Virus record (IMG/VR): IMGVR_UViG_3300027779_000011 | Coordinates: 94,717-158,716 of that record | Strand: one strand, 5' to 3' | Source of the DNA: a virus | Length of the DNA: 64,000 nucleotides | Part shown: piece by piece, positions 1 to 64,000 of the stretch | Layout: every line of letters begins with the position of its first letter | Position numbering within the stretch: the first letter of the stretch is position 1 | Translations under genes and position numbers: made by a program | Notes under the pieces: model-generated | Seen by the model: only the letters and a program-made list of their open reading frames with translations | Told to the model about the DNA's origin: nothing | Database searches by the model: none

Positions 1-2
1 CT

Positions 3-3000
3 TGCGAGGATGATGACGGATATGGGAGATCGGAAAGAAGAAAGAAAATGAAAGATTCCGGTTCTAGTTACTTTGGTACTTCATTCAACTCAGTTATAGG
101 TGGTGGAAAGGAAAACACCATTGTCAACGCAGACCAGTCTTTTGTGGGCGGTGGAGATGAAAATATAATATCGGTATCAAGAAGCTCATCTATACTCGGA
201 GGAGAGAATAATTCGATTGAGCCATATATTATCATCACAGGCCCCTTCGGAACTGGTTTTCACAGGTCATTCTCGATATCCCCAAGTTATGTCTCGGCAA
301 TAGTCGGAGGAAGAGATAACTTCATAATGGCAGACGCAAGCGCATCCACGATTGTAGGAGGTGTTGCGAACACCATAGTTGAATCCGAGGTTGGGTTGCT
401 ATTCGGAAAGGATAATGCATCTCGAAAGACTCCGACAACAGAGGTTGTCACAAGGTTTACTCATACAACAGGTTACGCGGCAAAATCTAATTTATACGGG
501 CAGCACGCTCATGCTTCCGGCGGCTTTTATTCTGCAGGAGGAAGCACATCTAAGAGTGGAGCAAAATACGTTAAGCACACTTCTTCTCAAACAAGAAAGC
601 TGATGGGCTATGAGGATCTTAGCAAAACTTCTGGATTCTTGAGAACCAAGGATGCTTCGTCAGATGTTTTATTGCAAAAAGTAATAAACCAGGACGCCAA
701 AGATATATCCGATGAAAGGGAGTTTGCCGAACAGGTTGGCTCTAAAAAGTCAGATATTATTAAAGCGGGACAGGCAAAGTATATAAGCAAAGTAATGGAG
801 TCTGATCCAGACCCAACAACTGAAAGCATTTGGAGCTCTAACTCTGATATGCACATTGGGTCGGCTCAGACATCTGTTCTAACACTTAGGAGAGAGGTTA
901 CCTTTGGAGACTTTCTTACTCAGATTAACCCTCCGATGCTTTTTGGAGAAGAAACCGAAAAGGTCGGATATGGATTTCAGGAGGTAAAGACATTCTCCAC
1001 TTCTAACTCTGGTCCTAAATTTCTTATATTCACAAGAACCTTAGATAGGGATGAGAAGGGGAGCCATGAGAGCAAGACGTTTGATAGCTGGTATCACTCA
1101 CCCTCCAGCTATTTGAGTGATAGCCAGGGAAATGGCCTGCCTCTAACTGCAGATTATAGTTCTCGCGGTTCAGTCAGCGGCCTTCCTAGGCAGTCAGCAG
1201 AATTCCAATGGCTTCAGATATCTGATGTGCATCTTAATAGGGCGTATAAAATTCCAGCAGTTGGATTTTCTTCTTTCACCTGGGATTGGCTAGAACGCCT
1301 TCTATCTTGGACAGAATCTATGTTCCCAGCTCACCATGGCGTCACTGGAGGAGTAAGGAGTAATGGGGGGCTGAACTTCGAAAAAGTGCTCAAGGGCCTG
1401 ATCCCCTCGGCTAGCGACCCGTACGGAAACCCTATTTCGAGCCATACAGGTGTACCTATTAAGAGAATTACTAACGCGTGGAATGGAGGGTTTTCCCCAT
1501 TAACTGGATTACCCGATCTAAGTGAAGACGGATTGTCGGGGATCGTTGATGGCGTTACTCTGACTGACAGAACAATAAGCCTTGGAGATGACCTAATACT
1601 TCACCCGGTTGGCAAGGGAACGATTATCAGCAAGCTATCTGGAGCAGGTGATGAATATGCAACCCCCCTGACTATTATCATCACTGAGGATATGTTCGAT
1701 GCCGCTGCTGCTGGTGAGGATGGATATTTTTATTCTGCCAATTCAGATGGAACTTATACATTTTATTACAGATGCATAGATATGAAATATGACTTAGGTA
1801 AGGGTTACCCCTCGGAAGCAGATTTTGAGGCTATGGATAGAGTGCGGGTTGGAACCGCCCTCCAGGCTCAGTCTGATCAGGTTAGGACTGCAGATACATT
1901 TGAGATAATGGAGATAGGTCAGGGTTACAATATTGATAAGTTTTATATACCTTTTGAAAATGAAGTTGAGGATGAAGAGGATATTACAAACTCTAGTGAG
2001 TTTGAGCTATTTTTGAGTGATCCTGAGTTTGCACAAGTTTTGGAAGTTGAGCCATTTTCTGTTTGGGCGTTTAGTATTACTGCGGTGGTAACTACACACA
2101 ATACATCTTATGATGATGCAACGATGCATACTGCATTTGGTGGAAACAGGGGGATGCTTAGAACTGCAGTAATGAAGGCATGTGGAGGTATATCATATCC
2201 GGGGCTTCATAGTGGAGAATATGGTGACACAATCGACCTAACATCTGCGGTAGTGTTCTCCAATGATGAGAACGGCTTTGATAAGACCACGTATTCAGAT
2301 GGTGCGCCGTCTTCAGGAGTAAATTCTCCAATTATGGTCAGCGGAACATCTGGAAATTATATGGATAACTATATGGATAACGATGATGACGCCGGGTTTT
2401 ATCTAAAAGTTGATGCGGGATCAACCGCAATTCCGTTTGGTGCAATGTCTTTTGCTCCATCTCATAAGGATTATTTGAGGTTGATAATCGGAACAAGGCA
2501 TCCGTGCAGGGTGGTGGCTAGGGTTGAGCTAACTCAGATATCAGGTATAGAGTCTTTTGTTGAAGACTACGAACTAGTATATCTTAAGTCCCAGGAAGAG
2601 AAGGTGGCTGGGGGCAAGACCCCAACATCTGTTATTGAAAAGGCGATTGACGAAATTAATGATAGCACTATTTTGGAAATAGAGGATTTCGATATACAGG
2701 AAGCTTCTGTTATAGCGAAAGGCAAACAGTTTGCTGACCTAACATCTAAAGAGCTTAAGAAGATTGTCACAATCGTTGATGCGACAAAGGGTGCTTTGAT
2801 AACATCAGATATTGAGTATGATGTACTTACTGTTGATTCTGTAAATGATAGCATAGAGCAGTATGGATTAGACACTGTAACACAGAAAGAGTTAGAGACT
2901 GCCTCGCTAGAAAGCGCAACCCTCGGTACAAGTATGGACACTTCAATTGATAAAGTGTCTCAAGATATCTCTGCAGAAATAGACGCCTCAGTAGAGGCTC

Positions 3001-3071
3001 TCGGGGTTGACTTGAAAACAGATGCCAGCCTCAATGCTTATTTGGATAATAAAAATACTAAGCTATATTAA
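3..3071 (+). CDS. Fibre/adhesin-like virion protein, 5'-truncated (frame open from the window edge)
   Basis: Five S-x-[IV]-x-G-G-x-x-N repeats (SVIGGGKEN, SFVGGGDEN, SSILGGENN, SAIVGGRDN, STIVGGVAN), typical of trimeric beta-helical fibres. No in-frame stop upstream of ATG 48. Confidence 0.5.
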   Translation, partial: CEDDDGYGRSERRKKMKDSGSSYFGTSFNSVIGGGKENTIVNADQSFVGGGDENIISVSRSSSILGGENNSIEPYIIITGPFGTGFHRSFSISPSYVSAIVGGRDNFIMADASASTIVGGVANTIVESEVGLLFGKDNASRKTPTTEVVTRFTHTTGYAAKSNLYGQHAHASGGFYSAGGSTSKSGAKYVKHTSSQTRKLMGYEDLSKTSGFLRTKDASSDVLLQKVINQDAKDISDEREFAEQVGSKKSDIIKAGQAKYISKVMESDPDPTTESIWSSNSDMHIGSAQTSVLTLRREVTFGDFLTQINPPMLFGEETEKVGYGFQEVKTFSTSNSGPKFLIFTRTLDRDEKGSHESKTFDSWYHSPSSYLSDSQGNGLPLTADYSSRGSVSGLPRQSAEFQWLQISDVHLNRAYKIPAVGFSSFTWDWLERLLSWTESMFPAHHGVTGGVRSNGGLNFEKVLKGLIPSASDPYGNPISSHTGVPIKRITNAWNGGFSPLTGLPDLSEDGLSGIVDGVTLTDRTISLGDDLILHPVGKGTIISKLSGAGDEYATPLTIIITEDMFDAAAAGEDGYFYSANSDGTYTFYYRCIDMKYDLGKGYPSEADFEAMDRVRVGTALQAQSDQVRTADTFEIMEIGQGYNIDKFYIPFENEVEDEEDITNSSEFELFLSDPEFAQVLEVEPFSVWAFSITAVVTTHNTSYDDATMHTAFGGNRGMLRTAVMKACGGISYPGLHSGEYGDTIDLTSAVVFSNDENGFDKTTYSDGAPSSGVNSPIMVSGTSGNYMDNYMDNDDDAGFYLKVDAGSTAIPFGAMSFAPSHKDYLRLIIGTRHPCRVVARVELTQISGIESFVEDYELVYLKSQEEKVAGGKTPTSVIEKAIDEINDSTILEIEDFDIQEASVIAKGKQFADLTSKELKKIVTIVDATKGALITSDIEYDVLTVDSVNDSIEQYGLDTVTQKELETASLESATLGTSMDTSIDKVSQDISAEIDASVEALGVDLKTDASLNAYLDNKNTKLY

Positions 3072-3117
3072 ATTATAATTTTACAATTAGCCTTTTTATT
3101 CTATCGTATAATTGTGG

Positions 3118-3462
3118 GTGGCTACTTTGGATGCATACTTGATACTCGGATGTAATGGAAATATTGACCCCGATGGGTTTTTATATTGTTCGGAAACATG
3201 CAACATTGTTATAGACCTGGCGGAGCCAGTATTCATTGGAGATGACAATCTTTTGGATTTTTTAGATGAAACGTGCAGGCTATTTGACAATCCAGAGTAT
3301 AATTATAACGCTTGTATAAATATGATAACGATGCTATATCGAGACTACGAGTGTTTCGATGAGGATTTCTTGCACAAGCTTCAGTTTTATTTCAGAAACC
3401 ATCGAAGTTGCGGTGTATATATAATGTTAATGACAAAGGAGGATTTTGATAATGTCAGATAA
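3118..3462 (+). CDS. Hypothetical protein (Cys-containing)
   Basis: ORF track 3112..3462; the start is TTG 3112 or GTG 3118. Confidence 0.5.
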   Translation: MATLDAYLILGCNGNIDPDGFLYCSETCNIVIDLAEPVFIGDDNLLDFLDETCRLFDNPEYNYNACINMITMLYRDYECFDEDFLHKLQFYFRNHRSCGVYIMLMTKEDFDNVR

Positions 3463-3802
3463 AGTTTCACTTCCGGGGGGATCTAAGTACTTGGATTCGA
3501 AGAAAAGAACGGCTAAGGATAAGATAACTGACGCGTTTGATGGCTTTAAGTCTTTGCTTTCGGATAAGACTCATCCGGATAACCAGACTACTGCTTATCA
3601 TAATAATGTCGTATCTATCCTAAACCGCCTCCTTGTATCTGCAGATGAGTTGGATGACTCAAACCCAGGCGAGGGTATCTTTGGGCTAATAATTTTAAGC
3701 CTAAGGTCCTCTCTGAAGTTAAAAGATGAAATCATAAAGGTAGAGGTCGAAAATAGGGAGCTCAGGATTGAGATAGAAAAGCTTAAAAAAAGAAATAGTT
3801 AA
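3452..3802 (+). CDS. Hypothetical protein with C-terminal coiled coil
   Basis: GGAGG at 3438-3442 favours ATG 3452; heptad-like C-terminus. Confidence 0.6.
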   Translation: MSDKVSLPGGSKYLDSKKRTAKDKITDAFDGFKSLLSDKTHPDNQTTAYHNNVVSILNRLLVSADELDDSNPGEGIFGLIILSLRSSLKLKDEIIKVEVENRELRIEIEKLKKRNS

Positions 3803-3981
3803 TGCAGGATAATATAAAAAATAAACTCATAAGGAAGATTTCCGAAATGTCTAAAAAGATTAGGGGCGTTGAGGATTTTTCTAAAAAAGTTGGAGTTAGC
3901 ACAGATAGTGATGTCTACTATGCTTCTTTGAGGTCATATAAGGCAGCCCTTGAGGACATATTGCACAGTATAAAGGAGTAA
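3802..3981 (+). CDS. Small hypothetical protein (59 aa, MQDNIKNKLIRK...LHSIKE), not in the ORF track
   Basis: TAATG overlap with the upstream stop; fills the gap exactly up to the next gene at 3983. Confidence 0.65.
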   Translation: MQDNIKNKLIRKISEMSKKIRGVEDFSKKVGVSTDSDVYYASLRSYKAALEDILHSIKE

Positions 3982-3982
3982 A

Positions 3983-5074
3983 ATGCTTGTTGAAAAAGTA
4001 GTTGATATATTTGAAACTAGAAAAGAAGAAAGGATGTTTCATGTTCTGAGGTCCTTTGGAGTGGCATGTGATGCCATTTCTTTAAACGAAAAGGAATATT
4101 TTGATATTTATGACATAAGGTTGTCCAGGGGTGTGAAACATTCTAAACTAGAAAAGCTATTGGTTGATATCGGACTCTCTATATCCGCCCACTGCACACC
4201 AAAGGGCTCTGCTGTTATGAGGGACGGCATATACAGAATAGAGGTACAGACCAAGGAGATTGACAGCCCTACGTTTTCAGATATATACAGTAGAATGAAT
4301 CGTAATTTGTATATGCCGATTAGTCTTGGTACTACAATTTCTGGTGATTATCTGGTTAAAGATTTAAATAGCCTTCCGAATCTTTTAATCGCGGGGATTC
4401 CAGGCTCTGGAAAGAGTATGATGCTACACTCAATAATATTGAGTTTAATGTCAAAAAATTGTGACATACATCTGGCTGATCCCAAGATGGTTGAATTTGG
4501 AATGTATGAAAGAATGAGTTCCGTATCCTCTGTGGAAAACTCAGTAGAAGACATATCAGAGAGGATCGAGGCTATAAGGCAAGAGATGGATGCGAGGTTT
4601 ATATTATTGAAAAAATATGGATGCAGAAACGTTCATGAGTTTAATGATAGAGGTTCTAAAAAACATATGAAGCCTATTGTTTTGATTATCGATGAGTGGG
4701 CGGATATCTTCCTACAGGATAAAAAGATAGAAAAGCCTCTGTGTTTTATAGCACAAAAAGGTCGCGCTGCTGGTGTATCAATTGTGTTGGCAACACAGAG
4801 GCCATCCTCCAATGTGATATCTGGGCTGATAAAGGCAAACTTTTCTGGTAGGATAGCATTAAAGACCACTTCTGCGATAGACAGCAGGGTTATTTTAGAT
4901 AGAACTGGTGCGGAGAAAATTCTTGATATAGGAACTGGTATATATGTTGATCACACAACTCCATCGCCAGTTATGTTCAGGTCTCCATATATAGAGAGTA
5001 TTCCGCTAGAGATAGAGAGATGTGGGTATGATGACGGATGTAATAAACCATTTTGGAAAAAGTTCTGGACTTGA
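3983..5074 (+). CDS. FtsK/SpoIIIE-family ATPase (motor domain only)
   Basis: Walker A GIPGSGKS, DPKMVE, Walker B IIDEWAD, KGRAAGVSIVLATQRPS, and GAEKILDIG. Confidence 0.9.
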   Translation: MLVEKVVDIFETRKEERMFHVLRSFGVACDAISLNEKEYFDIYDIRLSRGVKHSKLEKLLVDIGLSISAHCTPKGSAVMRDGIYRIEVQTKEIDSPTFSDIYSRMNRNLYMPISLGTTISGDYLVKDLNSLPNLLIAGIPGSGKSMMLHSIILSLMSKNCDIHLADPKMVEFGMYERMSSVSSVENSVEDISERIEAIRQEMDARFILLKKYGCRNVHEFNDRGSKKHMKPIVLIIDEWADIFLQDKKIEKPLCFIAQKGRAAGVSIVLATQRPSSNVISGLIKANFSGRIALKTTSAIDSRVILDRTGAEKILDIGTGIYVDHTTPSPVMFRSPYIESIPLEIERCGYDDGCNKPFWKKFWT

Positions 5075-5076
5075 TT

Positions 5077-5616
5077 ATGAAAAGAGCTTCGAAGCAAGAC
5101 ATTTTAGATAACATAAGTATAAAAGACATAGCCCGTGAGAACTCCATTGGTCTTGAGTCTATTCTTAGTGGGAACTTTACGCACCGATGCCGGTGCCCGT
5201 CAAAGGATCATAAGCATGGTCTTGAGAGAACAAGCTCACTATACATTGATTCTGTTAATAATAATTTTTACTGCTTTGGCTGCACTTCATCATCAAACGT
5301 AATAGACTTTCATATGCTATGTAAGGATGTTACTTTTTCGGACGCAATCTTGGAACTTGGGAAAAGGATCGATGTAGAGTTAATAAAGCCAAGAAAGTTT
5401 CACATAGTAAAAAATAACTTTTCTATATTTGTTGAAATTTCAAAAGCAATAAGGGGTTATATAATGTCCAATAAGAAAGACATGCTGTGGGTAGACAAGC
5501 TATGCGAGAGGGTTGATCTGTACTATGAAAAAATTGGCTACGAGGACATACTCTCCGCTAGAAAAATACTATCGAATGTTAAAGATGCAATATCAAAAAG
5601 GGAGGGTCTAAGATGA
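5077..5616 (+). CDS. Stand-alone CHC2 (DnaG-type) zinc-finger protein
   Basis: CRCPSKDH...ERTSSLYI...FYCFGC...NVIDF...FSDAILELG matches the primase Zn-binding domain; no TOPRIM domain. Confidence 0.8.
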   Translation: MKRASKQDILDNISIKDIARENSIGLESILSGNFTHRCRCPSKDHKHGLERTSSLYIDSVNNNFYCFGCTSSSNVIDFHMLCKDVTFSDAILELGKRIDVELIKPRKFHIVKNNFSIFVEISKAIRGYIMSNKKDMLWVDKLCERVDLYYEKIGYEDILSARKILSNVKDAISKREGLR

Positions 5617-6788
5617 GGGTCGTTATTTGCGGAGACAGTCATATAGGCGCAACGTTTGGGCTGGGCAAATCCAATGGGTCTGGTGGAAATACAAGGGTTG
5701 ATGATTATGAAAAAAGTCTTAATTATATTGTAGATTACTGTATATCAGAAGGTGTTGACGCATTTGTTCAAACCGGAGACATGTTCGAGTCAAGGTCACC
5801 CTCTCCAGAGCATATGGATATTGTTGATAGCGCTCTTAAGAAGTTGTCTGATGCAAATATAACAAGCGTAGTTATAATGGGTAATCACGATTATAGAAGG
5901 TCTGGAGATTCGTTCACTAGCGCAATATCTTCATTGCCGGCAAAAAACTATCCAAACGTTAGGCTAGTTCTTGAGCCTCAAAACATTCTAATATCAAATG
6001 ACTTAGGAGAGGGCGTGAATGTAGTTCTTATTCCATATAGGGATAGAAGGATGTATGATGGTGAAAACATAAGAGAGCAGTCTCAAAATTATAATATTCA
6101 CATTAAGTCAATTATTGATTCGATATCGAATAAGCATCCAATAATGTCGGTCGGCCACAATTTCTTTTACGAGGGAAGCTATAACGACTATGGCGGAACT
6201 GAGATATTAGCGGGGGTAAATGTTTTTTCAGACTGCAATCTTGCTGTCATGGGCCACCTGCATACTTTTAGAGAGCTTTCGTGTAAAAGCACAAAGGCTA
6301 TATATATTGGCTCCATGGAGAAGGTCAACTTTGGTGATGAGAATATAGATAAGTTTTTCATAGACTACTGCTCTAAGGGGGATATCGCTAGATATAAAAA
6401 GGTACCAGCACGAGAGCTGCTGTCTATTGACATAGACTTGCGTGACTGTGATGTATCAAATATAAATACCTCTATCGAAGAAAGGCTGAAGTCTTTAAAT
6501 GTGGATAATAAGATAGTAAAAATAAAAACAACAATAAGTGAGCAATTACTGTCATCTATAAACAAAAATTCTATAGAGAAGATGGCGTATTCCTTTGGGG
6601 CGTTTGTAGTATCAAGAGTTGCGATAGAGACCATAGCCTCTAGGATTGTTAGAGATACTTCGATACTTTCCAAAAATGATGATTTTTCAATGTTCAAAGC
6701 CTTTGTTGAGGCTCAGAGTTTAGGTAAAAGGACAAAAGAAAGTATTTTGTCCGAGGCTAAAATAATTATGAATGATAAGGATGGTTAA
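5613..6788 (+). CDS. sbcD: SbcD/Mre11-like nuclease subunit
   Basis: Metallophosphoesterase motifs GDSH, GDMF, GNHD, GHLH and YIGS; adjacent to sbcC. Confidence 0.9.
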   Translation: MRVVICGDSHIGATFGLGKSNGSGGNTRVDDYEKSLNYIVDYCISEGVDAFVQTGDMFESRSPSPEHMDIVDSALKKLSDANITSVVIMGNHDYRRSGDSFTSAISSLPAKNYPNVRLVLEPQNILISNDLGEGVNVVLIPYRDRRMYDGENIREQSQNYNIHIKSIIDSISNKHPIMSVGHNFFYEGSYNDYGGTEILAGVNVFSDCNLAVMGHLHTFRELSCKSTKAIYIGSMEKVNFGDENIDKFFIDYCSKGDIARYKKVPARELLSIDIDLRDCDVSNINTSIEERLKSLNVDNKIVKIKTTISEQLLSSINKNSIEKMAYSFGAFVVSRVAIETIASRIVRDTSILSKNDDFSMFKAFVEAQSLGKRTKESILSEAKIIMNDKDG

Positions 6789-8893
6789 TGCTTCCAATAA
6801 AACTAAAACTAGAAAACTTTTTTTCACATAGAAATTGCTCTGTTGATTTTTCAAAATTCGAATCAGCATTATTATTAGGCAACACTGAAGGTGACTATAC
6901 CAAATCTAATGGATCTGGTAAAAGTGCGGTGTTCGAAGGAATATTGTGGTGTCTGTTTAACAAGTCTAGAGCATCGATGATGGATGATATAGTCCTATGG
7001 GGAGAAACTCACTGTTCTGCTACATTTGATTTTTCAAAGTCTGGGTACTCATACAGGGTAAAGAGATCTAGGAATAAAATAAACTCGACATCTTTGGTTG
7101 AGTTTTATAAATTAAATGAAAAAGATGAATGGCAGAATATATCTGGCTCGACCTCTGGAGATACTTCTAAGAAAATTCAAGATACTATAAAGCTTGATTC
7201 TAAGACTTTTACAAATTCAATATACTTTAGGCAAAACGATATATCTGAATTTGCAGAGTCTGAGCCGTCAAAGCGAAAAGAAATTTTGAAGTCGATAATA
7301 GATATATCCAAATGGGATGAGTATGAAAAAAGCGCTAAAAAAGAAATAAGGAGTATAAGTAGTGAGTGTAAGATTCTGGAGGCAAAGTCAGAGGGCCTTG
7401 CTGAAGATGAAGAGGCCTTATCCTGTCTTGGCGAAGACCTCTTACTCATATCTATGTCTCTGGATGAAAAAAGCAGCAAAGCAGATCAGCTTAGAGAGAC
7501 TATAGAGAATAATAATGTGGAATACTTAGCCATGAAAAAAACTCTAGATACTGATTCTTACGATTCTATAGTCGACAATATTGAAAAGCTGAAGAGCAAT
7601 GGAAGGAATGGCAGTGAAAAGTTATCTCTAGCCTTAGATCAGATATCCAAAATAGAGTTAGACTTAGTGGGTGCGAAAAAAACACTTAACAGGAAGAGCA
7701 ATGAGATTATATCTATAGTTATTTCTGATAAAAATCAAAATTATCTTGATGATATTAATAAAGATATTTTGAAATGCAAAACAGATATATCTTTATCAAA
7801 AGAGATGATTAACAAAATAAACTTAAACGATCTAAATAATGATAATTGTGATTTCTGTGGTCAGGATATATCGAGAGGCCTCCACGATAAAATTTTGCAC
7901 GATAATAGTGTTAAAATAAACAAATATAATGATGCCATAGAGATATCAGAGGGAGAGCTTGTATTGCTAGAATCTGATAAAAAAGACTGTAAAGAGAATA
8001 TATTAAAAATACGAAGACTGGGACAGTTGAATAGTGAATTATCTCCAGCAAAAAAAGAAGTAGAGATATTGAGATCTAGAAAAAATACTCTTGATAATGA
8101 CAAGGAATCTTTAGGACTAGTTTTGAGCAATACGAGAGCGGAACTAAGTGTGCTAAAAGATTCCTTGAATATGCTGAAGGATGATAATTTTAAAGCCCTA
8201 AGGGAAAGGTCGGCTTCGATGAAGCAGCGGTATTCTGATTTGCGTAATATTATAAATCAAGAGCATCAAGAGGTTGGTGCGCTTAAGCAAAAGATATCTA
8301 TAACACAGGATATTTTGGAGCAGAAAAGAAAAAGTAGGGAAGACTTGCTTGAGAGAAAGAAACGAATACAGCTATTTGAAAGACTGTCAAAGTTTTTTGG
8401 AAAAAATGGAATACAGACTATTCTTTTAGACGCAGTAATAGAAGATCTGGAAAAGAGTGCTAATAATATTTTATCATCAATCTGCAATGAGCCCTCGGCT
8501 ATAATGTTAGATACACAAAGAGTCGGATCAGACGGAATATCAATAATAGAAACTTTAGATCTGAGGGTCAGGCGGGATAGCGTTATACAAAATTTTAAGT
8601 CACTCAGCGGAGGTGAGCAGTTTAGGATATCTCTCGCACTAAGAATAGCGCTAAGTGAGATGTCAAGCCTTCATGGTGGCTCAAGCCTCGAAATGTTGCT
8701 TCTTGATGAGATAAACTCCCCATTGGACAAGCATGGAACAGAGACATTATTTTTGAGCGTAATAAAGTCTTTAGAAAAGAAATATAAGATTTTAATAATA
8801 ACTCATGATGACTCTCTAAAAGAAAAGTTTGATAACATATTAAATGTTACAAAAGTTAACGGAGAGAGTATTGTTGAGTTCACAACAAGGTAA
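6788..8893 (+). CDS. sbcC: SbcC/Rad50-like SMC ATPase
   Basis: Walker A NGSGKS, coiled coil with CDFC zinc hook, LSGGE signature, LLLDE Walker B, ITHD H-loop. Confidence 0.92.
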   Translation: MLPIKLKLENFFSHRNCSVDFSKFESALLLGNTEGDYTKSNGSGKSAVFEGILWCLFNKSRASMMDDIVLWGETHCSATFDFSKSGYSYRVKRSRNKINSTSLVEFYKLNEKDEWQNISGSTSGDTSKKIQDTIKLDSKTFTNSIYFRQNDISEFAESEPSKRKEILKSIIDISKWDEYEKSAKKEIRSISSECKILEAKSEGLAEDEEALSCLGEDLLLISMSLDEKSSKADQLRETIENNNVEYLAMKKTLDTDSYDSIVDNIEKLKSNGRNGSEKLSLALDQISKIELDLVGAKKTLNRKSNEIISIVISDKNQNYLDDINKDILKCKTDISLSKEMINKINLNDLNNDNCDFCGQDISRGLHDKILHDNSVKINKYNDAIEISEGELVLLESDKKDCKENILKIRRLGQLNSELSPAKKEVEILRSRKNTLDNDKESLGLVLSNTRAELSVLKDSLNMLKDDNFKALRERSASMKQRYSDLRNIINQEHQEVGALKQKISITQDILEQKRKSREDLLERKKRIQLFERLSKFFGKNGIQTILLDAVIEDLEKSANNILSSICNEPSAIMLDTQRVGSDGISIIETLDLRVRRDSVIQNFKSLSGGEQFRISLALRIALSEMSSLHGGSSLEMLLLDEINSPLDKHGTETLFLSVIKSLEKKYKILIITHDDSLKEKFDNILNVTKVNGESIVEFTTR

Positions 8894-8935
8894 TAATTAT
8901 ATATTTATTAAAATGATATATTTTTGGAGTGAAAT

Positions 8936-9850
8936 ATGAGTACATTAGCAATTACATTGATCGAAAGCCCTACGGATCTTGTGTCTGGAATCCCAGAGTA
9001 TATAGCATTTAGCACAAGTTCTCCGGCAACTGTTTTTTACACGGTTGATGGCACTGTGCCTACAAGTGGCTCGTTTATGGCGGCAGGAAACATTTACCTA
9101 TCATCACACTGGTCAGAACAGTGGGTTTTAAAAAAGAACGACACTATTACGATTAAGGCTTATGCCGTTTCTGGAGATATGGAGTCTTCGGTTTTAACAC
9201 AAAAATACAATACTGGGCAGCTGGACTTGGACAGAGTCAGGCTATTTAGCGAGGAGGGGATAAGGGTTCTTCCTCACGGTGGAGACGTTGTAGACAACTT
9301 ATCATACACATCATCCGGTGATAACGCACAGGAGACTGCTATACCGTTTAACGATCTAGATATAAAGGCATCTACAACTGATCATAGGGGGATCGCCATA
9401 TCTGGAACTACTGTTGGTTTCATTAACAAGGTTGGTGGAAAGGCTTCGCCAGATTATAATGATATTTCTCATGTAAACAATAATTACAACTTTGATCCAA
9501 AGGCGAAGGTTATCGTTATAGACGGAACCACACAGGCAAAAACTGACGAACAAGTAGTTAGAATTATAAATAGGCCTTACAATACAATGCATCCCTTGGA
9601 TAAGGATAAGGATGATTGGTACAACGACCACTTGAAGCAAAATCCAACCATATCTGGAAATCTAGTTAGGCAGGTTTATGACAAGTCCACTGGATATGTG
9701 ACGTTTTATTATTACGAAAGCAGAGATTCTAGGTGGATTATCTCAAAACAAAAAGTGGATGGAGATAACTTCTCCATACAGACCCCATCCGTTCAGACTC
9801 CATTTGTTTTTAAATGGATAAACGATAGATCAATGACAAAAATATACTGA
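8936..9850 (+). CDS. Protein with N-terminal Fn3-associated/chitobiase C-terminal Ig-like domain, possibly virion-associated
   Basis: ATVFYTVDGTVPT...TITIKAYAV motif. Confidence 0.6.
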   Translation: MSTLAITLIESPTDLVSGIPEYIAFSTSSPATVFYTVDGTVPTSGSFMAAGNIYLSSHWSEQWVLKKNDTITIKAYAVSGDMESSVLTQKYNTGQLDLDRVRLFSEEGIRVLPHGGDVVDNLSYTSSGDNAQETAIPFNDLDIKASTTDHRGIAISGTTVGFINKVGGKASPDYNDISHVNNNYNFDPKAKVIVIDGTTQAKTDEQVVRIINRPYNTMHPLDKDKDDWYNDHLKQNPTISGNLVRQVYDKSTGYVTFYYYESRDSRWIISKQKVDGDNFSIQTPSVQTPFVFKWINDRSMTKIY

Positions 9851-9859
9851 GGTTAAAAT

Positions 9860-10618
9860 ATGATAAAATTATCGGTGTCTTCAATTGGAACTTATGAGAA
9901 GTGTCCAAAAAACTATCACTATAGATATATAGAAAAACCGGAGATAGAGAGTTCAACTTGGGGCTTTCTAGAGTTTGGTTCTTGCGCCCATGCTGTTTTA
10001 GAAAACTTCCATAATTATATAATGGAAAACGGTTCGAGCGATGGGTATGGAAGCATAATGAAGAGATCTTTTGAGTCTGCTATAAAAGATTTTGATATAA
10101 ATATCTTAAGGGAGCCGGTTTGGACGCCAGAGGGGGAAAAGCATGGTGTAAAGTATCTTAAGGAAATTATGAAAGATTACCTATCTATGATGATAGAAAA
10201 TGGCCACCCAGATGTTGTGGGGGTTGAGACATCTTTTGATAGGGAGATTGACGGATATAGAATAAGGGGCTTCATAGATAGGATAGATAAGGTTGGAGAT
10301 GGACACTATAGGGTTGTCGACTATAAGACATCAAAAAGTCCAAAGTATCTGACACCCTTTCAGCTTTGTGTTTATGCCTTAGTTATAAAGGATATGTTTG
10401 ACGATGCCAAGCTTATATCCGGTTCCTATTCTTTGTTAAAGCATAATTTTAAAACTATTGATTGGGACTTTTCAGAAGACGATATGCAGAGAGCTAGAGA
10501 GAAGATAACTACGGTTGGCGGATATATAGAGAGTGAGGAAAGATGGGTTAAGAAGCCATCCACTCTATGTAATTGGTGTGATTATAAGAGTATTTGCCAA
10601 CCAGATTCATGGATATAG
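9860..10618 (+). CDS. PD-(D/E)xK RecB/Cas4-like exonuclease with 4-Cys cluster
   Basis: LSVSSIGTYEKCP, FGSCAHAVLE, GFIDRID...VVDYKT, QLCVYA, and C-terminal CNWCDYKSIC. Confidence 0.88.
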   Translation: MIKLSVSSIGTYEKCPKNYHYRYIEKPEIESSTWGFLEFGSCAHAVLENFHNYIMENGSSDGYGSIMKRSFESAIKDFDINILREPVWTPEGEKHGVKYLKEIMKDYLSMMIENGHPDVVGVETSFDREIDGYRIRGFIDRIDKVGDGHYRVVDYKTSKSPKYLTPFQLCVYALVIKDMFDDAKLISGSYSLLKHNFKTIDWDFSEDDMQRAREKITTVGGYIESEERWVKKPSTLCNWCDYKSICQPDSWI

Positions 10619-10629
10619 GAGGTTTGTTT

Positions 10630-11421
10630 ATGGATAAAGAATTCGCAGGGAGCGTGGACGTGTATGATGAGAACTTTTATGTTGATACAAGGACCGGAGA
10701 GGGCCTGGATTTGGTTCTTGATAAGATAGATCCGCTATTATGCAAGATGGCCTCTAGGACATATATTCCTGGATATTTTTTCGATGATATAAAGCAAGAG
10801 CTTGTCGAAATTGCAATAAATGGCATAAGATCATACAATCCTGATAAAAAGGTGAAGCTTAGTACTTTTTTGCACATTCATCTTAGGAACAAGATTATAT
10901 CAAAGATTAGATCAAAGAATAAAATGTCAAAGGATGCGTTTGGCCTGGGTGATTTAAGTGCGTACACGTGTAAATGCGGAACTAGCGAAACGCCCATCGA
11001 AGATTCTGTTCTGACAGAAAGTGGCTCATATGAGGTTAAGGTTTCATGCGCCAGTTGCGGGTCTACTTTGTCTAAGAAGACGAGGAGGATAAGGGAGGAA
11101 ATTCTCTTTACTCAGATCAGAACGAATAACTCTGAAAAAAATGATGCAATAAACTTTGAAGATATGATTTCAGATGATGACGCTATGTATAACTCCGGAG
11201 CCTCTCTTTATAGGCATGTTGACTTCATAGACTCCCTTGACAAGTTGTCAGAATCTATAGATGAGAAAACGGCAAAGATAGTTAGATTAATATGCCTTGA
11301 AGATTATTCAATAAAGGATGCTGCTAGCGAAGTTGGTTTATCTGGATGGGCAGCAAGCATGAGGTTAAAAAACTTATCAAAAAACAAAGTAATAAAGGAC
11401 ATGTTCGATAAGAAAGAATAA
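10630..11421 (+). CDS. Sigma-70 family RNA polymerase sigma factor with Cys-rich insert
   Basis: Region 2 DDIKQE...YNPDKKVKLSTFLHIHLRNKI; region-4 HTH YSIKDAASEVGLS; SD AGGAGG just upstream of ATG 10630. Confidence 0.8.
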   Translation: MDKEFAGSVDVYDENFYVDTRTGEGLDLVLDKIDPLLCKMASRTYIPGYFFDDIKQELVEIAINGIRSYNPDKKVKLSTFLHIHLRNKIISKIRSKNKMSKDAFGLGDLSAYTCKCGTSETPIEDSVLTESGSYEVKVSCASCGSTLSKKTRRIREEILFTQIRTNNSEKNDAINFEDMISDDDAMYNSGASLYRHVDFIDSLDKLSESIDEKTAKIVRLICLEDYSIKDAASEVGLSGWAASMRLKNLSKNKVIKDMFDKKE

Positions 11422-11428
11422 TAATAAT

Positions 11429-12865
11429 ATGATATCAAAATCTATTGAAAAATATATAGACGAAGAAATAGAGATATCAAGATATAAAATATCTTCTCTA
11501 AGCAGGGTTTCGAACCTAAAGCCATCTCAAAAAAGAATTTTAGAAATAGAGGAAGAGCTTTGTTCGACACCGTTTAAGAGTCTCGGCTTTTCATCTACAT
11601 CGGAAGCCGCAACTGCATTTAGAATTTTCAGAGAGTCTAGAGCGATGTTCTATGATATGTATCTTAATGAGAGTCGGGGCCCCACTCTTTCTGTGGGTAG
11701 TGCGAAAGAGCTTTGTCAATGTATAGATAGGAAGCTTCATTTTTTAAACTCAAAGGCAAAAGAGCTCTCCTCTTTTAGGCCTCAAGAGGTCAACCTAGTA
11801 CAAGATAAAGATAGCAGGGATCTGTTTTTTAGGCATCTGGCAGATAAAAACAGCTCTCCCATTGGGTTGGAGGTTGACAAGTTTCGTAATAAGAAAGTAA
11901 AAGATTATGAAGCATATGAGCCATCTGTTATTTCTAAGTTTAGAGCAAGAAAGCAGGCGTGCATAATGTCTGCAGGAAGACATATGCACGACGAGTGCCA
12001 AAGATTATCTAGTGAATACAGGCATGAGCTGTTGTCAAAAAATATCTCTAAAGAGAGGCTGACCACAATAGAGGGCTCTATTGATAGTGTATTTTTTAAT
12101 TTAAATGATAATATTTATAAAAATTATAATTACGCTATAGACAGCATGCATGGATTGATTGAAAAAACAATGGGTTCTAACAAGAGTTTCCGCAAAATTA
12201 GAAGATTGAAAAACTGCTTAGAGAGCAGTGATGGTATTCCAAATACGATAAACTCTTCAAATGGTAAAACCTCATTTAGGATAGAAAATATTTTTTGTGG
12301 AAGTAAAGAGCCAATAAAGCATTCTTTCTTAAAAGATAAAAATAAAAATATATCAACAAAGGCTTATGGCATTCTGTTTCCAATAAAAAGAATTGGTAAT
12401 GAGAAAATGACTCCATTGTATATAGATATTTGGACAGATTCTGATGTGTGCATGAATAATATAATTTGTAATAAATTATCAAATGTGAAAGCAACAGACC
12501 CCGTGTCCAGTGATGATATTTATTATAAGTGTATTTTTCTACTACCTATGTGGAAAGTTTTAGAAGCTTCTTTCCTGGATGATGGCATAAAGATGTTTTT
12601 ATCTAAAATTTATAATTTAGATATTGAAAAATTTAATGATATAGACTTTAATGATAAAAAAAATATATCGAAAGAATTATCATTCTCTGAAGGTTTTGCG
12701 AATATAAACGATAGCAAGAGCTCTATATTAGTTCCGAGCACGAGATCTGAGGAATTCTTTTTTTCCACAAATCGTGAAAAGATACAAAACCACATAATTA
12801 ATGTGTCTGGGTATAATGAATATGTTGAAAATTATACTATTAATAATCGCGCAGTTAATGTATAA
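11429..12865 (+). CDS. Hypothetical protein
   Basis: 478-aa ORF in operon context; no motif recognised. Confidence 0.6.
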   Translation: MISKSIEKYIDEEIEISRYKISSLSRVSNLKPSQKRILEIEEELCSTPFKSLGFSSTSEAATAFRIFRESRAMFYDMYLNESRGPTLSVGSAKELCQCIDRKLHFLNSKAKELSSFRPQEVNLVQDKDSRDLFFRHLADKNSSPIGLEVDKFRNKKVKDYEAYEPSVISKFRARKQACIMSAGRHMHDECQRLSSEYRHELLSKNISKERLTTIEGSIDSVFFNLNDNIYKNYNYAIDSMHGLIEKTMGSNKSFRKIRRLKNCLESSDGIPNTINSSNGKTSFRIENIFCGSKEPIKHSFLKDKNKNISTKAYGILFPIKRIGNEKMTPLYIDIWTDSDVCMNNIICNKLSNVKATDPVSSDDIYYKCIFLLPMWKVLEASFLDDGIKMFLSKIYNLDIEKFNDIDFNDKKNISKELSFSEGFANINDSKSSILVPSTRSEEFFFSTNREKIQNHIINVSGYNEYVENYTINNRAVNV

Positions 12866-12909
12866 ATCTTCACATTAGTACTTGTCATAACAAACCTGGG
12901 TTTTATTAA

Positions 12910-15900
12910 ATGAAAAAAGAAAAAAGATTAACTTTATTAAGAAAGTATTTTAAAAAGTCTGCAACGGATAAGTCATCTGATGAGCCTAGGGTTTCCCCTG
13001 TTATAGTCAGGCTAATTACAGATCTGCTAGAGCTTCATGAAGAGGGCGCTCTTTCGGAGATTAGCGATGAGGTCTCAGGGTCAGTTATTGAAAACCTATT
13101 GGGGGCATACGAAAGGCTTAGCGCCGGAAGAGATGATTCTGAGGGGTTGCTTGTAGAAGATTACGACGTGCTTGATACAAGTGGAGACCGGATTAGTGAC
13201 GACAGGTATGTGCCGGAAGATGAAGATGACTGGCTTGCGGAGGAGCATGAGCCTGGGGCTACGGTACAGACTACCATGCAGGAGGACTATGAAAACGTTC
13301 TGTCGGACTATGATGAAGTCATCTATACGATAATAGAACAATCATTTGGCGAGGGAGATATAGAGACTGGCATTGAAAATATGATATCAGAGGATAAAGA
13401 CTTTGTCTCATCCTATGTATCAAGTGCTTTCTCAACCCTAAGCAGGGCTCTCGATAGTCTGGATAAACATTTTCCAACGGATTCGTTTTCAGGTAGCAGT
13501 GATAAGGAGCTGGCCAGCAGAATAAAGTACATAGAAACGTACAGGGAAGAGGTAAGGGGTATGTACAAAAACCTTAGTGGCCTTTCCGGACTTGGCAAAA
13601 CCATAGAGAATGCGAATGACGCTATATCAATCCTGAGAGGCTATAGAGAGGGCCGAAGCGGTGGGACAGTTGAGGAGCCCGCTGGTGATCCTGGTGGCGA
13701 AACAATGATATTTGGACCAGACCGGCAGCCGGGGAAGCCCGGTCGGAGAAAGATTCGCCCCCTCGACGACCCTGCGGGGAAGGCCTCCAGGCGTAATAAG
13801 AAGTATTTGTTAACAGAGGAAGTTGCGCCATCCCGTGTTATGAATGATCATTCTAATATCGATCAAGAAGACTTAACGACTGATTGGTCAGTTGTTTCCA
13901 GCCAGCTATCTTCATTTTCTGAAGGATTTTTTACAGATGTTGATTCCGATATTTTAAATGGCGTAGAAGATAGGATGACCATAGAGCAGAAAGAGCTGCT
14001 TATTAGAGATAATTTTGAAAAGTTTGCTACAAATCTTTCTAGTGAGATAACTTTAATAAGGAATAGGCTGATAGATACTTCAATTGGGTTTGGTGGACGC
14101 ATATCTAATGAGGCTAACATCAGCAAGGCAATATCTAGCTTGAATAACCTATATGCATCCTTATGGGTTTGGGATCAGATAAATAAGATAAGAATAAAGA
14201 GTATGGACATAGGGTATGTAAATACGATCAAGATATCTGGAACATACAGTATCATCAGGCACCTTAAGTCTGTCGGAAGATCCACGCTAAGGAATTTCGT
14301 GGAGAGCGCAATTATATGCTCAAGAACAAAGCTTATGTTTAGGAAGGTTAGGAATGACGAGGGAGCTTATGACGAAGACTTAACCGCTAGGTTTATGCAA
14401 GAGGTTGTAAATCAAATTATAAATAAGATGTCTGCCGCCATTAAAGATGGGAGTAATAAAGAAAATATAATTAAGTATATAGGTACGATTCCGATAAACC
14501 AAACCTTGTTGCGAATAAATGCCAAAAATATTATAGATGTAGAATCCGGGGTTGTCGCATCAAAGACTGTTGTTAATAACAAGTATACAAAGTGCCCTGT
14601 GTGTAGCAAACAAATACTTTGGGGATTAAATGGTGGTGGTTCAGATAAGGAGAAAATCGATAGGTTTAAGGAAAAAAATCTTGGTAATTTTAAGTATGTT
14701 CAATATTCCTTTTATAGGGCCGATGGATCTCTAATAGATATAAATGACTTAATCGAACCTTCAAGCACCTTAATTAGTGACGCCGATGCAGACGCCGATG
14801 CCGATCACGGATGGAAGTCTAAGGAGTATTCCGGAACAAAAACGTGGATAGAGATAAGCAATATGATCTACTCTGGAGACAAGAGTGACCACGCAGAGGG
14901 CCTGAGAAGAAGGTCCGAAGTGCTTGCTTACTTTGGCGGAGAGCCGCTGAATAATGGAGAGGAGGTAAGAATAAGGGACTCTAGGTTTGGCTGCCCATAT
15001 GATTCTGAGAATGACCACTGTGGACTTGCGGTTTCTGAAGACGGAGATGAGTTTATGTTCGGATGGAATGGATCCGGCAGGACAGTTATTTCTGGTGATA
15101 AAAGCAAAGGGCCTACTAGACTTGATTTTTATGGCAAGAGAGATGGAGATAATTATTATACAAACTCAATAACCGAAGGCAATGAGCAGAACGCGAACCA
15201 TATGGCTAAAAAATATGGAAATGGTGGATATAAGTTTTCAAAGCATTGCTTCTCATGCCCATGCAGAATTACTCAAGACGTTGCAAAAGATGATGGCAAA
15301 TTTTTATATAAATATAATTATATGGCGATACCGTACTTTGGAGTGCACTCTGCAGATAATATATCTAATTATGAATTATGGAAAGAGAAGTCTCCAATAG
15401 GGCTTCCGACAGCCCCCGATGGTAGTGTTGATGATACAATTGGTGATAATACGGTTGGGTATGTTATTTGCGGTGCATCAACATCTCTGTCATCTTTCTC
15501 CAGAAGTGGACAGCTCTCTATCAGCTCTCTTTTTCAGTCGATATATGAAGCAGAGGGGTCTGGAGACAAACCAAGGGGAACTGCGAAGAGGCTTTCTGAA
15601 TGGCTAATATCAAATGGCGTTGACCCATTTGATATATATGAGTTTGTACATACTGGAAAATACCACTCTGTGGATTTAGAGATTCCTCCAGGGGAAGGGG
15701 AGGCATCGGACCCGATTCCTGCCGCATCTTTGCCAGAGGGTTTTTTCTCATCACCGGCTGACCGAGGATATACAGATCTTTATATGAGTGAGCAAGACCC
15801 TAAGCCGCCCGCCTTGGATGAGAAGGGAACTGTGGTACGAAGAAGGGGCGGTGTCGACAACAAGGAAAGTGCGCTTATACGCAGAAGTAGGAGAAGAAAA

Positions 15901-18900
15901 AACAATCTTAAAATTATAAACATTACATCTTCTTTGGATATAAATAAGTCAAAGAGGTTGCACAAAATATCGGAGCTTTTGTCTACAGCTATGGCCAAGT
16001 CGATTGACTCTGATATATATGACATCATCGGAGGCTTATCCCTATCATGTCCTAATGGACATAAGTTTTCCATATCTCAGAGTATTAACTTTGCGAATAA
16101 TAATATGGCAAGAAAGATAAGGGGGATGACGAGGATAGGTGAATATAGTTCTGAACATAATGCTCTAATGGCAAATGGATCATTTGAAAATTATAAAAAA
16201 TTAGGAATTATAAAGGAGGTTTCTGATTTCGATAACCATCAGCAATATGATAAATGGACGGTATCATCATCGTCAAAAAGAGACCCGTCAAGGCTATCGT
16301 TCCTTGGGCCGGATGGTAGGTATTATAAAATAAGTGAAGTGTGGAACCCTGGAAAGGGTGGCTTTTTGGCTACAGCCTGGAACACTAGATCTACCGCAAG
16401 GGCTCCTTACTCATTTACTGATCCGATAGTTGAATTTAGAATGAACTATGAGCTATCAGACAAAGAGTATGTTAAATCAAAGTCAACCACAAAGGGAGAG
16501 GATGATTCTGGAGAGTCCTCGGCTTTAGAAGGGGAGATGGTAAGATCAGTTGAGGAATCTGTTGGTGGAGAGGAAACAAACGTCACCGATGATGCAAGGA
16601 CAATAGACGAGCAACTTTCAGAGGGCTATCATCTGGTTCAGCCAATACCTCATCCAAGCAGGCTTTCTGCGAACGCAGATACCGTTAGGATCCAGGTAAA
16701 GCAGCTCTCTATATCTGTTGAGTCTATTTTAAATGTAATAGCCCAATGGAGGGATAACGCAGTCGACTCTTCGTTTAACATGGCTTTTGCATATCCAGAA
16801 AACATTTGTTGCACTGAGGATGACTACCGGACTATAAAGACGAGCATTCCGGAGATAATAGACATTGCTGTTGGGCCAGAAGACCTGGAGAAAACCTCCC
16901 TACAGGTATTTGAAGATCTGAAATCAAACTTGTTTGATTCATATCTAGATGGTGTTGATTTGAACAGAATTCATTTAATGATTCCAAATTATACATATGA
17001 GTATGTATCAAATATGATATATGAAAATATATCGAGTTCGTTAAAATCTGTAATTGGGTTAGAATATAATGATGAAATCAGACTAGATACAAAGTCCGAA
17101 GCCTTTTCTGACATAGTCAACATACTCTTTCCGTTAAAAAGATTTAGCCCGGTGTCTCAAAAGGCAAGTTACGGCAAGGAGTTAGTGAGGAAGGAGTTTA
17201 TAGGGAAGTTATACATGGTTGCTTCTGCAATATATTTATCCAGAGCTATGGAGAAATACGCAAATAATTACCATAATCCGGCGTCATCAAATTATGTTGG
17301 ATATAGATTGCCATTAGACTTAGACGCAAACTCTGCTTTTAATGTGTCAAAAGAGCAGATATCTGGATTTCCGTCAGAAGTCATAAGGGATCTGGAACGC
17401 GGAACAGATCAGCTCCTAGACGCAAATGGAGGCATTGTCGGGGAAATACAATATGATGTGGATGAGTCTGGGGCTATTTTGAATGAGGATGAAATATTAA
17501 GAAAGATTAAATCTGCATATCACTTCTCAATAAAAGAAGATTTGGAAAATATAGATAGCATAGTCTTCTCCAGGGATGTTTTAGACGCCGCTAGGGAGTA
17601 TATATCAAACATGGCGATCGACAAGATCATAGAACCCATATCTAATACGGACAGTGTTTTGCAATATATGGATGAAAACGGCTATGTTAAAATAGATGAT
17701 GGAAGTTATTCATATGAAGACAGGATTAGGGCAATATCAGGCATACTAGATCAGGCTAGGGCGATTGAGGATAAGGGGGTTAGGTCTCATAAAGCGGGAG
17801 CTAAGAACAAACAGCTTATGTCATTTTTGACAGAACATGGTATAGACCCGGTTTTCTATAGGAATAAAACAATCTTTGATGCAATGACCTCTTCCTCTCA
17901 GGTTGCAACAGTAAGCTTTAGGCCATACATGGATGAGTGGGAGGGACCTAGCGGTCAGGATTATGTTCAGCCATATAAGCCTCAAATTCCATCTTCTTTA
18001 AAAATTATGTTTGCGTACCCAACAAAAGAAACTGTTGCCGCCCAGAAGGACTTTTTTAACAAAGATACGATGACTATTAGGGCCTTCATGAGATATCCGA
18101 TAATATCTCTGCCATCACACAACAGTGGGTTTTTAGTATCGCAGAAACGAGGAACTGAGGTTGGCCATTTTGTTGTGTCAAGGCTAAGGCCGCTGGGCTC
18201 TAGGACGGCAAAGATAGAGGGCCAAGAGCTTCAGGATTTTATATCTTCAAAAAGGTTGTACGAAGTTGATGCATATACAGAAATGCTGGATAATATGGGC
18301 TTTAATATATGGTTTGTCTCTCAACTAGAATACCCCGCGAAAGGGGTTTCTTCCAAAACATATTCACCATTATTTGGGCATCTTGATAGCGAGGGGAGCC
18401 CCAAAAAAGATCTCAAGGCAAACATTTCAAGCATCTTGGATCATCCAGCAACAGAGGCTGGGGTGGATGAAAATGGAAATGATTTTTACATAAATTCATT
18501 ATTCAATTATGATAGCAGGTTGTGGCAAATTGGAAGGGTTGGGAAATCTAGTGCCACTGGCGCTGTATTTTCGTATCCAATATCTGAAGAAAATCTTATG
18601 AGGTATGATAGTCCAATCGGAGTGATCCTTCCTTTTGATCTATCACCATCGTCATCAAACATGGGTACGAACCAGGAAAGGAATCTGGCCAAAGTGTTTA
18701 GGAATGCGCTTCCTATAGCAGATATAAACTTTATTGTCGAGATTGACAATATGCCAATAGATATAGGGTTTCTTGTCCAAAAAACGAAGGGGGCGTTTCT
18801 GAAAGGCCTTTCTGATATAGATAAAAGTTATAATTCATATAGGGCAGGGGTCAATAAAATAAAGTCTAATAGCTCTACTAGTGCGGAAGAAAAGTCTCAA

Positions 18901-20067
18901 TTGGAAATGGACGAAGCGATGAAGTTAAATGATAGAGCCGCTGGAACTGTAAATTCAATATCTAGGCTTAATTATTCAGTAAGAACATCTGAGTCTGCAT
19001 CCAAAAAGCGTTCGGCGCCAGCAATTCCCGGCAGCGATCCTTACGTGTCTGCTATTTCAAAGCTGGATACTCCAATTTGGAGATCGTCAATTAGGCCGTC
19101 AATACCCCTCGTGGATCCTCAGACTGCGTACAGGTTGGTAAGCGGAGAACAATACAGTATTTCTGGACTAGTGCCAGAGCTAACGTCCGAAGAAAAGAAC
19201 GCCCTTTATAAGTTTATTGTTGATGTATATGGATTAAACGTAATTGGAAAAGTATTTTCGCCGCTAATGGAGCGAGGTGTTGGCTCGACGTTATCACCAG
19301 AAGAGACGCTGGACTTAGAAAATGTTGTGAAGGATTATGCCGAAAATAAACTTGGATTCGAGCTTACCGATGATGAGTATATGGGTCGCAAAAAAGTAAA
19401 GGGCGCCAGGGATAAGGGAACTCCGGCAGAAAGGGTACAGCTTATTTTAGACAAGCTCAATGCGCTAAGGCCGAATGTGGTCGGCATTGGGAAAAAGACA
19501 AGCCTTACAGTTAAGAACAACAACCACCTTGCAAACGTTATGGGAATCGATCCTGGAATGTATTACAACCTATCCCAAGAGTCGGCCATATCTTACGTGC
19601 CTGTTTCTGTTCCGGTTGAGTTATTTGGACAAGAGTGGAAGAAGGGCTGGACCCCTATAGATACGAAGACTGTCTTGCAAACTAGAGATGTGCAAAGAGG
19701 TTATAGGGTAGACGAAGACGGTAGAAAAATTCCAGTCAGGGATTCGCTTCTTGCCGGAAGAATTAGCGCCGCAACATTAGATTATTTCCGTGGAACACAG
19801 ACGGGGGATGTTGCGAGCATAGATCAACATGGCGCAGAGATGTCAAAAGTTGTTCCTGGCACAGCATCCGGTGTAGAGGGCATTGTCGGATTGGCGACGA
19901 AGATGAAGAGGAACTTATTATTACACATGGAAAGAAGACTCAAGGGTTTGAGCATAGAAAAATTAAGTGAAAAAAATGATTTATTAAATAAAATTTCTTA
20001 CAGGCGGAGGAGACTCTTTAGTATAATTAAGACCAATGGGCATGGTGCCGATTACAAACTTAAATAA
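12910..20067 (+). CDS. Very large hypothetical protein (2385 aa) with several Cys clusters
   Basis: Uninterrupted ORF; CPVC, CPYD-x5-CG, CFSCPC and CPNGH clusters. Confidence 0.75.
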   Translation: MKKEKRLTLLRKYFKKSATDKSSDEPRVSPVIVRLITDLLELHEEGALSEISDEVSGSVIENLLGAYERLSAGRDDSEGLLVEDYDVLDTSGDRISDDRYVPEDEDDWLAEEHEPGATVQTTMQEDYENVLSDYDEVIYTIIEQSFGEGDIETGIENMISEDKDFVSSYVSSAFSTLSRALDSLDKHFPTDSFSGSSDKELASRIKYIETYREEVRGMYKNLSGLSGLGKTIENANDAISILRGYREGRSGGTVEEPAGDPGGETMIFGPDRQPGKPGRRKIRPLDDPAGKASRRNKKYLLTEEVAPSRVMNDHSNIDQEDLTTDWSVVSSQLSSFSEGFFTDVDSDILNGVEDRMTIEQKELLIRDNFEKFATNLSSEITLIRNRLIDTSIGFGGRISNEANISKAISSLNNLYASLWVWDQINKIRIKSMDIGYVNTIKISGTYSIIRHLKSVGRSTLRNFVESAIICSRTKLMFRKVRNDEGAYDEDLTARFMQEVVNQIINKMSAAIKDGSNKENIIKYIGTIPINQTLLRINAKNIIDVESGVVASKTVVNNKYTKCPVCSKQILWGLNGGGSDKEKIDRFKEKNLGNFKYVQYSFYRADGSLIDINDLIEPSSTLISDADADADADHGWKSKEYSGTKTWIEISNMIYSGDKSDHAEGLRRRSEVLAYFGGEPLNNGEEVRIRDSRFGCPYDSENDHCGLAVSEDGDEFMFGWNGSGRTVISGDKSKGPTRLDFYGKRDGDNYYTNSITEGNEQNANHMAKKYGNGGYKFSKHCFSCPCRITQDVAKDDGKFLYKYNYMAIPYFGVHSADNISNYELWKEKSPIGLPTAPDGSVDDTIGDNTVGYVICGASTSLSSFSRSGQLSISSLFQSIYEAEGSGDKPRGTAKRLSEWLISNGVDPFDIYEFVHTGKYHSVDLEIPPGEGEASDPIPAASLPEGFFSSPADRGYTDLYMSEQDPKPPALDEKGTVVRRRGGVDNKESALIRRSRRRKNNLKIINITSSLDINKSKRLHKISELLSTAMAKSIDSDIYDIIGGLSLSCPNGHKFSISQSINFANNNMARKIRGMTRIGEYSSEHNALMANGSFENYKKLGIIKEVSDFDNHQQYDKWTVSSSSKRDPSRLSFLGPDGRYYKISEVWNPGKGGFLATAWNTRSTARAPYSFTDPIVEFRMNYELSDKEYVKSKSTTKGEDDSGESSALEGEMVRSVEESVGGEETNVTDDARTIDEQLSEGYHLVQPIPHPSRLSANADTVRIQVKQLSISVESILNVIAQWRDNAVDSSFNMAFAYPENICCTEDDYRTIKTSIPEIIDIAVGPEDLEKTSLQVFEDLKSNLFDSYLDGVDLNRIHLMIPNYTYEYVSNMIYENISSSLKSVIGLEYNDEIRLDTKSEAFSDIVNILFPLKRFSPVSQKASYGKELVRKEFIGKLYMVASAIYLSRAMEKYANNYHNPASSNYVGYRLPLDLDANSAFNVSKEQISGFPSEVIRDLERGTDQLLDANGGIVGEIQYDVDESGAILNEDEILRKIKSAYHFSIKEDLENIDSIVFSRDVLDAAREYISNMAIDKIIEPISNTDSVLQYMDENGYVKIDDGSYSYEDRIRAISGILDQARAIEDKGVRSHKAGAKNKQLMSFLTEHGIDPVFYRNKTIFDAMTSSSQVATVSFRPYMDEWEGPSGQDYVQPYKPQIPSSLKIMFAYPTKETVAAQKDFFNKDTMTIRAFMRYPIISLPSHNSGFLVSQKRGTEVGHFVVSRLRPLGSRTAKIEGQELQDFISSKRLYEVDAYTEMLDNMGFNIWFVSQLEYPAKGVSSKTYSPLFGHLDSEGSPKKDLKANISSILDHPATEAGVDENGNDFYINSLFNYDSRLWQIGRVGKSSATGAVFSYPISEENLMRYDSPIGVILPFDLSPSSSNMGTNQERNLAKVFRNALPIADINFIVEIDNMPIDIGFLVQKTKGAFLKGLSDIDKSYNSYRAGVNKIKSNSSTSAEEKSQLEMDEAMKLNDRAAGTVNSISRLNYSVRTSESASKKRSAPAIPGSDPYVSAISKLDTPIWRSSIRPSIPLVDPQTAYRLVSGEQYSISGLVPELTSEEKNALYKFIVDVYGLNVIGKVFSPLMERGVGSTLSPEETLDLENVVKDYAENKLGFELTDDEYMGRKKVKGARDKGTPAERVQLILDKLNALRPNVVGIGKKTSLTVKNNNHLANVMGIDPGMYYNLSQESAISYVPVSVPVELFGQEWKKGWTPIDTKTVLQTRDVQRGYRVDEDGRKIPVRDSLLAGRISAATLDYFRGTQTGDVASIDQHGAEMSKVVPGTASGVEGIVGLATKMKRNLLLHMERRLKGLSIEKLSEKNDLLNKISYRRRRLFSIIKTNGHGADYKLK

Positions 20068-20083
20068 CATGCCTGGAGGCGTT

Positions 20084-20365
20084 ATGGATAACAGCATTAA
20101 TATTTTTGAAGAAGAGGCTAGGCCGAATAATCTAAACGGAATAGACGTAGACATTGTTCGCTCTATGGTGAAGCAGATGAGCGAAATTGATGAGCAGATT
20201 AAAGACCTGAGGGCAGACAAGAAGGAGTTGATTGGTGACTTCATTGATAATCATGACGTTCCTAAGAAGGAGATCATGATTGCAATTAGAATGCTAAAGG
20301 GAGATATAGATCCAGATGTAACCTCATATTTGTATGCAAACTTAGCGGACATAGTTGATATTTAG
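20084..20365 (+). CDS. GapR/DUF2312-like (T4 DsbA-like) dsDNA-binding protein
   Basis: VRSMVKQMSEIDEQIKDLRADKKELI...KKEIMIAIRMLK pattern; GGAGG upstream of ATG 20084. Confidence 0.6.
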   Translation: MDNSINIFEEEARPNNLNGIDVDIVRSMVKQMSEIDEQIKDLRADKKELIGDFIDNHDVPKKEIMIAIRMLKGDIDPDVTSYLYANLADIVDI

Positions 20366-20374
20366 GGCATATTT

Positions 20375-20848
20375 ATGGTAGGATTTGCTCTTGGATGGAT
20401 ATATGGCCACCTTTTTGAGTGGGCTATACACAAATACGTGCTGCACTCTAGCCGTTGTAAAAAAAAGAATAATATTTTATCATTTCATTTTTTAGAACAT
20501 CATTCTAATGCCAGGGCAAATAATTTTACAGACTCATCGTATAGCGGACTTCCAGTTAATCGGGATTCTGCAGGAAAGGAGGCCTTATCCTTGCTCTTAG
20601 TTCTTATCATACACGCTCCCTTGCTGTATATATCAAAAGGATTCTTTTTAGCGCTAATGGTTTCTTTAGCCGAATATTATTACAAGCACAGAAAGGCTCA
20701 TACCAATCCGGAGTGGGCCAGGCATAATCTTTCATGGCACTACGAGCATCACATGTGTAAGGATCAAGATTCTAACTTTGGAGTTAGGTCAGACTGGGTA
20801 GATGTATTCTTGGGAACAAGAAAATATACAATAAACAATCTAAAATAG
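20375..20848 (+). CDS. Fatty-acid hydroxylase/sterol desaturase superfamily membrane protein
   Basis: His boxes EWAIHKYVLH, EHH, KHRKAH, WHYEHH followed by NFGV; hydrophobic segments. Confidence 0.8.
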   Translation: MVGFALGWIYGHLFEWAIHKYVLHSSRCKKKNNILSFHFLEHHSNARANNFTDSSYSGLPVNRDSAGKEALSLLLVLIIHAPLLYISKGFFLALMVSLAEYYYKHRKAHTNPEWARHNLSWHYEHHMCKDQDSNFGVRSDWVDVFLGTRKYTINNLK

Positions 20849-20858
20849 GAGCTTACGT

Positions 20859-23800
20859 ATGGAAAAATCACCATTTGTTTCTTTGCACAACCATACAGAG
20901 CAGGGTTCCCCTCTTGATGGTATGAATAACATAGACGAACTTTTTAACCAAGCAAAGTCATTGGGTCATAAGGCTATTGCTATAACCGATCATGGCACAC
21001 TAACTGCGCATTATGACGCATGGAAGGCCTCTAAAAATACTGGCGTAAAGCTCATTCCGGGAATGGAGGCTTACTTTGCCCCCAGCTTGGAAGACAGAAA
21101 GTCTTATCACCTTGTTCTAATCCCAAAAAATCATAATGGGTATAAGAATATATTGAGATTAAATTATGAATCATATAAAAACCAAGTCTCTGGATATATG
21201 GGAAAAAAGACGCCCAGAATAACATGGGAGCACCTAGAGGAGTTTAATGAAGATGTTATATGCCTAACAGCATGTTCGAACGGCCCAATTGCAAAAGCAT
21301 TAATTGCGGACGAAGAAGAGAATGAGGCGATTTCGAGACTGATTAGGCTAAAGAGTATTTTTGCTGATAGGCTATATCTTGAGCTTCAGCCACACAGTTT
21401 GAAGACTGATGACGGAAAGGTTGATCAAGTAAGGTTAAATAATGCTTTGATAAAATATGCTAAAATACATAATGTAAAATATGTAGTTACGTCTGATGCC
21501 CACTATCTTGATGCCAACCATGCAAAGTATCATGATATGATGCTTGCGATAAAAGACAAGAAGGCTGTTGATGATCCAGATAGATTTCGTTATGGTGTTC
21601 AAGATATGTATCTTAAGAATCATGATGAGATAACTGAATTCTTCGGAGAAGAAATCGCTACAGAGGCTATGAGGAACTCTTCTGATATAGCAGATATGTG
21701 CGATGAGCCAGAGTATCTTGAGCCCAAAGGACCACGCCTGCCAAGATTCCCCATAGAGAGTGAGAGCGACTATGGAGAATTTAAGAAATGGACTGGCAGC
21801 GGAAAAGATGACGTTGATGAGGATAAGGCATTTCTCAGGTTTAGGTGCATGAAGAGCTTCAAAGATAAGTTTTCAGAATTAAATATTTCTGATAAAACTA
21901 AATATTGGAGCAGGGTTAAGTATGAGTTATCTATATTGGAAGCTAGAAGTTTTTCCTCATATATGCTTATTGTGTCTGATTACATAAATTGGGCTAAACA
22001 AAATAATATTCCAGTTGGCCCAGGAAGAGGCTCTGCTGGCGGAAGCCTTGTTTCTTTTTTAATTGGAATAACGTCTGTTAACCCGATGGAGTTTGGATTA
22101 TTATTTGAAAGATTTCACAACAAAGAGAAGGAATCCTTTCCGGATATAGATACGGATTTTGCAGATCCATCAAAAGTTAAGGAATATCTTAAGGGGAAGT
22201 ACGGAGAGGATAGGGTTGCATCTATATCTAACTGGTCGACCCTATCCCCTAAGGTTATAATAAAGGATGTAGCCAGGTCGCTAAGGCTAGGTGGGGATAA
22301 ATCGACTGCGTTTAAAATAGCAAACCATATAACATCTATAATGCCTGATGCGAGAAGCATAGAGGACGCCATGGAGGTTAGCAAAGAATTTAAGTCATAC
22401 ATGCTAAGGTATCCGAAGCTGTATGACTATGCGTCAAAGCTGCAGGGCCTAACAAGAAACTGGTCTGTTCATGCGGCAGGAATTGTTATATCGGATGAAC
22501 CATTATATAACTTTGTTCCGCTAAGAATTGACGAATCAGGACATCTTGTTACACAGTGGGAAAAGACGAGATGCGAAGAAAATGGCTTAATAAAGATGGA
22601 TATATTGGGGCTAAAAACCCTTACTGTTATTGACAATGTATTTAAAAATATAAAAAATACGAAAGATATAGAGATAAGTATAGAGGACATACCTATTGAT
22701 GATAAAGAAACATATGAAATGATATCAAGTGGAAATAACGCTGGAATTTTTCAGCTGGAGGCATCACTGTCTCCACTCTGCCAGAAGATAAAGCCGGTAA
22801 ATGTAAGAATGATTTCTGACATTAATGCAATGGGCAGGCCGAGCTGTTCTGCTCAGGACAGGAAGAATTACATACAGAGAAGATTCGGGATAGAAGATGT
22901 CAGTTATAGGCACTCTACACTGGAGAAGGCCTTGGGTGGTACGTATGGAGTCTCCCTCTATGAAGAGGGAATGATGGCTATAGCGAAAGATTGTGCCGGA
23001 TGGGATCTAAACCAGGCTGATGCTCTTAGAAAAATAACTAAGCAGAAGGGAAAGGACCCGGGCTTGGTCCTCAGGACAGAGGCATCTTTTTTGAAAGATT
23101 GCATGAGTAAGACAGGTATGTCTTATGAGCAGGCCAAGGATATATGGGATAATGAAATAATCCCATTTGGATTGTATGGCTTCAATAAGTCTCACTCTAT
23201 TTTATATTCTCATATATCAGTATATACGGCATGGCTAAAGAGGCACTATCCAACCGAGTTTATGTGCGCACTGCTAAATTCAGAAGATCCTAATTCTGAC
23301 AAAGCTCAGGAATATATAAATGAATGTGGATCGATGAGCATAAGCATATTGGCTCCCGATATAAACCATAGTGATGGAAACTACTCTATAAAAAGTGGCT
23401 CTGAAATCGTAACTGGGCTATCTGCTATCAAAGGACTTGGGGGTGCGGCGATAAAGGAGATGATAGGTAATAAGCCATATGATAGCTTTTCAGAATTTTT
23501 AGTTAAAAATAGCGGAAGAACGGTTGGAAAGACGGCAATACAATCCCTATCTAAGTCTGGTGCGTTTTCAACATTTGGAAGAACCAGAATGGATATTTTT
23601 GAGAATTATCAAAAGTATCGAACAAAGCTTAGGTCTGCTGTGGCAAAGGATAAAGATATTGATGATGTAGTTCTTCCGGAGTATAATGAAGAGTGGGATA
23701 GAAAGAAGCTGCTACTGTTTGAAAAAGAAGTTCTCGGCAGAACTATAAGCGGGTCCCTTCATGAGGTTTTTGATGGGTTTTTTACAAAAAGTTATTCCGT

Positions 23801-24107
23801 GACTCCATTAAAAAATATTTCACTTACCAATACTGGTGATAAAATAAAAATCGAAGTAATAGTTAATTCAAAAATAAAAGAATTTAAAATAAAGAATGGG
23901 AAGAATATAGGTAGGAAGTTTGCAAAGTATCTGGTGGAGGACGTTGATGGAGAAACTTGCGATTTGACATTGTGGGCAGATCAATACGATAGACTTAGAG
24001 CGCGGCTTGTAGACGGTATACCAATAAAGGCAATTTGTAGAATAAATGAGTATATGGGGCAGAAAAGCCTCAGCCTTGTTGAAATAGAAAGGATATATGG
24101 AGGATGA
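20859..24107 (+). CDS. dnaE: DNA polymerase III alpha subunit
   Basis: PHP domain LHNHT...LDG and ITDHG; PGRGSAGGSL; catalytic PDIDTDF; KMDILGL; YGFNKSH; C-terminal OB fold. Confidence 0.97.
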   Translation: MEKSPFVSLHNHTEQGSPLDGMNNIDELFNQAKSLGHKAIAITDHGTLTAHYDAWKASKNTGVKLIPGMEAYFAPSLEDRKSYHLVLIPKNHNGYKNILRLNYESYKNQVSGYMGKKTPRITWEHLEEFNEDVICLTACSNGPIAKALIADEEENEAISRLIRLKSIFADRLYLELQPHSLKTDDGKVDQVRLNNALIKYAKIHNVKYVVTSDAHYLDANHAKYHDMMLAIKDKKAVDDPDRFRYGVQDMYLKNHDEITEFFGEEIATEAMRNSSDIADMCDEPEYLEPKGPRLPRFPIESESDYGEFKKWTGSGKDDVDEDKAFLRFRCMKSFKDKFSELNISDKTKYWSRVKYELSILEARSFSSYMLIVSDYINWAKQNNIPVGPGRGSAGGSLVSFLIGITSVNPMEFGLLFERFHNKEKESFPDIDTDFADPSKVKEYLKGKYGEDRVASISNWSTLSPKVIIKDVARSLRLGGDKSTAFKIANHITSIMPDARSIEDAMEVSKEFKSYMLRYPKLYDYASKLQGLTRNWSVHAAGIVISDEPLYNFVPLRIDESGHLVTQWEKTRCEENGLIKMDILGLKTLTVIDNVFKNIKNTKDIEISIEDIPIDDKETYEMISSGNNAGIFQLEASLSPLCQKIKPVNVRMISDINAMGRPSCSAQDRKNYIQRRFGIEDVSYRHSTLEKALGGTYGVSLYEEGMMAIAKDCAGWDLNQADALRKITKQKGKDPGLVLRTEASFLKDCMSKTGMSYEQAKDIWDNEIIPFGLYGFNKSHSILYSHISVYTAWLKRHYPTEFMCALLNSEDPNSDKAQEYINECGSMSISILAPDINHSDGNYSIKSGSEIVTGLSAIKGLGGAAIKEMIGNKPYDSFSEFLVKNSGRTVGKTAIQSLSKSGAFSTFGRTRMDIFENYQKYRTKLRSAVAKDKDIDDVVLPEYNEEWDRKKLLLFEKEVLGRTISGSLHEVFDGFFTKSYSVTPLKNISLTNTGDKIKIEVIVNSKIKEFKIKNGKNIGRKFAKYLVEDVDGETCDLTLWADQYDRLRARLVDGIPIKAICRINEYMGQKSLSLVEIERIYGG

Positions 24108-24108
24108 T

Positions 24109-24600
24109 ATGATTATATGCCCAAAGTGTGATTTTGAGGTCTCGTACAAAATGAGGCATTCTATAGAGCTAAATTCATGCCCATCCTGTGGCAAGGTTCT
24201 TTTGAATAATATAGAGATTAGGAGAATATCTTCGATAAGCTCAAGGTTAAATTCTCAAGAATTTTCTGAAAAAATGGGAGACTCGCTGATATCTGATGTA
24301 TCATTTTTTATATATTTTCATATAGTCAAAGCCCTATCTAAAGATAATGGTGAGCAGAGCAATCCGGTCATTAAAGATAGCATAGATGACTCTGAAGGTT
24401 TGGATGACGATGATGATGATGAACTAGATCTTAAGGCAATAAGGGATGAAGTTGAGACGGAAGTGCTAATCAAAGAAGACGCTCACCCACTTGATGATGA
24501 TGAGTTGGAAGCCGACAGAGTCTCTAGGCTCAGAAGTTTGGCCAGAAAACAAAAAATGGCTTCAAAAAACCCTCTAAAGGTAAAGAGAATATCTAGTTAA
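24109..24600 (+). CDS. Zn-ribbon hypothetical protein with acidic linker
   Basis: CPKC...CPSC; GGAGG 5 nt before ATG 24109 (alternative ATG 24097). Confidence 0.65.
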   Translation: MIICPKCDFEVSYKMRHSIELNSCPSCGKVLLNNIEIRRISSISSRLNSQEFSEKMGDSLISDVSFFIYFHIVKALSKDNGEQSNPVIKDSIDDSEGLDDDDDDELDLKAIRDEVETEVLIKEDAHPLDDDELEADRVSRLRSLARKQKMASKNPLKVKRISS

Positions 24601-24601
24601 A

Positions 24602-24907
24602 ATGATTAAGGCTATTGGAAATAAAAAAATAGAACTAAGCAAAGAAGAGTATTCGTATTTTCTATCATTAAAAGATGTATTTGGAGAGAGCTCGTTTATA
24701 GGCCTGTTCGAAACAGATGATAGCGGGAGTATAACATTAATAAAGCCAGGATTGGATAATCCGACCTCTATGGCTGTTATATTTTTTCTTTTAAATGTTA
24801 TGTTAAATCAACGGTTGAGAAGGCTTGATAATAAGATTGCTAAAATTGAAAACATCGAAAGCAGAATAAGAATTCTAGAAGAGGGAACAAAAAATGAAAT
24901 CACTTAG
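24602..24907 (+). CDS. Hypothetical protein
   Basis: ORF in operon context; C-terminal coiled coil. Confidence 0.6.
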   Translation: MIKAIGNKKIELSKEEYSYFLSLKDVFGESSFIGLFETDDSGSITLIKPGLDNPTSMAVIFFLLNVMLNQRLRRLDNKIAKIENIESRIRILEEGTKNEIT

Positions 24908-25430
24908 TGAATTGATATCTATTGATAATTTTTCTATAGAAAATATAGATATAACAGAGATAAATCGCTTGGCTACTTTTTTGCCAAAAAACGGTATAAT
25001 TGATGTGAACATAGCGGAACGATGCTTGGTGTACACAGTAGAGGGCCAGAACCTATGCCAAGAGAAAATAGTTCAATTGGAAAGATGGATTGGTATAAAA
25101 GAATCTGATAAAAATAAGGCATGGTCCACAGCAGCGTTGGAAAGGGCGAAGGCCGGTGGGCTAAAAACCGTAAAGGAAAAGGAATGGTTTGCACAATCTG
25201 ATGAAGATTATATAGCGGCGTACAATAACTTAGCACTTGCTAAGGCGTCGAAGAAATGGTTTGAAAGTAAGGCTGGTTACTTTAGTACATGGCACTATGC
25301 ATTAAAGACATTTTTAAGAAGAGATTATTCTTTAGAGAGGTTGGGAGATAGTTCAAATATTAGTTTTGAGTCATCGCATGAAAATAGTCATGCAGATGAT
25401 GATATGTGTGGAGATATTGGTTGGAAGTAG
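24894..25430 (+). CDS. Hypothetical helical protein, possibly a UvsY-like recombination mediator
   Basis: KEWFAQSDEDYIAA helical pattern and position directly upstream of SSB; weak resemblance only. Confidence 0.35.
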   Translation: MKSLSELISIDNFSIENIDITEINRLATFLPKNGIIDVNIAERCLVYTVEGQNLCQEKIVQLERWIGIKESDKNKAWSTAALERAKAGGLKTVKEKEWFAQSDEDYIAAYNNLALAKASKKWFESKAGYFSTWHYALKTFLRRDYSLERLGDSSNISFESSHENSHADDDMCGDIGWK

Positions 25431-25484
25431 CCAATCTTTAATTAACAAACGTGGTAAGAAACCACAACAAAAAAGGAGATAAAA

Positions 25485-26144
25485 ATGGCGAATGTAACAT
25501 TTGGAGAAGTAGATTGGAATGCTGGAGACTCAGGGGGCTCTTCGTCTTCGGCTAGTGATTTCATGAGACTAGAGCAGGGTGAGAATGTAGTTAGGGTTAT
25601 GGGTAATCCAACTCAGTTTTATGTTCACTGGTTGACATGTTCAGATGGTAGTAAGAAAAAGGTTGTTAGCCCAATCGATAATCCAGAAATGGTAAAAAGG
25701 CTTGAAGATGCCGGATTCAAAAGACAAGCACGCTGGCTTGTTAAGGTGTTGGACCGAACAGACGATAAGTTTAAGGCACTTGAGATTGGAGCGCAAATTT
25801 ATAATGGGATTAGGGCGCTATATAACAACGAGAAGTGGGGCAAGGTGACTTCGTATGACCTAAGTGTGATGAGGGGCTCTCCCGGCCAACAGCCGTTGTA
25901 TAACGTCACTCCAAATCCGAAAGAGGATTTAGATAGCACATTTAAGACGCCATGGGTTGACTTCAATGATCGCATGAACTTTGAAAAGATAATCTCGCCA
26001 ACACCTTCAGAGGATATATGTGAGATGCTTGGATGGGCCATTTCTGATGTGAATAGCGGATCTGATGCGAATAGCGGAAGCTCAGATGAGTCTTCATCTA
26101 GCGATGAGTCTTCATCTAGTGACTTTGAGTTTGATTTTGAATAA
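25485..26144 (+). CDS. Phage single-stranded DNA-binding protein
   Basis: FMRLEQGENVVRV, YVHW, WG-x-VTSYDL...LYNVTP, and an acidic/aromatic tail DFEFDFE; strong SD and a following terminator. Confidence 0.75.
   Translation: MANVTFGEVDWNAGDSGGSSSSASDFMRLEQGENVVRVMGNPTQFYVHWLTCSDGSKKKVVSPIDNPEMVKRLEDAGFKRQARWLVKVLDRTDDKFKALEIGAQIYNGIRALYNNEKWGKVTSYDLSVMRGSPGQQPLYNVTPNPKEDLDSTFKTPWVDFNDRMNFEKIISPTPSEDICEMLGWAISDVNSGSDANSGSSDESSSSDESSSSDFEFDFE
26043..26120 (+). repeat. Two adjacent 18-nt tandem duplications in the SSB linker
   Basis: tctgatgYgaatagcgga x2 (26043-26078) and gatgagtcttcatctagY x2 (26085-26120). Confidence 0.85.
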
Positions 26145-26164
26145 TCTAACTTATTAACTCTACC

Positions 26165-26204
26165 AAAATGGGAAGATAGGCACACGCTTATCTTCCCATT
26201 TTTT
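26165..26204 (+). terminator. Rho-independent terminator after ssb
   Basis: aaaatgggaagataggc-acac-gcttatcttcccatttt stem followed by a T-run. Confidence 0.85.
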
Positions 26205-26231
26205 ATAATCATATAAAGTATAATTAAGATT

Positions 26232-26774
26232 ATGGTTAGAACTCTCGGGCTAGATATATCTTCAAGTGTTATAGGCTGGTCTGTTCTCTCGAACGAGAAC
26301 AATGTGATGTCACTTGAACAGTATGGACATATAAAGCCACCACCTTCAAAAGCTGGCAGCCTGGCATTCAGAATGAACTCCGCATTCGATAGTATGTCGG
26401 AACTGTTTAATAAAATAAATCCAGATGTAGTTGCAATAGAATCATATGCAAGTAAGTTTTCTGCAGGAAGAAGTAGCGCGAGAACCATTATAGTTTTGTC
26501 ATCATTTAATGAGATGATATCAATGGCCTGCTTAAGGGAGCTTGGCTTCGAAACAGAGAAGTATGCTGTTTCGAAGATTAGATCAATTTTATCTAAAAAA
26601 TATGGTATGAAGTTAGTTACAAAAGATGATGTGTTTGATTTAGTTAGAAATGAATTTTCTAATTTTATTATAAGGAAAAATAGGAATAATAAAGTTGCAA
26701 AAACAGTTTACGATGAGAGCGATTCGATAGCTGTAGCATTAACCAGTATTTTAATTAATAAGGGAGAATTTTAA
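26232..26774 (+). CDS. ruvC: RuvC-like Holliday junction resolvase
   Basis: LGLDISSSVIGWSV, VAIES and DESDSIAVA catalytic acidic residues. Confidence 0.85.
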   Translation: MVRTLGLDISSSVIGWSVLSNENNVMSLEQYGHIKPPPSKAGSLAFRMNSAFDSMSELFNKINPDVVAIESYASKFSAGRSSARTIIVLSSFNEMISMACLRELGFETEKYAVSKIRSILSKKYGMKLVTKDDVFDLVRNEFSNFIIRKNRNNKVAKTVYDESDSIAVALTSILINKGEF

Positions 26775-28424
<1,650 letters not shown>

Positions 28425-28445
28425 AAATAAAATTGGAGTTTATTG

Positions 28446-29597
28446 ATGCCTAAAATTATAACACAGAGTGAAGCAGAGAGAGAGATTATAAAGTTTTTTG
28501 GAGATGACACTGTATTTATGAATGGAGATATATCATCGATAGGAACATATGATGTCATAAGCACTGGAAGTGAAACTCTTGATTTCGCGATTGGAATAGG
28601 GGGAATTCCAAGAGGGAGGGTAACTCAGCTAGCAGGCCAGGAGAGCTCTGGAAAGACGATGCTCGCCCTGTCATGTATAAAAAGTTATCTAGATGAAAAC
28701 CCAGATAACACGGCATTATTTATAGATGCCGAATATACATATGATCCAGAGTGGGCGTCATCTCAGGGGGTTGATGTCTCTAGGGTTATGGTGATAAAGA
28801 CTAATGATGCAAAAAAAATATTCGAAGGGCTGATCGGAAAAGTATCTGTAAATAGCGCTACAAAGAAGGTCTCAAAGAAGATGAAGGGTATATTGGATTA
28901 CATAATAGACGGCGAAGATCCAAGGTTTAAAAATCTTGGAATAATAGTCCTAGATTCAATTGCGGTTTTAAACACCCCGCTTGAGATGGCGGCTGACATT
29001 GGAAAGGCCAATATGGCCCCAATACCGAGATTTTTATCAACAGAGTTAAAAAAATTAACACCAGTTATAGCGGAGGCTAATGTAGCCTTCGTGGGAATAA
29101 ATCAAGTGAGGGTGAATCTCGGCCAGATGTTTGGAGATCCCACAACATCTCCTGGGGGAAAGGCACTCAAGCACGCGTGCAGCCTTATGATTAATATGGC
29201 TCCAATATTTAGATCTGAAACTGTCATAAACGACAGCTCTGGAGATCGGGTTGGACACATGGTTCGCGCAAAGATTGGGAAAAACAAAGTTGGAACCCCA
29301 TTCAGAAAGGCAGAGTATAGCGTGAAGTATTCAGAAGGAATTGTGAATCAAAATATAGAGGCTTTGGATCTGGGAGTTAAGTTTTCCATAGTTGAAAGGC
29401 CAAATAACAGAAATTATATTATATATGGTGAGAAAATACTTGGAAGAGATAATGCCATTAAGTATTTGGATGAAAATACAGAAGTGGCAAATAGAATTTT
29501 CTCTGAAGTAAGGGGGATATACTTGGGTAGGAGCTATATTAGTGCCCCATCACATGAAGAGCCTGATGAAGAAAACCCATTAGTTGCTTCGCTTTAA
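28446..29597 (+). CDS. recA: RecA recombinase
   Basis: ISTGSETLDFAIGIGGIPRGR, Walker A GQESSGKT, FIDAE, VLDSIA, INQVR, PGGKALKH, KNKVG. Confidence 0.95.
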   Translation: MPKIITQSEAEREIIKFFGDDTVFMNGDISSIGTYDVISTGSETLDFAIGIGGIPRGRVTQLAGQESSGKTMLALSCIKSYLDENPDNTALFIDAEYTYDPEWASSQGVDVSRVMVIKTNDAKKIFEGLIGKVSVNSATKKVSKKMKGILDYIIDGEDPRFKNLGIIVLDSIAVLNTPLEMAADIGKANMAPIPRFLSTELKKLTPVIAEANVAFVGINQVRVNLGQMFGDPTTSPGGKALKHACSLMINMAPIFRSETVINDSSGDRVGHMVRAKIGKNKVGTPFRKAEYSVKYSEGIVNQNIEALDLGVKFSIVERPNNRNYIIYGEKILGRDNAIKYLDENTEVANRIFSEVRGIYLGRSYISAPSHEEPDEENPLVASL

Positions 29598-29612
29598 TAA
29601 GGACGATAAGAA

Positions 29613-29972
29613 ATGCTTGTAAATTGTAATGTCGGATGTAAGCTTGGCATAACCACTACTATTGCAAAATTAGATATGGATACCAATCAGGCTATATGCA
29701 TGGAGTGTGGGTATGAGATTTTAAATATGTCTTACTTCTCCAAACAAAATATGAAAAATAGTGGAGACATTATAAGCAAAAGGAAAAATAGGGCTTTTTC
29801 TTTTCAGTGTATTACTTGTGAAACAATCGTCGAAACAATGTATTCAGATGATGGTATAATTGGGGTTGGATGTGATAACGGAGATTGTTCTTTTAAGATT
29901 CCATCGCCAATGATCGAAGCCTTAAAGCATAACAGAAACTATAAAGAAGAGGGCACCCAAGAGGATGAGTAA
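29613..29972 (+). CDS. Cys-rich (double Zn-ribbon) hypothetical protein
   Basis: CNVGC, CMEC, CITC, CDNGDC; overlaps the start of the primase gene. Confidence 0.65.
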   Translation: MLVNCNVGCKLGITTTIAKLDMDTNQAICMECGYEILNMSYFSKQNMKNSGDIISKRKNRAFSFQCITCETIVETMYSDDGIIGVGCDNGDCSFKIPSPMIEALKHNRNYKEEGTQEDE

Positions 29973-30714
29973 TTATCTTGAAATTTTGGCTAACATATGT
30001 CATTCAAATTTGAAAAACTCAAAGAAGTCTATGGAATATTTGAGAACCGGCAGGGGTATTAGCGATGATATTATAAAATTATATAGCATCGGGTATTTTC
30101 CTCAGAACCTTGAAAAAATATACGACTATATACCAGAAGAGTTTTTAATAAAACTAAATATATCTAGAAACAGGGCGGGCAGCCAGTTTTCGGATTATTT
30201 CTCTTTGGTCTTCCCAATAACCTCAGAGTACGGCAAAGTTGTCGGAATAAGCGGCAGAACATTAATTGATGAAGAGCAAAGAAGTTTTATAAAAATACCA
30301 AAGTATAAAAATAGTTCATATAAAAAATCAAATTATTTTTTCGGATTAGACAAAGCAAAAGAACATATTGTTAGGGAAAATTCAGTTTATGTAGTCGAAG
30401 GATATTTTGACCAGATATCAATGTTTCAGTATGGTATAAAAAATTGTGTAGCGATATGTGGAACATCTTTTTCAAAAAATCATTTTATAAAGTTATCTAG
30501 ATATTGTGATAAAATAATATTTATTTTAGACAATGATGATGCGGGAATGGATTCTTCATTGAGAATATATGATAAATATATTAATAAAGGAATTAAAATT
30601 AGGTTAAAAAATATTCCTAGTCGGTATAAAGATGTTGATGAGTATTTTGCTAATCATGGTAATTCAAAAGAATCTTTTTTAAAAGATGCAGTAAGTTACG
30701 TTCCAAATTTTTAA
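29965..30714 (+). CDS. dnaG: DnaG primase catalytic core (TOPRIM), lacking the Zn-binding domain
   Basis: YL-x-x-GRGIS, FPI...VVGISGR, PKYKNS, VVEGYFD, LDNDDAG, KDVDEY. Confidence 0.9.
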   Translation: MSNYLEILANICHSNLKNSKKSMEYLRTGRGISDDIIKLYSIGYFPQNLEKIYDYIPEEFLIKLNISRNRAGSQFSDYFSLVFPITSEYGKVVGISGRTLIDEEQRSFIKIPKYKNSSYKKSNYFFGLDKAKEHIVRENSVYVVEGYFDQISMFQYGIKNCVAICGTSFSKNHFIKLSRYCDKIIFILDNDDAGMDSSLRIYDKYINKGIKIRLKNIPSRYKDVDEYFANHGNSKESFLKDAVSYVPNF

Positions 30715-30724
30715 AGATAGTAGT

Positions 30725-31150
30725 ATGGGAAACAGTAAGTCATATCAGTACAAAATCGTAGAAATATCCTTTGATCAATCAAAGTTGAATAATTTTTCAA
30801 CTGAGAGATCCATAGGTAATGTTCTGTCTGATAACCAATTTTCAGAAGAGATTCAGGAATTGCGAGAAGACCTCTTGGATGAGATTTATTCTATTATAAA
30901 CGGAAACTATCTAACGGAACATCAGAAGAAAATATTATTTATGAGGCTTATGGGGAAGACGCAGAATGATATAGCGGAACATCTTGGCATTACACAATCT
31001 GCCGTGCATAAGGCTATGCATGGAAATATAGATTATAAGAATAATAAAAAAAGATATGGTGGAATAGTTAAAAAATTGAAGAAAATATGTACAACTAATC
31101 CTAACATTCAGAGTATTTTAGAAAGAATAGAAGAAGTAAGAAGTATTTAA
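30725..31150 (+). CDS. Sigma-70 region-4-like HTH protein
   Basis: LTEHQKKILFMRLMGKTQNDIAEHLGITQSAVHK. Confidence 0.75.
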   Translation: MGNSKSYQYKIVEISFDQSKLNNFSTERSIGNVLSDNQFSEEIQELREDLLDEIYSIINGNYLTEHQKKILFMRLMGKTQNDIAEHLGITQSAVHKAMHGNIDYKNNKKRYGGIVKKLKKICTTNPNIQSILERIEEVRSI

Positions 31151-31153
31151 ATA

Positions 31154-31160
31154 TACTAAT
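31154..31160 (+). promoter_or_regulatory. TACTAAT candidate late-promoter element at the start of the head block
   Basis: The same heptamer recurs upstream of several structural-block genes (37935, 37942, 47685, 54976, 58202, 61847). Confidence 0.55.
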
Positions 31161-31248
31161 TAAATTATAATTAACTAGAAGTTCAGACTTGTGTATAATT
31201 TATTTTCTATTAATAAATAAAACAAATTTTGTAGGAGTATCATAAGAA

Positions 31249-31722
31249 ATGTCAATAGATAAAGCGCTTATAGATTTTTTTGAAAAAAAGAGTAAGAATT
31301 TAGCATCTAAAAATAGAATTAAATACTCAGAAGACATTCTTATAAAGAAGATTGCCTTTGATTATTTCAAAGTTGATAATGACCCATATGAAGGCCTCTG
31401 GAAGATGGAGGAGCGCGATGGAGAAAAGTATTTAGTAAGAAGTTCCGAGGCGGACAGTCATCAAAAGACAATTGGTGATTGGACCGCAGTTAGCGATCAT
31501 TCGAAATCAAATATTACTTTGGCGTATAAGAGCGTTCCAGTAGCTCTATTATCGTCCAGCGAATATAAATTTGACAAAGAAAGCATAATGACCTTCAAGT
31601 CTGCACTGCTAGATATCATTGGTAAGGATGATGGCGTGGTTAAGGATATACTAGGTCTGCAACCAAGGGCTAAAACCGAAGCTTTGTATAATACGTTTCC
31701 GGAGTTAAAAAAGTTTCTATAA
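31249..31722 (+). CDS. Hypothetical protein (head block)
   Basis: SD AGGAG; contains IKKIA. Confidence 0.7.
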   Translation: MSIDKALIDFFEKKSKNLASKNRIKYSEDILIKKIAFDYFKVDNDPYEGLWKMEERDGEKYLVRSSEADSHQKTIGDWTAVSDHSKSNITLAYKSVPVALLSSSEYKFDKESIMTFKSALLDIIGKDDGVVKDILGLQPRAKTEALYNTFPELKKFL

Positions 31723-31740
31723 AATGGGATGAACTAAAGA

Positions 31741-33297
31741 ATGGATAATATTTTAAAAATTGCGTCTGAGGCCAGCAAGATGCTGGACAGACTTGAAAAC
31801 GGTACAAGGTATAGGATCTCCGAAGTTTTAGGCGAATTTAATAAAATTGCTGATAAAAACTCTTCCGATCTTTTGGTTTGTAATGCCAGAGATGTATTGC
31901 ACAAGGTTTCTAAAAAGCAAGAGTTTATAACTCAGAGAGAAATAACGGAAGTTTACAACAGCCTGTATGGGCTTTCTGGCAACAGAAGTATATTCAAACA
32001 AGCGCTCGGTGGGTTCCTCTTGAGTGGACATGGAGAGCCCCCTAAGAGCTCTGCTAATTACTCGAAAAACAGGGATCGCCACGAAGTTGCGCTAGAGCCA
32101 ATGTATGAAAAACAAGCTTTGGCGGAATCATTTTCAACTATATTTTCTCTAGATGGAACACCATCTATTGGCCAATTTAATAATGGGGTTGAGAAAAAAG
32201 CAGAAAAGTTTGCAAAGGCTCAGCTAAATTCTATGGAACATTATCCATATAGTGTAAAGGCCTTGGATGGAAATGAGCATTATATACTATGCGTTGCATC
32301 TTTTGACACCCCAAGCTTTACCAAGGTTGATGTAAAGATCCCAGTTCAGGTTTCTGGTGGTATTCCAAAGTTTCCAGATAGCTTTATTGACGGGTCTTCT
32401 GTTGAAGGTCTGAATAAGAAAAATCTAACTGTGTATATTAAAAATGCAGTAAATCAGGTTTCTAAAAACTCTGTTCACAAGTTCGCCTCAGAAAGAAGTC
32501 TTGAATTTTTAAGAACAGAGCCTGCGGTTTTGCCAACAAGTTTAAACCAATTGGCAGACCTGGATAGTCATATAGTCACGGCAACATCTAAATTTGAAAA
32601 AAGAGAAGTTGACATGGGCAGAAATGTTGTCGCCGCTGAATTAAAGTCCATGGGGCTTTTTAATCCGCAGGTTAAGGTGTCTCATTGTACAGATTCTGAT
32701 ATCGTATTTGCAGCACATATAAAGACTGCATCTGGCATTCAAGAAATATTAATCCCAGTAGAGGTTCAGAATGGCTCCGCAATCTTGCCTAGTACGTTTG
32801 AGCATAATTCAGAACTATACAGATTTAACTCTAAGAATATTAACAAGATTACAAAAAATAGCAATCATAAATCTGAAAACATAACGGTTAGGGACTCTGG
32901 CTCTATTGGCAATATGTCATACCATGAACTCATGGATAGGGTAATAGACGGAGTTTCTGGTGGTGATTATGGAATGTCAGAAGAGGCGCTCATCACGATA
33001 AGTAACAAATTTGATGGCGAAAAGTATAAAGTTGCATTAAGTACATTTACAGACATATTAAAAGCTTCATCTAAGAATACGAAGCGAGAAGAGATGGTTA
33101 AGAGGGCTATGAATAATGGCGACTTAATAAACATTCCAACGTCAGTTGAGCCTTACTCTCCAAAATTTGGCACGCCATTGAGCAAGCTAGACTTTGACGA
33201 AAAAGGTGATTTGTACCTAAGAAGAAGAACGGCTAAATCAGAGAACTTGAAAGATTCTGGTTCTGGAATATCATCCTATAACATTGTATTAACTTAG
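31741..33297 (+). CDS. Hypothetical protein, probable head/prohead component with an internal repeat
   Basis: Two similar segments, VKIPVQVSGGIPKFPDSF and ILIPVEVQNGSAILPSTF; multiple K-x-A sites. Confidence 0.6.
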   Translation: MDNILKIASEASKMLDRLENGTRYRISEVLGEFNKIADKNSSDLLVCNARDVLHKVSKKQEFITQREITEVYNSLYGLSGNRSIFKQALGGFLLSGHGEPPKSSANYSKNRDRHEVALEPMYEKQALAESFSTIFSLDGTPSIGQFNNGVEKKAEKFAKAQLNSMEHYPYSVKALDGNEHYILCVASFDTPSFTKVDVKIPVQVSGGIPKFPDSFIDGSSVEGLNKKNLTVYIKNAVNQVSKNSVHKFASERSLEFLRTEPAVLPTSLNQLADLDSHIVTATSKFEKREVDMGRNVVAAELKSMGLFNPQVKVSHCTDSDIVFAAHIKTASGIQEILIPVEVQNGSAILPSTFEHNSELYRFNSKNINKITKNSNHKSENITVRDSGSIGNMSYHELMDRVIDGVSGGDYGMSEEALITISNKFDGEKYKVALSTFTDILKASSKNTKREEMVKRAMNNGDLINIPTSVEPYSPKFGTPLSKLDFDEKGDLYLRRRTAKSENLKDSGSGISSYNIVLT

Positions 33298-33306
33298 GAG
33301 AAGGTA

Positions 33307-34431
33307 ATGTCTAGATTTTCAGATATCTTAAAGAATGGGTTTGAGTCAGAAAGCAGAAAGGGCAGAAGGCAGTCTAGGGTGGTATACCTAGACTATTGTA
33401 CCTTTAAAAAGATGGCCCAAGAAGAGCAGCACGGAATACTTCAACACTTCAGATCTGAAAATAGAGGCTATCCGACTAGGGACCAGTACCACACAATGAG
33501 AGGTGTTCCATCCTCTCCATCTCCCGGTCAAACTCCAAGTGATAACTCTGAGATAGCAAGGATGTATGGCGTTAACCCCAGGCAAGAAGACTCTGAAGTT
33601 ATAGAGATGAACAGGCCGAGGTCTCTATCTACAAGGTACTCTCCAGATAGAATTGGGGTTCAGGCACGAAGGGTTTCCGATGGTGTTTGGCAAGATCCAT
33701 ATACAAATAGAGTGTATGATTACAATGATGGGTTTAAAACAGAATCTGGAGAAGAGTTTCCTGGTGGCCATGTTGCGTTGCAGAGTCATATGATAGGGTT
33801 AGCAAGTCATCTTGATTCAGTCGGTCTTTATAAAGAGGCAGACTATCTTGATGCTATAGTAAAAAAAGCTGGCTCCTTTGGGGGTTTTGAATTCTCTTCC
33901 ACCAATAATGAAGAAGATACTTTAAGTCATGAGGAACTTCGCACTTTGCACAAACTATATGCGCAAAAAAATGGCATAGATTACAGTCTATATGACGATA
34001 TTCCGAAAGAAATTACTGATGCGTTTATAGGTCTGGATAAGCAAAGCCCACTCGTAAGGGAGCTTCTTGGGCTGGATAGCGGAGAGGCTATTGTGCATGA
34101 GCCTGCCGACGACCCACCAGCTAAAGGATTACTCGATTGGGACAAACCAGTGGGAACGTCTTACGCAGACCGAATGCTCGCAGGAAAACCAACTCGTTCT
34201 GAAGACCACCCTGAGGAGGGGGCGGATTACAACATAGCTGTTGCTTCCGCAATTCAAATACTTAAAAATATAAGTCGCTCGGCTTCAGCTCGGAGCAATG
34301 CTTATGGTTTCATGGAAATGGTGTTCGAAGAATTGGCCGGAAAAGAGGCAGTCGAGGCGCTAAGTGCAGCAAGATCGGCTATAGACCAGAAATCTGAAGA
34401 GGGTGGAAGCGGAAGGGGCTTTTTGGGGTAA
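33307..34431 (+). CDS. Hypothetical protein carrying the shared helical motif
   Basis: LASHLDSVGLYKEADYLDAIVKKA at 33799-33870. Confidence 0.7.
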   Translation: MSRFSDILKNGFESESRKGRRQSRVVYLDYCTFKKMAQEEQHGILQHFRSENRGYPTRDQYHTMRGVPSSPSPGQTPSDNSEIARMYGVNPRQEDSEVIEMNRPRSLSTRYSPDRIGVQARRVSDGVWQDPYTNRVYDYNDGFKTESGEEFPGGHVALQSHMIGLASHLDSVGLYKEADYLDAIVKKAGSFGGFEFSSTNNEEDTLSHEELRTLHKLYAQKNGIDYSLYDDIPKEITDAFIGLDKQSPLVRELLGLDSGEAIVHEPADDPPAKGLLDWDKPVGTSYADRMLAGKPTRSEDHPEEGADYNIAVASAIQILKNISRSASARSNAYGFMEMVFEELAGKEAVEALSAARSAIDQKSEEGGSGRGFLG

Positions 34432-34514
34432 TGAAAGCGAAGGGTCCATGGGGCTCAATTTTGTTTTTTTTATCAATGTATGCTGCAATATTTATAGCTC
34501 ACTGCCAATTATAA
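34431..34514 (+). CDS. Candidate 27-aa hydrophobic peptide (MKAKGPWGSILFFLSMYAAIFIAHCQL)
   Basis: TAATG overlap with the upstream stop; one hydrophobic stretch. Confidence 0.3.
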   Translation: MKAKGPWGSILFFLSMYAAIFIAHCQL

Positions 34515-34536
34515 ATTTTTAAAAATGTATAAAGCT

Positions 34537-34569
34537 CGCTACTATTAAGTAATATTATAGTAGCGTTTT
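34537..34569 (+). terminator. Inverted repeat with T-tail that contains a TACTATTAA promoter-like variant
   Basis: cgctactat-N11-atagtagcg-tttt. Confidence 0.45.
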
Positions 34570-34587
34570 GTTATTTTTGGAGAAAGT

Positions 34588-35265
34588 ATGAACAACAAAG
34601 TCTTGAGACATCCGGATAAAGAAGAGATAATAAAAATGCTTCTTAATGGCGAGTCTGTAAAGGAAGTAGAGAGATGGATAAAGAAAAAGCATCCAAGGTC
34701 AAAGAGGCTTCAGATATCTTATATGACGCTTCAAAAGTTTAGAGCAGAAAGTTTAAACTTAAAGGGCGATATTCTTGATGATATAAAAAACCGTAGAGCG
34801 GAAGGCCAGAAGCAAGATGAGGTTCTGGAGCAGAAGATGATGATTGAGGCATCTTCTGCATATCAAGAAAAGATAGACGAGATAGCATCTGCAGAATTAG
34901 ATGTGACAAGAAGGCTTCTTGAGATGGACAAACTAGTTACCTCCAGGATTGAGTTCTATTACAACTTGCTGCAACAGGGTGGTTCCATAAAGGAAGATAA
35001 GATCTTTCTTGAATACATAAACACTTTAAAGTCATTGATGCAGGATTGGAAAAAGTACATTGAGGGCGTTGCAGACCAAAAGATTGAACATAATATTAAT
35101 TTTAATGTTATTAATACGCAGGTTTCTGTTCTAAAAGATTCTGTATGTGAGATTCTTCAAGATATACAGCCAGAACTAATACCAGTATTCCTGGATAGAG
35201 TAAATGATAAAATACAAAAAATAGATGCGGATTCAATAGATTATAATGAGGTAATAGATGTCTGA
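34588..35265 (+). CDS. HTH plus coiled-coil protein, possibly terminase small subunit
   Basis: VLRHPDKEEIIKMLLNGESVKEVERWI...ISYMTLQKF N-terminal HTH pattern; lies in the packaging block. Confidence 0.45.
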   Translation: MNNKVLRHPDKEEIIKMLLNGESVKEVERWIKKKHPRSKRLQISYMTLQKFRAESLNLKGDILDDIKNRRAEGQKQDEVLEQKMMIEASSAYQEKIDEIASAELDVTRRLLEMDKLVTSRIEFYYNLLQQGGSIKEDKIFLEYINTLKSLMQDWKKYIEGVADQKIEHNINFNVINTQVSVLKDSVCEILQDIQPELIPVFLDRVNDKIQKIDADSIDYNEVIDV

Positions 35266-35530
35266 TGAGAATTTAATATTAAAGATAGAAAATTTAGATA
35301 AGCTGAGAAATCCAGAAGAGCCTATCGGATTTATAAACTGGATAAAGAAAAACCTAGATCTGTACGGGGATGACGAAGAAGAGGTGCCTATAGAGCACAT
35401 TAGAACGTACTTAAAGTACATTATGGATGAGGTGAAATCCTCTAATTCAAATATAGATGAGTCAAATAAATTATTATGGATTAGAAAAATAAAAAGACTA
35501 AGAAAAGGCCTAAAGGCTATTGAGCAGTAG
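35258..35530 (+). CDS. Hypothetical protein
   Basis: Overlapping start with SD GAGGT. Confidence 0.6.
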   Translation: MSDENLILKIENLDKLRNPEEPIGFINWIKKNLDLYGDDEEEVPIEHIRTYLKYIMDEVKSSNSNIDESNKLLWIRKIKRLRKGLKAIEQ

Positions 35531-35544
35531 ATGGGGAATATGTT

Positions 35545-37002
35545 TTGAAAAAATTTAATAATAAAATAAATAATTTTTTTTTAAAGAATGCGTCATCACT
35601 TCATAATACGTCTGATTATTTTTTAGACCTGTATATAAATGAGGCGGAAAAGATGTCTAAATTTTCTGTAAATAATAAAAAAGATTACATAGTTGCATCA
35701 AATACCATAAAGTTTTTAGAATCTTTAAATATTGAAAAAAATAATAACTACATTGCAGATATTGTAAAAAAATCTAGAAGTGCTAATATTAAAAATAGTA
35801 ATGATTGTTATTACTTTATATTTAAATCTATATTGGAAGATGAAATGATAAATAAAAAATCATATCCGTCAGTTTTTGCTATACCAATTGATGGCATAGT
35901 GGAAGAGTATGATTTAAATAAGTGGGGAGAATTAGTTCATAAAGTTTATGATGCTGTAAATTCCGGAGATATGACATATGCAAACGCTATTGATTACTAT
36001 TCTGGATTTTTGGAATCCGACAACGAGTCTTTTAATTTTAAAAAATGGATTGAATATTACAAATCTGGAGAGCATCTAAAGTACAGCTTAGAAGAGGGAG
36101 ATATGAAGAAAAAAGCAAATATGCCAGTTGAGTTAATTTCTGGATTATACCACGACACTCCGACTATAGATCATGATCATATAGCTGAAAGCTCTGGTAT
36201 GTCCATGGTGTTAAAAGAAAATTATAAAAAATGGAAGGGTCAGTTCAATGCCGCTCTAAGAAGGATTGATAGGCTCTTAAGAGGTAGCGAGGATTACGTT
36301 GACCCAGAAACCTATGATTCTTTAGCTGACGACCTGCATACTTTGAGCAAACATGTGAATAGGGTTAGGATGTCAGTAACTGCATCAGACCTCGCGATAA
36401 GGACTGCTAATAAGTTCGAAAAAAGAGGGTTCTCCGAAGGTGCTAGCATATTGAGAAAGTTCGCACAGGAGGTTCCTCCAGACATGGAGATGACCCCGGG
36501 ACCGGCAGAGCAGGCTCCGGTAGCGCAGGAGCAGGCTCCGGGGGCTCCTGGGGAGTTGGCTGATGTGGTACCTGCTGAAACACCAGAGGAGCCTGAGCCT
36601 GAACCTATAGACATAAAAGATATCAAGCCAATACCCGGCCCATACGCGGGTGAGTACGCACAGCTTGCAGGAGATATAAACCTATCTGATGCGTCAGTAA
36701 AGCTGGAAGAGGTGGCCGGAATGCTTGCAGACAGAAGGGTTATAAGGTTGCTGGCAGAGTTTGATATAATGTTGGATAAGCTTGGTATAGCGTCTATGTT
36801 TCCAGAACTTGCAGAGTCTCAGGCAAAATTAATCGATTCGTATGGATACGCGTTAACAAGGGTTTCTAAAATGCTTGGTATGATTTCAAGTAGCAACAAA
36901 CTTGTAGAGATGTCAGATGATAGTGGCGCTCCGGAGCAACAAGAAGAGGGCGAGTCTACGGTCCAGCAGCCAGAAGTGCAGCCGGATCAGGAGCTGGTCT
37001 GA
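35545..37002 (+). CDS. Hypothetical head-block protein with shared helical motif and Pro/Glu linker
   Basis: TANKFEKRGFSEGASILRKFA at 36391-36465; possible internal starts at 35845 and 36103. Confidence 0.65.
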   Translation: MKKFNNKINNFFLKNASSLHNTSDYFLDLYINEAEKMSKFSVNNKKDYIVASNTIKFLESLNIEKNNNYIADIVKKSRSANIKNSNDCYYFIFKSILEDEMINKKSYPSVFAIPIDGIVEEYDLNKWGELVHKVYDAVNSGDMTYANAIDYYSGFLESDNESFNFKKWIEYYKSGEHLKYSLEEGDMKKKANMPVELISGLYHDTPTIDHDHIAESSGMSMVLKENYKKWKGQFNAALRRIDRLLRGSEDYVDPETYDSLADDLHTLSKHVNRVRMSVTASDLAIRTANKFEKRGFSEGASILRKFAQEVPPDMEMTPGPAEQAPVAQEQAPGAPGELADVVPAETPEEPEPEPIDIKDIKPIPGPYAGEYAQLAGDINLSDASVKLEEVAGMLADRRVIRLLAEFDIMLDKLGIASMFPELAESQAKLIDSYGYALTRVSKMLGMISSSNKLVEMSDDSGAPEQQEEGESTVQQPEVQPDQELV

Positions 37003-37025
37003 GATTTGCCCGGGAGGTTTAAACA

Positions 37026-37847
37026 ATGGACTCAGATCTAAAAAATATTTTTAGCGAATTATATGCGTTGTCAAAATATTATTTAACGGACACACCATAC
37101 CTTGTCGGGGGTGTTCCAAGGGACCAGATTATTAGTGGTACCGCAACTTTGGGAAAAGTTAATTCTATTGATCTAGATATTACAACAAATAGTTCAGATT
37201 CAATGAGGTTGGCGATATTATTTGCCTCAAGAAATAACTTTAGATTTAGAATTTTTGATGATAGGCACATAACAGTTTTTCTTAAAGATTTTAATATAGA
37301 CTTTTCAAGTAATTATATATCCAATAGGGCTGTCAACTTTTTAAAATCAGAACAGTGCGATGATTACCTGTGTCCTGCATTTCCAGAAATAAAGGATAAG
37401 GTTACTGAGGTTTATAGTAGAGATTTTACTATAAATGCATTGCATCAAAATATCAAAACCGGAGAGATTGTTGATATATTAGGAAGGTCTTTTGACGACA
37501 TAAGTGATAGGGTGATAAAAACTATTCTGCCACCTGAGATAACAATATATGATGATCCAAGGAGGGTGTTCCGAGCTATAAGGTTTTCGACTAAGTTTGG
37601 CTTTGATATTGATAATAATATAAAAGATTATGTTAAAAATAATAAAAATATATTTACCAGCCCATCTGTAAAAGATGGTTATATATCATCACAAATATCA
37701 ACATCCATGGAGCATAATTCTGAAAAAACAATAGAGATTTTAAGAGATATGGACATACTTGGAATCATCCCAATGACAGGCTTGTTTAAAGAGTATATAA
37801 TAGACAATAAGCTGGTTATAGAATATCTTGATAGCTCAAGCGCATAG
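37026..37847 (+). CDS. cca: tRNA nucleotidyltransferase (CCA-adding)/poly(A) polymerase family
   Basis: YLVGGVPRD, DLDITT, RDFTINAL, DDPRRVFRAIRF. Confidence 0.88.
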   Translation: MDSDLKNIFSELYALSKYYLTDTPYLVGGVPRDQIISGTATLGKVNSIDLDITTNSSDSMRLAILFASRNNFRFRIFDDRHITVFLKDFNIDFSSNYISNRAVNFLKSEQCDDYLCPAFPEIKDKVTEVYSRDFTINALHQNIKTGEIVDILGRSFDDISDRVIKTILPPEITIYDDPRRVFRAIRFSTKFGFDIDNNIKDYVKNNKNIFTSPSVKDGYISSQISTSMEHNSEKTIEILRDMDILGIIPMTGLFKEYIIDNKLVIEYLDSSSA

Positions 37848-37929
37848 TGGACAAGGTGGAAAGAATTGATGATGTTTTGAGAATTTATCATGATGATTTT
37901 GTGTTATATGAAAATAAAATAATTAAATG

Positions 37930-37948
37930 ATTAGTACTAATTACTAAT
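37930..37948 (+). promoter_or_regulatory. Tandem TACTAAT elements (the first lies within the palindrome ATTAGTACTAAT)
   Basis: attagtactaattactaat in an AT-rich intergenic gap before 37988. Confidence 0.55.
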
Positions 37949-37987
37949 ATTTTTATGATAATTGAATACTTTTAGGATTTTTAAATT

Positions 37988-38455
37988 ATGATTAGAGGAA
38001 AAAGCACTTCGAAGCAATGCCCTTTTGGGCTAGATATTCCATTTGGGTGTAAAAACGCAGGCAGTTCTGTGTCTTTGATGATTCCGGTGGAAGACTTAGA
38101 TGATGAAGAAAAAGAAGGTCATATTGAGTATAATAATAAAAGCTTAGTATCTGCCATCATGATTGAGGCTTCAGTCTGCCCATTTGCGAGTCAAATTTTT
38201 GAAGAAAGCCAATGTACAAATTGTTCTTTTAACACAAAGGGCATTCCATTAGCATCTGGACTAGATGGTTTAAATTCCGGCATCGATTATCCGCATGTGT
38301 GGAGGTCGACCACAGAGTCTACTTTTGGCCCAGAGGTAGATGCTTTTGATTATTATTCAGATAATCAAAATAGATTAATCCCGAATTCTATAGCTAGAAG
38401 CAGCTATATAGGTCTAATAAAAAATATGTTGGAGAGTAAACATGAACCAAAATAA
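37988..38455 (+). CDS. Cys-rich hypothetical protein
   Basis: CPFGLDIPFGC, CPFA, CTNC. Confidence 0.65.
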   Translation: MIRGKSTSKQCPFGLDIPFGCKNAGSSVSLMIPVEDLDDEEKEGHIEYNNKSLVSAIMIEASVCPFASQIFEESQCTNCSFNTKGIPLASGLDGLNSGIDYPHVWRSTTESTFGPEVDAFDYYSDNQNRLIPNSIARSSYIGLIKNMLESKHEPK

Positions 38456-39299
38456 TACAAAAGTCGCCTACGAGGAAACTGTCAGCTACCTGGAAGATGT
38501 TAACTATACAGAGGATGGTGACAGAGAGCACGATCAGGAAGAAGGCATGGAGTCTGTATCTGAGTTTCTAGAAGAGTCTGCAGGCGATATAGCGAAAGCC
38601 CTAGAGGACCTTGGATCTGATTTTGATGAAGATGACTTAATATCAATAGAGTTCGACGAAGGTTCATATATTCCAGGAACAAAAAGAAAGTCCGACGAGT
38701 TTCAAGAAGATGAGAAAGAGGGTGACTGGGCAAATGATAATGATGTATCAAAATTCATGGGATGGCTGGGCGATGCATACCCCACCGGAATTCCAGAGCA
38801 TGATGGGACATCTATAACCGGCTGCGAAAGGGCTTCTAATTATTTAGATAGGGTTAATTCTCAAATATCAAAAGCCTTAAAGATGGACACGGAAGACGCA
38901 CTAGACCCGGCCACAATTGAGGGCGTTCGCGTTCAGATTCTAAAAGATATCGTTATATTGAAAAATCATCTCAATAGGCTAAAGAAGATGAAGAAGGATT
39001 CTTCCGCAAATAAGCCCTCTAAAATTAAAAAAGAGGCAACGACGCCGGGCATTCAGGTTGTGGCAACCCCGTTCGAAAGAGCCCTAGCTGGTATTTTGAT
39101 AAACTCAGTTATATCTGCAGGAAGGCCATTTGAAGATGTCTATGACTTTTTAAAGAAGAAGTACAAGCTAGAGGAGAGAGAGGAGCTGGCACTAATGCAA
39201 CTTGTGATGGATATGGGATTTCATGTGTTTAAAGATCGCGGCTCTATGGGTGGCGAAGATAACCTTGAAGTTGATTTTTTAACAAATTATTTCGCATAA
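38442..39299 (+). CDS. Acidic hypothetical head-block protein
   Basis: Acidic N-terminus; TKVA and KKEA sites. Confidence 0.65.
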   Translation: MNQNNTKVAYEETVSYLEDVNYTEDGDREHDQEEGMESVSEFLEESAGDIAKALEDLGSDFDEDDLISIEFDEGSYIPGTKRKSDEFQEDEKEGDWANDNDVSKFMGWLGDAYPTGIPEHDGTSITGCERASNYLDRVNSQISKALKMDTEDALDPATIEGVRVQILKDIVILKNHLNRLKKMKKDSSANKPSKIKKEATTPGIQVVATPFERALAGILINSVISAGRPFEDVYDFLKKKYKLEEREELALMQLVMDMGFHVFKDRGSMGGEDNLEVDFLTNYFA

Positions 39300-39344
39300 G
39301 ATTTGAAAATTGAACAAATAAAAAGAAACAAACAGGAGCATTAA

Positions 39345-40100
39345 ATGAATATTTTAAAAGAATTAGTAACCTTGGCAACCCATCTGGATAAGAGGGGCTT
39401 TGTAAAGGAGGCAGATTATTTAGACAAAATTGTAAAAAAATCTCAACAAGCACAGCAGGTTCAGCATGCGTTACCATCCTATGTGAATGACGACTGGATA
39501 AGAACTAGAGTTGCATCCCCGAAGGGGGTGGAGGCCTCAAAAGCCTTGGAGGCCTATAATCAGGCCTATACGCAAAATGGTCAAGCTATACTGCGATCAA
39601 TTAATTCGATTGATGTGAAAGGCGAGCAAGGCCTTCCTAGAGAAGAGAGGCGGAGAATCCGGGCAGAAGGAACTCCGGAGGAGCGAGAAACTCTTCGTGC
39701 GAACCACTATGAAAGGATTCAGAACGCACTTTCTATGTTAGGCGGAAAGGCCTTTGAAGAGATAAAGCAAACGCTTGGAATGGACCCAAGAGAGGCAGAT
39801 ATGGGGCAGGCTCTGCCTACAGCAGCACATCTCTTTGTGAAGTGGGCCCCAATCGTAATGTTCGGAGCAGCCCCTGGCTCTCTCTCCATGGCCGAAGGTT
39901 TATCTTTAGATACCCCAGGTGATATCACCAAGGCAATGAGCGGACTATCAAGGCTAATAGAGGAGGGCTCTAAGATCGCAGGAAGTAATCTTCCTGACGA
40001 TGCTAAGGCTGCGGCTCAATTAACCGTAGATAAGGCGGGTGCCGCATTATCAGCTATAGGCTCATGGGTTTCGGATCCATCACTTGCTCCTAGGGTTTAG
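39345..40100 (+). CDS. Hypothetical protein with N-terminal shared helical motif
   Basis: LVTLATHLDKRGFVKEADYLDKIVKKS at the N-terminus; SD AGGAG. Confidence 0.75.
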   Translation: MNILKELVTLATHLDKRGFVKEADYLDKIVKKSQQAQQVQHALPSYVNDDWIRTRVASPKGVEASKALEAYNQAYTQNGQAILRSINSIDVKGEQGLPREERRRIRAEGTPEERETLRANHYERIQNALSMLGGKAFEEIKQTLGMDPREADMGQALPTAAHLFVKWAPIVMFGAAPGSLSMAEGLSLDTPGDITKAMSGLSRLIEEGSKIAGSNLPDDAKAAAQLTVDKAGAALSAIGSWVSDPSLAPRV

Positions 40101-40101
40101 T

Positions 40102-40749
40102 ATGAAAGTAACAAGGCAGAATATAAATGAAGAATATAACACAACTGTTGGTTGGGTTAATGACTTTGGAAAAGATTTAGAAAAAAATGCCGACTTTCTT
40201 AGTAACTTGAAGTCTATTTTTAAAAGTAGAAGCGAAACATTTTCTACAATAGATGAAAAAATGGCTGATATAAAAACTAGAGTTGGCTTTGATCTTATAA
40301 AAGATGTTGATAATAGTCACAGAATAAAAACATCTTCTGCAAAAAAAGAGGCATCTGGGTGTGGCTCAGAGAAAGATGGTGGCGACAAGTGTGGCCCTTG
40401 CAGCTCAGGCGGCTCATGTGGTGGTCCGAATAATGACCATGGAGTAGAAAGAAAGGGGAAGGTGGATAGCATTGTAGAGCTTTTAAAGTATATACAAGAT
40501 ACGATAAAAAACGAACCACATTTAGACGAACCTGTTATTTTAGATCGATGTAGAAAAGAAAAAAGCTATGGCCTTGAAAATATAAATGATATGTCTAAAT
40601 TAAAAAAGTTTATATCAAATGCAGTATCAACTGGTGAGCCGATGTCTATAAAGCTAGAATATATTCCTCAAGAGCCTATAACTTCTTCTGAATCGATGTT
40701 TGACGATACTGCAGATTATTATGAACACGGACTTGTAGGCTCAGAGTAA
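40102..40749 (+). CDS. Hypothetical protein
   Basis: ATG 40102 follows the upstream stop; LEKNA and KKEA sites; Cys/Gly patch. Confidence 0.65.
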   Translation: MKVTRQNINEEYNTTVGWVNDFGKDLEKNADFLSNLKSIFKSRSETFSTIDEKMADIKTRVGFDLIKDVDNSHRIKTSSAKKEASGCGSEKDGGDKCGPCSSGGSCGGPNNDHGVERKGKVDSIVELLKYIQDTIKNEPHLDEPVILDRCRKEKSYGLENINDMSKLKKFISNAVSTGEPMSIKLEYIPQEPITSSESMFDDTADYYEHGLVGSE

Positions 40750-40758
40750 CGATGGAAA

Positions 40759-42531
40759 ATGAAATCTTCTCAAAAAGAAAGGCAAATATTTGAATCATTA
40801 AAGTTAGATTTTCTAAACTTTGATCCGCCTAATTTTGTTCAAAACAACCTAACGTTAGATGGTTCCACATTTCAAATAAAAGGAAATGGATGGAGCTTTA
40901 TGTCTGATATATATAGATATATCGCCCTGCAAGCTACAAAGAGAAATGGAAAGCCTGTGGTAATAAAGAAGGGTCGACAGGTTGGCGCAACAGTCATGGC
41001 TGGAGCTCTAGATCTTTATTTTACTAACAGCGGGATGTTTAGGTCCCCAGGGCCAAGGGTGTTGCATTTATTTCCAGCCCTAGCTCAGGTCAAAAAGTTT
41101 TCTCAAGACAAACTTGAGGGTCTGATCAGAACTGCAAAAAATGACTCAATAAATAAAAACAAGCTAAAAACCCCAAATGCTGTAGACAACCTAACAATGA
41201 AACAGTTTAATGACGGAACGCTATGGATAGACAGCCTGGGAACTGATGGAGACAGGATAAGAGGTATGTCTGTGGATATAGCCTTCTTTGATGAGGTTCA
41301 GGATATGATGGGGCATGCTATTGGAAATGCAACAAAAACATTAACTGCAGCAAAGTATGGGCCAATTGGACAAGGCGTTCAGGTTTATTTTGGAACGCCA
41401 AAGGAAAGGGGTAGTTATTTTTCCAAACTTTGGGAAATTTCAGATCAGAGGTATTATCATCTGGGTTGTAAAAACTGCAAAGAAACTTATCCATTTTACC
41501 TACCAGATGATAACAGGTGGATGGATATATGGGTAGAGGGCTACACGATAAAGTGTCCACTCTGTGGTCATGAGCAGCACAAGGTTGACTCAATAGAGCT
41601 TGGGAAGTGGGTTCCCTCCAAACCATCAGAGAGCGCAAAAATGACCGGATTTCATGTAAATCAGTTATATATTCCATATTTTTCTAAAGAAAATATATTA
41701 AACTTAATGCCAGAAAACAACCCTTCTCAAACAGAGAGGATATGGCAAAATGAAGTTGTCGGAGAGTTTTATTCTGGTTATGATGTTCCTATAACAAAGG
41801 AAGAGATATACAATAAGTGTAGGGATGCGGATAGGTTCTTTTCTAAGAGGATAAACCCAAGGGATAAGGTTACATATCTTGGTGTCGACTGGGGAGGGAA
41901 GACAGATAGCAAAACAGATTTGGGCGGACAGTCTTTTTCTTGCGCTGTAATATTGTCAGTGGGAAATGATGGGGAGCTGCTTATTGAGCACGCGCACAAA
42001 TTAACTAAAAAAGACTTTAGCTATAAGAAAGAAACTATGCGTGAACTGTATAGAAGGTTTGGAGTCAGCAGGGGAGTATCTGACTGGTTCTTTGGTCAGG
42101 ACGTTGTTCATGATTTGCAACTTGAGTTCGGAGAAAGATTTTTGGGAGCCCAAGGAAGTGGAAGTCTGATAAAGCCAATTAAATATAGAGAGGATGAGCA
42201 AATTATATCGTATAATAAAGACCTAATGGTAGAGGAGATTTTCGATATGATGAAAAAAGGGAAGATAAGGTTTCCATGGAAGAGCTATGAATATATAGAG
42301 TGGCTTATAGATCACTGTGTATCTATGGATGCTAAAATAAGGATATCGGGTGGCCAGCCAATCAAGACCTATACAAAAGGGTCTGTCCCAAATGATGGAT
42401 TGATGGCGCTTATGTACGCATATATGGCTTATAAATTTGACTTAACAAAAGGCTTTTCAATAAGGCCAGGCATGAATACACAGTCTCAATACCCGATAGG
42501 TACTTTGGCTCATGCGCCAAAGATTAGATAA
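40759..42531 (+). CDS. terL: Terminase large subunit (lambda GpA-like ATPase plus nuclease)
   Basis: VIKKGRQVGAT Walker A, FFDEVQD Walker B, GTP motif III, CxxC...CxxC, LGVDWG nuclease motif; adjacent to portal. Confidence 0.9.
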   Translation: MKSSQKERQIFESLKLDFLNFDPPNFVQNNLTLDGSTFQIKGNGWSFMSDIYRYIALQATKRNGKPVVIKKGRQVGATVMAGALDLYFTNSGMFRSPGPRVLHLFPALAQVKKFSQDKLEGLIRTAKNDSINKNKLKTPNAVDNLTMKQFNDGTLWIDSLGTDGDRIRGMSVDIAFFDEVQDMMGHAIGNATKTLTAAKYGPIGQGVQVYFGTPKERGSYFSKLWEISDQRYYHLGCKNCKETYPFYLPDDNRWMDIWVEGYTIKCPLCGHEQHKVDSIELGKWVPSKPSESAKMTGFHVNQLYIPYFSKENILNLMPENNPSQTERIWQNEVVGEFYSGYDVPITKEEIYNKCRDADRFFSKRINPRDKVTYLGVDWGGKTDSKTDLGGQSFSCAVILSVGNDGELLIEHAHKLTKKDFSYKKETMRELYRRFGVSRGVSDWFFGQDVVHDLQLEFGERFLGAQGSGSLIKPIKYREDEQIISYNKDLMVEEIFDMMKKGKIRFPWKSYEYIEWLIDHCVSMDAKIRISGGQPIKTYTKGSVPNDGLMALMYAYMAYKFDLTKGFSIRPGMNTQSQYPIGTLAHAPKIR

Positions 42532-42540
42532 GGAGTTGAA

Positions 42541-44229
42541 ATGAGTAGAAGAGTTTCTAGACCAAGCAATATAAATAAAGTGTCAAAGGCTGCCAGCGAA
42601 AGTGTTTCTGATATGAGAAGATCTGCAATATCTGATGCTTTAGAGAAATCAAATTATGGCTCAGCTACCACTGATCTATCCAAGGCCGCAATAGCTCACA
42701 GCCCAAATTTTGCAAAGAGGGGCTCTATAGTCTCTCCAATGACCGGCCCCTCATCTTCTCAGACTACCGAAAGAATGGCCCCAGACATATACTCTCCATT
42801 GTTTCAGCTGGCGAACCTAAACCTTCCGAGAGACCGTGTGACTATGAATGCGTGGAATAGGATATTCTACGATACGCATCCAATTGTCAGAAACGCCGTA
42901 AATCTTCATGCGTCTTTTCCCATCAGCAAGATAAATATATCATGCAAAAGCAAAAAAGTTCAAAGATTCTTTCAGGAAATGTCGGAAAAGATAGACCTAT
43001 ATTCAATAGTGTATGGTGTTGCGTTGGAATTTTGGAAAATGGGCGAAGCTTTTCCATATGCAGAGCTGGATAAGTCATCTGGCGTATGGAAGCGGGTTAC
43101 GATTTTAAACCCAGATTATGTTCATGTTAAGAAGTCTGTCATAGGGGATGATCACTTGATATCCCTAAGGCCAGATGCGGGACTTAAGAGGATAATAAAC
43201 TCCACATCTCCTGCAGATATGGCCATGAGGAAGAGGATTCCTGGGCATATTATTGATTTCGTCAGAAAGGGGCAGAACATACCTCTTGATAATTTTAACG
43301 CCTCTCATTTAAAGCTTCTGAGCTCTCCATATGATATACGTGGAACATCTGTCATTGTATCTGTATACAAAGATTTGATGTTATATGACAAACTAAGGGA
43401 GTCTAAGTTTGCTCAGGCAGATGGAATGATAAACCCAATGACATTGGTAAAGCTTGGCGCTGATGGCGACTACAGGCCATCTCAGGCCGACCTTGAGTCT
43501 TTCAAAAATATACTTGAAGAGGCTCAGTACGATAAAGACTTTAAGCTAGTTACTCACGCCGGGGTCACCATAGAGAGGGTCGGCTATGGCGGCGGTGTGA
43601 TGGACATATCTAGTGATGTAACTCATATTACGGAAAATTTATATGCCGGGTTAATGGTGCCTAAAGCCCTAATGGATCAGGAGGGGGCAACATATGCCAG
43701 CTCTTCGGTAGGTCTTGAGGTATTGAGACAAAGATATGATATATTTAGAAATATGATAAAAAAATGGCTGGAGATAAAGATATTCGCCCCAATATGTGAA
43801 ATTCAAGATTTTTTCGAATATGAGGATGGGGAAAAAAGGCTTCAGGTCCCATCTATTGACTTTAATCATATGAATTTATACGATATGGCCGATTACGTCC
43901 AGAACCTGTCAACCTTTGTTGGTAATAAGCAAGTGTCAATGCAGACCGTATGTCGAAGCCTTGGGCTTAGCTATGAAGAGGAGCAAAAAAGATTGAGGGA
44001 GGAGGCTATTGATTTTGCAATTATGTCTAAAGAGCAGGCAATATTGCAGGGAATGAGACTTTCCGAGCTGATGACATTGGATCCGGAGAAGGCAATACCA
44101 GAGCCGTTGGGCGAGACTCCTGACGGGGGTGGCGAAGGCGGGATGCCGGAACCAGGTGGAATCCCGGGAGTTCCTCCCGACATGGGAGGGGGACCTCCAG
44201 AAGGTGGAGGCCCAGGGGGCCCGATCTGA
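42541..44229 (+). CDS. Portal protein
   Basis: Follows terL; HPIVRNAVNLH, EFWKMGEAFPY, ILNPDYV and RGTSVI portal-like segments; Pro/Gly tail. Confidence 0.8.
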   Translation: MSRRVSRPSNINKVSKAASESVSDMRRSAISDALEKSNYGSATTDLSKAAIAHSPNFAKRGSIVSPMTGPSSSQTTERMAPDIYSPLFQLANLNLPRDRVTMNAWNRIFYDTHPIVRNAVNLHASFPISKINISCKSKKVQRFFQEMSEKIDLYSIVYGVALEFWKMGEAFPYAELDKSSGVWKRVTILNPDYVHVKKSVIGDDHLISLRPDAGLKRIINSTSPADMAMRKRIPGHIIDFVRKGQNIPLDNFNASHLKLLSSPYDIRGTSVIVSVYKDLMLYDKLRESKFAQADGMINPMTLVKLGADGDYRPSQADLESFKNILEEAQYDKDFKLVTHAGVTIERVGYGGGVMDISSDVTHITENLYAGLMVPKALMDQEGATYASSSVGLEVLRQRYDIFRNMIKKWLEIKIFAPICEIQDFFEYEDGEKRLQVPSIDFNHMNLYDMADYVQNLSTFVGNKQVSMQTVCRSLGLSYEEEQKRLREEAIDFAIMSKEQAILQGMRLSELMTLDPEKAIPEPLGETPDGGGEGGMPEPGGIPGVPPDMGGGPPEGGGPGGPI

Positions 44230-44285
44230 TATAACATGGTAATAAATTAATTAATTATATAGTGTATTTTTTATAGGTTTGTTAT

Positions 44286-45707
44286 ATGAGTAACTTTAAT
44301 TTACAGTCTTTTGCAGATAGATCAGAGCAGGGTAGCTCCGATGCAGGCACAGGTGTTGGTGAAGCCACCCATGATGTCACTCCTCCTTCGGAATCAGAAA
44401 ATAATAAGTCATCGCCAGAAGAAGGCACGGCGGCGGCGGCTAGAGTTGCCGTAGGGTTTGCAACTGCAATTAAACAGGGTAACGGCAGTAGATGGACGAT
44501 GTCAGGCAGTGGGCTCGCTGACCCACTCACATATATGATGCCGAGCAGCGTATCTAGCCGGGCCAAGGCTTCCGCCGGTTCCACAGAGAGTAGGGGTGAC
44601 GGAGTAATCAAATTTTTAACAACACTATTAGGAGAAGCTGAGTCTGTTAATAAGAAGTTTAATCCTTTATTTGATTTGGTTAAGTCAATGGGTGATGATA
44701 AAAATGCAAAAAAACTTTTAGTAGCTCCACCTGCCAAATGGATTGAGGAGATTCTATCTGGATGGGAGCTTGTCCATGATTACAAATCTTGGTATGGGGA
44801 AGAATCCGTATATGATTTCGTAGCAGGAAGAAGTGACAGCCTTTTGGATAAGTTTAAGGATTCATGGTCTAATATAAACAGGTTTAGAGAAACAGATCTG
44901 TTTGATGATATATTTGATCTGTTTTCACAATCAAGAGGTTCTCTTGATACTGGGCGCTCCAATGTTGAAGACTTCTTGCAAAGCATTCTGCTATGGAGGG
45001 CGGTCCTTCGCGCCATGAAAATGGTTATAGATGGCTCAATTGTTGTCAAAACAGAAGAACCTGTTGCTACGAATAAGGACCCCGAAGAGAAGCTGGAGGA
45101 GCTGAGGATGTCAAATTTGAACATTCAGTTGTCATCAGTAAGGTCTGCAAATAATGCGGCATCCGTAGATAGAGCTACTAAAAATATAATGATCGACAGG
45201 AGTAGGCTTTCCTCTGGAGAACAGGTAATCCTCGTATTCTACTTCGACGGACCAGATTCTAAAAAACTTTCAAAATCGGATAAAGATTATGCTATGTCAG
45301 TTCTGATGGAATATATAGACATTGCAGACTACCTGGATGGATATAAGATTGGAGAGGTGATTGGATTAGAACATATAGATAAAAAGACAAAACTATATTT
45401 AGAATTAGACAGAACTCTTTTAAAAGACCTTATTGAGAAATTTGATGATATTTATGAGCTTTTTAAAATAAAGTATAGAGAGGGCTATTTAAAAGTTGAG
45501 GCATGCAATTTGGATCTATATAATAAAATAAAAAAGATTGCCAACTCTACTACCACCTCCTACTACACTGTAACAACGCCTTCTGGCAAGAAGACCGATC
45601 TAAGTATTGCGGATATAGTTATGGGCAGAGGCTACTCCTCGGGCCTGGGAAATAAATTTAAGGCAAAATCATTGTCTAAAAAAGTTTTGAAAAAAAATAA
45701 AAAATAA
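44286..45707 (+). CDS. Hypothetical protein
   Basis: 473-aa ORF; IKKIA near the C-terminus. Confidence 0.65.
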   Translation: MSNFNLQSFADRSEQGSSDAGTGVGEATHDVTPPSESENNKSSPEEGTAAAARVAVGFATAIKQGNGSRWTMSGSGLADPLTYMMPSSVSSRAKASAGSTESRGDGVIKFLTTLLGEAESVNKKFNPLFDLVKSMGDDKNAKKLLVAPPAKWIEEILSGWELVHDYKSWYGEESVYDFVAGRSDSLLDKFKDSWSNINRFRETDLFDDIFDLFSQSRGSLDTGRSNVEDFLQSILLWRAVLRAMKMVIDGSIVVKTEEPVATNKDPEEKLEELRMSNLNIQLSSVRSANNAASVDRATKNIMIDRSRLSSGEQVILVFYFDGPDSKKLSKSDKDYAMSVLMEYIDIADYLDGYKIGEVIGLEHIDKKTKLYLELDRTLLKDLIEKFDDIYELFKIKYREGYLKVEACNLDLYNKIKKIANSTTTSYYTVTTPSGKKTDLSIADIVMGRGYSSGLGNKFKAKSLSKKVLKKNKK

Positions 45708-45723
45708 TTGGCAGTTTATTGTT

Positions 45724-46281
45724 ATGAAAAAAAAATCTTATAGTTCTAAAGAACAAGTTATCAGTATTAAACCGATATCAAATACGCCGGTGCCATCATC
45801 GCCAGAGGGTCTCACCGAGGAGGGCGCAGGTTCTGCAACTGACAGTGCCGGAAGATCCGGATTTGGGATGACTTTTCAGCAAAGCGCTGTAGATATAGAC
45901 GGAGTCCTTCCATATGATGTAACTGGAGTATATGATGATTTTAAAATAAAGCCACCGGTTGATAACCTAGACGCACTAGTAGAGCTCCTGCTTAGCCTGG
46001 GAGACACAATGGACAAGGAAAATAGAAGTCTTGCAGACTTTTCAGATTTTTTACTAACAAAGTACGCAGAACAGCGTGATGCAGATGTAACCAGAATGTT
46101 TAATGACGTTATAATTAAAATTAAAGATTCGGATTCTTTTAATAAAGATGACATTATAATTAAAATTACAAAAAGATATAGCAGATATATAAAGAATTAT
46201 TTTAATAAATTTAATGATTTGTATAAATCAAAACAATTTGCTTATAACAAAATACTAAATGAAATAGGTAGTGATTTTTAA
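45724..46281 (+). CDS. Hypothetical protein with degenerate shared helical motif
   Basis: LLSLGDTMDKENRSLADFSDFLLTKYA at 45985-46068; starts MKKKSY. Confidence 0.65.
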   Translation: MKKKSYSSKEQVISIKPISNTPVPSSPEGLTEEGAGSATDSAGRSGFGMTFQQSAVDIDGVLPYDVTGVYDDFKIKPPVDNLDALVELLLSLGDTMDKENRSLADFSDFLLTKYAEQRDADVTRMFNDVIIKIKDSDSFNKDDIIIKITKRYSRYIKNYFNKFNDLYKSKQFAYNKILNEIGSDF

Positions 46282-46283
46282 AA

Positions 46284-46574
46284 ATGATAAATAAAAAATC
46301 ATATATATTAGAATCAGACCCAAAGTATGTTGCAGAGCAAATACATGGCATTGTAAAGATAATGGTAATGAGAATGCCCATGGATAGGAGGGCGCCTTCT
46401 TTTCAGAATATAAAGGGAAGGCTTGATGACTTTAATACAACAGAAATAGGGTCTAAAAAAACCCCAGGTGGTGCGTCAATAGGCGTTAGTATAGGGCTTA
46501 TAAAAAATATTTTAAATGGAAGAGATCCGTTTTTTATAAGATTGGTCTTAGATGAATTATCTAATATATTGTAG
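46284..46574 (+). CDS. Hypothetical protein
   Basis: Starts MINKKSY; operon context. Confidence 0.65.
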   Translation: MINKKSYILESDPKYVAEQIHGIVKIMVMRMPMDRRAPSFQNIKGRLDDFNTTEIGSKKTPGGASIGVSIGLIKNILNGRDPFFIRLVLDELSNIL

Positions 46575-46582
46575 GGTTTGTT

Positions 46583-47683
46583 ATGGATAGAATAAATAGA
46601 ATTGTTTTAATAAAAGATATGTATTGTGAGATAAAAAAAGAATCCAGCGCAAGTATGTATGATTTTTACGAACCAAGAAGTGGTGGCGCTAATCACAAGC
46701 AATATGCTTTTAGATATCATGAAGGTAGAGATGAGTTTGAAGTTATGGAAACCCCGGGGTGTGAAAACATCGGAAGTCTTTATCAAAGTGGTTCTAATGT
46801 ATACAATTCTTTAATGCTAGTTAGAGAGCACTGGTATAAATTTCCCTTTAGTGGCGGCTCTTGTACTCCAAGCTCTCAGGCGTACCCCATATCTGGAGAA
46901 CAGGTAGATGTTGTGCCTAATTCTAAGGGCACGCCTGTTCCACAGGATGCGTCTCATCTGAGCCCAGATGAGCTTCTTCAACTCTCGCCAGATGAGATGC
47001 TTGGGTCTGCAAAGCCGACGAGCCGCGTGCAAGAGCTGTTCCCATCTGGAGCGATTAGAAATAGGCTGCAGAATATAAGACATTCTGATTCAGATTTTGC
47101 AAGCGTTGAGACCGTTAGGCCGTCTGGAGGCCAGCTTGCTGAGTTTTCGGGGGGGAACTGGAGATATCATCAGCCAAACCTTGGAGAGATGAAGTGGTTT
47201 ATAGAAAATGGAGTCACAGACTTTATAAGGCTCAGTGGAGATGGCTCTGGAGATATTATAAAGGATCCTCAAGTGGGCGTCAATATAACGATAGCTGTTC
47301 AAAAAAGGTTTGTAGAAGGGCTTGGGGCCAAGCTTCACAGGCCTAGCGCTCATAGCGGCTATAGGTTTGGTCAAGGATACACTGGGTCTATAAAGCGCTG
47401 CAACCCCATATTATCTGGTGGGAACTGCCTTGTTCATTGTCGGTGGGGAGCGGATAGAACTGGATATATTGTGGCTGCATTTTTAAAAGAATCTGGAGCT
47501 ATGACAGATTTGGAAGAATTATGGAACTATACGATTGGTTTTAACAGATGGGAGAGTAAGGTCTGCAGAAATGCATCAAATCTTGGATATTCTAAATATT
47601 TAGATGGCTTTTACCCATTAGATCAGTTTTGTAAGCGACATAGTGATTGCGATGTTTGTGATAAGCTAGAACAATTAAGATAA
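46583..47683 (+). CDS. Cys-based (CX5R) protein tyrosine/dual-specificity phosphatase family protein
   Basis: CLVHCRWGADRTG P-loop. Confidence 0.8.
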   Translation: MDRINRIVLIKDMYCEIKKESSASMYDFYEPRSGGANHKQYAFRYHEGRDEFEVMETPGCENIGSLYQSGSNVYNSLMLVREHWYKFPFSGGSCTPSSQAYPISGEQVDVVPNSKGTPVPQDASHLSPDELLQLSPDEMLGSAKPTSRVQELFPSGAIRNRLQNIRHSDSDFASVETVRPSGGQLAEFSGGNWRYHQPNLGEMKWFIENGVTDFIRLSGDGSGDIIKDPQVGVNITIAVQKRFVEGLGAKLHRPSAHSGYRFGQGYTGSIKRCNPILSGGNCLVHCRWGADRTGYIVAAFLKESGAMTDLEELWNYTIGFNRWESKVCRNASNLGYSKYLDGFYPLDQFCKRHSDCDVCDKLEQLR

Positions 47684-47684
47684 T

Positions 47685-47691
47685 TACTAAT
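47685..47691 (+). promoter_or_regulatory. TACTAAT candidate late promoter
   Basis: Intergenic, about 45 nt before ATG 47735. Confidence 0.55.
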
Positions 47692-47734
47692 AGATTTAGT
47701 ATAGTTTGAATATTATATATAAAATGGGTTTTAA

Positions 47735-50173
47735 ATGAAAAAAATATCTTGGCCATACTTCGAGACAGAAGAGGAGCAAAAAGCAAACTTAGGCTCTATG
47801 TCGGAGCCTGATGATTCTGATATGAGCATTGATATGTATTCTAATGTTTATGATACGATGGTTCCAGATAAGTCGGTAATGGAGGAGGGGCAGGAACCCT
47901 CCTATGGGTATGGCGAAGGAATGTTCAGTCCGGTTGCAGATAAGGACTATGATGACGTATATTTAATATCTAATGCGTCAAGATCCTACAAGATGCTAGA
48001 CAGGCTCAAAGAGGGGGCGTCTATTTTAGACATAGAGTCATCACACAATGACTCAGAACTTTTATCCAAATCGGGATTTAATGTTGTATCCATATGTCAA
48101 GACAAAAAAAGGATTGCTCAAAGTACGGATTATGAATTAATAAAAGACGATGCTAGATATTATAATTTTTCTAGAAAGTTTGATGCTTTCAGATGCCTAA
48201 AGATACTTAAGAGTGATATGGATTATGAAATTCTTATTAAAAATATATATAATCACTTGAGGCCGAGATCTTTTGGAGTTATAAGAACCTCTAACTTAGA
48301 TTTAAAAATTTTAAAATTATTGAAAAATAATAATTTTAAAATAAATAAAATATCAAAATTTAAGAATGCGGGTTCGATATTTTCCGACATCTTTGTTGAG
48401 AAAAATGATTTAGATAAATTCGCAAATATAGAAATTTATTCAATAAATGACAAGAACTTATGCCCAGTCACCGGAGGCTCAGTTGAAGATAACTATATAT
48501 CCGCTATGTTCTTTGGAAGCGATTTTAACTTCAGCTCTGCAGAGTCGTTGAAAGAGTTTGAAAAAGATCCATTTAAATACATAGAACCTATTGCGAAATT
48601 TTCATGTGATGTAGCCAAGACGTTTTATGAAAAAGTTGCTGGATTGCAGGTATATCCATCTCTAAACTCCGAGGCCGGGCTTGTATTCGAGTATGAAGAA
48701 CCACAGGATGTTTTGTATCATATGGGCACTGTTCCATACTCGATTGATATAATCTTTATAGATAGCTCAATGAGGATTAAAAAAATATCTAGAAGTATAG
48801 AGCCCGGAAGTCTTGCTACTTTTGGATGCCATAATGTAAAATACGTATTGGAAATATCCGGGGGCCTTTCTAACAGGCTTGGCATAAAAGAGGGCAGCCT
48901 GATAAACATACAAAAAGATGAATCAAATATTATAAATTCAATAAGCAAATTCTCCAATCTGTATAATATTGGGAACAAGAACGTTATATTTAATTCAAAA
49001 AATAAATCTTTTAAATATGGCGATTATAACATAATTACTTTCGATAAGTTCTCCACACCATTGAAGAAGATTGGTGCCGAGAAAAGAACTTCTGATGTGC
49101 ATAACTCTGTAAAAAATCTTCACAGGAAAAACCCAAGGGTAGATGTTTTTGATATAGACAGAGAGTTATTTTCAGACAATTCATTTGTTAGATTGTACAG
49201 GGCGAGGGCTGCTACGAAAGATGATAAGGCTGTACATAGGGGCTTCGATAATAAAGCGTTTTATATAGAAAAGAATGAAGATGGAGATAACATATACATA
49301 GATATTAAACTTTCAAATATCATAGACAACGAAGCTTTGAAAAAAATATCATCTAATTACTGCATACTGTCTAGCCCAGAAAAAAGCTTCAAGGGGTTTG
49401 CAAATATTGATAAGAAGATGCTAAGTAATATAATAAGCTTATCTTCGAAGGAAGGCTCCAAATCAGTGTTTGTCACTAGGGCTTCCGGAAATACAGATAT
49501 ACTTAGAGATATTATATGTAATAAAATCAAAATGCATAGCTCTGCAAATATTTTAAAAAATTGCGATATAATGCAAATTCCAAATAATTTTAGTAGTGAG
49601 GATATTATAAAGTCCGCCTCAAAGAAGTACTTGACTAAGAACATACATTTAAACAATTATAATATTAAAAACGCAGGATTCCCAATTGCAAAAGAAGTGA
49701 GGGGTAAGGCGGCAGATGCTGAGAAAATGCTTGAAAGTGCACAGAAAACATGCCAGAAGCTTAGAGAGTCATTTCAAAAAAATCTCAGCGAGTATGAAAA
49801 AATACAGGCAAAGCCAGATGCAGTTAAGGCTTCGAAGGGAGAGTACAGACTTTCTTCGAAAAGACTTATTAAAAAAGTGAGATCCATGCTTTTAAATATA
49901 AGAGATTCAATACGAGTGTTGAATGATATAAAAGATGTGTCTACAACTGGAGAGATAATAGATGCGCTGATAAGTTCATGCTCTCCGGCATCAGAGTCTG
50001 CTCAGGAAATCTTTAACCTTGTTGATAAAATTGAAAGCCCTGAGTTTTTCGCGGCACTTCAAGAAAATTCTTCAAACTTCGATCAGTCTGCAGAGGATTT
50101 GAGCTCATCCATGGGCCGGGCCAGAGACTATATAAATAACAACATACTAGGTATAGTGTTAATATCTGAATAA
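47735..50173 (+). CDS. Multidomain protein: degenerate SAM-methyltransferase-like fold, YHS domain, DUF192 and helical C-terminus
   Basis: ILDIESS...DARYYNFSRKFDAF...HLRPRSF (MTase-like, lacks GxGxG); CPVTG...FNFSSAESLKEFEKDPFKY (YHS); GLQ...GLVF...MGTVPYSIDIIFID...YVLEISGG (DUF192). Confidence 0.7.
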   Translation: MKKISWPYFETEEEQKANLGSMSEPDDSDMSIDMYSNVYDTMVPDKSVMEEGQEPSYGYGEGMFSPVADKDYDDVYLISNASRSYKMLDRLKEGASILDIESSHNDSELLSKSGFNVVSICQDKKRIAQSTDYELIKDDARYYNFSRKFDAFRCLKILKSDMDYEILIKNIYNHLRPRSFGVIRTSNLDLKILKLLKNNNFKINKISKFKNAGSIFSDIFVEKNDLDKFANIEIYSINDKNLCPVTGGSVEDNYISAMFFGSDFNFSSAESLKEFEKDPFKYIEPIAKFSCDVAKTFYEKVAGLQVYPSLNSEAGLVFEYEEPQDVLYHMGTVPYSIDIIFIDSSMRIKKISRSIEPGSLATFGCHNVKYVLEISGGLSNRLGIKEGSLINIQKDESNIINSISKFSNLYNIGNKNVIFNSKNKSFKYGDYNIITFDKFSTPLKKIGAEKRTSDVHNSVKNLHRKNPRVDVFDIDRELFSDNSFVRLYRARAATKDDKAVHRGFDNKAFYIEKNEDGDNIYIDIKLSNIIDNEALKKISSNYCILSSPEKSFKGFANIDKKMLSNIISLSSKEGSKSVFVTRASGNTDILRDIICNKIKMHSSANILKNCDIMQIPNNFSSEDIIKSASKKYLTKNIHLNNYNIKNAGFPIAKEVRGKAADAEKMLESAQKTCQKLRESFQKNLSEYEKIQAKPDAVKASKGEYRLSSKRLIKKVRSMLLNIRDSIRVLNDIKDVSTTGEIIDALISSCSPASESAQEIFNLVDKIESPEFFAALQENSSNFDQSAEDLSSSMGRARDYINNNILGIVLISE

Positions 50174-50242
50174 TTTTTTTACACAAAAATTTAATATGAT
50201 TAATAATAATATATTAGCTGTAATTACGTGGAATTAAAATTT

Positions 50243-53200
50243 ATGTTAAAAAAAATATCATTTTCTCCGAATACTAGCTTAGAGACCGTAGAGCTTAGCG
50301 AGATAAAGGCTAGCCCACACCTCTTAGATAGAATGGATAAACTAGCTAGCAACATAAGAGAAATTGCACCACAGTCTGATGACTTTCTATATTTTAGTAT
50401 TATATTTTTAAAATCAGCAGAGGCGTGCCTTATTAATGAAAGCGGAGACCTTAAGAAGGTATCTGGTGGCGAAACGGCATGGGGATACTTTGATGATGAC
50501 TGGAAGTGGCATGGAAACGTTCAGCCGCACAGAAATAACAATAGAGACATATTCCCGGAGTCCGAACTAAGAAAGGCTGCGAAAGACTGGATTGGAATGC
50601 CATTATGCAGAGACCACGAATCTAGTTCTGTAGATGGAATAAGGGGAATAATATTAGACACTCATTACGATGAAAAGCTAAAGCAGGTCGTTGGGCTCTG
50701 CGCCCTCGATAGAATAAATTATCCAGATTTAGCAAGAAAGGTTCAGACAGGCCTGGTTAGGTATGGCTCAATGGGCACTGCAGTCGAAACATCCGTGTGC
50801 TCTGAGTGTGGAAATAAGGCGCAAACGCAGGAACAGTACTGTGAACATATAAACAATAAGAACGCCTGGGGCGAAATAAACGTTGGGCTAAAGCCAATAG
50901 AGTACAGCCTTGTTGTTCAGCCTGCAGAGCCGGGAGCTGTGCTATTACGGTGTATAGCCTCTCTAAAAGAGTATAAGAGTGAGTTCACCCAGCATGGCGT
51001 CAAAGACTTAAATTATATGTTAAGCTCTTTGAGCGAGCAGCAGGCAGAACATCTTGATAGGATAATGAAGACGGCATGCGGAAAAGACGGATGCTCTATA
51101 GTTGAGCGTAAGAAGATAGTTAGAGGGTTTCTGCTGAATAATGATTTAGTTAAAGATGCAGAAAGAAAAGTTATTTCGCTTGAAGAAGCGGAAAGAGCTG
51201 CTAATATAGTTAGCAGAATTTCTGGAGGGAAGTCATTAGAAGAAATAAGTAATGATACAGACTCTCCAGAGTACTCCTTCCTTAGTAGACTCGAAGTGTC
51301 TATTTTGGGAGGTGGTGGTCGCACCGAGGTTACTGGAGACCAGAGGGCTCTTACCGGAGAGTCTATATTACCCGACGAAGGCTCTCAGATGGATGGTATG
51401 AGTCCAAGAGATCTGACTGGATCTTCGGGTCCTATGGTTGCATCGACTGATGGTGAGTCAAGAGTTGATACTTTCGATACAGGAGGTGTTATCGAAAGAA
51501 ACGTGTATTCAAAACAAAACAAGAATGAACTTGAGAAAAAAGCAATTAATTCCATATTGGAGGATATTATGAATGAGGCAAGATTGAGAAAGAGGGCGGA
51601 GCTCCGCCGTCGAATCGCATACCATCAGGGTGGGTCCGAGGGCGTAGAACCAAGCACTTACAAGGATGAGAAGGCACTAGAGGGTAGGCTGAGGGGCGAA
51701 GATCGCCAGATGAAGCAAGATAAGGGAATGGGCGGTGACTCAGGCATGATGCCCGGTGACGAACAAGTTAAGCAGAAGCTTAGCAGGGCTCAGATAGAAG
51801 AGCGCAGGCTTAAAAGAATGGCGTACCATCAGGGTGGCTCTGATGGTGTTGAGCCGAGCACTTATACTGACGAGAAGGCCCTAGAGGGAAGACTCAGGGG
51901 CGAAGATCGTCATATGAGGCAAGATAAAAGTATGGGTGGAGACTCCGGCATGTTTCCTGGTGATGAGCAGGCCAAGGCGAAGCTCAGCAGGGCGAAATAT
52001 GAAGGGCCGTCTCTACGGACAAAATTTTCTGCAAAGACAAGAAGTGGAAGGCTAGATAGAGCTGGTTCGGTATTTGAGGTTTTTGCAGGTAGTAATAAAG
52101 TCATTACGGCAACTGCTAAAGAAATCTTTGGAACCGAATTATCTGAAAATTGGAACTGGCTATCTAGCAAGGAGTATGGACAAGAAGTTTGTAAGCAGAT
52201 TAGAGCACACGGTTTAGACTATGTGTCGGGACTCCTTAAGGTTGCGCAAGAAGAACTTCCGCCGCCTCCAGCCGGAGGAGATATGCCTCCACTTCCAGGT
52301 GAGGGGGGAGGAGACATGGATCTTCCGCCCATGGATATGGCAGAACCCGCAGAAGAGCTTCCTCTTGCTATGGAAGATGATGCAGAAGGTGAGTCAGAAG
52401 ACCCGAAGGACGCGATCGAGAGCGCCTTGGTTGATATAGAAGAGCGGGTTGATGAAGTTAGAGACTTAGCATCCCAGCTTGGTGGGGGTCAGGACGTTGA
52501 CATAGATATCGCAGTATCCCCAGAGGGTGCAGACATCGGAGATGATGGTCTTGGCGAGCTGCCAGTTCCTTCTTTGGCGTCTGAATTAGTCCAGAACCTA
52601 AAGACGGCAATGTCTGAGTTAAATGAATCTGCAGATGAGCTAGCCTTAATTGCGGAAACATTCGAAGGAGAGAAGCAGCTTACTGCCTCACAGCGTACAG
52701 ATCTTAGAAAAATTGCATTTGATGCACTTAATGATTCCTATGATCTAAATGCCGAAACAAAGGCTCTAGTTAGGGTTACGGCAGGATTGGTAAAGAGTGC
52801 TAACTGGGGTGCTGAAAATACAAGCAGCATGGACGATGGTCCTGCTAATTCTGTTAATTATGCGGAAGACAAAGAAGACAAAATGGATGACAACTATGTA
52901 ATGGAGCACGATCTAGATGAGGGTGACCTGAATAATCCCAGCATGGAAGCAGAGGCTGATGATGCCGAAGACGGGGCGAGTAATGACCTAATGGTAGAAG
53001 CCATGGTCTTAAGAAAAGAGAGAAGGGAAGCTATTCTTAAGCATGCTGAGAAGTCTGAGTTGAAAGATAGAAAGAGCAAAAGAGAGTCTCTTTTTAAGAA
53101 TGCACAAATGCAGGAGCAGGGTGTTGAGGAGTTGGTCTCTGAGGTCGCCAATGATATGCAGAGTCCAGACGAATTGCTTGGGGCAGCTGCTGACGGAGAT

Positions 53201-53605
53201 GACGATAACGATATCAGTGATGCTGACGATGACACTAGCGCAACAGTTGCCCTTGCAGGCTCCTTAAAAGGAAAACTGCAAGATGCTCTTAGCGATAAGC
53301 ATGCGGAGGAAGAACGAGAGACTTATAAGCTCAGGTTAAGAAGAGCTTATGACGTTGCAATGAATATGCAAAGAAAGGGTCTCCTCTCAGAAACAAAGCC
53401 ATCCTTGGATAGGCAGGTTGATGAGATAATGCAGTTTGACTCAAATGCTTTTGAGGCATTCAAGAGAACGATTGCTAACACAAGGCCTCTCTCCTCGGTT
53501 AAGACAGCTTCTGATCTTGGAGGTGTTAATATAGGGGTTGAATCTCCAGAGTCTTCGACAACGGTGAGAAATACGGTAGATGTGCTAACATCAATGTGGA
53601 AGTAG
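50243..53605 (+). CDS. Prohead maturation protease fused to scaffold-like region
   Basis: NNNRDIFPESEL, PLCRDH (candidate catalytic His), SMGTAV-x3-CSECGN...CEH, EYSLVVQPAE (candidate catalytic Ser), then acidic/coiled-coil C-terminal half; upstream of the capsid genes. Confidence 0.75.
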   Translation: MLKKISFSPNTSLETVELSEIKASPHLLDRMDKLASNIREIAPQSDDFLYFSIIFLKSAEACLINESGDLKKVSGGETAWGYFDDDWKWHGNVQPHRNNNRDIFPESELRKAAKDWIGMPLCRDHESSSVDGIRGIILDTHYDEKLKQVVGLCALDRINYPDLARKVQTGLVRYGSMGTAVETSVCSECGNKAQTQEQYCEHINNKNAWGEINVGLKPIEYSLVVQPAEPGAVLLRCIASLKEYKSEFTQHGVKDLNYMLSSLSEQQAEHLDRIMKTACGKDGCSIVERKKIVRGFLLNNDLVKDAERKVISLEEAERAANIVSRISGGKSLEEISNDTDSPEYSFLSRLEVSILGGGGRTEVTGDQRALTGESILPDEGSQMDGMSPRDLTGSSGPMVASTDGESRVDTFDTGGVIERNVYSKQNKNELEKKAINSILEDIMNEARLRKRAELRRRIAYHQGGSEGVEPSTYKDEKALEGRLRGEDRQMKQDKGMGGDSGMMPGDEQVKQKLSRAQIEERRLKRMAYHQGGSDGVEPSTYTDEKALEGRLRGEDRHMRQDKSMGGDSGMFPGDEQAKAKLSRAKYEGPSLRTKFSAKTRSGRLDRAGSVFEVFAGSNKVITATAKEIFGTELSENWNWLSSKEYGQEVCKQIRAHGLDYVSGLLKVAQEELPPPPAGGDMPPLPGEGGGDMDLPPMDMAEPAEELPLAMEDDAEGESEDPKDAIESALVDIEERVDEVRDLASQLGGGQDVDIDIAVSPEGADIGDDGLGELPVPSLASELVQNLKTAMSELNESADELALIAETFEGEKQLTASQRTDLRKIAFDALNDSYDLNAETKALVRVTAGLVKSANWGAENTSSMDDGPANSVNYAEDKEDKMDDNYVMEHDLDEGDLNNPSMEAEADDAEDGASNDLMVEAMVLRKERREAILKHAEKSELKDRKSKRESLFKNAQMQEQGVEELVSEVANDMQSPDELLGAAADGDDDNDISDADDDTSATVALAGSLKGKLQDALSDKHAEEERETYKLRLRRAYDVAMNMQRKGLLSETKPSLDRQVDEIMQFDSNAFEAFKRTIANTRPLSSVKTASDLGGVNIGVESPESSTTVRNTVDVLTSMWK
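51617..51994 (+). repeat. Tandem duplication with a 204-nt (68-aa) period inside the protease-scaffold gene
   Basis: AYHQGGS[ED]GVEPSTY[KT]DEKALEGRLRGEDR...GGDSGM-x-PGDEQ-x-K-x-KLSRA starting at 51617 and 51821. Confidence 0.95.
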
Positions 53606-53613
53606 GTGATATT

Positions 53614-54162
53614 ATGATTGGAAATAAATATACAGGAGATAATATTGCTGCTGAATTTATGAAGATTATAAGCTCAAAGTCTTCTCCAGGGAAAACCCTG
53701 GAGAAGGCTGCTTCTGTCGAAAACGATCTAGTTGAAGCGGCAGAGGGGATGCTTATGGAATCTAAAGATGAAAGTCCAGCGAATAACCCGATTGAAAATG
53801 CTTTGGAGGCTGTTGAAAATATGCTCGGAGACGAAGGAGCCCCCTCCGCTGATGCAGATAGCTTGAGTAGTGTCGATCAGGACGGGCTAGATGCCCATGC
53901 TGCATTTAACGCTTCTGAAGCTTACCTTATAAAGGGACTCGGCAAGATAGCTGGAGGGCTGAGGAGAAAGGACGAATCATTTGCGGCGGATATGGTAGAG
54001 GCAACGGCAAGAAGTATTTATGGAGACATAATGAAAGAGGCTGCTCATCGTAACAATATAATGAGCGGCCTTTCCAAGGTTGCTCGCGAGTTGTCAAGCT
54101 CCGGAGATAATTTTGCTTCAGACTTAGTTAAAGCCTCCATGAGGAGAATTAAAAGGGGATAA
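53614..54162 (+). CDS. Hypothetical head protein with two copies of the shared helical motif
   Basis: LGKIAGGLRRKDESFAADMVEAT and LSKVARELSSSGDNFASDLVKAS; SD AGGTGA before ATG 53614. Confidence 0.7.
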   Translation: MIGNKYTGDNIAAEFMKIISSKSSPGKTLEKAASVENDLVEAAEGMLMESKDESPANNPIENALEAVENMLGDEGAPSADADSLSSVDQDGLDAHAAFNASEAYLIKGLGKIAGGLRRKDESFAADMVEATARSIYGDIMKEAAHRNNIMSGLSKVARELSSSGDNFASDLVKASMRRIKRG

Positions 54163-54184
54163 TTTAAATATATTTGGTAGAATA

Positions 54185-54213
54185 AAAAAGAGGGAGAAAT
54201 TCTCCCTCTTTTT
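54185..54213 (+). terminator. Rho-independent terminator (symmetric A/T tails)
   Basis: aaaaagagggaga-aat-tctccctcttttt. Confidence 0.85.
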
Positions 54214-54270
54214 GCATTTAATATATTAATTTTATTAATGATATTGAAGTAAGTATATTCGGAGACTGAT

Positions 54271-54963
54271 TTGTTAAAAGTTATACATTCTGGAAACGCA
54301 CTGCCACTGAGTTTAACTGTAGATCCTACAGCTGAGTTTGAGCCTGGCATTTTTGCGCAATTGAAATTAGTAGGTAACGATATAGCGGCAGGCGTTAGTG
54401 ACGGAACGGCCCCATTGGGAATAATAGATGATGTCAGAACTACTGCATTTACCAGTTCAAAAATTGATGAAATAGTTTTAATAGAAGGCGTCTCTTCTGA
54501 AATAGATTCAAATGGGGATAGGGTCAGCTCCGCTGATTTTACCGGAGTCCTAGATAGTCCGCATGTTGTTGAGGCTAGCTTTACCTCCACCATATCTGTT
54601 GTTCTGAACGCTATAAATGGAATAATAACAGTTCCAAAGGGGACAGAGCTAAACCATGATTCTGATGGCGACGGGACTATGGACGGCTTTAGAATGATAA
54701 CCAATTATATTTATAGGATTGCAAACAAGCCGGGAGATGATTCTACTTTGGGGTCGGGAAGAATAACGGTCCATTATCAAAGAGGAATTTATGCTACAGA
54801 TCAATTTGATACAACTCAGACATATCCTCTAAATTCCACCCTCTATGTTAATCTAAGCGGCAAGCTGACTACAAAGCAACCTACTGCTAATCATCCGGGA
54901 GTTGCCTTCGTAACAGGGCCTCCGTCTGCCGCAATGGGTACCCTTGAGTTTCTTTTATTGTAA
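54271..54963 (+). CDS. Capsid cement/decoration-like protein (paralog 1)
   Basis: GIIDD...GSGRITVHYQRGIYATDQF...LYVNLSGKLT beta-rich pattern; TTG start with GGAG. Confidence 0.55.
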   Translation: MLKVIHSGNALPLSLTVDPTAEFEPGIFAQLKLVGNDIAAGVSDGTAPLGIIDDVRTTAFTSSKIDEIVLIEGVSSEIDSNGDRVSSADFTGVLDSPHVVEASFTSTISVVLNAINGIITVPKGTELNHDSDGDGTMDGFRMITNYIYRIANKPGDDSTLGSGRITVHYQRGIYATDQFDTTQTYPLNSTLYVNLSGKLTTKQPTANHPGVAFVTGPPSAAMGTLEFLLL

Positions 54964-54975
54964 TATGGCAATAAC

Positions 54976-54982
54976 TACTAAT
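54976..54982 (+). promoter_or_regulatory. TACTAAT candidate late promoter
   Basis: Intergenic, about 47 nt before ATG 55029. Confidence 0.55.
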
Positions 54983-55028
54983 TAAATAAGTTTGTTGAGT
55001 TCTAAAATATCTTTAGGAGTGGATTAAA

Positions 55029-55418
55029 ATGTCAAATCGTTGGGTAAAAGAAGACAGGGTCGCTTGGACCAGAAGCGAGGTTATGCAAGAGCTTGAAAAG
55101 AAGGTTCTGGATAATATGCGTCGTGTCGAAGCTATGGCTCAAAAAATAGCACAAGATAACACTCAGGCAAAAGTAGACGCTGTAATGAGCTCAAGCGCAC
55201 CTCTACATGAAAGAACAGAGGCAATAAAGAATTTAGCTGATGATGAGCCTAAAGATTCTGATGTCGTAGATGATAATGAAGTCGATGACGAAGTTACAAA
55301 GGAAGCCATGGTTGCGGAGCTGAGGCTGATGGCCCAGGCCGCTATATCTAAGGGAAATATAAAGGTAGCTTATAAAATTGAAAGAACAATTGAAGAAATT
55401 TTAGAAGAAGAAGTCTAG
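55029..55418 (+). CDS. Small head-block protein with C-terminal shared helical motif
   Basis: LRLMAQAAISKGNIKVAYKIERTIEEI; AQKIA site. Confidence 0.7.
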   Translation: MSNRWVKEDRVAWTRSEVMQELEKKVLDNMRRVEAMAQKIAQDNTQAKVDAVMSSSAPLHERTEAIKNLADDEPKDSDVVDDNEVDDEVTKEAMVAELRLMAQAAISKGNIKVAYKIERTIEEILEEEV

Positions 55419-55430
55419 AGGTTTGTTTTA

Positions 55431-58400
55431 ATGAAGGTCAACACGAGCAGGTCGTCTGAAATATTTGACGAGTTTATAAAAAATTACTCTACATATAAAA
55501 GCGGTGTTGATACCGGAACAAAGTCTAGAATATCAAAGATAGCGGGTAGTTCGAGAATTATAAAAATCGCATCGTTAAGAGCCGGAGTGCAGCTTGCTTC
55601 TGGAGTGGCCGACGCTGGCGGGACGATTGCTATTGCAGGAAAGGTTATAGGTAATCTTGCAGATGTCGTAAAGCACGTAGATGTCCTTCCAATCGGCGTT
55701 TGGGCCAAAGCGGTTGGGGCGGCTGACAATCTTCCCTCTATTATGTCAAGGCTTAGGGCCGGGGCTGTAATAGATGCCTCGTCTGAGGGTGCTGGTGAAT
55801 TGGCCAAGCTTTCATCAATGGTATCAAAATTTGATCAAGTTGCCACTAACGCTATAAAGAATAGTGATGAAATGATTAACTTTAGAAAAACTTCATCGGC
55901 AGCATTTCCCGGTGGAAAAAACACATGGGTAGGTGACTTAGAAACTGCAATTACAAGAGTGTACATTCAGGGAACGATAGATGCGGTTGGAACTGGAAAA
56001 TCCGCTTCAAAGATAATGGAAGATAGCATTACAGAGGTAATAAGAAATGGTGGTGCAAATTTTAGGTACGAACTTCCAGGTAGCATAGCAGGGTGGAAAA
56101 ATATTGCCTCCAGGCAACCAGAGTTTATAGACGCAGTAGAAGGAATGGTTAAGGGAACGGCCAGGGTTGAGCCAGATGAGCTTGCGGGAATGTATAGGCG
56201 TGCTGGAAGTGCTCGAAAAGGCGGCGAAGGTGGCGCAGACCTCAGGCAAGGTGGAGCAAGGGAGCTCACCAGGGGTGAGGGTGGAATAGAAACTGGTGTA
56301 GCGAGGTATACTGACGAAGCAGGAGATGCGGGAGCTGGTGCCGCCAAAGGTACGGATGATGTGGATATACGAGATCCTGGTGTGCCGTCCCGAGTAGATA
56401 ATCCTCAGCAGATAGACCAATTGGGTGCAACTACTGCGAAAAATGCAGAAGATATCGCCGCAATAAGTCGATTCAACGAGACGATGCGGGGCCAGGTTGG
56501 CCAAAGCATGAACCTTGAACAAGTAATGGCGCTATTCCAGGATATGAGCAGGACTCAGCAGGAAACGGTACGCGAAATGGCGCGGTCCATGGGAAGTCAG
56601 AGCGTAACTGTAAAGCAGATTAACCAACAAAGCGTTGATGGGGCAGTGACAGGAGCGGGAAGAAAAGCTTCTGCCCGGGCCAGAGAGACTTCCCGTAAGG
56701 CTTCTGATGGGATACCGAGAAGAAAGCAGAGGCTCAGACAGGCTCAGGCAGGCGGAAATCAAGCTGATATTACAAGACTTCAGGATGAGATAAGGCGTCT
56801 TGAAGAGATAACAAGAAGGTCGAACGCCGGAACGCAGGCGGTCAAAGAGACTGCAGGCTGGAAAGCATTAATTCCTGGATCGGCAGCTACCGCATGGAAG
56901 TGGGGTAAAAGAATTTTAGTTGGCGGTGTTCTCATCGGGGCAGGATATCTTTTATACCAGTGGCTGACCGGACCAGATGGGGATGAGGCATTTCTAAGAG
57001 TTAAGAATGCGACAATTCAGCCACAACTGATAGAAGATCCGGCGGGCAGGCTAGTCCCCGTTGTTGAGGCGGCAATTACAGCGCTTAGGGCTGTGGAGTT
57101 CACTCCTGCCAGCGTTTCAGATGCAAGGACTGGCGCCTATATAGAGTTTTTACAAAATACACTTTTGCCAGCCGTATCTTCAGTTGCTCAGGATGGTAGA
57201 AACTTTGCTCTCCCAGAGGGAAATGAGAACGGCCTTATAATAACAGGTCAGGCAACTTCAAACACTGAAGCTCAACATCTTGCGATGCAGCCGGCAGGTT
57301 CTTTCGAGCCGGATGTTGTCTCTGGGGATGAGGCTGATTTTATTGCCGCAGAAGATGCAGTTGAGAATCTTAAAAATGAGTTGCAAAGATTCAGCGAATC
57401 TGTGTCGAAAACTCTTACTGACGGAATGCAGGCTCAGGCAGGAGATAATGCAAACCTGGGAAACCGCGACTGGAATCCTCGTGGAGGTGGTGGCCAAGTT
57501 GGAAGTGGTGGCGCTAGCGGCGTCGGCGGAGCACCCGGCCAGAGAGGTCAGCAGGGTGGTGGCTCGGGACTGGAAGGCCGAAGAGATCCGGGTGGTCGTG
57601 GTGATTTAAGAAGAAATGAAATTGCTTTAGAAATGGATCTATGGGGAGAAACGTGGAGAGTTGTTCTTCCCGCAAGATCTAGAAGAATTGGCGGACAAAG
57701 AGTTAGTACTCTTAGATCTGATATAGCGGAAAAGCTTGGCGATCCGCCACCAGATGGCACAAGGCCTGGTCCAATATATAGGGCTTTGAATACCGCCATT
57801 GGAAAAGAATATGTTGGGCTTGGTGAAAATAATGATCCACAAATTGGCGGCGGCCATAGTGATTGGTCAAATATAATGCAGTCAGACCAGGTCAGGCTGA
57901 ATGATGCTACTGGAGCTAGAATATCATTAGCGATACAAAGAATGGCCAGATACAATATAGATTCTGTAAAAGAGCTAAGAAAAGATTTACTAGAAGACAG
58001 CAAAGACCGCCTTGGCGAGGGGCTTTTCAATACTTCTCCAGCCTATAGGGATGAGAAGAGGTCTCTTAGGGCTCCAACTAGAGAGAGCCGAAGGCAGGAG
58101 CGGAAAGACAGAAAGAGGCGCAGAAGGGAGTCAAGAAGAAGGGCCGGCCTTGATATAGGCGGTCTTCATAAGGTCTCAAGTAAAAAATCCTTATATGAAT
58201 CTACTAATATAGATGATTTAATCGAAACAAGGATTCAATATAATATGAGTTTCAATAAAAAAGCAGACAAATATTCTAATGAATATTTTAGAGATGCCGT
58301 TAAGGGTCTTAATGACAGTTCTGTAAAGACTTATTATGCAGGGTTTAAAGACATGTATAATGAGAGGCCTGAGAAAAGGCCAAAGGATACAAATTCCTTA

Positions 58401-58700
58401 TATATGATTGGTGATGAAACTGGTTCAGAGTTAGTTCAAAGGGCCCACCCGAAGTCCATTGTTGTCTCAGACGCAATGGGAAATGGTGGCCTGGTAGAAA
58501 ATCTCTTGGAGCAACACCGTCACGGAGAAGAGGTGGCTTTCAGCACTCCAACCGGGAATTATAGATCAAAGCATGCCTATGTTTTAGAAGAGCTCAAGGG
58601 CTTGGCTAAGATGGCAAGATCAGAGAATAATGCGGAAGCGTTTGAAATGATCAAAGGTGCTATGGTTGAAATCGTGTCTTTAAACCCAAAGTTAGTTTAA
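55431..58700 (+). CDS. Large Ala/Gly-rich protein with one predicted TM segment; candidate ejection/internal protein
   Basis: KRILVGGVLIGAGYLLYQWL hydrophobic segment; Arg-rich patch; C-terminal shared motif LKGLAKMARSENNAEAFEMIKGAM. Confidence 0.6.
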   Translation: MKVNTSRSSEIFDEFIKNYSTYKSGVDTGTKSRISKIAGSSRIIKIASLRAGVQLASGVADAGGTIAIAGKVIGNLADVVKHVDVLPIGVWAKAVGAADNLPSIMSRLRAGAVIDASSEGAGELAKLSSMVSKFDQVATNAIKNSDEMINFRKTSSAAFPGGKNTWVGDLETAITRVYIQGTIDAVGTGKSASKIMEDSITEVIRNGGANFRYELPGSIAGWKNIASRQPEFIDAVEGMVKGTARVEPDELAGMYRRAGSARKGGEGGADLRQGGARELTRGEGGIETGVARYTDEAGDAGAGAAKGTDDVDIRDPGVPSRVDNPQQIDQLGATTAKNAEDIAAISRFNETMRGQVGQSMNLEQVMALFQDMSRTQQETVREMARSMGSQSVTVKQINQQSVDGAVTGAGRKASARARETSRKASDGIPRRKQRLRQAQAGGNQADITRLQDEIRRLEEITRRSNAGTQAVKETAGWKALIPGSAATAWKWGKRILVGGVLIGAGYLLYQWLTGPDGDEAFLRVKNATIQPQLIEDPAGRLVPVVEAAITALRAVEFTPASVSDARTGAYIEFLQNTLLPAVSSVAQDGRNFALPEGNENGLIITGQATSNTEAQHLAMQPAGSFEPDVVSGDEADFIAAEDAVENLKNELQRFSESVSKTLTDGMQAQAGDNANLGNRDWNPRGGGGQVGSGGASGVGGAPGQRGQQGGGSGLEGRRDPGGRGDLRRNEIALEMDLWGETWRVVLPARSRRIGGQRVSTLRSDIAEKLGDPPPDGTRPGPIYRALNTAIGKEYVGLGENNDPQIGGGHSDWSNIMQSDQVRLNDATGARISLAIQRMARYNIDSVKELRKDLLEDSKDRLGEGLFNTSPAYRDEKRSLRAPTRESRRQERKDRKRRRRESRRRAGLDIGGLHKVSSKKSLYESTNIDDLIETRIQYNMSFNKKADKYSNEYFRDAVKGLNDSSVKTYYAGFKDMYNERPEKRPKDTNSLYMIGDETGSELVQRAHPKSIVVSDAMGNGGLVENLLEQHRHGEEVAFSTPTGNYRSKHAYVLEELKGLAKMARSENNAEAFEMIKGAMVEIVSLNPKLV

Positions 58701-58778
58701 AATAAGTTTTTGACTTATAAAATATTAATTCAATAGTTGGATTAATATAATTAAATTTTTATTAAGGAGAATAATAAA

Positions 58779-59570
58779 ATGGCTCTCAAAATTTTACAAC
58801 CAGGGTATGTACCCTTGGGCCAGTTTGATCTGAAGGTAAGCTCAACCGTTTTAGGTGGCGAATGTGTGGTTTTATCACAGTCGACTTCTGATGGTGGAGC
58901 AAAGGACACGGAGCAGTATATGAATACTGGTTCTACCGAACGCCCAATGTTTGAACTTGGTGGACCTCATGGCATACCCATTGATTCCGCTGGTGGAAGT
59001 GCCCAACCGGTAGTCCCAGGATCTGCTGCTCAACTATGGAAAAGCCGGTTGCAGGCAAATTCTACAACTGGTGGTGGATATGTTTCGCTTTTCGGCTTGG
59101 CCGATGACGGAACATCTGGGTATGGTACCCTTTTCGGTGAACTAATTGGTGGAAACGTAGGTCGGGCGACCTCAGTTTCTGGCGCTACTGTCATTGGACC
59201 GGCGACACACCTTGCATCTGGAAAGGTGACTGTCTGGACACAGCAAGGTCTTTATGGCGTTGCTGGCGCACCAGCAAACTACATTGATGGTGGTGCTTGT
59301 GTTCCAAACGAGCTCTTGTACGGTGTTGGTGGTGATGAACTCACCCCCGGCTACCTCGTATCGGAAGCCAACGATGCTGCAACTTACGACGCCTATGGGC
59401 AAGGCGGCGGCGTTGCTATCTTTGTAGGATTAATGACAGATTCGTCATTAGTTCGCACTTCAACCCTTTTAGCTACAGGCACAGCGACAACTGACGAAGA
59501 ATATGCTGCAGTATACCTACTCGGACCATCTGCACCAGGTACTATCTTCCCAGCTATCTCTGGCGGCTAA
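58779..59570 (+). CDS. Capsid cement/decoration-like protein (paralog 2)
   Basis: Immediately upstream of MCP; GLADD...ASGKVTVWTQQGLY resembles 54271..54963; strong SD AAGGAG. Confidence 0.6.
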   Translation: MALKILQPGYVPLGQFDLKVSSTVLGGECVVLSQSTSDGGAKDTEQYMNTGSTERPMFELGGPHGIPIDSAGGSAQPVVPGSAAQLWKSRLQANSTTGGGYVSLFGLADDGTSGYGTLFGELIGGNVGRATSVSGATVIGPATHLASGKVTVWTQQGLYGVAGAPANYIDGGACVPNELLYGVGGDELTPGYLVSEANDAATYDAYGQGGGVAIFVGLMTDSSLVRTSTLLATGTATTDEEYAAVYLLGPSAPGTIFPAISGG

Positions 59571-59597
59571 TCTTTAACATTAATAGGAGAAAAAAAA

Positions 59598-60644
59598 ATG
59601 TCTAATATGTTTAATACACATGGTGAACTAAATGCCTCTAATGTAAAAGAGGCGCTAACGCAGATTGTAAAATATGCTGCTGTAATTGAAGATTTAGGTT
59701 CTGCGAATGATTCCGCATCCGCTGCTCCATCATTAACTGATGGTCAGAGAGATGAGATGATTAAGCAGGCTCTAATGACACAGGAAGGTAAGATTGCCCT
59801 CGGTCAGGCCATGGCTAACCCAATTCGTAAGAACTTGGATTACCAGGGTGTTGGTCGTAAGGCTCTAGTTGTCGATCCCCTTCCTCAGGGCGCTCTGCCC
59901 ATCTATGACCGAGATATTGATGTCGGCGCAGTTGTTGTTTCCAGCAACGGTTCCGCCCCAGAATCTCGTGTCTTTGGTGACCGCGTGACCGTTCCTGAGT
60001 TTGAGATTGTTTCCAACCCAACCGTTCGTATTGCTGAAGTTAAGCGTCGTCGATTCAATGTCGTCGATCGTGCTCAGCAAAAGGCTAGGCAGGAAATTCA
60101 GGCTCAAGAGGATGCTAACGTCTTTGCCGCTCTAGATTTTGCTGGTGACAGCTCTTCTGGTGGTGGTACAAACGCCAAGCAGACCAACCTGGACAACTAT
60201 AGCGCAGCAGCCACTGGACCTCACGGACCAGATGGTGAGCTTTCCAAGCATGGAATGCTTACGCTTAAGAGACTCATTGATCGTTGGGACTTAGTAACTT
60301 CTAAGTACTTCCTCAACATTAATGAGTTTACCGACATTCTCAATTGGGAGTCTGCCGGTGCTGGTGGTCACTCTTCAGTAGACCCTGTAACTCAGAGAGA
60401 ACTTCTTCAGACTGGTCTTTATGGTCACATCTTTGGCGCCGACATTGTCGTTTCCAAGGTTGTTCCTGCCGGACAAGCTTTTGCAGTTGCTGATCCTGAG
60501 TTCGTTGGTGTTATGCCCGTAAGGCAGGACATCGAGGTTCTTCCCGCTGATGAGCCCAAGCAGCTTAAGCTTGGTTGGGTTGTTAGTGAGATTGTTGGTA
60601 TTGGTATTGTCAACACCCGTGGTGTTGCTACAGGTACTGTGTAA
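59598..60644 (+). CDS. Major capsid protein (HK97 fold)
   Basis: 348 aa, strongly biased codons (cgt/ggt/gct), strong SD and terminator; GRKALVVDPLPQGALPIYDRD, PEFEIVSNP, DRAQQKARQEIQAQED, GHIFGADIVVS and GWVVSEIVG segments typical of large-phage MCPs. Confidence 0.85.
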   Translation: MSNMFNTHGELNASNVKEALTQIVKYAAVIEDLGSANDSASAAPSLTDGQRDEMIKQALMTQEGKIALGQAMANPIRKNLDYQGVGRKALVVDPLPQGALPIYDRDIDVGAVVVSSNGSAPESRVFGDRVTVPEFEIVSNPTVRIAEVKRRRFNVVDRAQQKARQEIQAQEDANVFAALDFAGDSSSGGGTNAKQTNLDNYSAAATGPHGPDGELSKHGMLTLKRLIDRWDLVTSKYFLNINEFTDILNWESAGAGGHSSVDPVTQRELLQTGLYGHIFGADIVVSKVVPAGQAFAVADPEFVGVMPVRQDIEVLPADEPKQLKLGWVVSEIVGIGIVNTRGVATGTV

Positions 60645-60671
60645 TCTTTCTAATAAACTAGAAATAAAACT

Positions 60672-60706
60672 CACCTCGTCAGTTTGTTCTGGCGGGGTGT
60701 TTTTTT
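60672..60706 (+). terminator. Rho-independent terminator after MCP
   Basis: cacctcgtcag-tttgtt-ctggcggggtg followed by a T7 run. Confidence 0.85.
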
Positions 60707-60731
60707 ATTAATTTTAAGTAATATTATATAT

Positions 60732-61238
60732 ATGACTCCAAATCAATTAAAATCAAGACAAAAGTTCATAAAAGCCACACCTTTGGCGGATAGGGCTAGT
60801 TGTAGAAATACAAGCAGAAGGGAGAAAAACCACATAGAGGAGGAGGAGTCTCATAGTGAAACTTTTGATACATTTTTTGAATATGAGGAAGAGCTGTCTC
60901 AGCTAAAACCATCTAATTTGCAATCTGATTTTGACCCTGATGAGCCAAACTCATACGGGTTTATAGAGATGGAAACTAGTGATGAAGACAGCATAATCAT
61001 AGAAAGCATTGCTATAAAAATGGAAGAATCAGAAGATATAAAAACTAATAAAAACTCATACATGGTTATGGAAGAGGATTCCGGCAAAGCTGATAATTAT
61101 ATGGATGTCAAGGGATTTGACTTTATACAATGTGAGTATATGAAGAAAGATGGAAATAGGTGTAAAAGACAGGCTCCAAATGGTTTTAAAATATGTTCAA
61201 TACACAAAAAGATGATTGAAAAAAGCTCAAATAACTGA
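60732..61238 (+). CDS. Acidic protein with C-terminal C-x9-C-x10-C-x2-H Zn finger (DUF5763-like)
   Basis: CEYMKKDGNRCKRQAPNGFKICSIH. The track's TTG start (60684) lies inside the terminator, so ATG 60732 is preferred. Confidence 0.6.
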   Translation: MTPNQLKSRQKFIKATPLADRASCRNTSRREKNHIEEEESHSETFDTFFEYEEELSQLKPSNLQSDFDPDEPNSYGFIEMETSDEDSIIIESIAIKMEESEDIKTNKNSYMVMEEDSGKADNYMDVKGFDFIQCEYMKKDGNRCKRQAPNGFKICSIHKKMIEKSSNN

Positions 61239-61241
61239 ATT

Positions 61242-61520
61242 ATGGCAAGAAGAAAAAAGAAAAAAGATAAGGAAGAGGGTGAGCTAAGCCTAAAGTCTAG
61301 GCTGTTTAAAAAAAGAATATGGACGCTAGAGTTTATGCGCATCAAGGCGGAGTCCACTATAAAAGAATGTGAGAGCTTAATTAAAAAGATAGACTCAGAT
61401 GGTATAGACGCATATTATAGCGAAAACAGCGATATACTAAGGCATGCTACAGATATATGGAAGGGGTGCTTGAGGTCTGCCGAATTTAGAAAAATAAGCG
61501 AAGATATGGAAAGAGAGTAG
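61242..61520 (+). CDS. Hypothetical protein
   Basis: ORF in operon context; basic N-terminus. Confidence 0.6.
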   Translation: MARRKKKKDKEEGELSLKSRLFKKRIWTLEFMRIKAESTIKECESLIKKIDSDGIDAYYSENSDILRHATDIWKGCLRSAEFRKISEDMERE

Positions 61521-61589
61521 TTCTATTATTATATTTAGATGTAAATAGAAATCGCATATTGTATTAAGAGTTAAGTTCATAACGCAAAA

Positions 61590-61841
61590 ATGAACCAACA
61601 CAGGATAATAAAATTAATGAAAGAATTTAAAACATCGGATTTGGGGCTTGCGGCGTTTATGGTCATGAGAAGTCTTCAGCTGGTAAGTGCCGATAGGCTC
61701 GATAGCGGAAGGTTCGAGTTTGTTTTAAACGATCCTGAAGAAAAGTCAAAAGCCCTATCGATAGAATATGTTAGCAGTGAGTTTTGTCAGTTTGACAACC
61801 AAGTTAGAACATTGAAAAAATTATTATACAGTTCTAAGTAA
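61590..61841 (+). CDS. DUF5659-like small phage protein
   Basis: FKTSDLGLAAFM...GRFEFVL pattern; alternative start ATG 61617. Confidence 0.6.
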   Translation: MNQHRIIKLMKEFKTSDLGLAAFMVMRSLQLVSADRLDSGRFEFVLNDPEEKSKALSIEYVSSEFCQFDNQVRTLKKLLYSSK

Positions 61842-61846
61842 AAATC

Positions 61847-61853
61847 TACTAAT
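61847..61853 (+). promoter_or_regulatory. TACTAAT candidate late promoter
   Basis: Start of the 165-nt intergenic region before the fibre-like gene. Confidence 0.55.
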
Positions 61854-61874
61854 AATTACTTGGTAACTTGAATA

Positions 61875-61958
61875 AGTTATAGTTTTGTTTTTTCTAATTT
61901 AGTTATGTTTGCATAAACTTAAGTTATGTTTATATTTTGTTTCTAGTGAGTTACGTTT
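61875..61958 (+). repeat. Four imperfect direct repeats AGTTA(T/C)(A)GTTT in the leader of 62006
   Basis: agttatagtttt 61875, agttatgttt 61901, agttatgttt 61922, agttacgttt 61949. Confidence 0.7.
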
Positions 61959-62005
61959 TAATTTTTCAATATAAATTAAACATTTTTTAAAAAGGAAACA
62001 AGAAA

Positions 62006-63922
62006 ATGGCTACAACAAAAACAGATATACCGTTACATATGTTAGCGGTAACCTCCGGTGCGACATTAGCGTCCAAGACCGGAGCTCCAATGTTCGAATT
62101 TGACGTTCCAGTAGGCGCAACGTCTGCCGGAAATACGGCTCACTTCGAATTTGAACCATCGGCAAGTGCTGCCGCACCAGTTGAGATAGCGGCAAAGGGT
62201 GCTTTCGATAATACTTCAATTGCATTTGCGCCAAAAGGAACTGGCGAAGTTAGAATTATTGGTAACTCCACATCTGCTGGTGGTATCAGGTTTTATGAAG
62301 ATACAGATAACGGTGCCAACTTTACGGGACTTAGAGCTCCAATACTTGCTGGAAACTATACACTGACTCTTCCAAAATCTGCTGGTACTGCTGGATATGC
62401 GCTCACCCTTGGTGCTGACGTTACTGATCCGCTTCAGTGGAAGGAAGCCTTGACCGATGGAGGAGCTTTTGGTAGTCTTACTCTGACTGACTCAGCAGGA
62501 GCCCTTCAGATTGATGTCGCAACTGGTGATGCATCTATTATCTTTGATAATGCAGGTACAGACAGATGGGTCATTGGTGCTGCTAGTTCTGGAAATATCT
62601 TCAGAATCAACAAAGCAAATTCTTCCGGCGTAGCCCTCTCTGCAGCGTTCATGTTCCAGTTGACTACCTCGGGTGCTGCACACGTTCAAAAATCACTTCA
62701 TGTTGGAGGAAACTCATCGGGTTCTGCTCAGGGAACTGCATCGCTAGTCGCAGCAACTGCCGCTTCTGCTGCGTTCTTGCGATTAGCTGAGGACACAGAT
62801 GATGGTTCTCACTTTGGAACCATTAAGCCTATTGCTTTGGGTGCTAATAGATTCTATTCGCTTCCAGATGCAACCGGTACATTCATAGTTGGCTCTGCTG
62901 CTAACAAGCTTCCGAAGGATGCGATTGCTGTAAACTTTACTTTGGATCAAATATCGGCAGCTGGAGATGTCAATATGTTGTTTGCACAAACTGGAAATGT
63001 TAGATTCTCAGTGGGTCTTGATGATTCTGATGGGGATATCTTCAAAATTCACTCTGGTACTACACTAGCTAACGATTCGGACTTCGAAATTGATTTTAGT
63101 GGAAATGTTGAAATTAAAAACGGAAACCTTACGGTTGCTGAAGATATTATCGTAACTAAGAAGATAAGAGCTGCCGGACTTAGTGCTGCTGGAATTACAG
63201 CCACTGCAACCGATTCTACTGCTGGGTTTATCACACTCAATGAAGATACTGATAATGGAGTTCATGTTATGAAGCTAAGTGGTCCAAGATTACTTGGTGC
63301 CGACCAGACGTGTACTCTTCCAAACACAGGTGGAGATGTTCTAACATCCACAAGTATGATTTGGGGCGACTTGACGGCGACTACACCAGATGGACTGAAT
63401 GGTGAAATGATATTCGGTAAACAGGCTAGCATAAATGGTGCCGGAATGTTGTTCAGAAATGGTGCGGTAGCTCTTACGACTCCTGGTGGTCAGCATGTCG
63501 TATCACAGGTTACCTCTGCTGCTGCAGGCTCTGCTACTGGAATTTGCCTTGCTAACTCGGCTGGTCTATGGCTTGCCTATGGCGAAGTAAATGCTCCATC
63601 AACTGTTGATAATTATTATAATGGATGGCAGATCAGAATTGTAGAAGGAACGGGACGTGGTGAACAAACAACAATCTCTGACTATACTGGCGCAACGCTT
63701 CAGGCTTCAGTTAGCCCAGTCTGGACTAGCGCCGGAGTTATTCCTGACGCAACCTCTGTATACGTTCTGATTCAGAATGATTACACCTTTATTGCCAAGC
63801 ATAATGGATCAACTACCGGTACGGCAGTTGCATACTTTGCGAAGGATAATCAAGGAGATCTTCCTCAGGCTGGAGACGTAATCTATGCTTGCTATTCAAG
63901 GCTTGCTTCGTCTGTAGCATAG
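62006..63922 (+). CDS. Tail/head fibre-like structural protein with three EDTD[ND]G modules
   Basis: Ala/Gly/Thr-rich; EDTDNG/EDTDDG at 62297, 62789 and 63242, each followed by ...LP; C-terminal DNYYNGWQIRIVEGTGRG...PDATSVY segment. Confidence 0.65.
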   Translation: MATTKTDIPLHMLAVTSGATLASKTGAPMFEFDVPVGATSAGNTAHFEFEPSASAAAPVEIAAKGAFDNTSIAFAPKGTGEVRIIGNSTSAGGIRFYEDTDNGANFTGLRAPILAGNYTLTLPKSAGTAGYALTLGADVTDPLQWKEALTDGGAFGSLTLTDSAGALQIDVATGDASIIFDNAGTDRWVIGAASSGNIFRINKANSSGVALSAAFMFQLTTSGAAHVQKSLHVGGNSSGSAQGTASLVAATAASAAFLRLAEDTDDGSHFGTIKPIALGANRFYSLPDATGTFIVGSAANKLPKDAIAVNFTLDQISAAGDVNMLFAQTGNVRFSVGLDDSDGDIFKIHSGTTLANDSDFEIDFSGNVEIKNGNLTVAEDIIVTKKIRAAGLSAAGITATATDSTAGFITLNEDTDNGVHVMKLSGPRLLGADQTCTLPNTGGDVLTSTSMIWGDLTATTPDGLNGEMIFGKQASINGAGMLFRNGAVALTTPGGQHVVSQVTSAAAGSATGICLANSAGLWLAYGEVNAPSTVDNYYNGWQIRIVEGTGRGEQTTISDYTGATLQASVSPVWTSAGVIPDATSVYVLIQNDYTFIAKHNGSTTGTAVAYFAKDNQGDLPQAGDVIYACYSRLASSVA

Positions 63923-63962
63923 TGTTGCTTAGAGCTGTATTTAAAGTTTAGTGGTGTATTAT

Positions 63963-63988
63963 TGGGGGGAGGGATTTCCCTCCCCCCA
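63963..63988 (+). terminator. GC-rich hairpin after the fibre gene
   Basis: tggggggaggg-attt-ccctcccccca followed by tgtttctgtt. Confidence 0.7.
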
Positions 63989-64000
63989 TGTTTCTGTTAA

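Follow-up and report, generated by a model that had tools for sequence, protein, structure and literature searches.

Several described systems direct proteins to a scaffold or shell by means of a small module. Encapsulin cargo-loading peptides are short and unstructured and direct proteins to an HK97-fold shell, and dockerins, which are calcium-binding repeats, dock proteins to the scaffold of the cellulosome through the cohesin-dockerin interaction. Scaffolding proteins of the P22 gp8 type carry a C-terminal helix-turn-helix coat-binding domain.

In T-even phages, the diverse internal proteins have only a capsid targeting sequence (CTS) in common (PMC3012670, PMC7411985). The CTS of T4 (IPI-III and Alt) is summarized in PMC7411985, citing Mullaney and Black 1996, as an N-terminal propeptide of 10-20 residues that is removed by gp21. 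The giant phage SPN3US has many internal head proteins, and terminal propeptides have been proposed to target proteins into its prohead; its head and ejection propeptides are 111-130 residues long, N-terminal, protein-specific and cleaved at A-x-E (PMC7411985).

Here we describe a tag found on otherwise unrelated proteins of a large uncultured marine phage. The window analyzed is a stretch of 64,000 nt covering positions 94,717-158,716 of IMG/VR virus record IMGVR_UViG_3300027779_000011, whose whole genome is 158.7 kb.

A portable helix-turn-helix tag

An initial annotation of the window had reported two near-identical segments in otherwise unrelated ORFs, together with six degenerate copies. 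All eight peptide strings are present, six at the positions reported and two located 12 nt downstream (36403 and 45997); the second strong peptide spans 39372-39443, inside a reported range (39345-39443) that begins at the ORF start. The two strong copies have 17 of 27 residues identical (BLASTP E 4e-8), and this segment is the sole significant BLASTP similarity between the two proteins:

33772..33879, + strand: canonical tag, internal, aa 156-191 of the 374-aa protein (ORF 33307-34431), HMM E 1e-14 to 1e-20
39348..39449, + strand: canonical tag, N-terminal, aa 2-35 of the 251-aa protein (ORF 39345-40100), HMM E 1e-17 to 1e-22

The canonical tag is ~30-35 residues long and reads roughly h-h-x-L-A-x-H-L-D-x-x-G-h-x-K-E-A-D-Y-L-D-x-I-I-K-K. 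The converged HMM identifies seven canonical copies across the genome, and conservation drops sharply past I-I-K-K-[A/S], where a variable acid-rich linker begins. AF2 models the tag as a confident helix-turn-helix hairpin (pLDDT 82-97). In the 374-aa protein, aa ~105-155 form a small, conserved, beta-rich core that the two helices (156-172 and 175-191, pLDDT 82-93) directly follow, and orthologues carry 0-3 tags at or past the point where this core ends. ORF 39345-40100 sits two genes upstream of the large terminase gene; in relatives this slot is filled by differing, unrelated small proteins, all of which start with the tag.

Searching protein clusters with the tag profile retrieved 2,489 cluster representatives at E<=1e-3, all of them metagenomic. 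In the best 150 of these carriers, 119 copies were N-terminal, 74 internal and 24 C-terminal; 57 of the 150 carried 2-3 tags, often with a tag at both termini, and most single-copy tags began at residue 2-5. The exact tag DNA pattern was found in 14 IMG/VR contigs, ten of which also encode the portal or major capsid protein (MCP) of this clade, the remaining four being fragments without head genes. The tag-bearing clade consists of widespread uncultured marine phages of about 130-335 kb, and no cultured relative carrying the tag was found. The predicted hairpins, the unrelated carriers and the varied positions support the view that the tag is a portable, autonomous helix-turn-helix module, as which (though without the word autonomous) it had been put forward in the initial annotation.

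The same annotation had left room for a match to a known, unrelated domain. No relative of the tag was found in Pfam, PHROG, PDB or GenBank phages: no Pfam family covered it in the window carriers at E<=0.01, and the best hit of a PDB sequence profile search had an E of 0.23. When 129 carriers were compared with Pfam, matches to small helical domains were sporadic (EF-hand in two and Dockerin_1, in a region that was not located, in one), with zero matches to SAP, HeH or Rho_N. A known small helical domain (SAP/HeH/Rho_N, EF-hand or dockerin) was rejected because neither Pfam nor PDB gave a significant profile match. Encapsulin peptides and cohesin-dockerin pairs are conceptual analogues, short portable modules directing unrelated proteins, with no homology to the tag. 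Fold searches returned generic helical hairpins alone (Z about 4); the superposition on the UvrB C-terminal hairpin (Z 4.4, rmsd 1.3 A over 38 residues) is a resemblance only.

As with the T4 CTS, one conserved peptide is found on otherwise diverse, variable proteins of one large phage, the genes of some of these proteins lie away from the head cluster, and the role proposed is loading into the prohead core. Unlike the CTS, with which it has no sequence similarity, the tag is a predicted folded hairpin of ~30-35 residues and not a short propeptide confined to the N-terminus, it occurs at any position in up to three copies, and conserved proteins of the head block contain it as a constant element. 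It differs as well from the SPN3US propeptides, which are not a shared portable module.

Under the model proposed in the initial annotation, the tag is a T4-like targeting leader, and once its carrier is loaded the prohead protease cleaves it off at K-x-[A/S]. Besides the T4 precedent (PMC7411985), this model would account for the many single-copy tags that start near the N-terminus, and for K-K-[A/S], the usual close of the second helix of the canonical tag, which ends about two-thirds of 84 N-terminal examples just before the variable acid-rich linker; these 84 were the best HMM hits, however, so that conservation among them is inflated. The N-terminal, internal and C-terminal positions and the one to three copies per protein fit a simple cut-off leader poorly, both internal or C-terminal tags and proteins with 2-3 tags being common. 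It is literally true that four of the reported copies end in K-x-[A/S], but the copies in the 188-aa and 1089-aa proteins described below (ORF 53596-54162 and ORF 55431-58700) have no such ending, and the motif carries little information because, as inferred from composition, it is expected by chance about once per 100 residues. The tag is not a simple N-terminal leader, its removal at K-x-[A/S] is unsupported, and we regard the cleaved-leader model as very unlikely.

Divergent copies in conserved head-block proteins

The genes for the portal protein, used as bait to fetch 80 related loci, for the protease and for the major capsid protein give the context in the window:

42541..44229, + strand: portal protein (250 relatives in IMG/VR at 51-75% identity)
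50228..53605, + strand: head maturation protease domain (aa ~103-213, phrog_18299 E 1.7e-13) fused to a long acidic region
59598..60644, + strand: major capsid protein (phrog_2522 E 2.6e-71)

An HMM built from the genome copies alone scored none of the six degenerate copies. These were retested with family profiles from orthologues in related contigs (hhalign against the tag profile), alongside 13 untagged control families, whose best P ranged from 0.003 to 0.59:

45976..46077, + strand: divergent tag, internal, aa 85-118 of the 185-aa protein (ORF 45724-46281), from family profile versus tag profile
53920..54018, + strand: divergent tag, first of two, aa 109-141 of the acidic 188-aa protein (ORF 53596-54162), as an internal duplicate
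54052..54153, + strand: divergent tag, second of two, aa 153-186, C-terminus of the 188-aa protein, from hhalign
58575..58679, + strand: divergent tag, C-terminal, aa 1049-1083 of the 1089-aa protein (ORF 55431-58700), hhalign Prob 84, P 8e-6
36397..36471, + strand: possible decayed tag, unproven, aa 285-309 of the 485-aa protein (ORF 35545-37002), hhalign P 0.0036
55311..55403, + strand: possible decayed tag, unproven, aa 95-125 of the 129-aa protein (ORF 55029-55418), hhalign P 0.047

Four of the six degenerate copies held up. The profile-profile scores of the 185-, 188- and 1089-aa families were far above those of the control families, and orthologues of all three are recognized by the canonical HMM, in agreement with the initial assignment of the tag to head-block proteins. 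The 185-aa protein, encoded downstream of the portal gene, gave the strongest signal (aa 89-116, Prob 96.5, P 9e-10), and an HMM of its type recovers all seven canonical tags of the genome. In the 1089-aa protein, whose gene lies upstream of a 263-aa ORF and the major capsid gene, it is the C-termini of the orthologues that are recognized.

The gene of the 188-aa protein follows the protease gene, and its true start is probably the ATG at 53614. The second copy of this protein (aa 156-185) scored Prob 80 and P 1.5e-5 (AF2 pLDDT 94-97), and the C-termini of its orthologues score with the canonical HMM. The first copy was weak in the direct profile test by itself (P 0.025); the two are internal duplicates, with reciprocal HMM E of 7.5e-8 and 1.8e-7, and the orthologue consensus of the first retains the L..K.A..L..KG...A.D pattern in register. 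The AF2 model places the first copy in a helix (106-124), a turn and the start of a second helix (128-168) at pLDDT 93-97. The C-terminal helices are modeled with confidence, and the acidic N-terminal half is poorly modeled (pLDDT mostly <50; pI of the protein 4.8). Even where a relative has few canonical tags, this family retains the pair.

The two remaining degenerate copies fell at background. ORF 35545-37002 reached P 0.0036 at the site first reported versus P 0.0031 in an untagged control family, and the E of 0.015 given to ORF 55029-55418 by a 1089-aa-type HMM is at the level of a spurious match in the same search; both copies are indistinguishable from chance. Judged from sequence and profiles, the window encodes five secure and two possible tag-bearing proteins.

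The tag and the P22 gp8-type domain are both small helix-turn-helix units. In the small acidic 188-aa protein, whose gene lies between those of the protease and the capsid protein, the unit is at the C-terminus, the place expected for the coat-binding domain of a scaffold; this likeness of position applies to no other carrier. The window carriers gave no scaffold match in Pfam or PHROG, and there was no sequence or significant structural match between the tag and the gp8-type domain. The gp8-type domain is moreover known in one scaffolding protein and is not known as a portable tag on thousands of proteins.

Possible docking partners and location of the copies

The exposed polar residues of the tag are almost invariant and its surroundings variable, which makes docking to one common partner the most likely role. 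Diverged copies are fixed parts of conserved head-block proteins (the 188-aa protein with two C-terminal copies and the 1089-, 185- and 374-aa proteins), so the partner most likely lies in the prohead interior; the divergent copies were sought solely in head-block proteins flagged beforehand, which introduces an ascertainment bias into this link. We give about an even chance to the tag being a position-independent docking module whose one common partner is most likely inside the assembling head. That partner could be the scaffold or core, the inner capsid surface, or related hairpins on core proteins. Candidates are the product of ORF 50228-53605, a candidate scaffold in which no tag was detected (hhalign control P 0.078), and the major capsid protein, which has 47.5% identity to gp27 of Bacillus phage G and is 75-84% identical among 18 aligned relatives.

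The hairpins could also bind each other as four-helix bundles, cross-linking tagged proteins into a network (a scaffold core, inner body or condensate) that cargo would join by pairing of its tag with that of a core protein. This would be a specific mechanism inside the head-docking idea, and a separate reader protein would not be needed. The frequency of carriers with 2-3 tags, the tandem pair on the 188-aa core protein, the homology of core-protein tags to cargo tags and the resemblance to generic hairpins, including that of UvrB, which is known to pair, are consistent with homotypic pairing. We nevertheless consider it unlikely, as the two units of the 188-aa model share one long helix and are not folded back on each other, and the invariant polar surface could equally suit a heterologous partner.

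The location of the canonical copies does not follow the head genes. All copies had initially been placed between the start of the late block and the MCP gene, which reflects the limits of the window: upstream of it, at 19.5, 19.8, 30.8, 75.3 and 76.0 kb of the genome, are another five canonical copies. Nor are the canonical copies concentrated or enriched in the head block; across four genomes ~8 of 40 were found there, where length alone would predict roughly 14%. Most of those in related genomes lie well away from the head genes, within islands of variable small genes, which counts against head docking. Such islands often hold host-takeover genes. The tag could gather small accessory proteins at a host machine or at a phage replication or transcription factory, the head-block copies reflecting the same localization, and its independence of position is that of a general binding domain. 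This is improbable in our view, as the diverged tags are constant on proteins placed among portal, protease and capsid genes, and the genes of T4 internal proteins likewise lie outside the head cluster.

The domains on the carriers also bear on a non-capsid hub. No replication or transcription domain was detected in the 129 carriers; endolysin or transglycosylase PHROGs are found in four and LysM in two, and such wall-acting domains, typical of virion-borne proteins, fit virion delivery better. A weak OmpA-like match lies just downstream of two tag carriers in this genome, its own tag being sub-significant (E about 1), and one of the 129 carriers matches Phage_T7_Capsid (E 1e-4, region not located).

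Two further observations weigh against head docking. Some orthologues of the 374-aa protein are without the tag: at least 9 of 27 stop before it and the remainder have 1-3, a pattern that at the same time speaks for modularity. The carriers are also mostly acidic (median pI about 5), unlike T4 internal proteins, which are described as basic.

A possible packaging code

If docking in the head is the role of the tag, variable tagged proteins would be recruited into the head and then probably delivered to the host. In its broadest form, which we propose tentatively and with some doubt, the ~30-residue alpha-hairpin could be a general protein-packaging code used by marine giant phages of a cosmopolitan clade. 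Diverged hairpins would sit on the conserved core proteins of the prohead. The canonical hairpin, at any position and in several copies, would dock exchangeable accessory proteins in the head for delivery to the host; each genome would encode dozens of these, among them cell-wall enzymes and likely anti-defence effectors.

Even if the partner is not a capsid component, a 30-residue module present on about 2,500 protein clusters and without a database entry merits definition as a family. If the tag does load the head, every packaged and injected protein of an abundant, uncultured group of ocean phages could be recognized from sequence alone, giving thousands of candidate effectors. The tag would then be a second answer, different in structure, to the task for which T4 uses a short targeting leader. 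Because it is folded and works at any position, the module could in that case also be used to bring foreign proteins into capsids.

The tag and its canonical copies

The window, 64 kb long, forms the end of a single virus record of 158,716 bp and has nearly all of its genes on the + strand. No close DNA-level relative was found among GenBank phages; relatives in IMG/VR number in the hundreds (250 portal matches and 395 matches to the major capsid protein, MCP), on contigs of up to 335 kb.

Landmark genes (window coordinates)
40759-42531, large terminase
42541-44229, portal
50228-53605, long acidic protein with a fused head maturation protease domain (phrog_18299, E 1.7e-13)
59598-60644, MCP (phrog_2522, E 2.6e-71; 47.5% identity to Bacillus phage G gp27)

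The initial annotation described a tag of about 25 residues on at least six head-block proteins. All eight of its peptides are present, correctly placed or at most 12 nt away. Two are strong (canonical) copies, with 17 of 27 residues identical (BLASTP E 4e-8), in a 374-aa and a 251-aa protein that are otherwise dissimilar. An HMM seeded with these two and iterated over the 863 six-frame ORFs of the whole genome converged on seven copies at E<0.01, the two in the window and five upstream of it. The idea that all copies are confined to the head block, which arose because only one window had been viewed, is thus contradicted.

Carriers of canonical copies
Window 33307-34431, 374-aa protein, copy at aa 165-188
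Window 39345-40100, 251-aa protein, copy at aa 10-33
Genome 19492-19764, 90-aa protein, N-terminal copy
Genome 19754-20575, 273 aa, N-terminal copy
Genome 30621-31022, copy N-terminal if an internal Met is the gene start
Genome 74863-75546, 227-aa protein, copy within its C-terminal part
Genome 75569-77863, 764 aa, internal copy

A peptide-pattern search of IMG/VR found no relatives of the 251-aa protein, tblastn with two carriers against 50,697 GenBank phage records gave no match at E<=1, and a full-text literature search with tag strings found no relevant paper. The word ACTAAT, seen 5' of several tagged and head genes, was rejected as a shared promoter since its frequency is about the same on either strand and within genes.

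AlphaFold2, run with family alignments, modelled the tag of the 374-aa protein as a hairpin (helix 156-172, a two-residue turn, helix 175-191; pLDDT 82-93) directly preceded by a small conserved beta-rich core. For a second carrier, the 188-aa head-block protein, the acidic N-terminal half was modelled poorly (pLDDT mostly <50) and the C-terminal domain well (helices 106-124, 128-168 and 172-187; pLDDT 93-97). Fold searches with both models (PDB Foldseek, VIA-align wide, BFVD) found nothing significant or, at most, generic helical hairpins. The tag matched nothing in Pfam, PHROGs or a PDB sequence-profile search, and in these searches is free of any known unrelated domain. SAP/HeH/Rho_N, EF-hand and dockerin, considered from the sequence pattern, had no Pfam support, and a tag pI near 6.8, along with the conservation of acidic residues, speaks against DNA binding. 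Predicted as a complex, MCP and the tag-bearing N-terminus (aa 1-45) of the 251-aa protein scored 0.00; being control-free, this prediction carries no weight either way.

Diverged copies on head-block proteins

None of the six weak copies was scored by the genome-only HMM, which by itself would have led us to discard four real degenerate copies wrongly. When 80 portal and 80 MCP loci were searched with the canonical HMM, orthologues of the 185-aa, 188-aa and 1089-aa proteins were matched exactly at the weak-copy sites. Each orthologue family was also compared with a profile built from 271 tag sequences; among 13 untagged control families from the same loci, the best P values were 0.0031-0.59.

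Profile-profile comparison of weak copies with the tag (window ORF; position; Prob; P)
185-aa protein, 45724-46281; aa 89-116; 96.5; 9e-10
1089-aa protein, 55431-58700; C-terminus; 84; 8e-6
188-aa protein, 53596-54162; aa 156-185; 80; 1.5e-5
188-aa protein, 53596-54162; aa 112-134; 1.9; 0.025
485-aa protein, 35545-37002; aa 286-312; 9; 0.0036
129-aa protein, 55029-55418; aa 95-114; 1.1; 0.047

Of the six rows, only the first three are clear of this control range. Within the 188-aa protein, the two units retrieve one another by reciprocal HMMs (E 7.5e-8 and 1.8e-7), and an HMM of the tag as found in the 185-aa protein has all seven canonical tags of the genome as its next matches. Four of the six degenerate copies were therefore upheld, namely that of the 185-aa protein, both of the 188-aa protein and that at the C-terminus of the 1089-aa protein; those of the 485-aa and 129-aa proteins fall within the control P range. 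Judged by sequence comparison, five window proteins bear the module, with the 485-aa and 129-aa proteins as possible but unproven further carriers. A relative with no more than three canonical matches still has the diverged tags of the 188-aa family.

Several features of these proteins were observed in passing. The 188-aa ORF probably starts at ATG 53614, where its orthologues begin, and not at GTG 53596; its protein atlas entry begins at residue 7, and an atlas search with it gave no usable match. One orthologue (346 aa, contig L107:3535-4572) has an insertion with repeats that look peptidoglycan-binding-like by eye, and two additional near-canonical tags. The 1089-aa protein contains long Gly/Arg-rich low-complexity regions and an 18-residue hydrophobic, membrane-helix-like stretch (aa 495-512, window 56913-56966), features that would be compatible with a head protein that is ejected and forms a channel. 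In the 374-aa protein, the C-terminal helices (aa ~342-365, window 34330-34400) align beneath the second tag of its orthologues and possibly represent a second tag, truncated and decayed.

Neighbouring genes also deserve mention. The protease-fusion protein holds a 68-residue unit twice in tandem within its long acidic region (aa 464-531 and 532-599, window 51617-52024), both units beginning A-Y-H-Q-G-G-S. A 366-aa protein of the head module (46583-47683) has an H-C-x5-R phosphatase signature at 47435-47464 and weak Pfam dual-specificity/tyrosine phosphatase matches (DSPc E 3.9e-5, under the curated cut-off), and is possibly an enzyme that is packaged. An 812-aa protein (47735-50173), encoded between portal and protease, has a clear DUF192 domain (aa 290-391, E 3.6e-19) and a weakly methyltransferase-like N-terminal part. 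Amid the tagged genes, a 273-aa ORF (37026-37847) with tblastn matches in 49 of 80 portal loci resembles by eye a CCA-adding/poly(A) polymerase-type nucleotidyltransferase (G-G-x-x-R-D ... D-x-D).

Spread, modularity and cargo

The seven genome copies were made into a 37-column profile. In a search of 1.84 billion cluster representatives it matched 2,489 proteins at E<=1e-3, 238 of them at E<=1e-10. The ten clusters looked up come from metagenome collections only, one bearing a Tara Oceans sample name. Among the best 150 of the 2,489, carriers have a median length of about 170 aa and bear one copy in 93 cases, two in 47 and three in 10; 119 tags are N-terminal, 74 internal and 24 C-terminal. 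L-D-x-x-G, K-E-A-D-Y-L-D and I-I-K-K are nearly invariant in 84 N-terminal examples, a conservation somewhat inflated because these were top HMM matches, and it ends sharply after K-K-[A/S], followed by a variable acid-rich linker. The exact tag DNA pattern occurred in 14 IMG/VR contigs, ten of them with the portal or MCP of the clade (uncultured large marine phages related to this record). The other four, which have neither the clade MCP nor its terminase, are 7-67% complete fragments without head genes and give no test of clade restriction.

The description of the tag as a portable module holds well, since it is gained and lost among orthologues and occurs at any position in one to three copies per protein. 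Among 27 proteins orthologous to the 374-aa protein, at least nine stop just short of the tag, the rest bearing one to three, and the slot 5' of the terminase is occupied in relatives by differing small proteins, each starting with a tag. Five long relatives have 15, 8, 10, 3 and 3 canonical tags, mostly in small-gene islands distant from the head module; in one 14-kb stretch, eight of 26 ORFs are tagged. About 8 of 40 canonical tags (four genomes) lie in the head module, near the module's share of genome length, so they are not concentrated there.

Most carriers lack annotation. Their few matches include endolysin PHROGs (three), transglycosylase (one) and LysM (two); no replication or transcription domain was found among them, and outside the tag they are mostly acidic (median pI about 5). 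Directly downstream of two carriers in this genome is a protein that has a weak OmpA-like match and whose own N-terminal tag is sub-significant (E about 1).

A proposed docking role

The invariant exposed residues, position independence and gain or loss among orthologues point to an autonomous module for docking to a common partner. Cleavage at K-x-[A/S], as first suggested, finds no support: the motif is only the usual end of helix 2, and internal, C-terminal and multi-copy tags are hard to reconcile with removal.

We propose that the tag would dock its carriers in the head interior, a reading to which we give even chances. The tag is linked to the head by the constant presence of diverged copies on proteins whose genes lie between those for portal, protease and capsid. 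Among these carriers is a small acidic protein with two tags where a scaffold's coat-binding helix-turn-helix would sit, and wall-acting cargo fits delivery by the virion. Counting against head docking, canonical tags show no head-module enrichment, the island genes may be early, and the search for divergent tags was limited to places flagged by the initial annotation, so that their head-block enrichment carries an ascertainment bias. Head docking has a precedent in T-even phages, where diverse internal proteins have only a capsid targeting sequence in common, through which they are loaded into the scaffolding core (PMC3012670, PMC7411985). The present tests add the point that the cargo tags are homologous to diverged tags on conserved head-block proteins. 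An attractive variant of head docking would have each cargo tag pair with a homologous tag on a core protein.
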